From: Bythopirellula sp.
GTDB taxonomy: Bacteria > Planctomycetota > Planctomycetia > Pirellulales > Lacipirellulaceae
Assembly: GCA_965216565.1 (NCBI GenBank)
Contig: OZ244170.1
Span: forward strand, 1,024,001 to 1,088,000
Direction: 5' to 3'
Length of the DNA: 64,000 nucleotides
Shown here: positions 1 to 64,000 of the stretch, one piece after another
How positions within the stretch are numbered: position 1 is the first letter of the stretch
How the letters are laid out: the number at the start of each line of letters is the position of its first letter
Program-made: the position numbers and the translations under genes
Notes under the pieces: generated by a model
Seen by the model: only the letters and a program-made list of their open reading frames with translations
Told to the model about the DNA's origin: nothing
Databases searched by the model: none

Positions 1-896
1 ACAAGCATCCCGACGAACTGCTTGTCGGACATATCAATCTCTTGGTGAAACGGGCCGTTGAGCGCGGCATCGATCTTTACAATGCCCTGCAGGCTGCCTG
101 CATCAATCCCATCGAACACTACCAACTCGAAGTGGGCCAGCTACGCGTGGGCGACCCGGCCGATTTCATTGAAGTCGATTCGCTCGAGTCCTTCAGCGTC
201 ACTCGAACTTGGATCGATGGAGAATTAATGGCAGAGAATGGTAAGACAACGATTGCCCGCGTCGAGCCACCCGTTGCCAACCAGTTTGTCGCTCAAACCG
301 TGACTCCCGAAATGCTTGCCGTGGCTGAAGAAGCTGGGCAGCTGCAGGTTATCGAAGCGCTTGATGGACAACTGATTACAAACCGATTAGCTGTGCAGCC
401 CGCGATCGCAGACGCTCAAGTTGTCTGCGATGTTGAAAGCGACGTGCTCAAGATGGTCGTTGTGAATCGATACCAAGAAGCCCCGCCCGCAGTCGCTTTT
501 GTAAAGAACTTTGGCCTCAAACGGGGAGCGATGGCTTCGAGCGTGGCGCACGATTCGCACAATGTGATTGCCGTGGGTGCGAATGACAAAGACTTGGCTG
601 CGGCAATCAACGCCGTGATGGAAGCCGGCGGGGGTTTAAGTGCCGTGTGTGAGGCAGAGGAAGTAAATCACGTGCTCCCGCTACCTGTGGCAGGCCTCAT
701 GGCTACCGGCACGTGCGAGGAAGTTGGTGCTGCCTACGAACAACTCGACCAGGCAGTGAAAGACTGGGGCTCGCAGCTTCGTGCCCCTTATATGACCCTT
801 TCCTTCATGGCGCTGCTCGTGATTCCAGAACTCAAGCTCAGCGACCTTGGTTTGTTTGACGGCGGGAAGTTTGAGTTCACACCACTCTTGGGCTAG
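1..896 (+). CDS. ade: Adenine deaminase, C-terminal part (5' end outside window)
   Basis: Motifs ASSVAHDSHNVIAVG, LPLPVAGLM and MTLSFMALLVIPELKLSDLGLFD match the adenine deaminase C-terminal domain; frame is open to the window edge. Confidence 0.93.
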   Translation, partial: KHPDELLVGHINLLVKRAVERGIDLYNALQAACINPIEHYQLEVGQLRVGDPADFIEVDSLESFSVTRTWIDGELMAENGKTTIARVEPPVANQFVAQTVTPEMLAVAEEAGQLQVIEALDGQLITNRLAVQPAIADAQVVCDVESDVLKMVVVNRYQEAPPAVAFVKNFGLKRGAMASSVAHDSHNVIAVGANDKDLAAAINAVMEAGGGLSAVCEAEEVNHVLPLPVAGLMATGTCEEVGAAYEQLDQAVKDWGSQLRAPYMTLSFMALLVIPELKLSDLGLFDGGKFEFTPLLG

Positions 897-926
897 CCGA
901 AGCTACCGACGCTTGCGAGGTATTCG

Positions 927-1364
927 ATGGATGAATTTCTAGCTGCCGCTATAGATGAAGCGAAACAGGGACTAGCCGAGGGAGGCATTCCCATTGGCTC
1001 CGTGCTGGTGATCGATAATCAAATCGTGGGAAGGGGGCACAATCGTCGGGTTCAAAAGGGAAGTGCCATTCTGCACGCCGAGATGGACTGCCTGGAAAAC
1101 GCGGGTCGGCTGACCGCGGCCGACTATCGCCGCTCGGTGCTGTACTCCACACTGTCGCCCTGCGACATGTGCAGCGGTACCGTGCTGCTTTATGAAATTC
1201 CCCGAATAGTGATCGGCGAGAATCAAACGTTCCAAGGGCCAGAAGACTATGTCCGCTCGCGAGGTGTCGAGCTGGAGATCGTCGACAACGAAGAGTGCGT
1301 CAACCTCATGAAAGCTTTCATCGCCGACCATCCCCAGTTGTGGAACGAAGACATTGGCGTCTAA
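927..1364 (+). CDS. Zn-dependent nucleoside/cytosine deaminase (fungal FCY1-like)
   Basis: HAE and PCDMC zinc motifs; C-terminal WNEDIG typical of the small cytosine deaminases. Confidence 0.9.
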   Translation: MDEFLAAAIDEAKQGLAEGGIPIGSVLVIDNQIVGRGHNRRVQKGSAILHAEMDCLENAGRLTAADYRRSVLYSTLSPCDMCSGTVLLYEIPRIVIGENQTFQGPEDYVRSRGVELEIVDNEECVNLMKAFIADHPQLWNEDIGV

Positions 1365-1437
1365 ACGACATTGCAAATTTGCCATCGGAACTATTCAATT
1401 TACAATTTGCATTATCCAATAACCTATTTGCAATCCA

Positions 1438-2478
1438 ATGTTTTTCACGCCTAGAATTCGCCTCAAGCCCCTAGCCCAGCTCTGCCATCGCTTGGCGATT
1501 GCAACCAATGCGGGACTAGAAGATCGTAAGATCTGGCGAGACGAAGCCGAGCGAGGTTCTCGCGCCCAGCAGCAGGCGGCCGAGATCATTCGCGATGAAA
1601 TAGCCGCCGGTAATTCGCTCACCGAAGCGATCAGCAAGACGGGCAAGTTTTATCCACCGCTGTTCCGCAGCATGATTGGAGTAGGCGAGAATAGTGGTCA
1701 GCTGGGACGCACCTACAAACGCGTTGCCCAACATTACGATAAGACACTCGCTGCCCGTCGTGCCTTTATGGGCCGACTCTCTTGGCCCTTGTTGCAGCTT
1801 TGCCTCGCGCTCTTCGTGATTGGTCTGCTGATCTGGATTATGGGACTACTACCCGCCAACACGGGGCCCAACGGTCCGCAGGCGGATATTCTTGGACTTG
1901 GTTTGATCGGCACTCCCGGGCTCGTGGTCTATCTCAATGTCGTGATCCTGATTGCGATTGGGTTGATTCTGGTGATCGAAGCCGTCCGGCGCGGTGCGCT
2001 TTGGACCCGTTCGTTCCAGCGGATGATCGTGAACGTACCCATGATTGGCGGAGCGATTAAAACATTGGCCCTGGCTCGTTTCACCTGGGCTTTGCAACTG
2101 GTGCTCGACACTTCTATGGACTTGCGCCGCGCTTTGCCGTTGGCGCTCGATGCCAGTGGCAATGAATATTTTGCGCAACACGGTCCAGCGGTAGCCCGTC
2201 GCATTCAACAAGGCAGCGACCTGCATTCCGCACTCGTGCTAACCGAGGCTTTCCCGGTGGAGTTGCTCGACCAGATTGCCGTGGGTGAAGAAAGCGGCCG
2301 ACTCGTAGAAACCATGAAGCATCAGGCCGAGGAATATCAAGAACGAGCTGGGCTAGCGATCTCCATTCTGGCTCAATTCGCCGGCTACGCCGTCTGGGCC
2401 ATGGTCGCGGCGTTTATCATTGTGATCATCTTTCGGCTGTTCTCATTCTACGTCGAACAAATCAACAGCTTGCTCTAG
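1438..2478 (+). CDS. Type II secretion system F / PilC family inner-membrane protein
   Basis: Two T2SSF repeats (MIGVGENSGQL; IAVGEESGRL), each followed by transmembrane helices. Confidence 0.88.
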   Translation: MFFTPRIRLKPLAQLCHRLAIATNAGLEDRKIWRDEAERGSRAQQQAAEIIRDEIAAGNSLTEAISKTGKFYPPLFRSMIGVGENSGQLGRTYKRVAQHYDKTLAARRAFMGRLSWPLLQLCLALFVIGLLIWIMGLLPANTGPNGPQADILGLGLIGTPGLVVYLNVVILIAIGLILVIEAVRRGALWTRSFQRMIVNVPMIGGAIKTLALARFTWALQLVLDTSMDLRRALPLALDASGNEYFAQHGPAVARRIQQGSDLHSALVLTEAFPVELLDQIAVGEESGRLVETMKHQAEEYQERAGLAISILAQFAGYAVWAMVAAFIIVIIFRLFSFYVEQINSLL

Positions 2479-2508
2479 CAACTAGAATTTGAACCAGTGT
2501 TCAAAGAA

Positions 2509-2587
2509 TGAGCCGAACGCGCTAGCGTCGGGTAGCACCGGAACAACACTATGATCCACAGAGCCCGCGGCTAGCGCCGTCGGCTCA
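2509..2587. repeat. REP-like inverted repeat pair (family A)
   Basis: tgagccgaacgcgctagcgtcggg ... cccgcggctagcgccgtcggctca; shares cgcgctagcgtcgggtagcac with 57294-57372. Confidence 0.8.
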
Positions 2588-2671
2588 CACACATCTGAAA
2601 CAGCTCGTTTTACGCTTAGTAAGGTCGTGGTTTATTCCTCTGCGGCTCCGCGCCTCTGCGAGAAACAAACC

Positions 2672-3466
2672 CTACGGCAAACTCTCCAGATGTTCCAGCA
2701 AAGCCAACTCCGGTTTCGCCATACGATTGCCCAGTTGCGTGCCCAAGAGTGCGCCCGCTCCACCCTGACGCAGATCGGCCAGGTAGTCGATCAAGACATT
2801 GGATAACTCGTGCTCTGACTCCAGCAGCATGTGAACCCAGGCCCAAGCTTCCGCATAGTCCTCCTGAGTCATTCCCGCTGCCGCATCGATTTGCTCGAGA
2901 CGCGCCAAGCTGGGCGACCACTCCTCAGTAATCTGCTTTTGGCTAAGCAGGCGGACGTGAGCCCGATTCATGCCACCGCGAGCTTTGCCAACTTCAAAAT
3001 ACTCAGCCAATCCCTCATCTAACCAGAGCGGTAAATTGGGGATCGCAGCGTGCAGGTAACCGTGCGAAACTTCATGTCGCAAGTCGTCGGCTACGTGTTC
3101 GCCCCAGTGGGCATATACGGAAAGCTGATCGCCGTGAACAACAAATATGGCCCGACGATTTGCAAACTCAGGAAACTTGCGTTCCATCTCCGCGTAGTAA
3201 GCCGCATCGTCGGCAAACAGATACACATGAATCGGTACCTCAGTGGCCGAGAGCCGCAGCGTATTGGTGAGCCATTCGCGCTGAGCGGTTAGCTCCTCAA
3301 TCAAACGGTGCTCTTCGTCCAACGAAAAATCGCTGTGCAAAACAAGTTGGTCACGCGCAATGCGATGCTCAAACGGAGTAACCGGCGCAGGCAGCCGCAG
3401 ACTGTGACAACCGATTGTCACCGCCGCTAGAGCCAAGCCAATGATTCGTACGCTGCGTTGCAACAT
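2672..3466 (-). CDS. DUF1570-type putative zinc metallopeptidase (probable lipoprotein)
   Basis: HEVSH motif plus PLWLDEGLAEYFE; signal peptide ending TIGC after the ATG at 3466 (ORF track starts at 3574). Confidence 0.78.
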   Translation of the reverse strand: MLQRSVRIIGLALAAVTIGCHSLRLPAPVTPFEHRIARDQLVLHSDFSLDEEHRLIEELTAQREWLTNTLRLSATEVPIHVYLFADDAAYYAEMERKFPEFANRRAIFVVHGDQLSVYAHWGEHVADDLRHEVSHGYLHAAIPNLPLWLDEGLAEYFEVGKARGGMNRAHVRLLSQKQITEEWSPSLARLEQIDAAAGMTQEDYAEAWAWVHMLLESEHELSNVLIDYLADLRQGGAGALLGTQLGNRMAKPELALLEHLESLP

Positions 3467-3705
3467 TTGCTTTTCGCATCGGTGCGTGACAGTCGAGGGT
3501 TGAAGGAGCCCCGAGAACGTTGGAGAATTGTAACGAGCTGTCAAATAGGCATGAAGGTCAGTTAAACAGCCCAATTCTCGGCTAGAAAAACTCTCCCCGG
3601 GGTGTGGCTGGGGATGGTACGATATCTAGGGCAGATTCCTGCCGGTGGCAGCACTTGGGACGCGCAAACTCGTCCTGCCAATCCAGCACCAGAGAAGAGA
3701 CAACT

Positions 3706-5912
3706 ATGATTAAACTGTTTGGAACGAGCAGAGTCTTCAACGCGACTTTGCTGTTGGCTCTCACGGGGCTGGTTGGCCAAAGTGTCGCTGAGGAAGCAGG
3801 GTTTCCCGGCTGGCAAGGGCTACGGGTGATCGAGCAAAAGGGCCGCCCCTATCGAATTTGCCAGGGAAATATCGATGGTCATCCGGGCGACGAGCTGATT
3901 GTCGTCAATTATCGGTCCTCGCGGCTGGACATCTATAGTTGGCTACCACCGCAGGAACGCGAGAAGTCGAGCGAAGCCGGGAGTTCCGCAGAAACTCAGC
4001 CCAACGAATTGCCGATGGCTCGGGAAATTCGTCAGCGGGAACTTCAGCTGGAACGCGTGCCTCGCGATGTGCTGCTCCACGATTTGGACGATGATGGCAC
4101 GGCAGAGCTGATCATCCTGGTTTCGCCTCCCAATCAGCTTTTGGTCTATCGCCATAATGCTGACGGCGAATGGGTTGAGAGGAGCAAATACGACTTGCTC
4201 GATGCCGATGTCTCCTCAAAGCGAAAGGCACTACTGGCTCGGGAATTAGAATCGGGGCATCTCGAAGTGCTTGTTAGTTGCGATGAGGGCATCCAAACGA
4301 TTGAGATCCAGCCAGGCGCTCGCGCCGAGTGGCTTACACCCCGTGAGAAGCAGTCTCGCAAGAATTGGTGGATGGCCGACTTGGATGGCGATGGTCACGA
4401 AGACTTAGTCGAACACACTAGCGATTCCGATGCACCGCTACGCTGGTTTCGAGGCGGCGATGGAGATCGACTCGCCCCGGCCGCGACACTTATTGACCGC
4501 TCGGTCAGCGATGCCGAAGTATTCAGCACAGCTGACGATGCAGAAATCGCATTGCTAGACGGTTCGGTGCGACAACTTATGCGTCGCTATCGGCTGGAAC
4601 ATGGGGATCCTAGCGATTTCGGTTTGCAACGCCCCTTAGCGATGGACGATGCCAGTAAGACAGCTTGGTGTGGCATGTGGCAAGGCGATCAACGGGCTTT
4701 GGTAGTTGCCGATCGGAAACGCCCACAGTTGCTGTGCTACTCGCTTGACGAAAATGGTTGGTCGGAGCAGAAGTCTTACCCGGCTGTCTCGGGAATTCAA
4801 AAACTGGCATCGCCTGCCGCCCAGGCTGGGACGCTACTTATCTGGGCCAAAGAGGCTTCGGATCTATTGGTGAGTGAGTGGAAAGAGGGTCGTCTCACGT
4901 ATCCGCTGCCTGACGTGCGTTCTGGAGAATCGGAAGACCGAAAGATCCTCGCGCTCGAAACGGTCGGTACCACCACTTGGTGGGCACAAAAGTGGGTAAG
5001 CATTTAGACTTTTATCACTGGCCGAAAGAGGCCGCGGAACCTGAAGTGAAACGATTCGAGAATGTTGGTTCTAAATCAAACGAAGTGCTCTGGATTGGTG
5101 GCGAGCGTTTGTTGGTGAAGGACACGCATTCTCGCGGCCTGAAACTGGTCTCGCTCGAAGAGGGAAAGACCAAGATTAGTACACCCACGCATCTCAAAAA
5201 AGCCAATCTGAGTGAGTATGACTTGGTTGAAGTGGGCGACGAGATGCGGCTTGCCCGATTGGTGAATGGCGTCTTGCAATGGATCGGTGACGATTTGCTC
5301 TCGCACGATCAGGTGATGTTGCCGCAAGGGCAGGAATTGGCCGACTACGTTGCCGACGGTACTGATGGCGGGTGGGCGCTGGAGCTTGAAAATCCCTATG
5401 TCCACCGAATCAAGATCGAGCCTTCCGGCCTCAGCGTGGCAGAAGAACGGTTGAAGGTTGCGAATGGAAAGCGGTTGATCCGCGATGATGTGTTGGGTTT
5501 GCTTCTCGTCGGACACGATCGGCTGACGCAGCTTAGTGCTGGGCGACCCTTGGAATTGAAATTGATCGAAGCAATTGACCAACGAGTTGCGCAAACGGGT
5601 GGCGTAAAGAAAACTCGCTTTCATCGGCTCGGAGCTACCGATCTCGATGGCGACGGATACGAAGAGCTCATGCTATTCGACGATCTCGAGCATCGTATCA
5701 CCGCACTCTCAGAGAAAAATGAGCTCCTGAAGCCGGTCATCTCGTGGCCGGTGTTCGACGACAAGGTCTATCCCTATGGGGATGAGTACGAGAGCTTGGT
5801 GCAGGAACCGCGGGCTGCTATTTCGCTCGATATAGACGGCGACGGGCATCGCGATTTGGCGATGCTCTCACAAGATCGACTGATTATTTACCTGGCAAGA
5901 GACGAACCATGA
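3706..5912 (+). pseudogene. Secreted FG-GAP/VCBS-repeat protein split by a 1-nt frameshift near 4990
   Basis: Signal peptide; DLDGDG-type repeats in both ORFs (3604-5007, 4977-5912); adding one A to gcacaaaagtg gives continuous WWAQKVGKHLDFY. Confidence 0.75.
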
Positions 5913-7057
5913 TTCAATCAACACAACGAAAGCCAGTTTCAAATGTCCCTCTCCCCTGCAGGGGTACTCCAGAAGTCCCCCTCCCTCACAGGGAGCGGCT
6001 AGGGGAGGGTTATATTGCTCGCAAGCAAGGCACTTCGATTGCCCTTCCCGCAAAGCCAAGTACCGGCAGGCAAATACTGCTTGTAGCGGCTGCGTTGATT
6101 CTCTCACTCGGAATCCACAAGCAAGCTCATGCCGACGATAAGGTGGTCACTGTAAAACTTGCCGGTGGTGCGCAACTCACGGCTACGCTTCTACAGAAGA
6201 CCGACGAACGTGTCGTGCTCGATTTGGGGCATGAGATAGTAACGGTCGACGCCAAACGCGTGCTTTCCATCGAGGGGCCCGGGAACGAGCCAGAGATCCA
6301 AACACGCAGAAGCGATTTCTACACCTTGGGCCGACTAGAGGAAGCTCCTGTGCCAGCCTTAGTCAAGCGTTTTGGCGACGCGGTGGTGACCGTTAATACA
6401 CCGTTAGGACTGGGGAGTGGCTTCGTCATTAGCAAACGAGGTCATGTCATCACCAATTATCACGTTGTCGAGGACAGCCTGAAAGTGAAAGTTACTGTTT
6501 TCAGGCGTGGCGAAAACGCGTATGAAAAACGTCAACTCAAAAAAGTTAAGATCTTGGCCCTCAATCCGCTTCGCGATCTGGCATTGCTAAAACTCGACGA
6601 AGAAGAAATGGCCGAGCAAGAGATCAAGCCGGTTGTGATCGCCGAGAAACCGAGCGTGCGTGTGGGCGATTTGGTGTTTGCCATTGGCAATCCCCTGGGG
6701 CTGGAGCGTTCGGTCACGCAGGGGATTGTGAGCTCCACGACCCGCACGATGGGACATCTGCGGTTCATCCAGACCGATGCCTCCATTAACCCCGGCAATA
6801 GCGGCGGTCCGCTGTTTAATTCCCGCGGTGAGGTCGTCGGAGTCGTCTGTGCCGGTTATAGTTTCTTCGATGGGTTGGCGTTTGGGATCCCGGCTTCAGA
6901 CCTGGTGCAGTTTCTCAAGCATCGGGATGCCTATTTGTTTGATCCCACCCAACCCCAAAATGGCGTTAAGTATTTCGAGCCGCCCTTTCGCAAGGACGAC
7001 GATTCCCAAAACCAATCTGAACAGGCAGTGGCCGTGAAGCCAGCGGTTAAGGAGTAA
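5909..7057 (+). CDS. S1C (HtrA/DegP-like) serine protease without PDZ domain
   Basis: TNYHVV, DLALL and TDASINPGNSGGPL catalytic motifs; ATGA overlap with the upstream stop. Confidence 0.9.
   Translation: MIQSTQRKPVSNVPLPCRGTPEVPLPHRERLGEGYIARKQGTSIALPAKPSTGRQILLVAAALILSLGIHKQAHADDKVVTVKLAGGAQLTATLLQKTDERVVLDLGHEIVTVDAKRVLSIEGPGNEPEIQTRRSDFYTLGRLEEAPVPALVKRFGDAVVTVNTPLGLGSGFVISKRGHVITNYHVVEDSLKVKVTVFRRGENAYEKRQLKKVKILALNPLRDLALLKLDEEEMAEQEIKPVVIAEKPSVRVGDLVFAIGNPLGLERSVTQGIVSSTTRTMGHLRFIQTDASINPGNSGGPLFNSRGEVVGVVCAGYSFFDGLAFGIPASDLVQFLKHRDAYLFDPTQPQNGVKYFEPPFRKDDDSQNQSEQAVAVKPAVKE
5947..6010. repeat. REP-like palindromes (family B) inside the protease coding start
   Basis: ccctctcccctgcagggg and ccccctccctcacagggagcggctaggggagggt; related to intergenic copies at 12620-12642 and 56172-56212. 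Confidence 0.6.
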
Positions 7058-7059
7058 CC

Positions 7060-9102
7060 ATGAGAGCGATCTTGGATCGTGTTCGTCAATTTTTCTTCTT
7101 GAATTCGTTCATTCTTTTGCACTGTGTACTGGCAGCCTCCTGCTTCGGCCAAAGCGTTGGGGCACTGCTAGGTGGCGAAGCTGTTCGCAACGAAATGGCT
7201 TCCGGTGTGGACACCTGGGATTGCCTGCCCGAGGAAACGGCGTTTGCTATGCGCATTCCGAATGGCAAGGCGTTCGCCAGGCAATTTATCGAAAACACAA
7301 AGCTCGGCAGCGTGATACTCAGCGAGAAGCGGAAGGAACTCATTTCGCAGGGACTTGCCAAGCATGGATCGGAAAATATAGACAGCTTTGAATTGGATTT
7401 AAAGAAATTTGGTCTGACATGGGACGATTTGTTGCAACTGTTCGCTGGCGAAACCGGTTATGCAGTAGTTGTGGTCGAAGGCGATCGCGGGCAGTCGGTA
7501 CCCCTGGGCTTGGCGTGGATGGAGCCTGGCCAGGAACTAGCCGACAAGAGTCTCGAAGCACTCGCCCAAGCCATTGATTCCGAAGACGACTCAGAGCATC
7601 CGCCCACCCGAATCGATGTAGAGCTTGCCGGTACGGAAGTCATGCAGCTGACACTTCCGGATATTTCAGTCGAGTATTCCGACGAGTTCGAGTACCCGGA
7701 AAACTACGAAGACTTGCCCCAGGATGAAAAGGAGCAGGCTTGGGAAGAGGCCTACGAGAAATGGGAAAACAGCGCCACCGAAAAAGTGAACTACGGCACA
7801 GCACTAATCGCAACCTATCAAGGCCGGTTACTCATTGGCCATAGTTTTGCTCAGTCGGAGAGCGAAGACACGCATCCAGATGGCGAGCGTTTGGCGGGGC
7901 TCTTTACCCGGTTGTTGGAATCGCACGAGGAGAACTCCTCGGCTGGAGGTTTTGTTGAGAAGTATGCCGATAGCGAAGAGGTAGCCCGAGTCATGGGCAT
8001 CGAGGGCACTGCATGTCTCGAATTGGTTGGCGAGGCGCAGGCACTTATGCAATTGGCCAAACAGAGTGCCGCTGATGAAGGATTTGCCGCTCGAATTGAC
8101 CGTGTGTTTGGGTTCGAATCGCTGGGGCAATTTGCCATCAAGAGTGCATTGGATGGCAATCTATGGGAAACGCAGGCGACCATCTCTATCTCCGAGCCCC
8201 GCGAAGGTGTGATGCAATTGGTCGACCAAGAGGCAGTTGATTTGGATCCACCCGCTTGGGTGCCTGCCAGTGCGGTCAGCTACAGCCAGATTAGTTTCGA
8301 TCTGGGAGCCGCTTACGCCTTGGTAAAAGATGTAGTTACCGCAGAATTCCCTCAGCAATCGCAATACTTCGGGTTGGTTGAGATGCAGTTGTTTGGTTTT
8401 GCCCAAGCAAGCTTAGAAGACGTGCTCAGCTCGCTTGGCACACGGCACGCATTGGCGACGTTTGCCGTGCAAGTCGAAGAATCAGACGACGCGATGCCAC
8501 AGAAACCCGAGGTCATTGCTCTCGTATGGCAATTGGCCGACGAGCAGATATGGAAGAATATCTTCAAAGCCGCTTCGCCCTGGGTCAAGAATCTGCCGGG
8601 CGGTGAGGTAAGCGACGAACAAGGCTACAACGGTTTTCGCTTTTCGAACAACAACTCCAAAGCTGGAGTGTTCCTGGGAAATGGTACTTTAGTGCTGGTC
8701 GTGGGTCCCGGCATGATCGAGGCGGTTCTTTCGGCTGTGAACGATCCGCCGGAAGGATCCGATGCGTATCGTGAAAGCGAAGTCTTCCAAAAGGGCGCCG
8801 GACTGTTACCGTCCGAATCAGGAATCGGGTTCTCGATTACCGATGGCAACGAGTATGCCGTGGTGCTACGCGACTGGATGGCGAGCATGATCGAGAATAT
8901 AGAAACCATGCGCGAAGCCATGTATGCCGCCGACGAACCGGAGGAAGACGAAGAACTCTGGGCGCTGGACCTCATGAAAAAGCTGATGCCCAATGATGAC
9001 GAAATCGAAAACATCATGGGCGTCTCAGCCACTAGCTACGAAGTCAACGACGCGGGCATGCAGTTGTTCTCAATCCAAGAATTGCCCCCGCCTGGGGAGT
9101 GA
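7060..9102 (+). CDS. Hypothetical secreted acidic protein
   Basis: 680-aa ORF with signal peptide and RBS (aaggag); in operon with the protease; no family recognised with confidence. Confidence 0.7.
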   Translation: MRAILDRVRQFFFLNSFILLHCVLAASCFGQSVGALLGGEAVRNEMASGVDTWDCLPEETAFAMRIPNGKAFARQFIENTKLGSVILSEKRKELISQGLAKHGSENIDSFELDLKKFGLTWDDLLQLFAGETGYAVVVVEGDRGQSVPLGLAWMEPGQELADKSLEALAQAIDSEDDSEHPPTRIDVELAGTEVMQLTLPDISVEYSDEFEYPENYEDLPQDEKEQAWEEAYEKWENSATEKVNYGTALIATYQGRLLIGHSFAQSESEDTHPDGERLAGLFTRLLESHEENSSAGGFVEKYADSEEVARVMGIEGTACLELVGEAQALMQLAKQSAADEGFAARIDRVFGFESLGQFAIKSALDGNLWETQATISISEPREGVMQLVDQEAVDLDPPAWVPASAVSYSQISFDLGAAYALVKDVVTAEFPQQSQYFGLVEMQLFGFAQASLEDVLSSLGTRHALATFAVQVEESDDAMPQKPEVIALVWQLADEQIWKNIFKAASPWVKNLPGGEVSDEQGYNGFRFSNNNSKAGVFLGNGTLVLVVGPGMIEAVLSAVNDPPEGSDAYRESEVFQKGAGLLPSESGIGFSITDGNEYAVVLRDWMASMIENIETMREAMYAADEPEEDEELWALDLMKKLMPNDDEIENIMGVSATSYEVNDAGMQLFSIQELPPPGE

Positions 9103-9110
9103 GCATTAAC

Positions 9111-9590
9111 GTAGGGTGCGATGAAGCGAAGCGCAATCGCACCGATACTCTTACCGGAATAGCCACAAGAAACACGAAGAGGATAAGCGAGGATAGTCAT
9201 GTTTGTAGCCATCGTCGCCAGACGGTGGATTCGCATGCAATTTCCACGCTCTGGTGAGCGTGGCTACGGGCACAGATTCTAGTTGGACCGTATGATGGTG
9301 CGATTGCGCGGGTGGCACTGACACTTGTCCGGCGTGAGGCAAGCCACCTCATGGACTTATTCGGACACGTGTCAGTGAGCGTAGCTCAAGAGGTCATGAA
9401 GCCCGCGGTGTTTGCCTCTTGTGTTTCACACACCGACAATCGTTCGAATTAGCGAACGAGATTGCCAACGTTGCTCCGAACGACTGTCGCTGCCACCCGA
9501 AAATCAGAACGCTACCCGGAAATAGTGCGATTGCGCTTCGCTCCATCGCACCCTACCGTCTTTTGTGCCCCTTTGTGCTTTTTGTGGCCA
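9111..9590. repeat. Composite REP/REPIN cluster between convergent genes
   Basis: GTAG-type REP at 9111-9143 and an inverted copy at 9525-9556 (31/32 identical); inner inverted repeat 9316-9377; short gccaca..a / tgtggc units. Confidence 0.82.
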
Positions 9591-9600
9591 TTAATATCCA

Positions 9601-10800
9601 CTACGCAGGCTCACCCTTGCCCGCAATCACATCATCCAACTCTGCCCTCAGTCGTGGCAAAATTTCTTCATAGCCGAACTGCCCGAGAGCGGTGCTGCCG
9701 CGTTTGAGATTCACATAAGTGGGGCCGCACCAGAGACCAAGGTCTGCGTCGTCCGTTTCGCCGGGGCCATTTACTCGACAGCCCATCACGGCAATCGTGA
9801 CCGCGTGGTCGGCGGCGTAGCGGGTCATTTCTTTCACCTGCTCGGCAAGCTCGATGAAAGCCTCGTTCTCCACCCGCGAACAACTGGGGCAACTGATGAT
9901 GTTGAGCGTATCGAGACCGAAATCGACCACCGAGCGGACACGACCATGGCGGATGTCGTCGAGAATCTGTCGGCCCGCTTCGATCTCCTCCGGCTTGCGA
10001 GGATTGGAGACGGTCAGCGAGACGCGAATCGTATCGCCGATGCCGCGGCTGATGAGTTGCTCAAACGCAATGCGCGTTTTGATAATGCCGTCCGGCGGCA
10101 AGCCTGCTTCGGTCACGCCCAGGTGAAGTGGCACGTCGGAACGCTGCTCGGCAAATCGCTGATTCACCTCAATCACCTTCTGCGGGTCGGAATCCTTGAG
10201 CGAGACGCAATACCGCGTGAACCCTAGCCCATCGAGCACCTCGCAATGCTCCCAAGCGCTGGCCAACATGGGGCCAATGGAATCGTCTTCGGCAAACTGC
10301 GCTTTCTTGTCGGGATCGACGCTACCGCAATTGACCCCGACTCGCATCGCACAATCATGCTCAGCAGCGATGCCCGCCAGATACTGTACCTTTTCCTGCC
10401 AGGGCTTTTCGCGTTCGTGATGGTAGAGATGTCCAGGGTTGTAACGGAGCTTGTCGACAAACGGGGCGACGACTTCTGCCAGACGATAGTTTTCCTGCAG
10501 ATCGACGGCCAGATTGGCTAAGGTTTGCTCTCGGATGAATCGCAGGGCTTCGGCATCTTTGGTGCTATCGACAGCCACGCGGACCACATCAGCCCCAGCA
10601 TCGTGCAAAGCCTGGATTTGCTCGACGGTGGCTTCGACATCCTGCGTCGACGTGGCAGTCATGCTCTGGATAGCAATCGGATGATCCTGGCCGATCGTCA
10701 CCGAACCTATCTTCACCGATCGTGTGGGATTGCGAATAATTTCCATCTGTTCTGTTTCTAATGCCATCTCACTAAGTGTAACCGAACTTTTGACGTTCAA
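9601..10800 (-). CDS. ispG: (E)-4-hydroxy-3-methylbut-2-enyl-diphosphate synthase
   Basis: [40 protein letters not shown] and [11 protein letters not shown] motifs; true start probably MEIIRNP. Confidence 0.95.
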
Positions 10801-10835
10801 TCCACGTATTGGGTTTCAAAAAAAGGCGACTCGGC

Positions 10836-11921
10836 CTAAGTGCTCAGCCAAAGCAGGAGCATCGAGTAAGAATTGAACACCATGTGGGCGGCAATGCAAG
10901 GCACGATTCGATGCGTCCGCTGATAGAGGTAGCCCAGCACAATTCCCAAGAGGATCAGCGGGATAGGCGCTACCCCGTGGCCGAAGTGGGCAAAACCGAA
11001 AAATATGGAACTGATTAAAATTGGCAGCCAACCGTGAGGCAGGACGTGCCACCAGCCTCGCGAGGGCCTCTCGGGGGAATCGAGAACTGCGACCGCATAT
11101 TCGGGCTCTACCAACGAAGGATCTTCAACTTGATCGCCGGCCCATTCGTGAATCTCGACTTCAACTTCGGCTGGTCGTTCTGTGGCTTGGAAATTTAGGC
11201 TTTGATCTTCAAGTTTTTCGAGCCACCCTTGGAGTAGAACGCGAAATGCGAACTCCTCGAAAATCGGAGCGGAGATGATGGCCGCGAAGGCCCCGGCGAA
11301 AAACATCATCGGCGTGCCTCCATTCTGGAATTGCTCGATCATCGGGTGCTGCTTCTCGGTTTGGACCAAGTGAAAGAGCACGATGTTCAAAAGCAGCACG
11401 GGCAACAGGGCTGCGAAACAGGCCGTCACCCCACGCACCACATCGAGCGCAAACTGCTCCATTGACTCGGGCCAACCAAAATCACAGGGGTCGATGTCCG
11501 GGTCCCAGAACATCCACATCAATGCCATTGCAACGAAGGTCAGCTGCAGCGCGGAAAAAATCAAGGCGCCGAGGACGAATTGCTCCGCGGAGATGACGTC
11601 TGCCGCTGGCTCTTCGTCTAAAAGCTCTTCGTCTTCGGAATCTGATTGTTCAACAGTCTCTTTGGTTTCGGTACCGGTTCCTTGTTCTACGAAAGCCTGG
11701 GTCAAACCAGATAGGACAAACAAGAGTGGAATGCACAACACCAACGGCCCCCAAGGCGCTCGGCGTCGAGGCTCGTAGACCAACAGAGGCGCGCCGCCAA
11801 CATGACGTTGGAAAAGGAAGAATCCCGCCAGCAGACTCAACCCCGCAGCCGCGCTCATGACAAACACGACAGGCCCGCTCAGAGCCAAGCCTTCTGCCGC
11901 AAGTTGTTGTTGCTCATTCAA
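10836..11921 (-). CDS. CPBP (CAAX/Abi) family intramembrane glutamic endopeptidase
   Basis: EEFAFR, FGFAH and AAHMVFN motifs; multiple transmembrane helices. Confidence 0.9.
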   Translation of the reverse strand: MNEQQQLAAEGLALSGPVVFVMSAAAGLSLLAGFFLFQRHVGGAPLLVYEPRRRAPWGPLVLCIPLLFVLSGLTQAFVEQGTGTETKETVEQSDSEDEELLDEEPAADVISAEQFVLGALIFSALQLTFVAMALMWMFWDPDIDPCDFGWPESMEQFALDVVRGVTACFAALLPVLLLNIVLFHLVQTEKQHPMIEQFQNGGTPMMFFAGAFAAIISAPIFEEFAFRVLLQGWLEKLEDQSLNFQATERPAEVEVEIHEWAGDQVEDPSLVEPEYAVAVLDSPERPSRGWWHVLPHGWLPILISSIFFGFAHFGHGVAPIPLILLGIVLGYLYQRTHRIVPCIAAHMVFNSYSMLLLWLST

Positions 11922-11934
11922 AACGTAGAAACAC

Positions 11935-12570
11935 TCACTCTGGCTTACTCAGTTCCTGAAGTGCTGCCTGCACGTAGCCAATCGCAGAATAGAGAGTGAG
12001 CAACACCGAGCCCCAGACGACTACGCTGAGTCCCCATGTCATCCAATTCGGCGGCACCTGCTCCCAGGTGTGCGTCTGCTGATTGACATAGGTCAGGTGA
12101 ACAATGCTCCAACCGGCTGCTACGCACTGCAGCACCATCTTCCACTTGCCAATCCACTTGGCAGAGAAATCGCCACCCCCTTGTTCCACAAAGGTCCGCA
12201 GCGCGGTCACTAACAATTCGCGACCCACTACCACCACCGCCATCCAAGCCGCAATGCCCGAAGGCGATCCACCCGACTCCAGCGCTGGGACTGCGGCCAG
12301 CAAAATATAAACGCCGCAGATAAACAGCTTATCGGCAAACGGATCGAGCACCCGACCCAGCTTGGTGACTTGCCCATACTTGCGAGCCCAGTAGCCGTCC
12401 ATCCAATCGGTAGCAGCGGTGATGACGAACAGGACGAAACTAGTTTTATAAAAGCCCAAAATCAGACAAGCAAACAGCACCAAAGAAAGAAAAATCCGCG
12501 ACAACGTGAGCTTATTCGGCACGTTGAGCAATGTGGAACTAGCGGCGGTAGGGGGGGAAGTTTCTGGCAT
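11935..12570 (-). CDS. pgsA: CDP-diacylglycerol--glycerol-3-phosphate 3-phosphatidyltransferase
   Basis: NVPNKLTLSRI and TDWMDGYWARKYGQVTKLGRVLDPFADK CDP-alcohol phosphotransferase signature. Confidence 0.92.
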   Translation of the reverse strand: MPETSPPTAASSTLLNVPNKLTLSRIFLSLVLFACLILGFYKTSFVLFVITAATDWMDGYWARKYGQVTKLGRVLDPFADKLFICGVYILLAAVPALESGGSPSGIAAWMAVVVVGRELLVTALRTFVEQGGGDFSAKWIGKWKMVLQCVAAGWSIVHLTYVNQQTHTWEQVPPNWMTWGLSVVVWGSVLLTLYSAIGYVQAALQELSKPE

Positions 12571-12705
12571 TGAGTAGATTGGAATCGAAGTCCTCTCCTA
12601 GCAATTCTCAATTCTACTACTCTCTCCCCCTGGTGGGGAGGGAACTTGTTTTCACAGATACTGGATGGCCAAAAAAACCTTGCGATTGGTCAGGCTAGAG
12701 CGCAG

Positions 12706-14091
12706 CTAACGCGCCACGCCACACGCAGCCCCGATCAGATCGTATCCTTGACTCCCCACAATTTCACAGGGTACCAACTCGCCCACGGCGAGTCCTTCCC
12801 CGGTTACATAGACTACGCCATCCACATCTGGGGCATCGGCAAAGCTGCGGCCGATCCAAGCCTGGTCTTCGCCGGGCACGGGGGCATCGATCAGCACGTC
12901 GAGCTGGCGGCCCACTTGCGCGTCGTTCCAGGCAAACGCGATCGATTGCTGCTCGGCCATCAGTCGCTCGCGGCGCGATTCCATCACCTCGTCGCTAACC
13001 GCCCCTGGCAATCGTGCCGCTGGGGTATCGGGTTCGTGAGAATAAGTGAACACACCGAGCCGTTCGAACTCGTGTTGGCGGACGAAGTCGACCATCTCGT
13101 CAAATTGCTCGTCGGTCTCACCTGGAAATCCGGTGATCATTGTCGTACGCATTACCAAGTTCGGAATGTTCTGGCGAAGCTTGGCCAAGAGCTCCTCGGT
13201 GTCGTGCCGATTGACTCGTCGTTGCATTCGTTTGAGCATCGTATCGTTGGCATGCTGTAGCGGCATATCGAGATACGGCAGGATCTTGTCGCTGCTGGCA
13301 ATCGCTTCGATCAAACGATCGTCGATATACATCGGATAGAAATACATCAAGCGAATCCAGTCCAGACCGTCCACTTTATTGAGCTCGGTGAGTAGTTCCG
13401 TCAGCCGCGGCTCGCCATACAAGTCCATGCCGTAGTAGGTGGTGTCTTGAGCAACGATTACCAATTCACGTACGCCGTCCGCGGCAAGTTCCTGCGCCTC
13501 GGCAATCACTTCTTCAATTGGCTTCGTGGCGTGCTTGCCGCGCATCTTGGGGATGGCGCAAAATGTGCAGAGGCGATCGCATCCCTCAGAGATTTTCAAA
13601 AAAGCAAAATGCTTCGGCGTAATTCGCAATCGGGCGGTGTCGGGTAAAGGATGCGTCGGGGCCGGTTGGAACACGGTCCGCTGTTCGTCGAGCCCACCGA
13701 CGAGCCGGTCGGCAACCTTCGTCACTTCTTCCCGGCCAAACACGCCCACGAGGTGGTCGATCTCCGGCCGCTCGACGAGCAGATCTTCTTTCTGTCGCTC
13801 CGCCAAACAGCCACTAACGATCACCCCTCGCAAATCACCGCGCTTCTTGAGATCGATCATCTCGTCAATCACGGAAAAAGATTCCTGCCGGGCTTGCTCG
13901 ATAAAGCCGCAAGTATTGACCACGGCAAAGTCGGCGCCTTGAGGATCGTCGACCAGTTCGTAACCGTCGAGCTGCAACATGCCAAGCATCCGCTCGCTGT
14001 CGACCAAATTCTTGGGACAGCCCAAACTAACAAAGGCATAGCGGCCTTTTACGTCGGTGGAATCTTTGGCAGGGGTGTAGGAGCCGGGCAC
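12706..14091 (-). CDS. rimO: Ribosomal protein S12 methylthiotransferase
   Basis: [18 protein letters not shown], radical SAM motif CDRLCTFC; C-terminal [12 protein letters not shown] domain. Confidence 0.95.
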
Positions 14092-14275
14092 AGGGTGTTC
14101 CTAAAGGGGCAGGTGGCGGAAGGTTAGCCCTGCAGTATAGCGGAATTGGAGAGGGTGAGATACGGGCGAGATCTGTGAACGCAGACGGCGTGGGGGAAGT
14201 TCGCCAGAAACGGCTAACTCGAATCACCGCCTCCAACTATGGCAAACGCTGCAGAACGATCTGGCGATAAAAGGC

Positions 14276-14322
14276 TTGCAATCCCACCACAATCAAATAA
14301 TATACGTATGTACACTATATAC
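14276..14322 (+). promoter_or_regulatory. Putative sigma70 promoter with overlapping palindromic operator
   Basis: TTGCAA-N16-TAATAT followed by TATAC-GTAT-GTACA and TGTAC-ACTA-TATAC. Confidence 0.4.
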
Positions 14323-14336
14323 CAGAGGGTGGAGCG

Positions 14337-15071
14337 ATGCTCACCGAAATTCCAGCCGAACAATTCGCCGCTGCTACTGAGACATGTGCCGCGCAAGCGC
14401 TTGCGGAAGTTGGTTGGTCGTTTCCGCCGGTCGATGCGCTGCAGCTTGCCGAGCGACTCCACTTGCAGCTAGCCACCGATACCACAATGGACGTGCGGGC
14501 ACGATTTGTGCGTCTGCCAACGGCGGGGCAGGGGACCATCTTTCTGGCTCAGGACAAGCGGCCCGAGCGGGTGCAGTGGGCGGTGGCTCACGAGGTCGGC
14601 GAGTTCCTGGCTCACCGCGTCGTGGAATTGCTGGGAGTTGATCTAGCAGAAATGCCAACCGCCGCTCGCGAACACATCGCCAATCGTTTGGCCAACTCGC
14701 TGCTGCTGCCACATCAGTGGTTTGCAAAGGATGGCCCGGCGACCGAGTGGGATCTATTTGAGCTAAAGACTCTCTACCGCACGGCCAGCCACGAACTCAT
14801 CGCGCGACGGATGCTGGAAATGTCTCCAGCGATTGTGATCTCCCTCTTCGATCAAGGTAAACTCGTGTGGCGCAAAAGCAATGTGATCAATAATCCGCCG
14901 TCACTTACCTCCGCCGAACGCGACACTTGGCAAGCAGCTTACGACTGCAATCACGCTTCGCGATTCGAGCAAGCGATCCTACCAGCCGGCATCCAAGACA
15001 TCCGCTGCTGGCCCGTTCACGAGCCAGATTGGCGAAGGGAGATTCTCAGGACAGAACTAGCCGATTGGTAA
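14337..15071 (+). CDS. ImmA/IrrE family metallo-endopeptidase-like protein
   Basis: PPVDA start, ERVQWAVAHEVGE and EHIANRLANSLLLP; HExxH is altered to HExxE. Confidence 0.8.
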   Translation: MLTEIPAEQFAAATETCAAQALAEVGWSFPPVDALQLAERLHLQLATDTTMDVRARFVRLPTAGQGTIFLAQDKRPERVQWAVAHEVGEFLAHRVVELLGVDLAEMPTAAREHIANRLANSLLLPHQWFAKDGPATEWDLFELKTLYRTASHELIARRMLEMSPAIVISLFDQGKLVWRKSNVINNPPSLTSAERDTWQAAYDCNHASRFEQAILPAGIQDIRCWPVHEPDWRREILRTELADW

Positions 15072-15108
15072 AGCAAGAAGCAAGCCAAGAATCGCGATGT
15101 CGAGCATA

Positions 15109-15131
15109 GCCGCGATCCTACGGATCGCCGG
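15109..15131 (+). repeat. Left boundary repeat (candidate attL core)
   Basis: gccgcgatcctacggatcgccgg; 21/23 identical to 56133-56155. Confidence 0.7.
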
Positions 15132-15220
15132 TTTAATTTAACCTGTCGGCGTAGGCAATGTGAAAACAGGTGTTTTCGGAGGCAAGTTTCATTGAAACAG
15201 TCGATTTTGCCAAGACTGTG

Positions 15221-16435
15221 TCAATCGTCAAGGTTATCACGTTTCTCAGGCTCGGCTGGCCCGGCATCTTCTTTTTCCTTGTCACTCTCAGTTTCGCCAA
15301 TAGAACATCCACTGGCTCCGCCAAGAAAATCTATGTTGCGCATACAGCGTTTCGCATCTTCATCGTGTAGATGATAGTAGTGGCGAATCATCTCACTTTT
15401 TGAGTGCCCTAGCCATTTCATCACCATACGTTCTGGAACGGCCTTCATTAGCACAGGTCGAACAAAATAGTGCCTGAAGCTATGGAATCTGGCATCCGCA
15501 AAGGTTTTGAGTCCCTGTACTTTTGGGAATTGTGGTGCCAGAGGAGCGATCACATCGCTGACGAAGATTCCTCGAGCAGTCTTGTCATGAAGTTTTCCAC
15601 CCCTAGGACCTCGAAACACCGGACCTTTTTCCGTCCCCATATGTCGGAGCACTTGTAGAAGGTCTGGGTGGATAGGGAAAGATCGACTGCGGCCATTCTT
15701 GGTTTGCCGATTTTGGACCGAATCTGTTTCGATCTGCCCAGATTGATAGGTGAGCATCAGTTGTTCATCATCAAGGTCGAGATCTGACCAGGTGATTGTT
15801 GCCAACTCTGATATCCGCAATCCGGTGCAGGCTAGGGCTACGATAATATTTGCCAGCCAGCCGAGCTGTTCTTGTGCCTGGCAGAATACAACCATGGCTC
15901 GAATCTGGCACGATGTGTAGCAATAAGCCGACTGGCTTTCGACCTTACGCAGCTTTAAATGGACGGGCTCAACGCCCGACAAGTGATTCGCCTCCAAGAG
16001 CCACTTTTGCACACCAGCAATGGTGATGACGTCCTGTCGGATAGTGCTTCCGGCATTTTCCCCTTCAAAATGTTTTACGTAGTCCGTGAGAAACTTGTCG
16101 TTGACTCCATTCCAGGTTTCGACACCTCGCTGCTTGGCGAACGGCGAGAGCTTGTTCAAAACGGAACGATATCGCCGCTACGATGTTTTCTTAAGCCCCC
16201 CTGCTAACTGAGGCCGGGCAACGTGCTCACTAAATAACCTACCACCTTCCTCTAAGGTAACCAAGACAAGCTTCTCGGACTTATGAAGACTCTTGGCCAC
16301 GAGTCCTAGATCTTCGGCACAAACTCGATCAAGGTCTGGCAATTGCCTAAGGGCTTCGTCCCGGTCTCTTGTTCCGAGGGAATGGCGTCCGGCGCTAAGA
16401 GGGTTACTCCTACCGTCGTCGTACCAAACGCCCTT
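15221..16435 (-). pseudogene. Tyrosine recombinase/integrase pseudogene
   Basis: TGLRISE, HSFRH and LGHS...Y catalytic motifs; in-frame TAG at 16178-16180; 5' end replaced by an IS3 fragment. Confidence 0.9.
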
Positions 16436-16438
16436 AGT

Positions 16439-16612
16439 TGGAGACTCGACTATAACCATCGCCGACCCCACAGTTCGTTGGATTACCAGACCCCGGCAGC
16501 ATTCGCAGCCCGCTGTTGTTCTGGAGTGAGGCCGTAGGCCGAACGGAAGAACAACAGCGGAAACCACCGCAACGCGCTCACTTAGGCTGGTACGAAACTT
16601 GGGAGGTTGTCA
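16439..16612 (+). mobile_element. IS3-family remnant: transposase C-terminus and right terminal repeat
   Basis: WRLDYNHRRPHSSLDYQTPAAFA followed by ctcacttaggctggtacgaaacttgggaggttgtca ending in CA. Confidence 0.85.
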
Positions 16613-16760
16613 GGCATGTCGGATAGATAATCAAGACGGGCTCTCGGCAATTGCAAAACACTTCCCAAGCATATGTTACAATTTGCAGCGAGATTTAGTA
16701 TTCCGATTTCGATGCGTATGCGGGCAGTTGCTGGTTCTTATCACGTGTCGCTTTAGGATG

Positions 16761-16800
16761 TGAAAACGCTACTAAGGTTTTAGTCACGCTCTCGGAAGAG
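16761..16800 (+). repeat. Inner direct repeat, copy 1
   Basis: tgaaaacgctactaaggttttagtcacgctctcggaagag; 34/40 ungapped match to 54132-54171. Confidence 0.75.
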
Positions 16801-17392
16801 GACGCACGACAATCCTTAATGGCGGTTTCTGCTGTTGTTCTCGGGAAATAGAGCGGTTTCTGTGAGTCTCATCCCGGTGGATTCACAGATGCGGGGCTGA
16901 GCAGGCCTTCTCTCGATTATCTTGAGGATCATTCTCGGGATGACTAATATCGACATTCCCTGAGCCTGCCTCTTGAGTGCAGGGATCTATATATCAAAGC
17001 CATTACTCGGCATAGGACAGATAAACAGGCGATGCGACCTCGGGTCTGTGAAACCCTTCGTGACCTCATCTACAACTAGCTCCTCGACGTAGGTCGATCA
17101 ACATTCTATTGTTGTCCAACAGTTCCAGACGATTTTGGTTTCATCGTATTCACGATAAGCCTTCTCACTTTCTCAAACAAGTATACGTCATCGAAATGAT
17201 ATCATTTGTTAGCCCCCGGCCGGCAATCCACCAGCTTAAGACGACAATAGGTGGAGGGAAGCTTGTTCAGTTTCCACCCGAGGTAAAATTCACCGCATAT
17301 AGTTTATGCAGCCTCCGGCATGCGGCAGTTGGATCTATCAACAGATTGGGTTGAAAGAAGAGAATTAGTTTGACAGAAATCACCGAAGCAAC

Positions 17393-17659
17393 TTACGACG
17401 ATTCGATCTTTGCCGAGAACTTTGACATTTCCCTAGAAGCTGATGTAGATTCATCCGGTCGACTATCGCACAAGTATCGATCGGGGACATAGAAATACTC
17501 GATCCACTCAAGCTCAGCATCACTCCAGAATTCCTCGTCTAGGCCGACAGGGCATCCGGCAGCCTCCCATTTTAGGTAGGCGATCTCTTGGACTTGGCTA
17601 CGCGCAATCTCAAGTTCTTCAGGAGTTAGAATCAAGTCTTCGAGCGATACGATGTCCAC
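17393..17659 (-). CDS. DUF2934 domain protein
   Basis: IAYLKWEAAGCPVGLDEEFWSDAE motif; RBS gagga; last gene of the USP operon. Confidence 0.8.
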   Translation of the reverse strand: MDIVSLEDLILTPEELEIARSQVQEIAYLKWEAAGCPVGLDEEFWSDAELEWIEYFYVPDRYLCDSRPDESTSASREMSKFSAKIESS

Positions 17660-17691
17660 GTCTGTTCCTCACAATCTCGAAACCTTACGCC

Positions 17692-18519
17692 TTATTGAGC
17701 TAGAAAAAGAGGTCTATCTGCGTGCTGCACGGTATGCAGCATTGTTTCCCCAAATATTCTTCGCAAGATTAGGTTCCTATTACTGTTTCCCATCACTATT
17801 AGGTCAGCGTTCCAGTCGTTGGCATACGGCAGCAAGCTTCGCTTTGCAGATGAAGGTTCGTAGTCGGAATCAACACTGAAGCCGTGGGACCGGAGATAAT
17901 TCACTGCATCGCCGAGGAGTGATCTGGCAGTCGCCTGGGAGTGCTCGAAGGTTACCACTCGCAAATTCGCATCTGGCCAGAGCCGTAACTGAGCAAAACG
18001 CTTCATCGCTTTTGCAGATTCCATCGATCCGCTGTAGGCAATTAGTACATTGTTAATTCTCCTATGCTTCGGCGAGACAGTTATCAATGGACGCACACCT
18101 GCCTGGACTAGCCGAATTAGTTCGGCTGGGGGTTCATCGACGACACCATGTTCAAACAGATGCCCAAGTCCGCAAACAATAAGATCATGATAACGAGCTG
18201 CATCAGACATGCATTGGTAAGGATCACCTTCTGGGTTATTGATCGAGTGTTCGATCGCTGCCCGGGTAGCGGAATTACCAAATTCCTTAGTGACTTCTAC
18301 GATAATCTTCTTGGCTTTAGCAATTCGGTGGGCCCTCAGGTCAGCAGCTGCCGAGCCACCACCTACCGGCACAGGTCCCGTGGCACCAATCCTTTCTCGA
18401 TCGAGTATGCATAGACCTGTTAGCGATGAACGCTGCGCTCGAGCAATGTCAATCGCCATTAGGGTGGCGGCTGAGGCGTATGTTTGATCACCAAGACCTA
18501 CAAGTATGCGACGAATCAT
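17692..18519 (-). CDS. Universal stress protein, tandem domains
   Basis: RILVGL and NVLIAYSGS...ADLIVMG...FGET...RPLFL. Confidence 0.9.
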   Translation of the reverse strand: MIRRILVGLGDQTYASAATLMAIDIARAQRSSLTGLCILDRERIGATGPVPVGGGSAAADLRAHRIAKAKKIIVEVTKEFGNSATRAAIEHSINNPEGDPYQCMSDAARYHDLIVCGLGHLFEHGVVDEPPAELIRLVQAGVRPLITVSPKHRRINNVLIAYSGSMESAKAMKRFAQLRLWPDANLRVVTFEHSQATARSLLGDAVNYLRSHGFSVDSDYEPSSAKRSLLPYANDWNADLIVMGNSNRNLILRRIFGETMLHTVQHADRPLFLAQ

Positions 18520-18985
18520 TCTTGTTCTCCTTTCGATCTTGCCAGCATGTTCCGCGATATTCTTTGAGCACGAGGACCGGACAATGGGCTAGACGAACAA
18601 CTTTCTCGGTAACCGAGCCTAACAGAAGACGCCTCATACCTGTCCGCCCATGGGAGGGGATTACGATGGCATCAGCCCCGATTTGTTTGGCAAATTCAGC
18701 GATTTCATTTCCTGGGTCTCCAAATTCCACATGGAATGATACTTCCCGAAACCTATCGGACCCCAGAGACTTCTGGTAGTACGCTTCTACATTCTTCCGT
18801 CTTTCATCTATTGGCTTCGCATCCCACATGGCAGCTGGAGAAGTGACTGCTAAATCCTGGTCAATGTGGACGACATGAACATCATGTGGTGTAGATGCCA
18901 ACTTGAGGGCCGTCTTAATCGCACCCGCCGAGGCCTTGCCAAAGTCGATCGGTACGAGCAGTTTCTTATCGGTAAACCAACTCAT
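18488..18985 (-). CDS. Universal stress protein
   Basis: LLVPIDF ... SHGRTGMRRLLLGSVTEKVVRLAHCPVLV. Confidence 0.93.
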   Translation of the reverse strand: MSWFTDKKLLVPIDFGKASAGAIKTALKLASTPHDVHVVHIDQDLAVTSPAAMWDAKPIDERRKNVEAYYQKSLGSDRFREVSFHVEFGDPGNEIAEFAKQIGADAIVIPSHGRTGMRRLLLGSVTEKVVRLAHCPVLVLKEYRGTCWQDRKENKNDSSHTCRSW

Positions 18986-19503
18986 TGTGGCGCACCTTTC
19001 AAAATAGAAGTGTGATGATCTGCGTCAACAATCGTCTGCAAAATATCCAGAGCGCTTACCACGCCTATTGGGCATGCACGTTCGTCCACAACGATTAGGC
19101 GATGAATGTTTTCTCCGCTGATGTATCTTGCAGCGTCGATCACTGATTGTTCGACCCCGATGGTTTGGACTGCAGAGCTCATGTGCCTTTCGACCCGGTC
19201 CTCTGGGACTACTTCAATCTGAAGCGATCCATAGGCACCTTCATGTGAGACTTCAACTTCATTGGCAACTGACGAATAGCCATCTCCCTGCGAGTTCCGA
19301 TAGCATCTCCTTATGATATCTGAGTTGCTCACGACACCCACGCATTTCCCCATCTCATCGATCACCGGGAGTCCGCTGATGTCGTGCTCTACCAGTAGTT
19401 TTTCGGCCTCTACGATCGTCGCATTCTTGGAAACCGACCAGATCTGCAGTGACATGATGTCTTTTACCTTGTACTCATGTAGTTTCTCGAAAGTGTCGTT
19501 CAT
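18982..19503 (-). CDS. CBS domain pair protein
   Basis: VKDIMS, ISGLPVID...VGVVS, IHRLIVVD...IGVVSALDI; start at 19503 overlaps the upstream stop (ATGA). Confidence 0.9.
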   Translation of the reverse strand: MNDTFEKLHEYKVKDIMSLQIWSVSKNATIVEAEKLLVEHDISGLPVIDEMGKCVGVVSNSDIIRRCYRNSQGDGYSSVANEVEVSHEGAYGSLQIEVVPEDRVERHMSSAVQTIGVEQSVIDAARYISGENIHRLIVVDERACPIGVVSALDILQTIVDADHHTSILKGAPQ

Positions 19504-19982
19504 CTTTCGGCCACACTTTCTGGTTGAGTACCTTCTGCCAGCAAGGGACTGGAGTTGGCCCGAACAGTAAGCACTGGGCAAGATGCTGTCCTGACAATCT
19601 CTTCGGCAACGCTTCCCAATAGAAGTTTACTAATGCCAGAGACTCCATGAGTGCCAATCACAATCAAATCAGCGTGTTTCCTCTGAGAAAACTTGACGAT
19701 TTCGTCCGCCGCTTCACCTCTAAGAAAGTGGTGCTCGAAGTTAACTCTTGCAGACTGAGGCTTGACTCTCTCCAGCTTTTCCAGTTGCTCCTGGGCAATT
19801 CGATCTATCTGTGGGAGGTAGCCATACCCCACATCTCCTAACACCAGCCCCGGAGTCTCATCATCCACATGCACGATCAGCAATCGGGCCTTCTCCACAG
19901 CAGCAAATGCCGTCGCGTATTGCAGAGCGGCTACACTGCACTGTGAGAAGTCTGTGGCATAGATGATCGTATCGATATTCAT
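19500..19982 (-). CDS. Universal stress protein
   Basis: IIYATDFS ... GTHGVSGISKLLLGSVAEEIVRTASCPVL. Confidence 0.93.
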   Translation of the reverse strand: MNIDTIIYATDFSQCSVAALQYATAFAAVEKARLLIVHVDDETPGLVLGDVGYGYLPQIDRIAQEQLEKLERVKPQSARVNFEHHFLRGEAADEIVKFSQRKHADLIVIGTHGVSGISKLLLGSVAEEIVRTASCPVLTVRANSSPLLAEGTQPESVAER

Positions 19983-20012
19983 TGATCCGATTGGCTAGAG
20001 ATACCGTTCCTG

Positions 20013-20534
20013 CTAATGTTGACTGAACCTCGACATGGCTGGACTGATGGGGGTTTGATTCGACTTTTTCGATGTTTCTTTGCTGTCTCCATGCTTTATC
20101 GGCGACTTAACTGTGAGGACGGGGCATGAAGCCTTCCGCAAGACGCCTTCGGCGATACTACCCATCAGCATTCGCGATAGCCCTGTGCGACCATGAGTTC
20201 CCATAACGATTAAATCAACTTTTTCTCGTTCTGCAAACTCGACGATTTGAGATACAGCCGCTCCGGTTAGGTAGTGCCTTTGCACTCGAACACCCTCTCG
20301 TGTTGGTTTTATGTTTTCAAGCTGCTTTCGCATCACTTGCTCGAGTGAATCTGGAACATCTTCTGCGTAAGCAAAGCTACCATAGCCCCCAAGATAGGAC
20401 TGTGTGTCTTCGGCAGCATGTACGATAAATAAAGTTGCACCTGTTTCGGCCGCAAGAGCTGATGCATAGCCCAGAGCCGCGTTACTCGAGTGTGAAAAAT
20501 CTGTTGGGCATAGAATTGATTTAATTCTCATCAT
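20013..20534 (-). CDS. Universal stress protein
   Basis: ILCPTDFS ... GTHGRTGLSRMLMGSIAEGVLRKASCPVL. Confidence 0.93.
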   Translation of the reverse strand: MMRIKSILCPTDFSHSSNAALGYASALAAETGATLFIVHAAEDTQSYLGGYGSFAYAEDVPDSLEQVMRKQLENIKPTREGVRVQRHYLTGAAVSQIVEFAEREKVDLIVMGTHGRTGLSRMLMGSIAEGVLRKASCPVLTVKSPIKHGDSKETSKKSNQTPISPAMSRFSQH

Positions 20535-20610
20535 AAGCTCCTTTTGATCTCATCAGAAAGCCTCGCTGCCGCGCTTTACCGTTGAACACGAGTGCAGCAA
20601 CTAAAACATC

Positions 20611-20626
20611 CGCAACTCGTGTGCCA
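20611..20626 (-). promoter_or_regulatory. sigma54 -24/-12 promoter for the USP/CBS operon
   Basis: TGGCAC-ACGAG-TTGCG on the minus strand, ~80 bp upstream of 20534. Confidence 0.85.
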
Positions 20627-20708
20627 TAGTGAAAGACGAACAAGACGAGTCTAGTTGCCGTGAGCATATTCCCTGGCAATAGGAACTGTGCCAGATGGGA
20701 GTGCCCAC

Positions 20709-20724
20709 TGAGCCCTAACGCACA
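20709..20724. promoter_or_regulatory. Candidate enhancer (UAS), copy 1
   Basis: TGAGCC-CTAA-CGCACA between divergent sigma54 promoters. Confidence 0.5.
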
Positions 20725-20790
20725 CACCTGGAGAGGTAGTCACCAGCGACATGCTCCGGTTTTCCGAGAAGCTTCACTTGCTGAGTAGCT

Positions 20791-20806
20791 TGGCACGGAT
20801 CGTGCT
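20791..20806 (+). promoter_or_regulatory. sigma54 -24/-12 promoter
   Basis: TGGCAC-GGATC-GTGCT, 55 bp upstream of the ATG at 20862. Confidence 0.75.
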
Positions 20807-20861
20807 GCCATGTGCGGCAGGTGTTTGTACAGCAAGTTTCAAACCGGAAAGGAGAATCGAC

Positions 20862-21077
20862 ATGGCTACCGTAGATTCTGGGCAACATTGCCGCATCGTC
20901 GGTAAATCGCCGGGCAAGTCGGCAGAGAATGGGCCTATCAGACAACGAAACTTCTTGATTGATGAGGACCTGCACGCCGGTTACCTAATTCCGGCGATTC
21001 TAACTGGAATCATACTGTTTGGATTGCTGTCGATGGTATTTAGCGTTTTGGCAATTCTGTTAACGGGGTCTCAGTAG
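20862..21077 (+). CDS. Small (71 aa) C-terminally membrane-anchored hypothetical protein
   Basis: Strong RBS gaaaggag, own sigma54 promoter, one hydrophobic helix. Confidence 0.7.
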   Translation: MATVDSGQHCRIVGKSPGKSAENGPIRQRNFLIDEDLHAGYLIPAILTGIILFGLLSMVFSVLAILLTGSQ

Positions 21078-21182
21078 GTCTACGTTGCGAAGCAACCTGC
21101 CAAAGGCATCACCTTCAGTTCACGTACATCACGCTTAGCGCTATGATCGCAGTCTCGGAAAACCTATCTAGCGCAGGCGAAT

Positions 21183-21614
21183 CTACTTTACCAGCAAGAT
21201 AGGGCATTGGCTCATGATAGAAACTTGGTAGCTAAGAGTGGCCCAGCCGTGAGGTTGTTCATCAAGATTTACCCTATGAGAGCTAAGCACGATAAGATCA
21301 AACTCTTTTTGCAATGCGTAACTAACGATAGCATGGGCCCGCTTGCCCATCACAATCTTCTCATCAACGCGAACACCCGCCTGTTCAAAACCTTCCGCCC
21401 GACTGGCCAGGTTGGTACGTGCTTGCTGTTTCAATTTGTCGTAGAAAAGCAGTATCTCCGTATCATCGTCAGCGTACTCAATGGCCTCAATCACATGCAA
21501 TAGTGTTACACAGGAATGATTCTGCTTAGCGACTTTCAGGGCACATCTCAAAGCAGCCTGATTCTTTGCAGTAAAATCAAGAGGCAATAGAATCTTTTGG
21601 AACATGAGATTCAT
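21183..21614 (-). CDS. Universal stress protein
   Basis: FQKILLPLDFT ... FDLIVLSSH ... CPILLVK. Confidence 0.9.
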   Translation of the reverse strand: MNLMFQKILLPLDFTAKNQAALRCALKVAKQNHSCVTLLHVIEAIEYADDDTEILLFYDKLKQQARTNLASRAEGFEQAGVRVDEKIVMGKRAHAIVSYALQKEFDLIVLSSHRVNLDEQPHGWATLSYQVSIMSQCPILLVK

Positions 21615-21664
21615 CCTCGCATGTTTCGCGGTTCTTTAATGTCAGCCACCTCAATCTTAAATGC

Positions 21665-21680
21665 GGCAAACAATGTGCCG
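21665..21680 (-). promoter_or_regulatory. sigma54 -24/-12 promoter
   Basis: CGGCAC-ATTGT-TTGCC on the minus strand upstream of the USP gene. Confidence 0.72.
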
Positions 21681-21730
21681 ATTGTCTTGGCCTTCTGCAT
21701 TCGGCTCCCAGTCCTGGCTAGCTCTATGAG

Positions 21731-21746
21731 TGTGCGAGTTCGCTCA
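21731..21746. promoter_or_regulatory. Candidate enhancer (UAS), copy 2
   Basis: TGTGCG-AGTT-CGCTCA. Confidence 0.55.
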
Positions 21747-21840
21747 GTCTGTGCGGACAACGTGAAGGCTAGACAAACAATGTTGTGAATTCACGTAGCA
21801 AAGTGCGCGGAACAAATGCTGGTATTCTCTGCGAAGGCAT

Positions 21841-21856
21841 TGGCATGCATCTTGCA
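21841..21856 (+). promoter_or_regulatory. sigma54 -24/-12 promoter
   Basis: TGGCAT-GCATC-TTGCA. Confidence 0.85.
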
Positions 21857-21926
21857 AGAAGCTTCTGAAGTGGCGGGCGGAGCGTTGATCAGGGCAGCCA
21901 CCGTTTCTTTTCTATCTAAGTGAGGA

Positions 21927-22625
21927 GTGTACGACATGACAACTTACGCGAATTCTCGTGGCGCGGCACTAGAGCGTGCCTATCAACACTGGCGAGAACG
22001 AGGGGCCCTATTGAAGCTGCCAGTTCACAAGGACACTAGACCTCCGTTGACAATAGCCATCAGTAGAGAGCTAGGCGCTGGCGGCAGTGCGATAGCCCAT
22101 GCAATTGCTGAGAAAAAGGGTTGGCCTCTTTACGACCGTGAATTGGTAGAACAGATTTCAGAGGATACGGGCATTCGATCCCAGCTATTGGAAAAACTCG
22201 ATGAGAAGAGCCCTAGCTGGTTGGCGGAGTGTCTCGAAGGGTTCTCCGATGAACGAAATATTAGCGGTGCTGGATACGCAATCCGACTCCGTGATATTCT
22301 GCTAGCCCTATACTATCACGGCAACTGCGTAATTCTTGGTCGCGGCGCAGCTCAGCTGCTTCCGCCAGAGAAAACCCTTCGCATCCGTTTGGTAGCTCCA
22401 AAGAGCTTGAGAATCGAACGGATGTCCAAGATTCTTGGCTCCCAGGATGATGCAGTTCGAATCGTGACAGAATCGGACCGAGATCGCGAGTCGTTTGTAA
22501 GAAGATACTTTTTCAAGGATCCTGCATCTCTGGAGAGCTACGACTTGACGCTAGACACCTCGAGATTCTCACGAAATGGCTGCGTGAATACCTTATTGAG
22601 TGCTATTGAGGGGCACAAAGCCTGA
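21927..22625 (+). CDS. Cytidylate kinase-like family P-loop protein
   Basis: TIAISRELGAGGSAIA, CVILGRGA and YDLTLDTS motifs. Confidence 0.88.
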   Translation: MYDMTTYANSRGAALERAYQHWRERGALLKLPVHKDTRPPLTIAISRELGAGGSAIAHAIAEKKGWPLYDRELVEQISEDTGIRSQLLEKLDEKSPSWLAECLEGFSDERNISGAGYAIRLRDILLALYYHGNCVILGRGAAQLLPPEKTLRIRLVAPKSLRIERMSKILGSQDDAVRIVTESDRDRESFVRRYFFKDPASLESYDLTLDTSRFSRNGCVNTLLSAIEGHKA

Positions 22626-22797
22626 TATGTGAAATAGTCGAACAAGAGAATTGTGATTCTTCCCTGCCTTGCATGAAGCGAATGTTCGTCCAAGAATGGA
22701 AGTTGCGTTGCAGCTGCTTTCTATGTAACGAATAGTTGCTGCTCGTAGAAATTCGGCATGCGATGGAAATTTAGTGCGCAAGCGCTCTGGAGGAATC

Positions 22798-24624
22798 ATG
22801 GAAAGCCCCAAGTGGGAACGTACTGAATCTCTGGAGCGAGAGTTTGGACGCATTCTTGAGGATTCGTTAAACGAGATCTTTATCTTCGATGCCGATTCGC
22901 TCAAGTTTATTCTTGTAAACCGAGGAGCCAGAGAGAATCTCGGCTTCACGATCGAGGAACTTCAGAACCTCACACCGGTTGACATCAAGCCGGAGTTCTC
23001 GCGAGTGGCATTCGAAGAGTTGATATCGCCGCTCCGCGAAGGTCGCGAAGAGTCAATATGTTTCAACACTGTGCACAGCCGTAAAAGTGGCTCTCAATAC
23101 AATGTAGAGGTGCATTTGCAGCTTGCCACATTTCACGACACCCCTGTATTCATAGCGATTATTCTCGATACGACAGATCGCTTGCGAGCTGAAGGTGAGC
23201 TACGAGTTCGCAATCGTGCCATCGAATCGGTTGGAGTGGGAATCGTTATTACCGATGCAACTCTGTCTGAGATGCCTATTGTCTATTGCAATTTGGCATT
23301 TGAGCAGATTACTGGTTATTCCAAACATGAGATCGTCGGACATAATTGCCGATTTCTACAGCAAGACGACCGTAACCAAGAGGCGCGTCATGCCATTCGA
23401 GAAGCTGTGATAGAAGGCCGCGGTTGCCAAACCTTGATTCGCAACTATCGTAAAAATGGCGAAATGTTTTGGAACAACCTCAGGATTTCACCTGTGAGAA
23501 ATCCTGATGGAGCCGTGACGCACTTCGTAGGTCTCACTGATGATGTAACGCATCGAATTCTGGCGGAAGATGATAAAAAGGATCGGGAAGCTCGACTTGC
23601 GGCGATACTAGACACGGCAGTCGAGGCGATCATCACTATTGACGATAAAGGCATTTGCGAGTCGATCAACACAGCTGGAGAACGGATGTTCGGCTACTCC
23701 GCGGCCGAGATTATTGGCAACAACGTGTCGATGCTTATGCCGTCGCCTTATCGTGAAGAGCATGGGCGATATCTTTCCGACTACTTAGAGACTGGTGAGA
23801 AGAAAATCATTGGCGTAGGTCGGGAAGTTGTCGGAAAGCGAAAAGATGGTAGTGAATTTCCAATTCACCTCTCGGTGAGTGAAGTTCATCTCAAGGAACG
23901 CAGGATCTTTACTGGTATTATTCAGGACATTAGCCAGCGCAAAGCGGCCCAGGTGCGATTGGTTCAGGCGGAAAGGCTTGCGGTGCTGGGCGAGGCGATG
24001 GCGCGTTTGGCGCATGAAGGTCGAAATTCATTACAACGAATCCAGATTGCCGTGGAAACGGCACGAATGTGTGAGCCCTCCTCGGAGATTTTAGCAGCTC
24101 AATTCGACTCGATTGAGAAAGCTAGTGATGGCTTAGATTCATTACTGGAGGAACTCCGCAATTATGCTGCGCCACTGACCCTTGAGAAAACAGAATGTCC
24201 GATCCCAAACGTGTGGCGTTCCGCCTGGCAATCTATCGACTCGCTGCGAGAGGGACGCGACGCTATGCTGGTTGAAGATATTCCAGACGAACAAATACTG
24301 CTTCCTGTCGATAAGTTTCGCTTAGGGCAATTGTTTCGAAACATCTTTGAGAACGCTCTGGCCGCATGCTCTGACCCAGTGGTAATCGTGATTTCAGCTT
24401 CTCATAGCCGCGATCAATGGATGATAAACATCAGAGACAATGGTCCAGGCCTGACAACTGAACAGAGCGAGCGCGTTTTTGAACCTTTTTTCACAACCAA
24501 AACCAAGGGAACTGGTCTCGGCATGGCCATAGCCCGCCGCATCGTGGAAGCCCATGGCGGCTCCATTGCCGTGGCGCGCTCTACGCAACAGGGTGCCGAA
24601 TTTGAAATCGCCCTGCCTCTCTAG
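22798..24624 (+). CDS. Cytoplasmic sensor histidine kinase: PAS, LOV, FixL-like heme PAS, HisKA/HATPase
   Basis: GHNCRFLQ LOV motif; LMPSPYREEH...IIGVGREV FixL-like PAS; AHEGRN H-box; DNGPG, FEPFFTTK and GTGLG boxes; RBS ggagg before 22798. Confidence 0.92.
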   Translation: MESPKWERTESLEREFGRILEDSLNEIFIFDADSLKFILVNRGARENLGFTIEELQNLTPVDIKPEFSRVAFEELISPLREGREESICFNTVHSRKSGSQYNVEVHLQLATFHDTPVFIAIILDTTDRLRAEGELRVRNRAIESVGVGIVITDATLSEMPIVYCNLAFEQITGYSKHEIVGHNCRFLQQDDRNQEARHAIREAVIEGRGCQTLIRNYRKNGEMFWNNLRISPVRNPDGAVTHFVGLTDDVTHRILAEDDKKDREARLAAILDTAVEAIITIDDKGICESINTAGERMFGYSAAEIIGNNVSMLMPSPYREEHGRYLSDYLETGEKKIIGVGREVVGKRKDGSEFPIHLSVSEVHLKERRIFTGIIQDISQRKAAQVRLVQAERLAVLGEAMARLAHEGRNSLQRIQIAVETARMCEPSSEILAAQFDSIEKASDGLDSLLEELRNYAAPLTLEKTECPIPNVWRSAWQSIDSLREGRDAMLVEDIPDEQILLPVDKFRLGQLFRNIFENALAACSDPVVIVISASHSRDQWMINIRDNGPGLTTEQSERVFEPFFTTKTKGTGLGMAIARRIVEAHGGSIAVARSTQQGAEFEIALPL

Positions 24625-24811
24625 CGTAGATTTAACACACTTCCTGTAAGTGCATCACCAGCTGACAAGTGTGCTGATACGCGCGCTCTATTAGTCATGG
24701 CTGCACACAAGCCGAGGGCAGTCTAGCTGCTTTAGCTACGTTGCGGTCTATCTATTTAATAAAAACCCTCGATTGAATCGCATTGCACTGTGGCCCCATC
24801 GTTCCTGGAAC

Positions 24812-24827
24812 TGGCATGAGTATTGCA
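24812..24827 (+). promoter_or_regulatory. sigma54 -24/-12 promoter
   Basis: TGGCAT-GAGTA-TTGCA; weak UAS-like TGTGCT-GATA-CGCGCG at 24670-24685 and an AT-rich tract between them. Confidence 0.85.
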
Positions 24828-24911
24828 GTTCAGAAGTTGCAGAGGAAAAGTGCGCTTCAATAGTCTGCGTACTCTGTCCGATCGTTTAGTCCAGATATAC
24901 GAGTCGAGTAG

Positions 24912-25184
24912 ATGGCTATTCAACCAATCAATCAACGTGCTGCAAGAACAAGAGAACCAGGCAAAAAATACGTTATACAGAATGATATAGACTGCCCCGT
25001 TGCCGATGCCCTTCGCAGGAATGCCCGTGGCGGAATGTGGTGTGTGCAGTGCGAGTTTAGGGAGGGGCTGGCAATACTATACGGCAAGGTTGCCAGCTAC
25101 TACCTGAAGCAAATCGCGCAGGAGACGGCAAAAAGCGTTGAAGGCGTCGAACTGGTTATCAATAGGGTAAACGTGTCGGTGTGA
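24912..25184 (+). CDS. BON domain protein
   Basis: LYGKVASYYLKQIAQETAKSVEGVELVINRVNV. Confidence 0.85.
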   Translation: MAIQPINQRAARTREPGKKYVIQNDIDCPVADALRRNARGGMWCVQCEFREGLAILYGKVASYYLKQIAQETAKSVEGVELVINRVNVSV

Positions 25185-25297
25185 CGATGTACGTAGGCCC
25201 TGTCGCCAATCTATGCAATATTCGAGCCAGTATGTTTCCAAGGAAGGATTGGTCAATGAGTTAATGAATTGGAAACTACATTGTCAGGGGGAAATAG

Positions 25298-25750
25298 ATG
25301 CCAAAGCACCTCTCAATTCTTATTGTTGAATACGATAACAGAGCAAGAGATGGACTGACGAAAAAGTTCTTGTCTCTGGGAAACCTAGTAGTGGCAGTTT
25401 GCCATCCAAGACTAGCCCTGGAGGCCGCGACGATACACGACTTCGACGCGGCCGTCATTGATCAGTCCCTTCCAGAAATGCAGGGGATAGCGCTGATACC
25501 AAGGCTAAGAGGTTTGGTCGGAGACTTAAAAGTCGTGCTCCTCTCGGGGGATCCCGATGACTTGACCTCCGAAGAAGCTGTCGTGCAAGGAGCCGATGCG
25601 TTTCTGCACAAACCTTGTTTTGTAGATGATGTCGAATCGAGCGTGAGAAAAGTACTGGCAAAGAGGAATCCAGTGGATAGACCACGCTTGCCACAGTTCA
25701 ACGTCCGATTGCTTGCACCGAATGGTCTCACTGATGTAAGAGCAAACTAG
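25298..25750 (+). CDS. Single-domain response regulator (receiver)
   Basis: ILIVE, AVIDQSLPEMQG (Asp), LSG and FLHKP. Confidence 0.85.
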   Translation: MPKHLSILIVEYDNRARDGLTKKFLSLGNLVVAVCHPRLALEAATIHDFDAAVIDQSLPEMQGIALIPRLRGLVGDLKVVLLSGDPDDLTSEEAVVQGADAFLHKPCFVDDVESSVRKVLAKRNPVDRPRLPQFNVRLLAPNGLTDVRAN

Positions 25751-25794
25751 AAAAGACAATTGTTTTCCCGATTCCAAAGACCAATTTCGGCCGT

Positions 25795-25810
25795 TGGTAC
25801 ATGAGTTGCT
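25795..25810 (+). promoter_or_regulatory. sigma54 -24/-12 promoter
   Basis: TGGTAC-ATGAG-TTGCT upstream of the Hsp20 gene. Confidence 0.78.
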
Positions 25811-25922
25811 ATTCTAGGAATAGAGGGAAGTGACAAATACTCGTGAACTTGCAAGGCCCTGAATCATTGCAGATGCGAATCGCAATGATGAAGTAGCTTA
25901 TGATTTTCGAAAGGAGGATAAG

Positions 25923-26384
25923 ATGTCTGGGACATTAACCACTCACAGTAGGACACCGCACTCTATAAGGAACGAGCCACGGAATAACTTCTTGGACGAA
26001 ATGGAGAATATGGTCGCAAGACTATGGCACAATGGCGAAGATGGCTGGTTTGGTTCGCATAGCATGCCTTTGGTCGATATTGCCGAATCCGATTCTGCTC
26101 TAGAAATGAAGCTCGACTTACCGGGGGTCGCTCCCAAGGAGATTGACATTCAACTCAACGGCAGCGTGTTAACCATCAGTGGTGAGAGAAAAGAAGAAAA
26201 GGAAGGCAAAAGCAAGGCTTACCACCGAATGGAACGGCGAATTGGAAGTTTTTCTCGTACGTTTACACTCCCATGCCCCGTTGAGGAAGACGAAGTGGTA
26301 GCTGCCTATAAGAGTGGTGTTTTAACAATTACGCTGCCCAAGACCGAGGAGGCGAAGACGCGTAAGATTACAATCAAGTCGTAA
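25923..26384 (+). CDS. Hsp20/alpha-crystallin small heat shock protein
   Basis: DLPGV, LTISGERK, ERRIGSFSRTFTLP and YKSGVLTITLPK; RBS aaggagg. Confidence 0.95.
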   Translation: MSGTLTTHSRTPHSIRNEPRNNFLDEMENMVARLWHNGEDGWFGSHSMPLVDIAESDSALEMKLDLPGVAPKEIDIQLNGSVLTISGERKEEKEGKSKAYHRMERRIGSFSRTFTLPCPVEEDEVVAAYKSGVLTITLPKTEEAKTRKITIKS

Positions 26385-26435
26385 CAATGCCTATCGAAAA
26401 CTCAGATTTACCGCACAGGGTGACAACGGAATGTT

Positions 26436-26471
26436 AGTCCCGGAGGGGTTTACCCTCCGGGACTTTTCTTT
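26436..26471 (+). terminator. Rho-independent terminator
   Basis: agtcccggaggg-gttta-ccctccgggact followed by a T-rich tract. Confidence 0.85.
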
Positions 26472-26700
26472 GTAGTGGAATTTGTGTTACTCCCACGCAG
26501 AATGCCATCTTCTTTCTTTTCAGCTTTGTTCTCGTGGCAGAGGGAGCGGCGTAGCCCAGTGATTCTTGGTTCGAGTATAAGCACACCAGGTATTCACGAT
26601 CTTGAACTGAGCTGCTTTTAACTTAAAGTAGTCTGTAAATCCGAATCGACACCGCCGACGAGCAAGACGGCCAGCGTTCCTGAATCACACGTCGTTACCT

Positions 26701-28134
26701 ATGTCTGAAATTGCAACTCGTACCACTGCTCGTCGGCTGTTGGGAACGCTAACCCCCTCTGGCAGGCGGTCGCTCATTCTGGTTTTGGCATGCCTGTTGC
26801 TGGCATTTGCGGTTGCCTACGTACCCGAATATGAAGGTCTCTCCAAACAGGGAATCACTGCGTTATTCATACTCGTGCTATGCGCGGGACTCTGGATGAC
26901 CGAGGCCATGCCTGCCTTTGCAGTTAGCCTATTGGCGATTGGCTTGGGAATCGCGCTATTGGGCAACGCCAACGGCACAGAACCAGATTGGGAAAAGTAC
27001 GTAGCCACCTGGGGTAGTCCACTCATTTGGTTGTTCTTCGGCGGGTTCATTTTAGCCGCAGCAGCCCAAAAGACAGGCCTGGACCATTGGATGGCCTCCC
27101 AAGTTCTCCAACGGCTTGGTACCCGGCCTGCGGTTGTCCTGCTCGGCATTATGGCAGCAACTGCTGTGCTCTCTATGTTTCTTTCCAATACGGCTACTGC
27201 CGCTTTGATGGTTGCGGTCCTTGGTCCGATTCTTGCTTCTAAACGTGATGACGAATGGACGGCCCGAGGCATGTTGTTAGGGGTCGCAGTCGCGGCCAAC
27301 CTCGGAGGCATGGGCACAATCATCGGAACGCCTCCCAATGCGATTGCAGTGGGGACCCTGTCCGGCGTTGCAGAAATCAATTTCATCCGATGGATGATCT
27401 ATGGGGTTCCCCCAGCCATTCTGCTTCTAGCCATTCTTTGGTGCGTTTTGGTCGCACGCTACCTGGGCCGAGAGGCATTTAAGTCATCAGATCGAATTGA
27501 AATCACGATCACAAAAGAAGAGCATTCATCGAGAATTCAGTTGGGCCTAGTTGTTGTTACCTTCTTTGGTACTGTGATCATGTGGATGGCCAGCCCACTG
27601 CATGGCATCCCAACCCCGGTTGTATCATTCATCCCGATTTGTATTTTAACTGCAACCGGCGTCCTAGATGCACATGATGTGCGTGGAATCTCGTGGGATG
27701 TATTACTGCTAATTGCCGGGGGTTTGTCTCTGGGGATCGCAATCGCTGATAGTGGATTGGCAGAGTGGTTCGTTTCTCAGTTCCCATTCGATAGCTTCGG
27801 CCCAGAGATGATTGCATTGGTTGTTGGCTATGTGGCAATCCTTCTTTCGAACCTAATGAGCAATACGGCCGCGGCAAACATTATCTTGCCAATCATGGTG
27901 GCACTTTTGAGTCGTGAGAACGCCCATCTAGTTATACCAATCGCGCTCTCGGCATCGGCAGCAATGTGTCTGCCAATTTCTACTCCACCCAATGCGATAG
28001 TTTATGGAACGGAGAAGATCCGCTCTTCCGATTTGCTTGTCACAGGCCTATTTACTGGCGTGCTTACACCCCCTGTGGTAGTCGGGTGGACGATGATTGT
28101 CGAAGCTACTGGCCTATTCGCTACAAGTAGCTAA
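26701..28134 (+). CDS. SLC13/DASS sodium:anion (dicarboxylate/sulfate) symporter
   Basis: SNTAT, GTPPNAI, SNTAAA and STPPNAI motifs; many transmembrane helices. Confidence 0.92.
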   Translation: MSEIATRTTARRLLGTLTPSGRRSLILVLACLLLAFAVAYVPEYEGLSKQGITALFILVLCAGLWMTEAMPAFAVSLLAIGLGIALLGNANGTEPDWEKYVATWGSPLIWLFFGGFILAAAAQKTGLDHWMASQVLQRLGTRPAVVLLGIMAATAVLSMFLSNTATAALMVAVLGPILASKRDDEWTARGMLLGVAVAANLGGMGTIIGTPPNAIAVGTLSGVAEINFIRWMIYGVPPAILLLAILWCVLVARYLGREAFKSSDRIEITITKEEHSSRIQLGLVVVTFFGTVIMWMASPLHGIPTPVVSFIPICILTATGVLDAHDVRGISWDVLLLIAGGLSLGIAIADSGLAEWFVSQFPFDSFGPEMIALVVGYVAILLSNLMSNTAAANIILPIMVALLSRENAHLVIPIALSASAAMCLPISTPPNAIVYGTEKIRSSDLLVTGLFTGVLTPPVVVGWTMIVEATGLFATSS

Positions 28135-28898
28135 TGCACGATTCCCGCCAGCGCCAATCCAGCAGCATAGGCAAGTGCTGCGGCACCACCACCGACTAGT
28201 AGTGTTTCGGTGCCGGCCCGATACCAAGACTCGTCCACAAACCAAGACTTTCCTGCTCCGACTAAGAAGAAAGCCGCAGCAGTCAGAAATGTACTCACCA
28301 CATACGGGCTAGCTATGGAGACTGGCGAGACCATATCGAGGATGAAAGCCAGTAGTGGAATGAGGCCCACAAGTACGAAAGCGACAAGAGTAGTAAGAGC
28401 AGCGCGAATAGCGGAAGGCCCCCGCAACGATAGGCCAAGTTCCTCAACCAACATCGTGTCGACCCAGCGTTTACGGTCCGAAGTAATAACGTCTACTACG
28501 TGTTCTAAAGGTTCGCCATCGAAACCTTTTTGGGCAAAGATTTGGCGAATCTCTTCTCTCTCGCCTTCCGGGAATTCGGCAATGTGCAGTTCCTCGGTTC
28601 TGCGGGCCCGTTCTCGCAACTCTTCCTCGGTCTTTGTTCCGAGGTAGTTACTTGCGGCCATGCTAAAACCATCTCCCAAGAGATTTGCCACGCCGAGGAT
28701 GATAATCACACCTGTGGACAAACCTGCTCCTGCAACTCCAGACACAACCGCAAAGGTGGTGACGGTTCCGTCGATGGCGCCATACACAAAGTCTCGCAAG
28801 TAACTGTGCTTTGTCGGAGCTTCGAGTCGACTACGGATCTGCTCGGGGGTGTGTGATTCTAGAAATTGCCTGCGCTGCGGAGTCGTCGTCGTTTCCAT
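28131..28898 (-). CDS. VIT1/CCC1 family Fe/Mn transporter
   Basis: LRDFVYGAIDGTVTTFAVVSGVAG, DGFSMAASNYL and EREEIRQIF. Confidence 0.92.
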   Translation of the reverse strand: METTTTPQRRQFLESHTPEQIRSRLEAPTKHSYLRDFVYGAIDGTVTTFAVVSGVAGAGLSTGVIIILGVANLLGDGFSMAASNYLGTKTEEELRERARRTEELHIAEFPEGEREEIRQIFAQKGFDGEPLEHVVDVITSDRKRWVDTMLVEELGLSLRGPSAIRAALTTLVAFVLVGLIPLLAFILDMVSPVSIASPYVVSTFLTAAAFFLVGAGKSWFVDESWYRAGTETLLVGGGAAALAYAAGLALAGIVH

Positions 28899-30256
28899 TA
28901 TTGCAATCCGTTGATCTCGCTCTTTGAAATACTGTACTTTTCTAGCAAACGGTATAGACTTCTTCTACTCACTCCCAGCGCCTTGGCTGAGCGCATCTTG
29001 TTACCGTTTTCTTGCTGCATTGCCTGAACTACTCTGGCACGTGTTAATGTTGCTAAGTCAACTTCGGAATCGAGCACCGCATGATTGGGCGATGTGGTAG
29101 AGCCAAGCACTTCAGGTGGCAGATTCTCTTTTCTTAGCACTTCGTCCTCGGCTAACATCTTGGCCCGTTCGATAGCGTTAATGAGCTGCCTCACGTTTCC
29201 AGGCCACGCATACTGGGCAATAGTTTCCCGACAATCGGGTTCATATTCCCAGCCTGCCCCGGCAAAGTGGTCCGCCAACAGAAGGCGATCGTCGCCTCGC
29301 TCTCGCAAGGGAGGTAGCACGATCGTCATAATATTGATTCTGTAGAACAGATCTTCACGGAATCGCTTGGCTTCGACTTCTCTTGCTAGATCGCGATTGC
29401 TCGCAGCAATGATACGCACGTCGACGCGACGTTCCTTGAGAGAGCCAACACGCCGCAGTGAACCATCTTCGAGGACTCTTAGCAGTTTCGGCTGAAGCGT
29501 CGGTGACAGCTCTCCGATTTCGTCAACAAAGAGAGTGCCTCCGTCGGCCACTTCAAAGAGACCAGGCTTGGCAGTAGTGGCTCCGGTGAATGCGCCTTTC
29601 TCGTGCCCAAACAATTCACTTTCTAGTAGCTGTTCTGGCAATGCCGCACAGTTAACAACAACGAGCGGTTTGTCTGCTCGTGTGCTGGACTCATGAATCG
29701 CACGGGCCACCAGCTCTTTACCGGTCCCACTTTCACCCTGAATCAGAATTGGCTTGTTGCTAGGTGCGGAGCGATCGATGAGCCTAAACACTTCTTGCAT
29801 CGCACGTGAATCACCAACCATGTGGTGAGTGGGGGACGTGTGTTTTACGAGTGCCCGCAACTGGCGGTTTTCCTTACGGATTTTTCCCGATTCAGCCGCC
29901 CTCTGCACGACCGCGTCTAGTTGCTTCATGCGAACAGGCTTTGCTAGGAAATCAAACGCCCCAAGTTTCATAGCTTCGACAGCCTTCTCGATCGTGCCCT
30001 CCCCAGTCAGCAAGACAACTTCCATCTCAGGACTAGCGCTTTTGATTTGCTCCAGAAGTTCAATTCCAGACATGCCGGGCATCACCATATCGAGAATCGC
30101 AACCGTAAACTCACGGCTTTGCATTTGTTCAATTGCGGACTCTGCAGAATCTGCATTGTAGACAGAATGCCCAAGCTGCTTGAAGTAATTGACTAGTCCA
30201 TCGCGAAGTTCATCGTCGTCATCGACGATCAATAATTCCAATTGTGAGTCTGGCAT
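28898..30256 (-). CDS. sigma54-dependent response regulator (NtrC family: REC-AAA+-HTH)
   Basis: LDMVMPG receiver, GESGTGKE, ESELFGHEKGAFTGA, WPGNVRQL and a Fis-type HTH. Confidence 0.96.
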   Translation of the reverse strand: MPDSQLELLIVDDDDELRDGLVNYFKQLGHSVYNADSAESAIEQMQSREFTVAILDMVMPGMSGIELLEQIKSASPEMEVVLLTGEGTIEKAVEAMKLGAFDFLAKPVRMKQLDAVVQRAAESGKIRKENRQLRALVKHTSPTHHMVGDSRAMQEVFRLIDRSAPSNKPILIQGESGTGKELVARAIHESSTRADKPLVVVNCAALPEQLLESELFGHEKGAFTGATTAKPGLFEVADGGTLFVDEIGELSPTLQPKLLRVLEDGSLRRVGSLKERRVDVRIIAASNRDLAREVEAKRFREDLFYRINIMTIVLPPLRERGDDRLLLADHFAGAGWEYEPDCRETIAQYAWPGNVRQLINAIERAKMLAEDEVLRKENLPPEVLGSTTSPNHAVLDSEVDLATLTRARVVQAMQQENGNKMRSAKALGVSRRSLYRLLEKYSISKSEINGLQ

Positions 30257-30290
30257 GACGTTACCTAGAAAGTATCAGTCTTTGAATAGT

Positions 30291-31286
30291 TCAGCTTTGC
30301 ACAGGTCCGAAGTCTATGTAGGAAGCGATTGTCGATGCATAGTTGGCTCGCTCAAAACTCTTTGGTGAGCCGCATGAATTCCGGCTTAGTTGCCCTCGCA
30401 GCTGAGTTAGGGAGCAGTATTCATTGTAGCTCATCCATTCCAGTAGTTCCGCCCTCACAGTTTCCAAGTATTCCGCGCCATGCTTTAAGAGGGCGGAGGT
30501 CAGCATGACCACATCTGCTCCTACCGAGACGGCTTTAATCGCATCGATTCCGCTATGGATTCCAGACGAAGCGGCAAGCGAGCAGTGAGGAAGCTGGTCT
30601 CGCAAGATACCAATCCAGCGCAGCGGCAAACGATTGTCGCCAGGGCGACTCAATTCGAGATGAGAGTCGATGCTATGCTCTTTCAGGTTTACTTCAGGCT
30701 CAAGAAATCGATTGAACAGGACCAAGCCGTCCGCCCCCGCCTCAACGACTTGCCGTGCAAAGTAGGGCAAAGAAGAAAAATGGGGACCGATTTTCACCGA
30801 AATGGGGATCTGCAGTCGCTTTCGGACAGCCGCAATCACATCAAGATACTGGGCTTCAACTTGTTGTCCTGAGGTCCCAGGATCAATCGGCACGAAGTGA
30901 ATATTAAGTTCCAATGCAGAAGCCCCGGCGTCGGCGATTTGTTGGGCATACTCAGTCCATCCATCAGAGTTCTTTCCATTGATGCTCGCAATGATGGGCA
31001 TGGAGACGGCCTGACGAGCATGTTCAATGAGCTTGGGATAACAGTCGGCACCCCTATTGTAGGGCCTTAGATACGGAAAGCCTGCCAAGTCTTTGGGCGT
31101 AGGCGTCTCAGTACTTTCCCGTAAGATCTGCTCCTCGAAAAGGGAAGGTAAGACGGCCGCCCCTGCTCCCGAAGCTTCCAATCGCCGAAGCACATCCGGT
31201 TGTCCGGTGCAAGGAGATGCAGATGCAATAAGTGGACTCGTGAGGCGTAGACCCAGGTAATCCGCACTTAGATTGACTTTCTTCAT
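30291..31286 (-). CDS. Dihydroorotate dehydrogenase-like flavoprotein
   Basis: YLGLRLTSPLIASASP, VLPSLFEEQI, GLVLFNRF and FERANY. Confidence 0.88.
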   Translation of the reverse strand: MKKVNLSADYLGLRLTSPLIASASPCTGQPDVLRRLEASGAGAAVLPSLFEEQILRESTETPTPKDLAGFPYLRPYNRGADCYPKLIEHARQAVSMPIIASINGKNSDGWTEYAQQIADAGASALELNIHFVPIDPGTSGQQVEAQYLDVIAAVRKRLQIPISVKIGPHFSSLPYFARQVVEAGADGLVLFNRFLEPEVNLKEHSIDSHLELSRPGDNRLPLRWIGILRDQLPHCSLAASSGIHSGIDAIKAVSVGADVVMLTSALLKHGAEYLETVRAELLEWMSYNEYCSLTQLRGQLSRNSCGSPKSFERANYASTIASYIDFGPVQS

Positions 31287-31327
31287 CGTGATCTCACGGA
31301 GATTCAGTTTCCACGCCCTTGGTCAAC

Positions 31328-31343
31328 TGCAATTCGAATGCCA
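31328..31343 (-). promoter_or_regulatory. sigma54 -24/-12 promoter
   Basis: TGGCAT-TCGAA-TTGCA on the minus strand. Confidence 0.85.
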
Positions 31344-31437
31344 AGCACATCAGGCAACGCACTTGACTGTTTTGGTACTGCACGTCCCACAACAACGAGT
31401 CCGGTAAAAATGGTCGCTGTCACGTGCAGACTCACGA

Positions 31438-31453
31438 AGTGCGTTTTCGCACA
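31438..31453. promoter_or_regulatory. Candidate enhancer (UAS), copy 3
   Basis: AGTGCG-TTTT-CGCACA. Confidence 0.55.
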
Positions 31454-31516
31454 CCCGCACACATCCAGGGAATCTCGACGCCGGGCAGAATCTGTTTCAT
31501 CCGTAGGGTAGGACTT

Positions 31517-31532
31517 TGGCACAACCCTTGCG
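31517..31532 (+). promoter_or_regulatory. sigma54 -24/-12 promoter
   Basis: TGGCAC-AACCC-TTGCG. Confidence 0.85.
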
Positions 31533-31584
31533 GGTTTTCTCGCGCTGTTAGCCAGATTGCTCGTATTTCGGGAGTAATGATTCC

Positions 31585-32031
31585 ATGTCCAAAACCAATA
31601 GAGACTCTTCGCTTGCAGAACTCATGAAATCCGAGCACGAGGAAATTGCTCGTGAAGTACAAGCGACCCGAGAAGAACTTGAATCAGCCAGCTGCCAGAG
31701 AAACTGTATTAATGACCAGCTGATTCAACTGTCCGAGCTGATCGAGTCCCACTTCAGGCACGAAGAGCAAGGAGGCTACATGGCCGAGGCACTGGTACGG
31801 GCACCTCAACTGCGTCCCCGGGCAGAGGCCCTTCAAAAACAGCATGAGCAGCTTCAAGAAGCAATCGACAAATTGCAACTCTTAGTGAATTCCGGAGTTG
31901 AATCAGCTTCTTGGTGGGACCAAATCCGCAACGATTTTCAACATTTTGCATCACAGTTGACAGAACACGAACACTGCGAAACAAAGCTCGTGCAAGAGGC
32001 TTACAACTTGGACATAGGGGGTGGAGACTAG
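31585..32031 (+). CDS. Hemerythrin (HHE) domain protein
   Basis: EH, HFRHEE, QH and HEHCE spacing of an HHE cation-binding four-helix bundle. Confidence 0.85.
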   Translation: MSKTNRDSSLAELMKSEHEEIAREVQATREELESASCQRNCINDQLIQLSELIESHFRHEEQGGYMAEALVRAPQLRPRAEALQKQHEQLQEAIDKLQLLVNSGVESASWWDQIRNDFQHFASQLTEHEHCETKLVQEAYNLDIGGGD

Positions 32032-32230
32032 CATGACAACTATGTGCCTTTGCCAGCTCTATTTAGCCTGGAGCAGAATCGGAACAAGGAATAGGGGACA
32101 ATGAGCCGTCTTACCTCTGTTGCCCAGTCCAAGCAAACACAACCGAGTTGCTTGCCGATGCTCTGCGCTCTGTCCCACACCTCCGTACTTGTATCTCTAA
32201 AGAGGTCTCTAATACTTTGACAAAAGGAGG

Positions 32231-32800
32231 ATGAATCCCATGATCGACTACTCAACCATTCGCGTCTCAAAACTTCAGCAACTCTGCAAGGCTGGGGCAA
32301 TCAACTTGATCGACGTCCGGACACCAGTAGAGTTCCGAGAGATTCATACTGATTGCGCGCGCAATGTTCCCTTGGACAAACTATCAAGAGAATTATCTAG
32401 CAGTCTATGGAACGGCACGCACGCCCAGCCGCTTTATGTCATGTGCAACAGCGGAAATCGCTCGGCGAAGGCCTGCCAAGAACTTGCTAGTGCCGGTCGT
32501 GAGGACGTCTTCGACGTAGAAGGTGGCTTACAGGCGTGGATTGATACTGGACTTCCAGTGATTCGTGGCAAGAAGGCAGTCTCGCTGGAGAGACAAGTTC
32601 GAATTGTTGCCGGAGCCATTGTGCTGGTGGGAGCAATTCTGGCGATGGCCGTTCATCCCTACTTCGCCGGCATATCGGCTTTTGTAGGTGCTGGCCTCAT
32701 GTTCGCCGGGATTACCGACACCTGTGGCATGGCAATGATGCTGGCCAAAATGCCCTGGAATCAAGTGACAGATGAGACACCCACATGCTCTGTTGATTGA
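32231..32800 (+). CDS. Rhodanese-DUF2892 membrane sulfurtransferase (YgaP-like)
   Basis: IDVRTPVEF, CNSGNRS, SLERQVRIVAG and FAGITDTCGMAMMLAKMPWN. Confidence 0.92.
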   Translation: MNPMIDYSTIRVSKLQQLCKAGAINLIDVRTPVEFREIHTDCARNVPLDKLSRELSSSLWNGTHAQPLYVMCNSGNRSAKACQELASAGREDVFDVEGGLQAWIDTGLPVIRGKKAVSLERQVRIVAGAIVLVGAILAMAVHPYFAGISAFVGAGLMFAGITDTCGMAMMLAKMPWNQVTDETPTCSVD

Positions 32801-32812
32801 TGGGATGAGACA

Positions 32813-33703
32813 ATGCCGCTAGTCATATTCGGAGCCCTAATCGTTGGCCTAACCCTCGGTATGCTTGGCTCAGGAGGATCAGCCATTACTGTTCCCGTGT
32901 TGATTTACATTGTTGGGCATGGAACAAAGGAAGCCATTACTGAATCGATGGCCATTGTGGGCCTGATATCGCTTGCTGCAGCGTTGCCCTATGCCCGTTC
33001 GCATCAGGTCGACTGGAGGACAGCCTTGTTCTTTGGACTACCCGGCGTGTTGGGGACTTTACTTGGAGCTTGGCTGGGAGGTCTTTCGCCAGACGCGTTG
33101 CAACTGGTCGTCTTCGGAATTGTGCTACTGCTGGCAGCTGGAGTCATGTTCATTCAGCCGCACAGTGCGAAATCGCACACTCACGTGGCAAGTAGCGAGC
33201 AGAAGGGCACAGCTGTACTGAAAATTGGTATTGAGGGAACGACCGTAGGCATTGTTACCGGTTTCGTTGGTGTTGGTGGCGGATTCTTGATTGTTCCTGC
33301 ACTGGTCCTATTAGGCAAATTACCAATGCGTCGGGCAATTGGTACCAGTCTGGTGATTATTGCAGCCAAAGCCGCCTTGGGCTTTGCCAAGTATGAGCTA
33401 CATCTTCTCGACAACAATCTTACAGCCGACTTTGGCACAGTTTTAGCTTTTGTAGTACTAGGAATCTTCGGAAGTGTGATCGGCCGTTCGATCAACGTAA
33501 GAATGAATCAACAAACACTGCATAGAGCGTTTGCATCCTTTTTAATTCTCCTAGGTGGTTTTGTGATTGTAAATGAAGGCAGCAAACTGATTGCGACTTA
33601 CCCAACTGATCAACCAGTACGACAAAGCCAATCAACAAAACAAACTATGGATATCACAGCACATGTAGCGGAGAAGAATGATGTTTCTCAAATACTTCTA
33701 TGA
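32813..33703 (+). CDS. TauE/SafE sulfite exporter family protein
   Basis: LGSGGSAITVP, GVGGGFLIVPAL and AIGTSL. Confidence 0.92.
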   Translation: MPLVIFGALIVGLTLGMLGSGGSAITVPVLIYIVGHGTKEAITESMAIVGLISLAAALPYARSHQVDWRTALFFGLPGVLGTLLGAWLGGLSPDALQLVVFGIVLLLAAGVMFIQPHSAKSHTHVASSEQKGTAVLKIGIEGTTVGIVTGFVGVGGGFLIVPALVLLGKLPMRRAIGTSLVIIAAKAALGFAKYELHLLDNNLTADFGTVLAFVVLGIFGSVIGRSINVRMNQQTLHRAFASFLILLGGFVIVNEGSKLIATYPTDQPVRQSQSTKQTMDITAHVAEKNDVSQILL

Positions 33704-35108
33704 CGACGCCCTGGCCCACGCTTCCTATATGGTTGGCTGCCAGCAAAGCCAGGTAGCCATCGTCGTCGATCCAGGACGAGACATCGAGCAATACCTCGCC
33801 ATGGCCAACCGCGAGCAAGTAACACTTGTGGCGGTTGCTGAAACACATATCCACGCCGACTTTGTCTCAGGCGCACTTGAGCTAGCCGATCGGGTCGGAG
33901 CGAAGCTTTACCTGTCCGATGCAGGACCGTCTGAATGGAAATACCAATTTGCTGATGACTACGAACATCAGTTGATCGTAGATGGAGATTCATTCGCCGT
34001 CGGCAAAATCAAGTTCGATGTCATGCACACACCTGGGCATACTCCTGAGAGTCTTTCATTCTTGCTCACAGATTTGGGAGGTGGTGCCGACGTGCCGATG
34101 GGAATTTTCACCGGGGACTTTGTTTTCGTCGGTTCCATTGGCCGACCCGACCTACTAGAAGAGGCAGCCGGCATCGAAAACACTGCTGAACCAGGTGCTA
34201 GAGACCTGTTCCATTCGTTGCATCGTTTTAAGCAATTGCCAGACTTCCTGCAGATATGGCCCGCCCACGGCGCCGGCAGTGCTTGCGGTAAAGGCCTGGG
34301 AGCTATCCCATCGTCGACAGTGGGCTACGAAAAGTTGTTCAACCCCGCCTTTCAATTCGAGGACGAAGACCAGTTTGTTCAATACATTCTCGACGATCAG
34401 CCAGAAGCCCCCAAGTACTTTGCCCTGATGAAGCAAGTGAATAAGGAAGGACCACAAATCCTCGGAGTGATCGGCCTACCGGAGAGGTTGGACTCTGGCA
34501 CGCTTCATTCGCTTCCAACAGGGGTAACCCTTCTCGATCTATCGCCCTCAGGTCAGTTTGCCAAAGGCCATGTACCAGGCTCCATCAACATTCCCTTGTC
34601 GATGCTAGCCGCCTGGGCTGGTTGGATTGTGAATTACGAGAAGCCAGTTTACCTCATCTCTTCCTGCAACCAGTTATCAGATGCAATGCGCATCCTCTGG
34701 AAGATCGGCTTGGAAAGTGTGGCGGGCGTGTTCGATATAGAGGTTCTGAGAAGATGCGGACTGACGACTCAATGCTATGAATCAGCCCTGCCGGAACAAT
34801 TGGCACCACGTATCAGATCGGGAGACCTAGTATTGCTAGATGTTCGTTCCGATGCTGAATGGCAGAGCAGTCAGATTCCCTGTGCCGAGCATCACTTTCT
34901 TGGTCGACTGCCTGAGCGTGTAGGTGTGCTGAGAAAAGACAAAGCCTATGTCACCCAATGCCAAAGCTCTGCACGATCGGCAATTGCAGCGAGCATACTC
35001 CAAGCCGAAGATTTCCGAGTCATCGACATGAGTGGAGGCTTGGCGGAGTGGCATGTAGCCGGTTTGCCAATTAGCACGGAAGAAAACGTAATACCATGTG
35101 GCACATGA
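33678..35108 (+). CDS. MBL-fold persulfide dioxygenase-rhodanese fusion (CstB/Blh-like)
   Basis: ETHIHADF, HTPGHTPE and PAHGAGSACG, then two rhodanese domains (CQSSARS). Confidence 0.9.
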   Translation: MMFLKYFYDDALAHASYMVGCQQSQVAIVVDPGRDIEQYLAMANREQVTLVAVAETHIHADFVSGALELADRVGAKLYLSDAGPSEWKYQFADDYEHQLIVDGDSFAVGKIKFDVMHTPGHTPESLSFLLTDLGGGADVPMGIFTGDFVFVGSIGRPDLLEEAAGIENTAEPGARDLFHSLHRFKQLPDFLQIWPAHGAGSACGKGLGAIPSSTVGYEKLFNPAFQFEDEDQFVQYILDDQPEAPKYFALMKQVNKEGPQILGVIGLPERLDSGTLHSLPTGVTLLDLSPSGQFAKGHVPGSINIPLSMLAAWAGWIVNYEKPVYLISSCNQLSDAMRILWKIGLESVAGVFDIEVLRRCGLTTQCYESALPEQLAPRIRSGDLVLLDVRSDAEWQSSQIPCAEHHFLGRLPERVGVLRKDKAYVTQCQSSARSAIAASILQAEDFRVIDMSGGLAEWHVAGLPISTEENVIPCGT

Positions 35109-35173
35109 TTCTCCACTTACCTGGATAGTTTGTAAGAGTTTTCAGCACCCAACTACTTTGTAAGGAAAAAGCG

Positions 35174-36772
35174 ATGGCCAGCAGAATTGACCTCACCCAG
35201 TATGGCATCCACGTTGAAAATATTCGCCGCAACCTTGCACCTGCAGTTCTCAACGAGCACGGTGTCCTCTTCGATCAATCGCAACTAACCGATTGCGGTG
35301 CGATTGCCACCGACTCAGGAGACAAGAAAGGTCGGAGCCCTAAAGACAAGAGGATTGTCGAAGAATTAAGCAACAAGGACGACATCTGGTGGGGGGATGT
35401 TAACATTCCACTGTCCGAAGAATCTTTTGCCAAGAATCGAGATATTGCGATCAGGTATCTCAACTCCTGCGACCGTCTCTATGTGATGGACGGATTTGCC
35501 GGTTGGGACAGCAAACATCAAATCAAAGTGCGGATTATCTGTTCGAGACCATATCACGCACTATTCATGAACAACATGTTGATTCGGCCAAACCGCCACG
35601 AGTTGGAGAGTTTTGGAGAACCTGATTTCGTAGTCTTCAACGCTGGAAAAGCAGAGGCAGATTCGAAGGTGAATGGGGTCGAAACCAAAACCAGTGTTGC
35701 TCTCAACTTTGGTAGCGGAGAGTTTGTAATATTGGGATCACAGTATGCAGGTGAAATGAAAAAGGGTGTATTCACCATCATGAATTACCTGATGCCCAAA
35801 CGAGATGTGCTATCGATGCATTGTTCGGCGAATCAAGGCCCGCATGGCGACGTGACGCTCTTCTTCGGTTTGTCAGGAACTGGCAAGACGACTCTCTCGG
35901 CCGACCCAGACCGCGATTTGATCGGCGACGATGAACACTGCTGGACCGAGGATGGTATCTTCAACATTGAAGGTGGGTGTTATGCCAAGTGCATCGACCT
36001 CAATGCCCGCGACGAGCCGGAAATTTACTCAGCCATCCGCTATGGAGCTGTATTAGAAAATGTGGTGCTTAATGCACAGACTCGGAAAGTCGATTACCAA
36101 GATGCGTCGAAGACACAAAACACGCGTGCAAGCTACCCAATCGAGTTCATCCCGCACGCCAAGATCCCCTGCATGGGAGGGCATCCTCAGAACATCGTTT
36201 TCCTAACTTGCGATGCGTTCGGAGTTCTTCCGCCCGTCTCGCGATTAACGCCGGAGCAGGCGATGTATCACTTCATCAGTGGCTATACTGCTAAAGTTGC
36301 TGGCACGGAAGTGGGCGTGACAGAACCCGAAGCAACTTTCTCCGCGTGTTTCGGGGCACCTTTTCTGGTTTGGCATCCTGCCAAGTATGCCGAATTGCTT
36401 GCGGCCAAGATGCGTGCTCATCACGCGGACGCCTGGTTGGTCAATACCGGATGGACCGGCGGTGCCTACGGCAATGGGCATCGGATAAGCATTAAGCACA
36501 CCCGGTCGATCATTCGCGCAATTCATAGTGGCCATCTTCGGGAAAGTGATTTTGCAACCGATCCCGTTTTCGGCCTCCAGATTCCTACGCTAGTACCACA
36601 TGTGCCCAGGGAAATCCTAATTCCCAGAACCACGTGGTCTAGTCCCGATGCATTTGACGAAACCTCAGCAAGACTATCCAGATTATTCTGTGAAAACTTT
36701 GAAATGTTCGCGGATGGTGCCGACGAATCGGTTCGCGATGCGGGGCCAGTGATGGCAGTCGCAAGTAGCTAG
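35174..36772 (+). CDS. pckA: Phosphoenolpyruvate carboxykinase (ATP)
   Basis: GRSPKDK, YAGEMKKG, GLSGTGKTTLS, IGDDEH and NIEGGCYAK. Confidence 0.97.
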   Translation: MASRIDLTQYGIHVENIRRNLAPAVLNEHGVLFDQSQLTDCGAIATDSGDKKGRSPKDKRIVEELSNKDDIWWGDVNIPLSEESFAKNRDIAIRYLNSCDRLYVMDGFAGWDSKHQIKVRIICSRPYHALFMNNMLIRPNRHELESFGEPDFVVFNAGKAEADSKVNGVETKTSVALNFGSGEFVILGSQYAGEMKKGVFTIMNYLMPKRDVLSMHCSANQGPHGDVTLFFGLSGTGKTTLSADPDRDLIGDDEHCWTEDGIFNIEGGCYAKCIDLNARDEPEIYSAIRYGAVLENVVLNAQTRKVDYQDASKTQNTRASYPIEFIPHAKIPCMGGHPQNIVFLTCDAFGVLPPVSRLTPEQAMYHFISGYTAKVAGTEVGVTEPEATFSACFGAPFLVWHPAKYAELLAAKMRAHHADAWLVNTGWTGGAYGNGHRISIKHTRSIIRAIHSGHLRESDFATDPVFGLQIPTLVPHVPREILIPRTTWSSPDAFDETSARLSRLFCENFEMFADGADESVRDAGPVMAVASS

Positions 36773-36847
36773 AGTGATCTGAACCTATTAGAGGCAAGGA
36801 GAGTATCCTTTAGTATTCAATCAGATAATCAGGTTAGAAGCTTTCCG

Positions 36848-37699
36848 ATGCCAAGAAAGAAATCCTCTCGCAAGAAGACCTCGCCAAAAGTGAGCTGCAA
36901 GTACACTGTTCACCTGATAGCAGCGGCAGCAGGGGAACTTCTGCACGGGTTGGCAAACGTTGCAATCACTCAGTTCCCTGATATTCAATTTCAAGTTGTC
37001 TTACACTCATTGCAAGACACCATCGAAAAGCTCGAGTCAACGCTAGCAAAGATCGCGGGAGACGAGTCGATTGTTTTACATGCCCTGGCCGATGAATCAG
37101 CAAAACATGCCGTCCGCGAGAAATGCGTGGCCCGACGCATTCCGCAATTTGATGCAACCGGTGAGCTGATGAGATTCTTTTCGAGATGTGTGGGTGCACT
37201 CCCTCGAAACGATGTTTCACGCTTGCACAGAATCGACTCGCATTACACCAAGCGCATCGCTGCGATGGAATTCACAATGGAGCATGACGACAGCCTAGGG
37301 CTAAAGTCACTCAAGGAGGCAGATGTCGTTATTTTAGGTGTTAGTCGTGTGAGCAAAACTCCAGTTGCACTCTACCTTGGCTCAAGGGGATACAAAGTTG
37401 CCAACGTATCGCTGACTCCCGAATGTGGCATCCCCAAGGAACTTGCAAGGCTTTCTAAGAAGAGGGTCGTGGCATTTACTATGCAACCCAAAAGGTTACA
37501 ACAGATTCGCAATGAACGAGCCAACAGTATTGGTCTTAAAAACACTGCCTATAATGATTTGCGGAGCATCACTCATGAGTTAATGGACGTAGAAACGGAG
37601 TACAAAAGTCGTGGTTTCGAGGTTATCGACGTGACGAATCTTACAATAGAACAAACGGCCGCAAAGATCATAAACTTAATTGATTCCAAACACAGATGA
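36848..37699 (+). CDS. PPDK/PEPS regulatory protein (DUF299 kinase/pyrophosphorylase)
   Basis: RIAAMEFTMEHDD, ADVVILGVSRVSKTP and IDVTNLTIEQTA. Confidence 0.88.
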   Translation: MPRKKSSRKKTSPKVSCKYTVHLIAAAAGELLHGLANVAITQFPDIQFQVVLHSLQDTIEKLESTLAKIAGDESIVLHALADESAKHAVREKCVARRIPQFDATGELMRFFSRCVGALPRNDVSRLHRIDSHYTKRIAAMEFTMEHDDSLGLKSLKEADVVILGVSRVSKTPVALYLGSRGYKVANVSLTPECGIPKELARLSKKRVVAFTMQPKRLQQIRNERANSIGLKNTAYNDLRSITHELMDVETEYKSRGFEVIDVTNLTIEQTAAKIINLIDSKHR

Positions 37700-37720
37700 A
37701 TTCATGAGCTTACAGCATTG

Positions 37721-37750
37721 TGACCTGCCCCGAATAGTGACTCCAGTGTT
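37721..37750 (+). mobile_element. Isolated IS3-family terminal repeat
   Basis: TGACCTGCCCCGAAT resembles TGACCTTCCCCCGAAT at 53688; lies at the module junction. Confidence 0.5.
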
Positions 37751-37822
37751 CAAGTTGCGTTATGGATTGTTAGCCGCCTAGTACTGTGAAACTGTGAATA
37801 GTTCAGTAAGCAGGCTCCTCAG

Positions 37823-38503
37823 TTAGATACGTGTCCGATTGCGAATTAGAGAGAAGATGACCGAAACGATTACTCCCAACGACATGACCTTAGGCTCAGG
37901 AATAGGAGTAACGAAAGTTCTGAATCCTCTGTCCTGGTGCTCACGAGGGTTTAAGCCTGTGTCGAACTGATGATGGAAATAAAAAGCTTGGCCGCCTTCG
38001 TAGCTAGAATTCGTCGTAGACCAAAAGTATCGCGCTCCGTATCGAGTTGTCTTTGCTGAAAGAACTATTGCAAGCTGCTGCCCCAGACTTACTTCAAAAC
38101 TTTGGTCCCCAAGCTCGACCCCCGTGAATAGTGTAGTTAGAGGAGAATACGGAACTTCAAATGGTAAGAGTTCGACTTTAGCCAAAATATCTTCTGACTT
38201 GGTGATCGGATGCCCGAACTGGTCTGTTGCTACGATTTCGATTTCCAATGGCACGCTCGGTGCGAGAGAGTCTGTTCGAGATAACTGCAATTCAATGCGG
38301 TTTAGCGTTCCCGATGCGTCGGATGTGAAAGTTTGCCCGAGCGTAACGATTCTGGATACTGGAGAACCGCCTATTACCGGGATTGCCATGAAATCGTTGT
38401 CCACGACACGAGTGTCGGATGCTACTACGTTCGCGCAAGTGAGAAGCACTCCCGATGTCAAGCAGGCTCGTATAGCTATCGCAAGTGTTTGAGCCCTACT
38501 CAA
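37823..38503 (-). CDS. PEP-CTERM sorting-domain protein
   Basis: Signal peptide; ends IPEP, transmembrane helix, RNRTR. Confidence 0.8.
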   Translation of the reverse strand: MSRAQTLAIAIRACLTSGVLLTCANVVASDTRVVDNDFMAIPVIGGSPVSRIVTLGQTFTSDASGTLNRIELQLSRTDSLAPSVPLEIEIVATDQFGHPITKSEDILAKVELLPFEVPYSPLTTLFTGVELGDQSFEVSLGQQLAIVLSAKTTRYGARYFWSTTNSSYEGGQAFYFHHQFDTGLNPREHQDRGFRTFVTPIPEPKVMSLGVIVSVIFSLIRNRTRI

Positions 38504-39051
38504 GAGTCGTTGTTCCTATGCCAAGAGTTCTGGTTCACAACTAAATTGTGTTGCTACGATTATATAGCTACGAAGCAAACTCTACAAAGCCCGCCAATCC
38601 CCACTCGGCCTCTCTCTTAGTAAAACTAACCCTCAGGGGCGTTTGTTAGTATGCTTAGAACGATGAAGCCGATGCGTGTTAGGCATTGCCCAAAAACTGC
38701 TTTGGCGTGCTCAGCCGGAACAGGTTCGGAAATTGCCGTTTCTCGCTTCGGTCGAAATCACCGAGGCAAGTTACGATGAGTTGACATTGGGTAGAACAAG
38801 TTGGTGCCATCAGGCTTTCCCGAGCCGACTTGTCCTTTTTCAACCACTTTGCATGCCATCGAATTGACAGCAAGATTGTCCCTCGATTGGTAGTCCTTTG
38901 TCTCCAAAGCGACGTTAAGGGCAAGACTCTATGAATCGCATACCAGCTTAGAAGAAATTCACCGCTGCGAGTTAGCGTGTTTCAGCAAAACGCGTCGGGT
39001 TATTCCACTTCGATCAATTCGGCATAATTCTAATCCAATAGTTCTGGAGGA

Positions 39052-40485
39052 TTAGTTGCCGCGTTTTCGAAGCTGATCCTCCATCTTTACTATGCTGCTC
39101 ACATGATCATCTGCTAGAGACTGAAGGCGGGCAATTATCTCGGGATGTCTATCTGACAGGTTGTGACGCTCTTCTGGATCGGAATCCAAGTGGTACAGTT
39201 TGGGAGTATTGGGCTTTCGCTTGTTTTCACCAATTCCATAGCAACCTTCGGTGATGAAATGGGCCTTCCAGGGACCTGAGCGAACTGCATAGAGTTCTTC
39301 CTCACGCCAGTAGAACATCTCCAGACGCGGGCTGGCTGAATTGGCATCTGTCAGAATGCCTGAGAGATCGTAGCCATCAAGGGTTCGGTCGTCGGGAAGT
39401 TCGACCCCCGCCGACGCGCAAAACGTTGGAAGCAGATCCAGCGTGGATCCCATTTGCGACTGGACGGCCGGCTTGAGGTTGTCCGGCCACCAGAAAATGG
39501 CTGGCACTCGCATGCCACCTTCGAAGGTAGTTCCTTTGCCCTGCCGCAGATGTCCAGCAGAACCTCCATGGGGACCCATCGACAGCCAAGGGCCGTTGTC
39601 GGACGTGAACACAACAAGCGTATTCTCAGCAATCCCAAGGTCTTGCAACTTCTGTAAAATCTCTCCGACGCCTGCGTCGATTTCGGAAACCACGTCGCCG
39701 TACAATCCCCTGCGACTAGAGCCGAGAAACTCCTCGCCGGCAAAGAGAGGGACATGAGGTAAATTGTGCGCGAGGTAGACGAAAAAATGTTCGTCTTGGT
39801 TTTTTACGATAAAGTCAATCGTGGCCTGGGTATACCTTTTGGTGATGGTACGCTGGTCGGCTGGGCTCTCGATCATCTCCTTGTCGTGAAGTATGGGGAC
39901 CTGATACTGCTCGATCGTAGCCTGAAAGTTGGCATTGCCGTGGGCCTGTTTCTTGTAGGATAGGTAGCCCTCTTGCTTGTCCATGTCATTGGAGTAGGGG
40001 ATGCCCCAGTATGTATCGAAGCCATGTTCGGTCGGGAGAAACTCCGGCAAATGTCCCAAGTGCCATTTCCCGATGGCTGCAGTGGCATAACCTGCAGTCT
40101 GAAGTAGCTCGGCGAGAGTCACTTCGCTGGCGGGCAGTCCTCCCAGAGAATCGGGGAAGAAAACTCGCTTGGTGACAGACATCAGTCCATTGCGAATCGG
40201 GTACCTTCCGGTCAGTAGCGCGGCTCGGCTAGGCGTGCATACACTTGCTCCCACATAGAAGTTCGTCCACTTCTGTCCCTCTGCCGCCATGCGATCGAGG
40301 TGGGGCGTCTCGATTGTAGGGTGTCCGAAACAGCCGAGATCGCCATAGCCCAGATCGTCGCAAAAGATGACCACAAAATTTGGCTTCTCCGCAGCCATGC
40401 CAGGTTTGCAATAGGCCAGACAGACAAGTGCGAGAATCAGTTGCGAGAGATGTGTTACCAGCCAGGTGATTTGGGTCGTGTTCAA
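39052..40485 (-). CDS. Sulfatase (S1, arylsulfatase A-like)
   Basis: DDLGYGD, CTPSRAALLTGR, GKWHLG and SDNGPW; TTG start at 40485 overlaps the upstream stop (ORF track extends to 40656). Confidence 0.93.
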   Translation of the reverse strand: MNTTQITWLVTHLSQLILALVCLAYCKPGMAAEKPNFVVIFCDDLGYGDLGCFGHPTIETPHLDRMAAEGQKWTNFYVGASVCTPSRAALLTGRYPIRNGLMSVTKRVFFPDSLGGLPASEVTLAELLQTAGYATAAIGKWHLGHLPEFLPTEHGFDTYWGIPYSNDMDKQEGYLSYKKQAHGNANFQATIEQYQVPILHDKEMIESPADQRTITKRYTQATIDFIVKNQDEHFFVYLAHNLPHVPLFAGEEFLGSSRRGLYGDVVSEIDAGVGEILQKLQDLGIAENTLVVFTSDNGPWLSMGPHGGSAGHLRQGKGTTFEGGMRVPAIFWWPDNLKPAVQSQMGSTLDLLPTFCASAGVELPDDRTLDGYDLSGILTDANSASPRLEMFYWREEELYAVRSGPWKAHFITEGCYGIGENKRKPNTPKLYHLDSDPEERHNLSDRHPEIIARLQSLADDHVSSIVKMEDQLRKRGN

Positions 40486-42110
40486 ATGGGTGCCCTCTTC
40501 AAGGGAAGAAATACCAAGACCAGTAGCAAGAGAATTGCTGCTCGCGGCTCCGGGACAGCCGCGACCGTAACCTGGACCGTTGAATTCGTGTAGTTCGCTT
40601 CCCACTCCGCGAGATCGAACGCGCTGAATGGCGTCGAAGATTCGCCGCGCTGCCAACTTAGAAAGTCTATCCCATCGACCCGCCCGTTGATGTCGAAGTC
40701 GCCCGCCATTGGCAACTGCGCCCCCTGGATAAACACGATGTCGTCGAAGTAAGCGGCCCCGCTATTCACACTGGTTGGCCCCACGTTGTTCACCCACAAC
40801 GTTGCTCGAACTTCATCAATGTTCGCATTGTTGGGTATCAACACATTCTCCAGACTGACAAAAGACCACTCGTCGGTAGGACTATTGGAGTCCAAGGCAA
40901 CAACTCTTTGGTCGCCCAACAAATTGTCGTTCACGTCAAACCATTGGATCCTTAGCGAAGCTTCGCGCGTGCCAGTTAAAGGGTCGTCCGAAGGGTGAAA
41001 GACCCAGGCCCCCAGGGAATAGACCTCGTTGATGTCAATGTCCGCACCCACCTGAAACTCCTGACGAATGATCCCGGGCTTTGCTTGGCCGCTCGCTTGG
41101 CCAGGGGCCAAGCTTAATGACTGCCGACCTGTGTGGGCATAGTAGGCATTGGTGTTGGCATTGTGGATGGTCGTCCACTCGTCGGAACCGGATGTCTCGT
41201 ACGTTGGTGCCGAGAGGTAGGGCGCTTCGGAGTTCGGATTCAGAAGCATTCCACCCCCGGGAATCACCTCCTCTTCGCCCACATAAAGTCGGCCCAGCCT
41301 GGTTAGCTCGCAATTGTTTTCGAACAGCGCAGATGAGGTAAGAAACGGATTGTCGCGGCTTCCTGGAAACCATGCATACCGCTCCACATAGCTGCGACTT
41401 TCAAGTTCCGGCAGCACTTCAGCCATGAAGTTGTAGACTTGTTGATCGGTAAAGCTGTTGTCTTCGGGAGTGGTGGCCTCCCCGTCGCGGACGGCGAATT
41501 CAGTGATCCATATCGGCAAATTGTACGTGTTGTGGATGCTGTCGATGTGGTTGAGAAAGACCTGTGGATCGGATCCTCCGTAGCGGTGGACAGCTAGAAA
41601 GTCGACCTGCAAGTTCGGATCCGCTGCCACACCGGCCATGAATTGCGACAGCCAACCGTTACTGGTGTTGGCCACCGCAGGGCTACCAAGACGAAGTCCC
41701 GTGGCTTGCAGAGTTGGCCACAGGTTCAATGCCTCTTGGACTGTCATGTTTGCTTGCGAGGCAAGATCGGGTTCGTTGAAGCCAAGCAGCGTGTCGTAGA
41801 GTCCTGACTGCTGGCCTGCGGTCCAAGTTGTCTGATAGTTCCCCGGTGCGTTTCTTCCCCAAGACATGGGGACAAAGCTCGTTCTTTCTGGTAGCGACTC
41901 AAACCCCGAAAGCGGTTCAGCCCCCCAACTATAAAACCAGGGTACGTTTAGGGAGTCCAGCTTTTGCAAATTGGAAGCCTGATGCGGCTGAGCGAGCGAC
42001 ATGCCGGCACCGCGCTTGGCGGAGTTGGCCCAAGGCTGGACCGCTAGGCATACCGATTGCATCAAGCAAACAAAAGCAATGCAGTGGATCCAGATATGAC
42101 GAGAAACCAT
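40482..42110 (-). CDS. GH128-like glycoside hydrolase with CBM-like, dockerin-like and PEP-CTERM domains
   Basis: WFYSWG, LLGFNEPD, PIWITEFA and VERYAWF; GDFDINGRVDGIDF; VPEP plus transmembrane helix. Confidence 0.85.
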   Translation of the reverse strand: MVSRHIWIHCIAFVCLMQSVCLAVQPWANSAKRGAGMSLAQPHQASNLQKLDSLNVPWFYSWGAEPLSGFESLPERTSFVPMSWGRNAPGNYQTTWTAGQQSGLYDTLLGFNEPDLASQANMTVQEALNLWPTLQATGLRLGSPAVANTSNGWLSQFMAGVAADPNLQVDFLAVHRYGGSDPQVFLNHIDSIHNTYNLPIWITEFAVRDGEATTPEDNSFTDQQVYNFMAEVLPELESRSYVERYAWFPGSRDNPFLTSSALFENNCELTRLGRLYVGEEEVIPGGGMLLNPNSEAPYLSAPTYETSGSDEWTTIHNANTNAYYAHTGRQSLSLAPGQASGQAKPGIIRQEFQVGADIDINEVYSLGAWVFHPSDDPLTGTREASLRIQWFDVNDNLLGDQRVVALDSNSPTDEWSFVSLENVLIPNNANIDEVRATLWVNNVGPTSVNSGAAYFDDIVFIQGAQLPMAGDFDINGRVDGIDFLSWQRGESSTPFSAFDLAEWEANYTNSTVQVTVAAVPEPRAAILLLLVLVFLPLKRAPI

Positions 42111-42135
42111 AAAAAACAGTCTGTGAAAAGTAGAA

Positions 42136-42540
42136 TCACTCACTCTGCAGTTCAAAGTCAATCACGTTGCTTCCTGGCTCCACTTTCGCGGTTAGCTCAG
42201 TCTTGCGATTATACTTGACCGGTAACTGCTTTTGAGTTTTTTCGCCCTCTTTGGTAACGGGGTCGATACGCACGCTATGCGTCCCTACGGCGGCTCCCAT
42301 CGTGCCTCGGAGGTACTTCAATTCATAGTATCCGTTCTGATCGGTAAATCCACCGGAAGATCGGAATCCTGGTTGTGAGAATAAAACTCTCAGGCCTGCC
42401 TTTGGCTGCCCATCCAGAGTGACCGTGCCAGAAACGGTTCCTAGCGGAGGTTGATCGCCCTTGCTGCACCCGTAGCAGAGCGATAAAGCAAACGCCAAAG
42501 CAATTGCGGAGGGACGATAGCTAGTGAAACTATGGGCCAT
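42136..42540 (-). CDS. Carboxypeptidase-regulatory-like domain lipoprotein (DUF1559 partner)
   Basis: Lipobox YGC, VSGTVTLDGQP, TDQNGYY and LPVKYN...IDFEL. Confidence 0.85.
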   Translation of the reverse strand: MAHSFTSYRPSAIALAFALSLCYGCSKGDQPPLGTVSGTVTLDGQPKAGLRVLFSQPGFRSSGGFTDQNGYYELKYLRGTMGAAVGTHSVRIDPVTKEGEKTQKQLPVKYNRKTELTAKVEPGSNVIDFELQSE

Positions 42541-42605
42541 CTTTTTGTAATTGATGAGGATTCCTAGATTGCCTGAGATGCTACTAATATAACTTGAGTA
42601 TGACA

Positions 42606-43751
42606 TCAATTCCGTTCAGGCAAAACCTCTTCACCTGCTCGCGTGCCCAACGCGAAATAGACGACCGGGTCCATGTTTTCGCTAAGAAAGATTGCTGACC
42701 CATCGGCAAAAGCGAACTGCGCTCCACCGGGATGCTGACTTCCTGCCGACTCAGGTGAATCGGAATTGATCCCCAGCGCCAGACACGTTTCGCCAAGGCC
42801 CGTGTTATGTCGATCGACGATATAAATCGTTTCGCCGACGTCGGTAAAAGTGCTAAACGCATTGGAGAGTCCGCCTCGAAACCAACCGTCCCAGCTACGG
42901 GTTGCCAAACCTCCGCAAAACCCACCGCTCGTATCGTCGCCCCAGTTGCGCTGCAGTTCCCCGAGTAGGATCGTAGAACTCAAGCCATCAGTAATCTGAC
43001 CGGTCCGTGCACCCCGTTTCGGCTGCATCACCCCGATGACAGAATTGTCGGGGCCCGCACATGCCCAGCCCTTGTACAATTCTTTGGTCGAGTTGTTAAA
43101 GCAATTTCCTGAGCCATAGCACGCTCCATAGTCGGTCCCGCCGACACTAACCCCCAATGAGCCAGCCCAGGGCTCTACGGGTTCGGCTCCAGGATTTTTC
43201 TGCAGCATCTGAGGGTTGTCGCCTACACTTTGCCGTCGTGAGGGGCAGTAAAGAAAGGGGATATCAACTACCCGATAATTCAGGACCTCAATATTGTGGG
43301 CCACACCATACTCGAAGTCCCATTGATCGTGCAAAGCAGATAGCTCGATCTGTGGCAGGATCTCCACGATCCAACTTTGTCCCTGATATCCATTCACATT
43401 GGCAACTTGGATCTCTTCCAAGTGCTTAGGGTTGTTTGCTGTTGAGGGAGGATTCCATTTGAGTCCACTGATGGCAAGCGAACCAGCCGGGAACTTTCCC
43501 TTCATCGCCACGCCAGGAGGAAACTCTTTTCTCGCACTCTCATAGTTCAAGCAACCGAGCGACAACTGCCGAATCTGGCTGAGGCATTGTGCACGCCGCG
43601 CCGCTCCCCGAGCCGACTGCACGGCAGGCAATAGAAGGCCAACCAACGTGCCGATGATGGCAATCACCACCAGCAATTCAACTAGCGTAAAGGCACAGTG
43701 GTGGTCGTGCTTGGGAGCAAGATCTTGGAGACACTTCCGGTTAGGTATCAT
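42606..43751 (-). CDS. DUF1559 prepilin-type N-methylation / H-X9-DG protein
   Basis: AFTLVELLVVIAIIGTLVGLLLPAVQSAR and HPGGAQFAFADG. Confidence 0.93.
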   Translation of the reverse strand: MIPNRKCLQDLAPKHDHHCAFTLVELLVVIAIIGTLVGLLLPAVQSARGAARRAQCLSQIRQLSLGCLNYESARKEFPPGVAMKGKFPAGSLAISGLKWNPPSTANNPKHLEEIQVANVNGYQGQSWIVEILPQIELSALHDQWDFEYGVAHNIEVLNYRVVDIPFLYCPSRRQSVGDNPQMLQKNPGAEPVEPWAGSLGVSVGGTDYGACYGSGNCFNNSTKELYKGWACAGPDNSVIGVMQPKRGARTGQITDGLSSTILLGELQRNWGDDTSGGFCGGLATRSWDGWFRGGLSNAFSTFTDVGETIYIVDRHNTGLGETCLALGINSDSPESAGSQHPGGAQFAFADGSAIFLSENMDPVVYFALGTRAGEEVLPERN

Positions 43752-44973
43752 TCAAATCCTCTGATACTCTATTCCTACCTGGCCTCCGCAGTGCGATGCC
43801 GCAAGTCGCTGCGGCCAACAACACAACTGTCGCAGGTTCAGGAACCGAGGACACCGCCGCCGCGAGCGACGTTTGCCCATAATTGTTCTCCCAATCCATG
43901 AGATCGCTGGCACTGAGATTGTCTACTTGCCACTTGAGGAAGTCGAGACCATCAACCACACCGCTGCCATCGAAATCGCCAGCCAAGCCAGTGACAGCCG
44001 CGGGGTCGAGAGTGACGAACGTACTATTGGGGTCGAGAAAACCAAACGTGCCTGAGACGGCCAGATTATCGATCTGCGCTTCGGCAAAGTCTGTGAGTGA
44101 GCCCGACCAACGGAACCGGAACGAGGCCGAGTCACCAGGAAACAACCGAACCGCTGTTGGTGTGGGGAACGATGCTGCGACACTGGCCGAGATATTGTGG
44201 ACGTTTACATTCGATTCGCTTGAAGGGAAGTCGATTACCGAATCATTAGGGTCGGCCGGATCGATGGTGATGGGATGGAAATCCGGAACTTCGGTCCCCG
44301 TGCTAGCCCGAATCAAGTTTGCATCGAACGCCCCATTCGGATCACCTGCCAGATAAATCAAATCAAGCTGCTTGGGTGCATTGGCATTTTGCGAGCGAGC
44401 ATCGAAATGGATTCTCTCCAGTCGGAAGATATAGTCGCTTTCGTTGGTAATCGAAAAATCGCCAAGTTCCTGGTTGCCATTGGCTCGGAACTTCCACGAG
44501 CTCCCGCTAGAACCTTGCATGTTAACGCGAGCACCAGCTGAACCATCTGCCAACGGGACATCTTCGATTTCGATTCCAAAAGGTGCCGATCCGACAGTTT
44601 TGCTGCCAAAGGTTGAGCCTTGCAGGAAGCTATTGTTCGTCGATTGGCCATAGCCGTCCCAACCGAGGATAGAAGAACCGGCGCCGATTCTGCCTGTTAG
44701 ATAGACTCCGCCACCGGGTACAGCGGCATGCGATCCCACAGGCGTGGGATCGAAAGTGGAGTTGCTATCCGGGGTGTTGTCTGAGATTCCCGTGTTGTTT
44801 GGCTGGACAGCATTGGGGTCGGCGTTGTCGAATGTTTGCCAACCGATAGCGTGTAGCACGGGGTTGCCTCCGTTGCTATTGGAATCGACAACCGCTGTCG
44901 CACTTTGGCCTAGCATAACTACGCCCAAGAACCCAATTGTTGGCAGTACCTTGGAAATCATGCGCGATGTCAT
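43741..44973 (-). CDS. PEP-CTERM protein with dockerin-like domain (paralog of 45085-46071)
   Basis: Signal peptide, GDFDGSGVVDGLDF, VPEP plus transmembrane helix and RR. Confidence 0.85.
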   Translation of the reverse strand: MTSRMISKVLPTIGFLGVVMLGQSATAVVDSNSNGGNPVLHAIGWQTFDNADPNAVQPNNTGISDNTPDSNSTFDPTPVGSHAAVPGGGVYLTGRIGAGSSILGWDGYGQSTNNSFLQGSTFGSKTVGSAPFGIEIEDVPLADGSAGARVNMQGSSGSSWKFRANGNQELGDFSITNESDYIFRLERIHFDARSQNANAPKQLDLIYLAGDPNGAFDANLIRASTGTEVPDFHPITIDPADPNDSVIDFPSSESNVNVHNISASVAASFPTPTAVRLFPGDSASFRFRWSGSLTDFAEAQIDNLAVSGTFGFLDPNSTFVTLDPAAVTGLAGDFDGSGVVDGLDFLKWQVDNLSASDLMDWENNYGQTSLAAAVSSVPEPATVVLLAAATCGIALRRPGRNRVSEDLNDT

Positions 44974-45014
44974 CTCTCGTGTTCCTAGATGTCTATTATA
45001 CAAATACGCAATTT

Positions 45015-45045
45015 AAGCTGCGGGTCACCGAAGTGCCCGCAGCTT
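45015..45045 (-). other. Intercistronic hairpin with C(UUCG)G loop
   Basis: aagctgcgggcac-ttcg-gtgacccgcagctt on the minus strand; no U tract follows. Confidence 0.6.
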
Positions 45046-45084
45046 GTTGCAGTTTTTCCAATTCAATTAGTTTCTTCGCAACTG

Positions 45085-46071
45085 TTAAGCCGTTTTGCGA
45101 CGACGCGTAGCCACCAGCATCGAGCCGAATGCCAATAAACCCAAGGCCGTAGGCTCTGGAACCGATGTGGGATTCAGTTCGATGAAGTTGTTCCCCCCAT
45201 TCAAAATGCCAAATGTACCGGAGATCGCCAAATTATCGATCTGCGACTGGGCAAACGCGCCTCCGGAGTTTGTCCACCGGAATCGGAACGAAGCCGAGTC
45301 GCCTGGGAACAAACGAACCGCGGTTGGCTGAGCAAACGAGCTGGCCACGCTGGCCGAAATATTCTGAACACTCGGTGCCGAGGCAAAGTTTGACGCATTA
45401 ATCACATGCAAATCGGGGACTTCCGTACCAGTGCTAGCGCGAATGAGGTTGCTACTTCCACTTGCAAGATAAATGACATCTAAGTCCTGTGGGGAATTTG
45501 CAGCGCCTCGTCTCGCGTCGTAATGGATTCTCTCTAAGCGGAAAATATAGTCGCTCTCGTTGGTGATGGAAAAGTCGCCGAACTCCTGATTGCCGTTTGT
45601 TTGGAACTTCCAGGAACTCCCATTCACACCATTTTGGTTTTGCTGGGTACCAGGTGTGGTTTCTGTGCCAGCGTCGGGCACATCCACAATGTTTATCCCA
45701 AAGGGTGCCGAGCCCACAGTGCTGCTACCGAAGGTTGGTCCCTGCAGAAAGTTGTTGGCCGTATTCTGGCCGAAGCCTGCTCGACCAAGCACCGAAGCAC
45801 CGGCGCCAATAATGCCGGTCAAATAATGACCACCATTATTAGATCCGAAAGGTGTGGAATCGAAGGTCGAATTGCTATCCGGTGTATTGTCGGAGATGCC
45901 CGAGTTGTTGTTCGCACCGGCATTATCAAAAGTCTGCCAACCAAGGGCGTGCAAGTTCGAATTTCCGCCATTGCTAGGGGCAATGACCGCTGCCCTAGCC
46001 ACGTCGGAAGTGACGAACAGTGCCAATAACACCACTCCCACTAAGCAAGTAAACGTCTTTGTTGGATTCAT
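45085..46071 (-). CDS. PEP-CTERM protein
   Basis: Signal peptide; ends VPEP, transmembrane helix, RRRK. Confidence 0.88.
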   Translation of the reverse strand: MNPTKTFTCLVGVVLLALFVTSDVARAAVIAPSNGGNSNLHALGWQTFDNAGANNNSGISDNTPDSNSTFDSTPFGSNNGGHYLTGIIGAGASVLGRAGFGQNTANNFLQGPTFGSSTVGSAPFGINIVDVPDAGTETTPGTQQNQNGVNGSSWKFQTNGNQEFGDFSITNESDYIFRLERIHYDARRGAANSPQDLDVIYLASGSSNLIRASTGTEVPDLHVINASNFASAPSVQNISASVASSFAQPTAVRLFPGDSASFRFRWTNSGGAFAQSQIDNLAISGTFGILNGGNNFIELNPTSVPEPTALGLLAFGSMLVATRRRKTA

Positions 46072-46140
46072 TAGTCAACTCCCAATCGAATAGAAAAGAA
46101 AAGGTCTTATGTAAAAGGCTTCTTGCACAAGTGCTCACGA

Positions 46141-47820
46141 TCATAACTCGTGTGGTTGAGACGCAATGTCGTACTTTTTCATCAGTGCTTTGGAAAGCTT
46201 AGTAGCCTCGCTCTCGGTGAGGCCTGTGTCATAAATCATCAGTTCACCTAGGTCGCCGAGAAAATTGGTGTTCAGCAAAAACATGTGAGAACCAATATAA
46301 CGGGGCGTCTCGGTGGGCTCCAACTTCGGAGCCTTCGCCTTAGCTACAATTTCACCGTTGATGCTCAGTCTTGAGGTATCGGTCGTAGGATCATAAACGC
46401 TGATTGCCACAACGGGGCTGTCATCTATTATTTGTTTGCTCTTCATTCTACCAACGGACACATATTTTCGCTCACCTTCGTCATTGGTTAGATAGCCGGT
46501 GTAAATTCGACTGACTAGCTGCTTTTGATCGTTGATACGAAGCACTACGTGGGGAGGACCATTCAAGTTAACGATTTGACGTCCATTTTCATTGATGCCC
46601 CATTTGTCAACGAGCTCAGTATCCATTTGGAAAACCACGGCAACCGACTGGGCTACCCCGAGCTTCAATGGCTCGGTGACCAGAAACTTCCCGCGATCGA
46701 AGCGGATGGCTGGCCGCTCGCCGAGTGCCCGTTCCACTCGCAGAGGCCGTTTGGCTTTGTCTACTTGCCAGGCGTTTTCCGTCGCCTGATTCGATTTCGT
46801 GCGCAAGTCTCCCCAGGCAGAAATCCTGCCAGCTTCGTCCGTTTGGTAGCGACGTTCCGCCGAAAGCCACAGAGACAGCTTGCGGTCAACGATCGGGGGC
46901 GACGGTAACTCCTCTTCCTTGAATTCGATACGAGTAAAACGTTTGGGCACGGCAGCGATGCGGTTAGATTCCAATTGATCGCGGCTTACCCGCACCGCCA
47001 TGTCGTCCGTCAAATGCAATTCGTCGTTTCTGCTTTGAGTGGCATCTGATCGCACTACAACTTCGCCTTCGAAGACATGGGTTTCCGTGACCCCATCTTG
47101 ACCAACGAACAGCCCGAAACTCGTTCCCAGGTCAATGGCATCGCCGCTAGGAGTGCTGACGGTAAAACCATGCGCCGACTCTGGGATCTCGGCCGTCAAT
47201 TTGCCATGGGCAAGAATGCCCCGCATCGAAGACTTGACCGTAAAGGTAACAGGCGCTTCCAGAGTTACTTTTGCGCCACTCTTAAACTCAAGCTCCATCA
47301 AGCCGCGGGCCATTTTCAGAGTTTGGCCAGGGCCTAGCTGCGATGTAGAAACCACCGACCAGCGGTCCCCTTCCCAATCGCAATCAACTTTTCGGACGAT
47401 GCGAGCAACACTATTGTTCAAGAATTGCGATCCACGCTTAGCTTCGCCGGCAATCTCACCCTGCGATGGATCTGTCACGGTCGAGAGGTTGGTGCCCAAC
47501 GAAAACCAACTAAATAGTGCGACAGTCGCCAGTGAGGCTGCCAGGATTAAAAGCGGGACCTTCCAAGAGCTAGAAGCATTCGGAAGACTCACAGCCTTGG
47601 AAGCACCAGCCCTTTCGGCCCGCTCTTTCGATGGAGTTCCGATGCGCTGATCGTGCATCCATGCCAGAACTCCATGCAAGCTGGCATGTTGACAGAAGAT
47701 GTCTCGCGCTTCTTCGTTTTGCCCCATAAGTTCAAAGAATTGCTGGAGCTGCTGCTCCGAGGCGGTCTCCTCTAGGTAGCCCGCAATCAATTCATCGAAG
47801 TTTTCAGAAAGCTTGGTCAT
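46141..47820 (-). CDS. FecR-like anti-sigma factor with C-terminal LamG-like domain
   Basis: One transmembrane helix; FTVSTPSGDAIDLGTSFG and HVFEGEV; LWLSA...FLGDLGELMIYD. Confidence 0.88.
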   Translation of the reverse strand: MTKLSENFDELIAGYLEETASEQQLQQFFELMGQNEEARDIFCQHASLHGVLAWMHDQRIGTPSKERAERAGASKAVSLPNASSSWKVPLLILAASLATVALFSWFSLGTNLSTVTDPSQGEIAGEAKRGSQFLNNSVARIVRKVDCDWEGDRWSVVSTSQLGPGQTLKMARGLMELEFKSGAKVTLEAPVTFTVKSSMRGILAHGKLTAEIPESAHGFTVSTPSGDAIDLGTSFGLFVGQDGVTETHVFEGEVVVRSDATQSRNDELHLTDDMAVRVSRDQLESNRIAAVPKRFTRIEFKEEELPSPPIVDRKLSLWLSAERRYQTDEAGRISAWGDLRTKSNQATENAWQVDKAKRPLRVERALGERPAIRFDRGKFLVTEPLKLGVAQSVAVVFQMDTELVDKWGINENGRQIVNLNGPPHVVLRINDQKQLVSRIYTGYLTNDEGERKYVSVGRMKSKQIIDDSPVVAISVYDPTTDTSRLSINGEIVAKAKAPKLEPTETPRYIGSHMFLLNTNFLGDLGELMIYDTGLTESEATKLSKALMKKYDIASQPHEL

Positions 47821-48350
47821 TCAGCTCTTCCTTCAGACTGAAGCTTAATTTCGATACAGTCCATCAATAGCCGACGTATGCGATGCAACGTCATACCCAA
47901 AGCGGCAGGAGTTTTACCCATCGACTTTGCCAGTTCTTTCACCGAAAGTTGTTTGCCATAACGATCGGAAAGCAGATCGCGATGGCTATCTGAAAGTTTC
48001 TCAATGCAAGTAGTAAGAAATCTCATTCGTTGATCTGTATTCTTAGTGGCCTGTTCTGCGGCTTCGGCAACCTGGCTGATTAAACGCTCATCAAACTGGT
48101 GCCGGTCTCGTCCACGGTCACGTCGGTACGCCAACACTTGGAAGTAAGCCACCTTGGTCGACCAAGCATCGAAGGAGACAATTTCTGGATACTCATCCAG
48201 TTTTTTCCACAAAACCAAATTGGTTTCCTGCAACACGTCCCTGGCTTCGTCGGGGTTGCGAAGCAGCGACATAACGTAAGCAAAAAGCCGAGGTTGGCTG
48301 TTTGTCAAATCGCTAACAAACTGTTCCGTCAGTGGTCCTTGATTATCCAT
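47817..48350 (-). CDS. ECF sigma-70 factor (planctomycete/verrucomicrobial type)
   Basis: DVLQETNLVLWKK and LHRIRRLLMDCI; coupled to the FecR-like gene. Confidence 0.92.
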   Translation of the reverse strand: MDNQGPLTEQFVSDLTNSQPRLFAYVMSLLRNPDEARDVLQETNLVLWKKLDEYPEIVSFDAWSTKVAYFQVLAYRRDRGRDRHQFDERLISQVAEAAEQATKNTDQRMRFLTTCIEKLSDSHRDLLSDRYGKQLSVKELAKSMGKTPAALGMTLHRIRRLLMDCIEIKLQSEGRAE

Positions 48351-48627
48351 GTATCCTCAGACCGTTGAGATCGATTTTCCCCGGGAAATGATACCGAATG
48401 TCCTATCATAGGTACCAATAGGGGCTCACAGATAACGCCCGGACTCTCAAGTTGTCAATTTTTTCTGATTATTTTGAGGGCTATCAAAGATATTCGCCAG
48501 AACTTTGTTATTCTCGGGCAAAACTGCGGTACATGACGGAGAAGCAATCTACACCTACACTGCCGCCAGATTCTGATATTTGGCCTGGATTAGTCGAATC
48601 ACTGGAACTCACGAACGTCAATTCTCG

Positions 48628-50181
48628 ATGCATAAATTTCTGTTGTTCATCTTCTTGTGCCTCGGGCTATTTCAACAGAACTTTGCAGGTGCTGCCGATA
48701 GAGCAAAGAGTCCAAATGTACTCTTTATTGCAGTTGACGATCTTAAGCCAGAGCTTGGCTGCTATGGTGCGACACACATTCATTCGCCTCATATCGACAG
48801 ACTAGCGGCGAGGGGCACCGTATTCATGAACGCCCACTGCCAGCAAGCGGTATGCAGTCCTTCCAGAACAAGCTTGCTAACAGGATTGCGACCCGATACC
48901 ACGCAGGTTTGGGATTTGAAGACCAAGTTTCGAGACAAGCTGCCCAATGTGGTCACCATCCCCGAGTATTTTCGCAAGAACGGCTACGAGACCGTCGGAT
49001 TGGGAAAAGTGTTCGACCCACGGAGTGTGGACGGACAAGGCAAGATGGATGCACGCTCGTGGAGTCGTCCTTATCTGCACCCCTGGGCACCTGCAGATTC
49101 TACCTTCGGATATCGTGATCCAGCGCAGGTGAAACGAATCCGCCAAGGCCGACCTAGGGCAAGAGCCGCCGGCATCACTGGGCGCAAGAATGTAATGAAA
49201 TATCTCAAGGTGCGTCTAACCACCGACCTGGCCGATGTCCCGGACGAAGCGTATTCCGATGGCACCCATGCCGCTAAGGCAGTGGAATTAATTGGCGAAT
49301 TGTCTCGAGACGACAAGCCGTTTTTCTTGGCCGTTGGATTCAAAAAGCCGCATCTTCCTTTCTGTGCACCAAAAAAGTATTGGGATCTGTACAATCGCAA
49401 GGAGATCCAGACATCAGCTAATCAAGAGATGCCCACTGGTGCGCCGTCCTACCATTTTCAGGATTCTTGGGAATTGCAGAACTACGATGGCTTCCGCAAA
49501 TCCTCGCCTCTGTCGGAAGCGGATCAACTGCGTATGATTCACGGCTACTATGCCTGCGTGTCATATATAGATGCTCAAGTCGGTAAGTTATTTGCGGCGT
49601 TGGAACAGGCTGGCATCGCTCAAGACACAATTATCGTTTTATGGGGAGACCATGGCTGGCATCTGGGCGACCATGGGATGTGGTGCAAGCACACCAATTA
49701 CGAACAGGCGACTCGTTCGCCATTAATTATCTCTGCGCCTGGTCAATTTCGACCGGGTGGCAAAAGCTCCGCACCGGCCGAATTGCTCGACGTATTTCCG
49801 ACACTCTGCGATTTGGCAGGCTTGCCCCTACTTACAAACTTGCACGGAACGAGCCTGGAACCGGTGCTGGAAAACCCCGACGAAGAGGTCAAAGAGGTTG
49901 CCATCTCTCAATACCCTCGATATCCGAATAAAAATGCAACCATGGGATACGCATTTCGAACGAAGCGTTTCCGCTACATTGAGTGGGTTCAAAAAAAGTT
50001 CAAACAAGGAGCCGCCACCGGGCCAGTCGTCGCTCGTGAACTTTACGATTATGAGACTGACCCGCTAGAAACGCACAATCTGATTAACGAACCTCAGTAC
50101 AAGGAAGAACAAACCAGATTGCAGGCACTTGCCGAAAGATTCCGTTCCGATACCACAACCCCTGTTGAAAAGCTGAACTAG
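48628..50181 (+). CDS. Sulfatase, iduronate-2-sulfatase-like
   Basis: NVLFIAVDDL, CSPSR, KPHLPF and GDHGWHLGDHGMWCKH. Confidence 0.92.
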   Translation: MHKFLLFIFLCLGLFQQNFAGAADRAKSPNVLFIAVDDLKPELGCYGATHIHSPHIDRLAARGTVFMNAHCQQAVCSPSRTSLLTGLRPDTTQVWDLKTKFRDKLPNVVTIPEYFRKNGYETVGLGKVFDPRSVDGQGKMDARSWSRPYLHPWAPADSTFGYRDPAQVKRIRQGRPRARAAGITGRKNVMKYLKVRLTTDLADVPDEAYSDGTHAAKAVELIGELSRDDKPFFLAVGFKKPHLPFCAPKKYWDLYNRKEIQTSANQEMPTGAPSYHFQDSWELQNYDGFRKSSPLSEADQLRMIHGYYACVSYIDAQVGKLFAALEQAGIAQDTIIVLWGDHGWHLGDHGMWCKHTNYEQATRSPLIISAPGQFRPGGKSSAPAELLDVFPTLCDLAGLPLLTNLHGTSLEPVLENPDEEVKEVAISQYPRYPNKNATMGYAFRTKRFRYIEWVQKKFKQGAATGPVVARELYDYETDPLETHNLINEPQYKEEQTRLQALAERFRSDTTTPVEKLN

Positions 50182-51765
50182 ATGCATTTTTCTCCAAACG
50201 AAATAGTGGCTGTTTTACTAGCCTCAATCTCGGTATTTCAATCGGGGGTTTTAACCAGAGCTGCAGAGGCTGAGCACCAAGCTTCGCCAAAGCAGCCCAA
50301 CATCCTTCTCATATTCACCGACGATCACGCCTATCAGGCCATCAGTGCCTATGGCTCGCGCATCAACCAGACACCCAACATCGATCGCCTTGCCGAGCAG
50401 GGAATGCGATTCGACCGCTGCTATGTGACAAATTCCATCTGTGGACCCTGTCGGGCAACAATTCTCACAGGGAAGTACAGCCATCAGAATGGCTTCTACG
50501 TGAATGGAAACATGAAATTCGATGGCTCCCAGCAAACATTTCCAAAACTGTTGCAACAAGCCGGCTACGAGACTGCCATCATCGGAAAATGGCACTTGGG
50601 TTCCGACCCCACAGGCTTTGACCATTGGGACGTCTTGATTGGACAAGGGCCATACTACAATCCTCCCATGATCCGCAACGGTGAGAAGCTCGAGCGTACC
50701 GGCTACACGACGAAGATTATTACCGACCTGACCATGGATTGGCTTGCAAAAGGTCGCGACAGCGAGAAACCCTTCCTACTCATGTACCAACATAAGGCCC
50801 CCCATCGACCTTGGGATCCCGGGCCAGAGCAAATGCACCTATACGACAAGGTCGACATCCCCGAGCCACCCACATTGTTCGAAGACTATTCAATCCGTGG
50901 CCTTGCTGCCCGTCAACAGGATATGACGATCGCCGAGACGATGAGCGATCGCGACCTAAAACTAACGCCACCGGGAAACCTTACTCCCAAGCAACAAGCC
51001 GAATGGGACGCCACCTACGGCCCCAAAAATCAAGCCTTTCGCGAGGCAAATCTCACTGGCGATGATCTGACCCGCTGGCGGTACCAGCGTTACGTGAAAG
51101 ACTACCTACGTTGTGTTGCTGCGGTCGACGATCAGATTGGCCGTGTGCTTGATTACCTGGATGAATCGGGGCTCGCCGAGAACACGATGGTTATTTACTG
51201 TTCCGACCAAGGATTCTATCTGGGAGAGCATGGCTGGTTCGACAAGCGCTGGATGTACGAAGAGTCGCTGCGCACACCTTGCCTCGTTCGTTGGCCGGGA
51301 GTCATCGAGCCGGGGACCTACAACGAGGATATCGTCTCGCCACTCGATTTCGCTTCGACCTTCCTGGAAGCAGCTGGTGCCAAGGTGCCAGATGACCTGC
51401 ATGGTCGATCCCTCACTCCCCTGATGCGAGGGGTGACTCCCGAGGGTTGGCGCACCAGTTTTTATTATCACTATTACGAGTATCCCGGCTGGCACTATGT
51501 ACGCCGCCATTACGGAGTGACGGACGGACGGTTCAAGCTGATGCATTTCTACGAGGACGATGTCGACGAGTGGGAGCTCTACGACCTGCATAACGACAGG
51601 GCCGAATTGAACAATGTGATTGACGTTGGGGCCTACAAGAATACGCGCCATCGGTTGAGCAAAGAATTGCAACGCCTAAGGGAAGAATTGCAGGTCCCCG
51701 AGCAGGATCCCGAATCCACCAGAATCAAGCATTTACCTCCCCGCGTCCGCCGACCGCAACCGTAA
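50182..51765 (+). CDS. Sulfatase, N-acetylglucosamine-6-sulfatase-like
   Basis: [23 protein letters not shown] and [22 protein letters not shown]. Confidence 0.92.
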
Positions 51766-51856
51766 ACCTCGTTCTTGCCAGTGCAGAATTTCTGGTTGCA
51801 CTCGGAATAGAATGCTGCTGAAACAGTTGTTCGTTCCTAGATAAGAAGGCTGATCC

Positions 51857-53290
51857 GTGACATATACAAGTTCTAAGTGGGGTTTGGCCGCATTGCTAGT
51901 GAACCTCAGTTTCTTAATAGCTCCTTCCTCAGGGGAACAACCCAACCTACTCGTGATCCTTGCCGATGACTGCACCTATCGCGACATCGGTTGCTATGGC
52001 GGTCAAGCCGCTACTCCCAACATCGACCAGTTGGCCGATGAGGGGATGAAGTTTGAGCGATGTTTTCAAGCGGCGCCCATGTGCTCGCCCACTAGACACA
52101 ATCTCTATACAGGTCTGTATCCTGTAAAAAGTGGAGCGTATCCAAATCACACCATGGTCTACCCCGATGTGAAGACCGTTGCCCACTATCTCAAGCCACT
52201 TGGGTATCGGGTCGTACAAACAGGAAAGTTGCATGTGAATCCAAGGGAGAATTTCCCTTGGGAACGCATCGGCAAAGGCTGGAGTGATCCCACCAGGCAA
52301 GAGCTAGAACAGTTTTTTGTCCAGGAGGCCAACAGCACGCAACCATTTTGCTTGTTCGTCTGCTTCAATAGCCCCCATGGCCCCTGGAACAAGGGCGACG
52401 CTTCGGCGTATCCGCCCGCAGGGATTCGTCTTCCTCCCTATATAGTTGATACGCCTGAGGTACGCGAGAACTTCGCTCGGTATCTTGCCGAAGTCACTTA
52501 CTTCGATCATCAGGTGGGAGATATTCTTGAATCGCTTGATCGCAATGGCCTCGACGAGTCTACCGTCGTTGTGGTTCTTTCTGAACAAGGCAATTCGTTT
52601 CCGTTTGCCAAGTGGACGTGCTACGACCATGGTTTGCAGTCGGCCATGATCGTGCGCTGGCCCGAGCAAGTAGAATCTGGAACCCGATCGGACGCGATGG
52701 TCGAATACGTCGACATTACCCCTACCTTGATCGACTTAGCTGGGGGGGAACCCATCGTAGGACTAGACGGTAAGAGTTTCGCACCGGTGCTACGTCAAGA
52801 AAGCGATCACCATAAAGACCACGTCTTTGGGATCATGACCACACGCGGTATCAACAATGGATCTGAGGCTTATGCGATTCGCTCGATACGGAGTGAACGC
52901 TACAAGCTAATCTTGAATCTTAACCACGAGTCGAAGTTCAAGAGCGTTACTATGCAAGCCGATTTCTATCGATCGATGATCCAAAAAGCGAATTCCGGTG
53001 ATCAGAATGCAAAACGACTTGTGGATGCCTACGCGCGTAGACCTCCTATCGAGTTTTACGATATGCAATCGGATCAACTGGAATCTGAGAACCTGGCCAA
53101 CGTCCCAGCCCACGCTCAGAGGATTGCTGACCTTAAGGCGCAGTTGGAAGCCTGGATGGCCAGTCAAGGCGATCTAGGTTTGCCAATTGAGAGATCCGCC
53201 GAGTTGCGTCAGCCAAAGCACACGCCTAAGAATCGGCGGTATAGCAAATCCGAAATCGAGCAATGGATCACCCGTAGTAGAGACAACTAG
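51857..53290 (+). CDS. Sulfatase, N-sulfoglucosamine sulfohydrolase-like
   Basis: MCSPTR, GKLHVNP and SEQGNSFPFAKWTCY. Confidence 0.9.
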   Translation: MTYTSSKWGLAALLVNLSFLIAPSSGEQPNLLVILADDCTYRDIGCYGGQAATPNIDQLADEGMKFERCFQAAPMCSPTRHNLYTGLYPVKSGAYPNHTMVYPDVKTVAHYLKPLGYRVVQTGKLHVNPRENFPWERIGKGWSDPTRQELEQFFVQEANSTQPFCLFVCFNSPHGPWNKGDASAYPPAGIRLPPYIVDTPEVRENFARYLAEVTYFDHQVGDILESLDRNGLDESTVVVVLSEQGNSFPFAKWTCYDHGLQSAMIVRWPEQVESGTRSDAMVEYVDITPTLIDLAGGEPIVGLDGKSFAPVLRQESDHHKDHVFGIMTTRGINNGSEAYAIRSIRSERYKLILNLNHESKFKSVTMQADFYRSMIQKANSGDQNAKRLVDAYARRPPIEFYDMQSDQLESENLANVPAHAQRIADLKAQLEAWMASQGDLGLPIERSAELRQPKHTPKNRRYSKSEIEQWITRSRDN

Positions 53291-53550
53291 CGCAGAGTTT
53301 GCACCAGTCTTTAAGTGATGCACAGTTCATTGAGACGCAAGCTCAAAGTCGATTCTGTTATGACCGCCTTCTACTTCTCGGGTAAGCTCCGATTTATTGT
53401 TGTACCTGGCTGGGACTGTCTTGTTGACTGTGCTTGTCTATTCCACGTAATACTTCAGCTTGACTTTGTGGCCACCGACGACCGCACCCATCACACCCCG
53501 GCAGTACTTTAGATCGTATTCGCCTTTTTCGTTTGCAATACTCCTCGACG

Positions 53551-53687
53551 CTCGAAACCTTCAACGGCAAGCTACGAGATGAACTCTTCAACGGCGAACT
53601 GTTCTTGAGCATGGAAGAGGCCCGCTCCGCCATCGACCGTTGGCGGCAAGACTACAACCACCACAGACCCCATAGTTCGTTAGATAC
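53551..53687 (+). mobile_element. IS3-family transposase fragment (integrase-core end)
   Basis: ETFNGKLRDELFNGELF...WRQDYNHHRPHSSLD. Confidence 0.85.
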
Positions 53688-53741
53688 TGACCTTCCCCCG
53701 AATTTAGTACCAGCCTAAGTGAGAGAATCGGGGGAAGGTCA
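53688..53741. mobile_element. 54-bp miniature element made of IS3-type ends
   Basis: Perfect 14-bp terminal inverted repeats TGACCTTCCCCCGA / TCGGGGGAAGGTCA; interior gtaccagcctaagtgag is the reverse complement of 16577-16593. Confidence 0.75.
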
Positions 53742-54131
53742 AAAATAGGGATCACTTAGATACCGTTCGAGCGACTCCCACTCCTCTGCTGCACAACCGG
53801 GCAACGTGTGTCCATAGAAGACTTTGGAGTTCACGATTCCCCCGAGGACAAGTTTGCACTTATTGCGCTACGCCATAATTCCCCAGATCATACTCTGCCC
53901 ACACCTTCAGCAGCCAGTAGTGAATCTACTTGATACATAAACTCAGGCTGCCAAGAGACCCACAATGTTGTCGCAGGAGCAGTACCGCAGTAATAACGTC
54001 TGACTGACGCGGCGACAAATTCAAGGAGCACCTGATGGAGAGACCTTAGCGCCTAGTCTGAGGAATTGTGTCCACAGAGACTTACCCACGAGAGCTGCTA
54101 GGGATCGCTGAGCTAGCTGTATTAGTAAGAC

Positions 54132-54171
54132 TGAAAACGGCATCAAGGTTTTAGCCACGCTCTCGGATGAG
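54132..54171 (+). repeat. Inner direct repeat, copy 2
   Basis: tgaaaacggcatcaaggttttagccacgctctcggatgag. Confidence 0.75.
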
Positions 54172-54198
54172 AGTGTTTCATGGCTGACATACCTCCAT

Positions 54199-54228
54199 AA
54201 AAACCCCGTGTGGCATCGCCAACACGGG
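54199..54228 (-). terminator. Rho-independent terminator after the serine recombinase
   Basis: Minus strand cccgtgttggcgatgccacacgggg followed by ttttt. Confidence 0.7.
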
Positions 54229-54261
54229 TAAGTAAAGAAAATATATAGAGTACTGCTACAA

Positions 54262-55952
54262 TCAAGTCTTGCGGCTAGGCCACTCCCCTGGAAAACCTAC
54301 CAACGGTTCAAACTGGTACTGCTTGTGTTTGTGGCGCCGCAAGCGACTCCGCCCTGCTGGCACTTCCTTGACGGGAACATACCCGTCAGTCAGGCCTGCT
54401 TTGATCATGCGGCGGTGTAGTTTCTTGGCCCGTTGGACCACCGGCTGGGTAACACCAACCTGCGTGGCGATTTCACGCTCTTTTAGGTAATTCTCGCCTT
54501 GCGATAGCTCCCAGATCAGCTGGCGATATCGTTCCGGTTGCGGTGGATCGAAGAGATCTACGACGAACTCAGCCGAATAGTTTGATCGGACCGGCTTGCA
54601 ATCGGCGAGCTTCTCTCGCAATACGGCGCTTCCACCGCTCTGAGCGAGAGCTTCGGTAAGATTATCTAGCTGACGCTTGGCATCAGTAATCTCCCCACCT
54701 AACTGCCGGTGCCGTTGGTTGCGAGTCGATAGAACCTGCTCAGTTTGGCTCTCGACAGCAGCCGCCAACGCTGCGTCGTAGCCAGGCAACTGACCGATCG
54801 CTGCTGCAATCGCCCCCACCAATTTCTCACCAGCAATGTTGAGATTCAAGCTGACAGAGTTCCAGCATCGGTAGCTAGCCGCACCGCTACACACTAGCGT
54901 ACGTCGATCTTTTTTGCCCTGACAAGTCATGATCCGGCCGCAGACGCCACAGCAGACCTGCTGGGCCGGCCACTGGGTCCGCTTTTTGGGAACGCCTTTG
55001 CGTGGATCAGAAATCCCTTCTTTAGCGCGACGATGGTTTTCATTGCGCACTTTGAGCAGCTCGTTCACTTCGTCAAACAGATCAGGCTCTAGGAATGCCA
55101 AATGCGGGCACTCACGAGTCCGGAGCATTTCAGGCGGTGCTGCCACGGCTCGATACTTGCCCGACTTGTTGACGCGCCTGCTCATCTTGCGATTGCGCTC
55201 GCGGAGACCCTTTAGGAGTGGATTCCGTGTGACCCGGCCTACCATCGTGCCATCCCATTTAGAACCCCTGCATAGTGGACCGACGGGCACTCCCTGCTCA
55301 TTAAGCCAGTCGGCGACTTCCGCAAAGGAAGCACCTCCCTTGAGTTTGTCGAACCACTCGCGATAGATCGGCTCGGCCCCAGGGTCCTTACTCATCGCAT
55401 CGTCAGTCTTACTACCAGGTTCTTTACGGTACCCGTAGATGAGGTGCTGGCACATGCCGCCCTGATCGAACAGGTTTTGGTGGCTCCGCTGGATACGCTT
55501 TGAAGTATCAGCGTTGTACAGCTCATGACGCATAAAACTAAATCCTGCCGACATTTGCCAATTGGCTCTTCCGGTATCGACGTCTCCATGGACGGCAATC
55601 ACTCGAGTATCATGGTCCCGGCTAGCTCACAGAAACTTTGGGCATGGTAACGCCGGGAGATACGGCTGAGATCTTCACAGAGGACGAGATCGATGTCGCC
55701 GTTTTCGACTGCCAGTTCGGCTTCGTGCAATTCCTGCCGCTCAACGTCCTCTCCGCTGCCCGTGCCGGCGATCACCTGCACTTCGACAGGACCCGACCAA
55801 ATCTGCTGTAGATAGGCTCGCAAGCGAGCTTCTTGGTCAGCGTTCGAATCTTCTCGTTGTTTACCCTCGCCAGGACTACTGACGCGGCAAATCATTAGTA
55901 CGTTGAGAATGTTGCCATTCTTCGGCGAAAGAGGGGGATCGATAAAAGACAT
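54262..55952 (-). pseudogene. Large serine recombinase, frameshifted near 55617
   Basis: CRVSS catalytic motif, EDLSRISR, recombinase domain and zinc ribbon CGVCG; one-base shift joins FCELA to DHDTRVIAV; RBS aaggag before 55952. Confidence 0.88.
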
Positions 55953-55987
55953 ACTGCATCTCCTTTTGCGGAGATGCCGAGCCAAAA

Positions 55988-56014
55988 CCTGATTGGCACA
56001 GTGTGCCAATCAGG
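55988..56014. repeat. Perfect palindrome with 13-bp arms (candidate recombinase or regulator site)
   Basis: cctgattggcaca-g-tgtgccaatcagg. Confidence 0.7.
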
Positions 56015-56132
56015 GTGATAGTTCCTGAGACCTCGTGATAACTGTTGAATACAGCTGATACACCGCAACTTATTACAGTTAAATGACTTTGCAACGCAAA
56101 GTGCCATCTTGCAATGCGTTACGATGAGCCGC

Positions 56133-56155
56133 GCCGCGATCCCGCGGATCGCCGG
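56133..56155 (+). repeat. Right boundary repeat (candidate attR core)
   Basis: gccgcgatcccgcggatcgccgg. Confidence 0.7.
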
Positions 56156-56222
56156 GGCGACATCGAGAAGACCCCATCTCCTAACCCCTTTCCCGAAGAC
56201 GGGGAGGGAGACATGGTATTCT

Positions 56223-57050
56223 TCACACCAACGACGCCAACACTTCCTCCACCACATAGGGTTTGCCAAATACAGCAGAGGCTCCAGCGGCGTGAGCCTG
56301 ATCAACATGCTCCTGGCGAGGAAAGTCGAGCAACAGGGTCACTTTACCCTCGACCTGCGTGCAGAATACATTCAACTCTTCGAGTTGCCTCGCGTCGAGT
56401 TGGGCTCCGTCGAAGATCCCCGCTCTAGCCCGGGCACTTTCGGTGCGGTTCGCCCAAATCGGCAACGCACCGGCGAGTTGTAAACTCTCGGCTAAGGTCT
56501 CAAACACAGAATAGTCCTCGGCGTGGATCGCCACCGTTTGAGTGAGCTCCGTCGATACTGAGTCAGAACAAAAACGCCCCGCCTGCAAGTGATCGAGAGG
56601 TAATGACCAACTAGGAAATTTTCCAGCGGAGAGACGATCCTGCGCAGCGTGCCACCAGCTAGCCAATTCGTACCAATAGAGACGCAACACACCGGTCGGT
56701 GGTGAGTCTGTCCTCAGCCCACCCTCGCACCAGGACCCGACCACTACCAAGATGCGTGCTAGCGGGGCTAACTGCTGTAGCTGGTCGACATCGTTTTGTC
56801 GTACTAGCCCCGGCAAGGGTTGCGCGATGAGTATCAGCTCCGGTGCTACGTCAGATTGCGCCAGGGCACGGCATGCCTCGGGCACGGACTCAACGTGTGG
56901 AAAGTCGTGCCACGGTTCAATCGATCTGACGGCCAACTGGAACTCGCTCTGACGCCATGGGCCGACGATCAGAGCGTCAATCAATCGATCGTCGATTTCT
57001 AGAGAAGAATCGGTGGTGGTCGCCAGCTTGGTCATAGAAATAAGGGTCAA
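56223..57050 (-). CDS. Hypothetical protein with degenerate receiver-like domains
   Basis: 275-aa ORF ending AHAAGASAVFGKPY, resembling a receiver C-terminus. Confidence 0.6.
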   Translation of the reverse strand: MTLISMTKLATTTDSSLEIDDRLIDALIVGPWRQSEFQLAVRSIEPWHDFPHVESVPEACRALAQSDVAPELILIAQPLPGLVRQNDVDQLQQLAPLARILVVVGSWCEGGLRTDSPPTGVLRLYWYELASWWHAAQDRLSAGKFPSWSLPLDHLQAGRFCSDSVSTELTQTVAIHAEDYSVFETLAESLQLAGALPIWANRTESARARAGIFDGAQLDARQLEELNVFCTQVEGKVTLLLDFPRQEHVDQAHAAGASAVFGKPYVVEEVLASLV

Positions 57051-57124
57051 TTCTTAAAGCGGTGGTGCTATCAGTTGGAATGTGTCCGGGCGTTCAGAAT
57101 GGATTTCTCACACGCGAAGCGTAG

Positions 57125-57184
57125 TGTCATTCCGAGGTCCGCCGAGGAACCTGGCTAGATCCCTCGGCGGACCTCGGGATGACA
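57125..57184. repeat. Long REP-like palindrome (family C)
   Basis: tgtcattccgaggtccgccgagg ... cctcggcggacctcgggatgaca. Confidence 0.8.
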
Positions 57185-57293
57185 GTTCCTGCCGTAGCTG
57201 AACTACTGGCCCGAATACCGGGGCGCCTATCAAACTCCAAATAGAATTGTCGCTTAACGAAGCCAAAACTGTCTAGACAAATCCTAGATTAAG

Positions 57294-57372
57294 TGAGCCG
57301 CACGCGCTAGCGTCGGGTAGCACGTGAGCAAGCCCAGAGATCGTGACACCCGAGGCTAGCGGCTACGGTTCA
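57294..57372. repeat. REP-like inverted repeat pair (family A)
   Basis: Homologous to 2509-2587. Confidence 0.8.
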
Positions 57373-57658
57373 ATGTTTTGGCTGCTATAGGTTCTGACTG
57401 CATAGGTCGAAGTTGCTATTGAATAATCTCAAACATTGAGTGCCAGCATTCACCTCAAGAATCTCTCGACAATTCGCCTTGACAGTATTTGGCCCAACCC
57501 GCACAATCCGCGTCGCTCAAGAGGAACCTACCCAGAGGCTCCTTAGAAACCGAGCAGAAGTGCCAAGCGGATAAGGATATCCGTGGCAGAATGATCGGGA
57601 CGACCTTCACCCCCAAGGGAAACGGTTGGCTCGAAAACCCCGGGCAAGGAGGCCTGGT

Positions 57659-59134
57659 ATGTCATTCTCAACAGACACTCAGCGCGCAGGCGTTGAGCTC
57701 GACGAACTTTTCAATGAAGCCACGCGAACCGGCGCCGGCGGTATATTCGCCACGTCCTGCGTGAGCGATTGGCGACAAGTCCAGCCGGGCGATGTATACG
57801 TTGCCCTTCCCGAAGGCTGTGGACTTGACGATGCCGAAGACGGACATCAGCACGCGGTGCGTGCGGTTTCCTGCGGTGCGATTGCCGTCGTATGCGAGCA
57901 ACCAGTCGCTGTGTTCGATGTGCCCACCTATCTGGTTTCCGATAGCCGAATTGCACTTGGTCAACTTTGTCAGGCACTCGTCGAATACCCCACAAAGACA
58001 CTACCAACTATCGGTGTGACAGGAACTCACGGCAAATCGACCATCATTGCTTTGGTCGATGCCATTTTCTCTGCGGCCGGTCACGAGTGCGGAGTGCTGA
58101 GTAGCCTCACCGGTTACGATGGCATGTCGCATTGCCCCGGGATCAGTGATATTCCCTCGGCCCCCACTTGGGCTTCTCGTTTGGCCAACATGGCATCTGC
58201 CCCTTGCAGTCATGCCGTGGTCGAACTTTCGAGTCGCTCGCTTAGCCAACACACGGTTGCCGGCATCGAGCTCGATGCTGTTTGCGTTAGCAACGTCACC
58301 GCAGCTCATCTCGATCGACACAACTCCGTCCAAAGCTACCGAGAGATTAAAAAGAGGGTCCTCGATCTCCTCTCGCCAACCGGCGTTGCGATTTTGAATG
58401 CGGACGATTCCGTTTGCATGCAATGGATCTATCAGGTGCCAGGTCCCGTCTTGACCTACGGACTGGGCGATCAAGCGGAGGTTCGCGGCCGAATCCTCGA
58501 AACCTTCTCGAATGAACAAACTTTCATGCTCTCTGCAGGCAGCGAATCGGTTGCCGTTTGCACTTCGATCGTTGGCGAGCACCACGTCTCCAATTGTCTG
58601 GCAGCGGCGACGGTGGCACTCAGCTATGGCATAGATCTGCAGACGATTGCTAAGGGATTGGAAGCCGTTACAGAGCTACCGGGGCGTATGCAACGCGTCG
58701 ATTGTGGCCAGGGCTTTCCCGTCTACGTTGATGCAGCCGAGTCTCCCGAGGCGCTTAGCACCGCGTTGCGAACTGCTCGCAAGGTCACCAATGATCGTGT
58801 GATCTGTGTGTTTGGCGATTGCCGCAATGATTCGGCCAGTCAGCAATACACGATGAACCAAATAGTGCAGCGGATGGCTGATCTGGTGATCGCCACCAAT
58901 CCACTCGAAGAATCAATCGGCGAAGACGGAGCCATCGTCGAAGTGGCTCCCGATCGGAGTGCCGCGATTGCTTGGGCCGTAGCCATGGCGGAACCAGGCG
59001 ATGTCGTGGTAATCGTCGGATCGCAAACGAGCCCCAGCCGCACTTTCGGCCAGGCGAATACTCCTGGCGACGTTGAAATTACCCGCGAATTGTTACACCA
59101 GCGAAACCGCCAGACGTTTGGCGTGGTTGCTTAA
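57659..59134 (+). CDS. Divergent MurE-like Mur ligase
   Basis: IGVTGTHGKST, ELSS, HLDRH, LNADD and PGRMQRV retained; C-terminal motifs degenerate. Confidence 0.85.
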   Translation: MSFSTDTQRAGVELDELFNEATRTGAGGIFATSCVSDWRQVQPGDVYVALPEGCGLDDAEDGHQHAVRAVSCGAIAVVCEQPVAVFDVPTYLVSDSRIALGQLCQALVEYPTKTLPTIGVTGTHGKSTIIALVDAIFSAAGHECGVLSSLTGYDGMSHCPGISDIPSAPTWASRLANMASAPCSHAVVELSSRSLSQHTVAGIELDAVCVSNVTAAHLDRHNSVQSYREIKKRVLDLLSPTGVAILNADDSVCMQWIYQVPGPVLTYGLGDQAEVRGRILETFSNEQTFMLSAGSESVAVCTSIVGEHHVSNCLAAATVALSYGIDLQTIAKGLEAVTELPGRMQRVDCGQGFPVYVDAAESPEALSTALRTARKVTNDRVICVFGDCRNDSASQQYTMNQIVQRMADLVIATNPLEESIGEDGAIVEVAPDRSAAIAWAVAMAEPGDVVVIVGSQTSPSRTFGQANTPGDVEITRELLHQRNRQTFGVVA

Positions 59135-59136
59135 TT

Positions 59137-59664
59137 GTGAATGAGGTCAAGATGGACTGGTCCGATACCGTGTTGTTCGAACCCAAGCTCTACGTAGGCG
59201 AAAACACTTCGCAAGATGAGGTTCGAGAGTTTCATGTGCGGGGTGTGACTCTGCTGCAGGGAAACTTAGGAACTTACGACGATACCGACTTCGCAATCAA
59301 CACCATGCGAGGGCATCACGCCAGTGGACGTCGAATAGTGCTGTGCAATACATCGGGAATTGTTGAAGACTACAGTAGCGTCGAGCGTCAGCTCGGGCAC
59401 GCCCTCGTCCAGGAGGGAGCCGCTGAGTTGCTGATTAGCTGTGGTAAGAATGGTCGCGAAGTTGCCATCGGGGCTCGCGACCAAGGTTTACATTTAGCCA
59501 ACGTGATTGTGTGCTCCGATATGCCTTCGGGTTGCGAAGTACTGACCAATCAGTTGCAAATGGGAGATACTGTTTTACTGCTAGGCGTCGACGATGCGGT
59601 CCGCGCTCGGTTGGTACTCTCGTTGGAAAAGCGCCTGGCGATTCAAGCCCGGGCAGCTGCCTAA
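59137..59664 (+). CDS. Short protein resembling the MurF C-terminal domain
   Basis: Follows the murE-like gene; GRRIVLC...LG...LLISCG...GDTVLLLG pattern. Confidence 0.55.
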   Translation: MNEVKMDWSDTVLFEPKLYVGENTSQDEVREFHVRGVTLLQGNLGTYDDTDFAINTMRGHHASGRRIVLCNTSGIVEDYSSVERQLGHALVQEGAAELLISCGKNGREVAIGARDQGLHLANVIVCSDMPSGCEVLTNQLQMGDTVLLLGVDDAVRARLVLSLEKRLAIQARAAA

Positions 59665-59930
59665 AGCATGTTTCAATTGATGGACCATTAACAATAAAGA
59701 GAAAGCTTTGTCGTAGGTCGTGTTGGATTGCGGGGTCTGACTGACCGCCCTCCCTGGGGTAGGAGCACAATAGCTCGTCAGGGGCAGTTTCTGGGTCAAC
59801 TGCTCGGACGAGTGCTTCACGATGAAGCTTATGTCTGGGCGCCGAGGCGGCGTTTACCGTCGCCTCGGCTGCTCAGCGGATACAACGCAACCAACCGAGT
59901 TGCAACACATTCCCGACGAGAACGATCCCG

Positions 59931-61109
59931 ATGTCTGGTGCTCCCCATGTACTCTTCGCCGGTGGTGGAGACCCAAGCCACGTCAATCCGGGGCTCTCCG
60001 TTGCCAGGCAGCTTAGTCGACGCTTGCCCGAAGCGGCAATTACCTTCTCAGGCCCGAACGCTTCGCCACATCGGCATCGAATCCGTACTGCCGGTTTCCA
60101 GTATCTAGGAATTCCCTCGCGTCCTGCCCCCAATAACCCAGCGCAGGCGCTGCGATATGTTACAGACAATTTTGCCGGTTATTGTGCGGCAAAGTGGAAG
60201 TTGCGCGAGGAAAATGTCTCGCTCGTTGTTGGGCTCGGTGGCTACGACAGCAGTCCCATGGTTAAAGCGGCAATCTGCCGGGGGACGCCAGTTATTCTGC
60301 TAGAACAGAACCTGATGCCGGGCAAGATCTCGCAATCGCACAGCCACAAAGCGGCATTGATTTGTACCGCGTTCGAACAAACCAAACCCCATCTGAGTGT
60401 TCTCTCCCGACCGCTCTGCTCGGGATATCCAATCAGCCCTCATTTCGAAGAGCTATATCGCGTCAGACAAAGTTACGAGCGTTCGACTGTCTCGAAGCCG
60501 ACTGTCTCGAAGAACGTCGACGACCGACCCAAGAAAAAGCAATTAGTTGTTCTGGGCGGTGTGGGCGGATCGAAGGCGTTAAACAAAGTTGTACCCGGCG
60601 CATTGCGACAACTGGGTTCAGTGGTCGACGAATGGCAAATCATTCATCAGACGGGTGATAGACAACTCCAGGAGACAGAACGAAAATACCAAAAGGCCAA
60701 ACTCGACGTCCTGGCTGTCACCACAATCGATGAATTGGCATCGATCGTTTTTGATAGCGATTTGGTTATCTGCCGAGCGGGGGGGAATACTCTCGCAGAG
60801 TTGGCATTGGCAGAAGTTCCAGCGTTACTCGTGCCCCTTGCGGAGGGCGATAACGGTGTGCAAATGGCAAACGCCAAGTCGTTCCGCGCGGCAGGCGCCT
60901 GCCGGCTTGTTGAGGAAGTTAGCCAAATCTCAGCACTGCAGTCAGCCATGACCCGAGAACTCAGGCAACTGATGACCGACGTCACGTTGCGAAGCGAAAT
61001 GCGGCGAAAAATTGCCACCTTCTCTCGGCCCCGTGCCTCTTCTGATATTGCCGAAGCGATCTGTGATACGCTCTATGGCAAAACTGCACCTACGCGGATC
61101 GCTGCTTAG
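59931..61109 (+). CDS. Divergent MurG-like GT28 glycosyltransferase
   Basis: LFAGGG, GLGGY, LEQN, HQTG, CRAGGNTLAEL and QMANA. Confidence 0.87.
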   Translation: MSGAPHVLFAGGGDPSHVNPGLSVARQLSRRLPEAAITFSGPNASPHRHRIRTAGFQYLGIPSRPAPNNPAQALRYVTDNFAGYCAAKWKLREENVSLVVGLGGYDSSPMVKAAICRGTPVILLEQNLMPGKISQSHSHKAALICTAFEQTKPHLSVLSRPLCSGYPISPHFEELYRVRQSYERSTVSKPTVSKNVDDRPKKKQLVVLGGVGGSKALNKVVPGALRQLGSVVDEWQIIHQTGDRQLQETERKYQKAKLDVLAVTTIDELASIVFDSDLVICRAGGNTLAELALAEVPALLVPLAEGDNGVQMANAKSFRAAGACRLVEEVSQISALQSAMTRELRQLMTDVTLRSEMRRKIATFSRPRASSDIAEAICDTLYGKTAPTRIAA

Positions 61110-61127
61110 CAATACCACTGTATTGAG

Positions 61128-61320
61128 TGAAATGGGGACTGGCTCGCGATTGCGATTTCTCGCATTGAAATTGCTAACGTGTAGCCGCAATCGTGTGCCT
61201 GTACCCATTTCAAGCGGGGTCTACAAATGGGCCGTCGAAAAAAAGGGACAGGCACGTCGACGCCACGGGCGAAGAGGGTTCAAACGGGCAATTTGCATCG
61301 AGCCAGTCCCTGTTTTTCGA
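61128..61320. repeat. Two inverted REP-like units (family D) between convergent genes
   Basis: aaatggggactggctcg...gtgcctgtacccattt and aaagggacaggcacg...cgagccagtccctgttt. Confidence 0.78.
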
Positions 61321-61342
61321 CTTGCGAAATAGCGCTGCAGTA

Positions 61343-62362
61343 CTAATACGCGTCGACTTTCGCTTTCCCGCGAAACGTCCAGTAGACGATTCCTGTGTAA
61401 GTCGCCACCAGCGGCATGCCGATCAGAGCGAAGATGAACATGATGCCAAGTGTGGTATCGCTCGAGGATCCGTTGTAAATCGTGATGCTGTCCACGCCGT
61501 CCGTAGCGGCGTTGCTCGCAGTTACCAGGTTGGGAAAAATCGCAAACCCCACCAGCATTACCTGGCAGGCGATGGTCAGACAGCTAGAGAGAAACGCCCA
61601 ACCAAACTTCTTATAGAACACACACCGGGGGATGTTGGCGATCGCCAGGACATTGACGATCACAAATCCCGCGATCCACGGTGCGTGTTCCAAGTTGGGC
61701 CGTGCTTGGGGCACCATCACCAGCGTCGCCGTGGTCGTGAGATTGAAGAAAACCAGGAATGCTCCCCAAGTGTGCCAAATCCAGCGACCAATGCGGGCTT
61801 GCAATACTCCCTCGGTCTTCAGATGGAGATAGAGTGCGCCGTGCATGGCGAACATCACGACTGTCATCACGCCGACGAGTATGGGATAGGGTTTGAGTAG
61901 TTCTGTGAATCGACCCGCGAACTCGCCTCGCTCGTTGAGCTCGATCCCCGCCAGTCCGTTGCCCACTAGCAAACCAAATAGGAACGACGCCACCAGGCTC
62001 GATCCGAAAAACGCATAGTCCCAACAGGTTCGCCACACGACCGAGGGATTCTTACTGCGGAACTCCAAGCTTACGCCGCGAAAGATGAGGCAGAACAACA
62101 GCAACATAAAGGCATTGTAGAAGCCCTCGAAAATTGTTGCGTAGGCTTCGGGAAATCCCGCCAGCAACGCCCCGCCGAACGTGACAAGCCATACTTCGTT
62201 CCCGTCCCAAATGGGGCCGATGGAACTGATGGCCAAACGCCGCTCGGTATCAGTTCGGGCCAGGGGGTGCAGAATTCCCACGCCCAGGTCGAAACCATCC
62301 AAAATGGCATAGCCAGCCAGCAGCACTCCCAATAGAACAAACCAAACGAGATTTAAATCCAT
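61343..62362 (-). CDS. cydB: Cytochrome bd ubiquinol oxidase subunit II
   Basis: YAILDGFDLGVG, IGPIWDGNEVWL and YWTFRGK. Confidence 0.96.
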   Translation of the reverse strand: MDLNLVWFVLLGVLLAGYAILDGFDLGVGILHPLARTDTERRLAISSIGPIWDGNEVWLVTFGGALLAGFPEAYATIFEGFYNAFMLLLFCLIFRGVSLEFRSKNPSVVWRTCWDYAFFGSSLVASFLFGLLVGNGLAGIELNERGEFAGRFTELLKPYPILVGVMTVVMFAMHGALYLHLKTEGVLQARIGRWIWHTWGAFLVFFNLTTTATLVMVPQARPNLEHAPWIAGFVIVNVLAIANIPRCVFYKKFGWAFLSSCLTIACQVMLVGFAIFPNLVTASNAATDGVDSITIYNGSSSDTTLGIMFIFALIGMPLVATYTGIVYWTFRGKAKVDAY

Positions 62363-62377
62363 AACCGCAGTTCTCTC

Positions 62378-63919
62378 TCAGTTCGGTTTGTCTCGGGGAT
62401 CAGTCAATGAATCGCGATGGCCTGTCCAGGTGGATGCGGCTTCCATCACTCCTCCCGGCGTTGTCTCATGGTCTCTGCCAATGGGCTCCGGTCCATGGGA
62501 TATCTTCTGATGCAAGACGAACACCCAGACAAAAAATAGCAAAATATAGATCGCACCGAACATGATAATCGAACCGACTACCTGTTCGCCGCTGATAACC
62601 GCCGACACGCCATCGGTGGTCCGCAAACCTTCAGTTTCCTGGTAACGGAAATGGCCCGCAGCATCGACAATTGGCTCGCCCTGTTCGTCCGTTTCCAGAG
62701 GGGCGTAGACGATCCACGGCTGGCGCCCGACTTCTGCGGATACCCACCCCGCTTCGTTCGCAACAAATGCTGGGATCACCGAACCGACAAACACCCACAT
62801 CAACCAACGTTTTTCAAACAAAGCTCCTCGCCAGCGTAAGAATGAGCCAATGACAGTCAATGCAGCAAAGAACACACCAATGCCAATCATTAAGTGATAG
62901 CTGAAGAACGAAATCGCGATCGGCGGACGGTCTTCTTCGCGAAACTTATCAAGACCAATCACAGGCTCGTCAGCATCGCCAAAGAGCAGCAGGCTTAGTC
63001 CACCGGGGATCGAAACATTCCCACGAATCGTCTCGGCTTCTTCGTCTGGGAATCCGAGAATGCTCAAGTCGCCCGGTCCCGTGTGGAAATGCCCTTCGAA
63101 TGCGGCCATCTTTACTGGCTGTGTTTCGTAAACATTCTGGGCCTGCATGTGTCCACTGACAAACATCGCCAAGCTGGAGACCGTCGCCAGAATCAAGGCG
63201 CCCGTAAACGAGCGGCGAGCAAAGTCTTCGTGCCTTTTATGCAGGATGTACCAGGCCGAGATGCTCATGATGAACGCAGCGCCGAGGATAAAGCAGCCGA
63301 TCCAGACATGTACTAATCGGTGTATCGAGGAGGGGTTGAACACCATTGCCCAAAAGTCGGTGATCTCTGCCCGACGGATGACCTCGCCGGCGACAACCCA
63401 CGGCTCGCCGTCCCGGGTCATCTCCACAATATGATGCCCTGTGGGAGTTTGCTGCCAACTATTGGCAATCGTGATCCACACCGAGCTAAAGATCGAACCA
63501 AGGGATACCATGAGCGTGGCAAAGAAGTGGAACTTCGGCCCGACGCGATCCCAGCCAAACACAAGGACAGAAAGAAAACCGGACTCGAGGAAGAATGCAA
63601 AAATCCCCTCGGCGGCCAGTGCAGAACCGAATACATCGCCGACAAACCGAGAGTAGGCAGCCCAATTGGTTCCAAATTCGAACTCCATCACGATGCCAGT
63701 CGCCACGCCAAGGGCAAAATTCACCGCGAAGATCTTGGTCCAAAAACGGGCCGCTTGCTCGTAGACCGGTTCCTTGGTCTTGAGATACATCCCTTCCAGA
63801 TAAACGAGCACCACTCCCATACCAATCGTGAGCGGCGGGAACAGGTAGTGAAACATGATGGTCAGCGCAAACTGAATGCGAGACAGCATCACGACGTCGA
63901 GTTCAGCAAAGAGATACAT
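62378..63919 (-). CDS. cydA: Cytochrome bd ubiquinol oxidase subunit I
   Basis: [30 protein letters not shown] and EVGRQPW. Confidence 0.96.
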
Positions 63920-64000
63920 GAAGTCGCCCGGGTTTTGTCTCCGTGGTAAAACCAACGCACTATTCTAAATCTAACCGAGGAATTCTCGCCGATGTAACCC

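Follow-up and report, generated by a model that had tools for sequence, protein, structure and literature searches.

A candidate low-oxygen sigma-54 regulon in Bythopirellula, and an activator clade that may have exchanged its oxygen sensor

Does a dense block of stress genes in a planctomycete genome form a regulon with its own switch, and to what would that switch respond? The block occupies positions 17393–37699 of a 64,000-nucleotide stretch of the Bythopirellula sp. genome (hereafter the window), and the original prediction described it as a self-contained sigma-54 regulon of the hypoxia or dormancy type, carried on an island. We consider it quite likely that the block is a low-oxygen sigma-54 regulon in which a FixL-type kinase acts through an NtrC-family activator and its palindromic sites on eight promoters.

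All eight -24/-12 motifs lie where they had been predicted, and all are correctly oriented. On the minus strand they precede the USP-CBS operon (20611–20626; score 16.7, predicted +1 near 20600) and the activator operon (31328–31343; 17.4), with a third site, a CGG variant at 21665–21680 (12.4), that has the same position in the relative G009. On the plus strand they precede a 71-aa gene (20791–20806; 15.7, predicted +1 near 20817), the cytidylate kinase-like gene and probably also the sensor kinase (21841–21856; 16.9), the BON and receiver genes (24812–24827; 16.0), Hsp20 (25795–25810; 13.1, a variant that recurs before Hsp20 in G009) and the hemerythrin gene (31517–31532; 17.1). For the other six motifs, transcription is predicted to begin near 21654 and 31317 (minus) and near 21867, 24838, 25821 and 31543 (plus), some 26 nt beyond the T of TGG in each case. 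Three deviate from the consensus (CGGCAC at 21680, TGGTAC at 25795, GTGC at 20791). The motifs end 41–112 bp before the start codons, and the three divergent pairs are spaced by 165, 161 and 174 bp, in line with the expected 40–115 and 160–175 bp. The prediction's minus-strand numbers are low-end coordinates, the T of TGG standing at 20626, 21680 and 31343. An intact rpoN is present in the genome, and the module holds three of the genome's 12 back-to-back sigma-54 pairs.

Could the motifs be chance matches? With a sigma-54 matrix whose training set was 39 sites, all from beyond the window, we found 8 sites (score ≥12) in the 2,555 bp of module spacer, where the rate in the remaining non-coding DNA of the genome would give 0.37 (Poisson p 7e-9); that non-coding class is overestimated because the automatic gene caller missed genes. 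At score ≥10 there were 9 sites, a number attained in none of 2,000 dinucleotide shuffles. The caller missed most of the island's genes since their codon use is atypical, and the module genes were annotated by hand. When all DNA including genes is counted the enrichment is modest (at score 10, 18 versus 9.5; at score 8, 34 versus 25.5), and two matches just as strong fall inside the DASS transporter gene (26786, plus strand; 27975, minus strand); these two are probably chance, and any promoters within the DASS and TauE genes are unproven. Given the spacer enrichment, the correct orientation and the conservation of the motifs in relatives, however, coincidence is barely credible for the eight, and we reject it. 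Sigma-70 motifs showed no excess, occurring at or below shuffle levels.

Seven of the eight promoters have a palindrome of the form TGTGCG-N4-CGCACA located 58–135 bp upstream, compared with 8 of 735 sigma-54 sites outside. The copies lie at 20708–20725 (a weak copy, score 11.3, outscored by 6 of the 735 outside sites), 21730–21747 (21.8, the best in the genome), 24669–24686 (14.7; it precedes the BON promoter by 135 bp, a spacing shared with G018, G016 and G009) and 31437–31454 (16.5), so placed that each of the three divergent spacers has one palindrome at its middle; no convincing copy was found upstream of the Hsp20 promoter. De novo motif discovery recovered the palindrome in 14 of 17 genomes, which as relatives are non-independent samples, and in 6 of 8 genomes of other families taken alone. 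A matrix built solely from the 8 other-family loci placed 5 of the window's 8 promoters, which between them have 3 distinct sites, higher than every one of the 735 outside sites. Among held-out Planctomycetia loci the palindrome-promoter pair appeared in only 6 of 17, against 4 of 256 and 2 of 78 in the background. The enhancer of DctD in Rhizobium meliloti, given as TGTGCGgnnntCCGCACA in PMC11077940, has half-sites (TGTGCG and CGCACA) identical to those of the module, which shows that the module palindrome is built like an activator site. The half-sites are separated by 6 bp in the DctD enhancer as opposed to 4 bp here, and when the matrix was widened by 1 or 2 bp, only 2 and 1 of the 17 genomes, respectively, yielded sites. 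To judge from sequence, the palindrome appears to be the enhancer-like upstream activator site of the sigma-54 regulon; no report of it as a sigma-54 enhancer was found in the open-access literature. IHF-like sites between enhancer and promoter are loose matches only, at 4 of the 8 promoters. Neither this palindrome nor the exchange of sensors described below featured in the original prediction.

The module sits in a 41-kb insertion spanning approximately 15.1–56.1 kb of the window, so the island that had been proposed is real and larger than supposed. In 9 of 11 relatives the left flank is joined directly to genes found here at 56–58 kb, which identifies the empty site, and the insertion has a GC content of 0.511 against 0.55. 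Its left edge carries a 23-bp palindromic repeat (15109–15131, plus strand) with a copy at 56133–56155 that has 2 mismatches; as 18 copies occur genome-wide at ≤2 mismatches, the repeat is a multi-copy element and any att site is putative. Broken recombinases flank both sides: a tyrosine integrase remnant in two pieces (15221–16567, minus; PF00589), with an IS integrase-core scrap in the same region (16343–16537, plus; PF13683), and at the right edge a serine recombinase, also in two pieces (54265–55952, minus; PF07508, PF00239). The window contains no tRNA genes and hence no tRNA attachment site. With its empty site, deviant composition and recombinases, the segment bears the marks of a genomic island. 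One may postulate that the promoters are real and yet served by another host activator, or that they are silent baggage of the acquired DNA; the low-GC insertion, its broken recombinases and the 15 further sigma-54 activators among the genome's 16 fit such a scenario. We regard it as very improbable, however, given that no gene in the module is damaged, that no palindrome was found near the 7 sigma-54 sites that adjoin 5 of the 15 other activators (best score 3.1), and that it follows the module's activator clade across families and three sensor types.

Pfam confirmed every output that had been named, and all module genes are intact. The predicted USP-CBS-DUF2934 operon (17393–20534, minus), whose order is partly conserved in G018, G016, G011, G024, G004 and G009, comprises USP genes at 20013–20534 and 19500–19982, a CBS pair (18982–19503), a further USP (18488–18985), a tandem USP (17692–18519) and DUF2934 (17393–17659). 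Another USP lies at 21183–21614 (minus), and the module thereby holds 5 of the 6 USP genes of the genome, the number expected. The remaining candidates, all on the plus strand, are a 71-aa protein with a hydrophobic C-terminus and no Pfam match (20862–21077; conserved in G004 and G009), the cytidylate kinase-like protein (21927–22625; PF13189), a BON protein (24912–25184), a lone receiver domain (25298–25750), the only Hsp20 found in the genome (25923–26384), followed by a terminator-like hairpin with a 12-bp stem (26436–26464), and a hemerythrin-domain protein (31585–32031). The DASS-family transporter inside the block (26701–28134, plus) has no sigma-54 motif upstream, and the genes at 32231–37699 (plus; rhodanese, TauE, MBL-rhodanese, a second pckA and a PPDK regulator) have none in their spacers and appear as cargo; rhodanese, TauE and MBL-rhodanese accompany the module in G009 only, and pckA does so at no locus examined. 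Because they lack promoter motifs of their own, membership of these genes is unsupported. The description as self-contained thus holds with respect to the activator and kinase, and the lone receiver is also present as described, but it does not extend to DASS or to 32231–37699.

Clues to the signal come from the sensor kinase (22798–24624, plus), which contains a PAS domain, a LOV domain, a FixL-type heme PAS, HisKA (His406) and HATPase. The third PAS adjoins the kinase domain and matches FixL heme domains (E 7e-32), with the HxxY histidine and the IIGxGR arginine aligned; His322 and Arg342 correspond in this way to the FixL residues that we take, from what is known of FixL, to be the proximal heme histidine and the distal arginine, and both are invariant in the 6 kinase orthologues aligned. 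This domain is likely a FixL-type heme sensor, with heme binding predicted. FixL is active without O2, and heme sensors bind NO and CO too. Identical wiring with NO, CO or cellular redox as the main signal is nevertheless improbable: several gases bind heme PAS and globin domains (see also PMC3820574), and the G009 cluster includes a formate/nitrite transporter, but the distal arginine of FixL is retained, and orthologues have cbb3 oxidase, a HemG-type flavodoxin and hemerythrin as recurrent neighbours. Another possibility is that LOV drives a blue-light or general stress regulon to which the heme PAS is secondary. The LOV domain matches solved LOV domains and keeps the GxNCRFLQ cysteine (Cys184) and both flavin-contacting asparagines, and the USP, Hsp20 and BON genes belong to general stress responses; the conserved glutamine, however, is a threonine (Thr247 here) in all 3 LOV-bearing copies aligned, although LOV domains without this glutamine can still signal according to PMC9098866. 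As 3 of the 6 aligned kinases lack LOV and none of the 6 lacks the heme PAS, and as other relatives use globins, we hold this light-driven scheme to be quite improbable, and oxygen remains our preferred signal.

The activator belongs to a predicted autoregulated operon (28131–31286, minus) of a DHOD-like flavoprotein (30291–31286; PRK07565), a REC-AAA+-HTH activator with GAFTGA, Walker A/B and HTH (28898–30256) and VIT1 (28131–28898). In 16 of 17 related loci the activator, or the operon to which it belongs, has a sigma-54 motif in front of it. Since the activator's clade occurs in 66 of 98 genomes of the family Lacipirellulaceae, the module is family-wide rather than a rare cassette, and portability is not the whole story. 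Within the family, 17 of the 19 genomes with this activator subclade have the kinase, as against 0 of the 79 others (related genomes and so non-independent). Elsewhere the sensors differ: protoglobin kinases lie beside orthologous activators in 6 of 9 other-family loci and 8 of 17 held-out loci, and in 19 of the 98 family genomes a protoglobin is fused to the AAA+ domain of the activator. Cbb3 oxidase genes adjoin orthologous activators in 7 of 17 held-out loci, and their presence there, together with the globin sensors and the FixL-type heme PAS, supports the predicted low-oxygen role; the dormancy label is unsupported. Against this role, the window's own genome has no cbb3 oxidase, ccoO not having been found; a globin (PF11563) was not found there either. 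We somewhat favour a reading in which a single Planctomycetia activator clade with its own enhancer has had its oxygen sensor swapped in at least three ways (globin kinase, FixL-type kinase and globin-AAA+ fusion, which would be a one-component heme-gated sigma-54 activator), and in which the FixL-type kinase of the window carries an added LOV light or redox input. In this reading the globin kinase is probably the ancestral sensor.

The resemblance to known systems is instructive. The module shares with FixL/FixJ/FixK of rhizobia a heme PAS with the same key residues and microoxic outputs, but its own output is a sigma-54 activator instead of FixJ/FixK and its kinase has an extra PAS and LOV. 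Pfam detected no LuxR-type (FixJ-type) regulator in the module, TTGA-N6-TCAA is absent there, and FNR-like matches occur only at 2 mismatches, nearly all within genes, leaving the spacers with no convincing FNR/FixK box. In mycobacteria, the USP, CBS and alpha-crystallin genes of the DosR regulon answer to a heme sensor kinase, with GAF heme sensors and a LuxR-type regulator; dormancy has been demonstrated there, and sigma-54 is not known to be involved. The module has outputs of the same type and a predicted heme sensor kinase, and its domain content includes no GAF heme sensor with a LuxR-type DosR. The USP link of DosR is also cited in PMC11841059. In Burkholderia cenocepacia the clustered, strain-variable lxa locus, needed for survival without oxygen, likewise groups low-oxygen stress genes, among them six USPs, alpha-crystallin and phospholipid-binding proteins; it differs in an FNR-like TGA-N6-TCA motif and in not being predicted as an island, and no sigma-54 role appears in the available portion of PMC3721108.

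The nearest counterpart is NmpRSTU of Myxococcus xanthus, and the module would be a variant of this oxygen-response circuit. It shares with NmpRSTU (PMC11841059, PMC6211767) a heme-type sensor kinase, an NtrC-like activator, sigma-54 promoters, positive autoregulation (predicted here) and CBS, USP and hemerythrin outputs, with cbb3 oxidase and a P-type ATPase also found among the module's relatives; NmpR activates CBS, USP, hemerythrin and cbb3 genes via sigma-54, the promoter of its CBS gene being hypoxia-induced (PMC11841059). A USP/CBS hypoxia set wired through sigma-54 thus has an experimentally tested precedent, contrary to the original prediction, and nmpSTU homologues in Planctomycetes were noted in 2018 (PMC6211767). 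Unlike NmpRSTU, the window has no protoglobin kinase (NmpU) and uses a PAS-LOV-heme PAS kinase instead, with one single receiver and one kinase where NmpRSTU has a double receiver (NmpT) and a hybrid kinase (NmpS); the full NmpRSTU layout of globin kinase, double receiver and hybrid kinase was found in one relative, G036. The enhancers differ as well, TGTGCG-N4-CGCACA here versus GCGCA-N5-TGCGC, which has 0 matches in the module at ≤1 mismatch, and module loci usually have one palindrome per promoter as opposed to two for NmpR. A search of genome contigs gave mostly unrelated activators, with L047 and L113 the only clade members among the 80 matches listed, and a first activator tree, made by a quick method, included 39 of the 78 unrelated rows. 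Compared with NmpR-like proteins chosen by synteny, the activators form their own supported clade (97/97), are 38–44% identical over their full length and have a different recognition helix; the AU test on this separation, from which M. xanthus NmpR itself was absent, gave p 3e-5 when row L048 was left out and 0.052 when it was included.

The sequences establish the motifs, the palindrome, the domains, the co-occurrence and the insertion; we infer the ligand and which way the signal runs, as well as phosphotransfer, DNA binding and co-induction. As oxygen falls, the FixL-type heme PAS kinase would phosphorylate the neighbouring NtrC-family activator, which would bind the palindromes, open the eight sigma-54 promoters and drive its own operon in positive autoregulation. 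Because one palindrome lies in the middle of each divergent spacer, a single bound activator may serve two promoters. The outputs would be nucleotide-binding stress proteins (five USPs and CBS), Hsp20, BON, hemerythrin, VIT1 and the DHOD-like flavoprotein; the lone receiver may act as a phosphate sink, and in some of the genomes LOV may contribute light or flavin redox as a further input.

While a sigma-54 hypoxia regulon is already known in NmpRSTU, no report of a globin fused onto the AAA+ domain was found in the open-access literature, although the planctomycete homologues with divergent architectures in Fig. S2 of PMC6211767 could include one. If true, the fusion would mean that heme ligand binding directly gates the sigma-54 ATPase, and would offer a possible single-gene oxygen switch; it is testable, because according to public records the cultured Bythopirellula polymerisocia and Posidoniimonas corsicana carry this form. 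Three inputs around one output would also constitute a natural experiment on signalling polarity, FixL being active without O2 and NmpU being modelled as active with O2 and in need of an inverting relay. For planctomycetes, the analysis provides a defined candidate oxygen regulon, with a sensor, an activator, an enhancer sequence and predicted start sites.

In line with the original prediction, all eight −24/−12 motifs were recovered in the island's stress-gene block as putative sigma-54 promoters; every one lies in a spacer and points towards a gene. The distance to the start codon, anticipated at 40–115 bp, measured 41–112 bp past the motif, and six motifs form the three expected divergent pairs, which stand back-to-back 165, 161 and 174 bp apart and make up 3 of the genome's 12 such pairs. 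A scan against genome background, using a matrix trained on 39 sigma-54 sites that all lie outside the window, gave a spacer excess in the module: at score 12, 8 sites where 0.37 were expected, and at score 15, 6 where 0.11 were expected; none of 2,000 trials with shuffled spacers reached the observed count. With coding DNA included, low thresholds gave a slight excess, and the DASS gene contains two strong matches. The required rpoN is intact in this genome, which encodes 16 sigma-54 activators, and the gene identities agree with those listed originally, five of the genome's six USP genes sitting in the module. An unannotated 71-aa membrane-type protein (20862–21077), conserved in two relatives (G004 and G009), has its own sigma-54 motif.

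We searched for an activator-binding site in the loci of 17 orthologues of the module's activator (28898–30256, REC-AAA+-HTH), 16 of which have a sigma-54 motif ahead of the activator or its operon. Among 52 promoters chosen by eye from these 17 genomes, the top palindrome was the dyad GTGC-N6-GCAC, present in 14 genomes; its consensus, TGTGCG-N4-CGCACA, has a copy at 42 of the 52 promoters, 36 of these 58–150 bp upstream. With a matrix built without the window's genome, 7 of 8 window promoters had a palindrome scoring at least 10, compared with 8 of 735 sigma-54 sites outside; with a matrix from eight other-family loci only, five of the eight ranked above all 735, and 6 of these outside sites scored above the 20708 site and 33 above the Hsp20 promoter. 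The module holds four distinct palindromes, one in the middle of each divergent spacer and one ahead of BON. Of 17 held-out loci, drawn from 14 genomes at greater distance, 6 carry the palindrome-promoter pair, compared with 4 of 256 background windows and 2 of 78 loci of unrelated activators, so the element fades or changes in more distant relatives. The DctD enhancer, as given in an excerpt of PMC11077940, has identical half-sites, which in the window palindrome sit 2 bp closer together. The genome's third-best palindrome (20.2) lies inside the TauE gene (33163–33180). Some 260 bp downstream of it, at 33433, a sigma-54 motif scoring 13.2 faces the MBL gene, and the two may form an internal promoter; a further copy (13.0) lies at 35062.

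Elsewhere in the genome the palindrome accompanies only 3 of 173 sigma-54 sites in non-coding DNA, which suggests that the regulon hardly extends beyond the block. A terminator-like hairpin follows Hsp20, and no sigma-54 motif was found ahead of DASS, rhodanese, pckA or the PPDK regulator. This pckA is the genome's second copy, none was seen in the related loci examined, and ccoO was not found in the genome.

The kinase (22798–24624) has the order PAS-LOV-PAS-HisKA-HATPase, and its third PAS best matches FixL heme domains (E 7e-32). A histidine and an arginine, which we take to be the proximal ligand and the distal contact for O2, align with FixL, and all 6 orthologues keep both; the first PAS and LOV are missing from 3 of 6 aligned kinases. 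The LOV domain keeps its cysteine and has Thr for the conserved Gln, and LOV domains without that Gln can still signal, according to part of PMC9098866. Of 98 family genomes, 19 have an activator at least 67% identical to the window's; 17 of these carry the kinase (the other two are each 83% complete) and none of the remaining 79 does, a co-occurrence that is a pattern rather than a test because kin are not independent.

The activator clade (support 97/97) was found in 66 of 98 family genomes and in at least 14 of 300 phylum genomes, all of one class, the latter an undercount since only seven candidates were scored per genome. Its sensors differ: a protoglobin kinase lies near the activator in 6 of 9 loci outside the window's subclade and in 8 of 17 held-out loci, where tblastn matches also place a FixL-like PAS in 4 and cbb3 oxidase genes in 7. 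No globin was found in the window's genome. Kinases with protoglobin plus PAS (and GAF), at L016:1233-2837, L144:9304-11355 and L141:9865-11427, are possible intermediates between globin and PAS forms. In the relative G003, groES-groEL near the activator has a strong sigma-54 motif ahead (L014:4553, stitched coordinates). An activator from a contig titled Alcaligenaceae (L048:9977-11386), without oxygen-related neighbours, branches as the sister of the planctomycete clade (100/98).

A protoglobin takes the receiver's place, in a single reading frame, in 19 of the 98 family genomes, and each of these carries that one clade copy only, never alongside the receiver version. These fusions, among them L128:9346-10842, L127:9604-11130, L137:9402-10886 and L047:514-2160, are predicted one-component sigma-54 activators. 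Pfam confirmed globin-AAA+-HTH in all four fusions tested; 78 of 120 homologues among the matches listed have both domains, and all 14 aligned fusions retain the globin His and Tyr. At all 11 genus loci, CBS and/or USP genes lie opposite the fusion; the spacer holds the palindrome in 10, and the sigma-54 motifs there are weaker. In the L127–L137 spacers upstream of the fused activator, the motif facing BON-CBS-USP is often TGG(T/C)CC-N5-TTGC, a weak variant overlooked by a standard matrix, about 60 bp from the palindrome.

The regulon was also proposed to be portable. In 9 of 11 relatives, the IrrE-like gene, whose window copy ends at 15071, adjoins genes that the window has at 56–58 kb, and in the other two it adjoins a gene some 30 kb beyond these; the module is absent from that junction in all 11. 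GC of the insertion is 0.511 versus 0.55 in the flanks, and the module ranks among the lowest 3% of 20-kb windows. Both ends carry broken recombinases, and a REP-like 23-bp palindromic repeat (15109–15131 and 56133–56155; 18 near copies in the genome) brackets it. In relatives, the genes next to the module vary from one genome to another. This copy was thus inserted, but the regulator, given its clade's distribution, is a family trait. The right half (37823–53290) has no connection with the regulon and carries sulfatases, a glycoside hydrolase, and DUF1559 and FecR genes. The version in the relative G009 is some 60 kb long and has 13 palindrome-promoter pairs with scores over 11; its cluster includes a fusion of a USP with a type II/IV secretion ATPase (L006:9320-10993).

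The closest known system is described in part of PMC11841059: Myxococcus NmpRSTU, whose protoglobin-kinase relay leads to an NtrC-like activator. This activator requires sigma-54, is autoregulated and hypoxia-induced, and targets CBS, USP, hemerythrin, HemN and cbb3 genes. Portions of two other papers note nmpSTU homologues in Planctomycetes (PMC6211767, 2018) and, in a survey, report an enrichment of sigma-54 motifs at USP genes of Planctomycetia (PMC12316311). Judged from sequence, the module would work alike, but the window lacks three features that define NmpRSTU: its globin kinase, its relay and its box. An AU test on orthology between window-clade and NmpR-like activators gave p of 0.052 when row L048 was included and 3e-5 when it was left out, and 0 of 13 further NmpR-like loci had the planctomycete palindrome-promoter pair. 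The Burkholderia lxa locus, as excerpted from PMC3721108, has similar outputs but under an FNR-like motif. The observation behind the original prediction thus stood, and its interpretation only in part: the block is most likely a low-oxygen sigma-54 regulon. To the known type of system it adds a candidate enhancer, a three-way sensor swap and a predicted globin-fused activator, and protoglobin-AAA+-HTH activators merit separate study.
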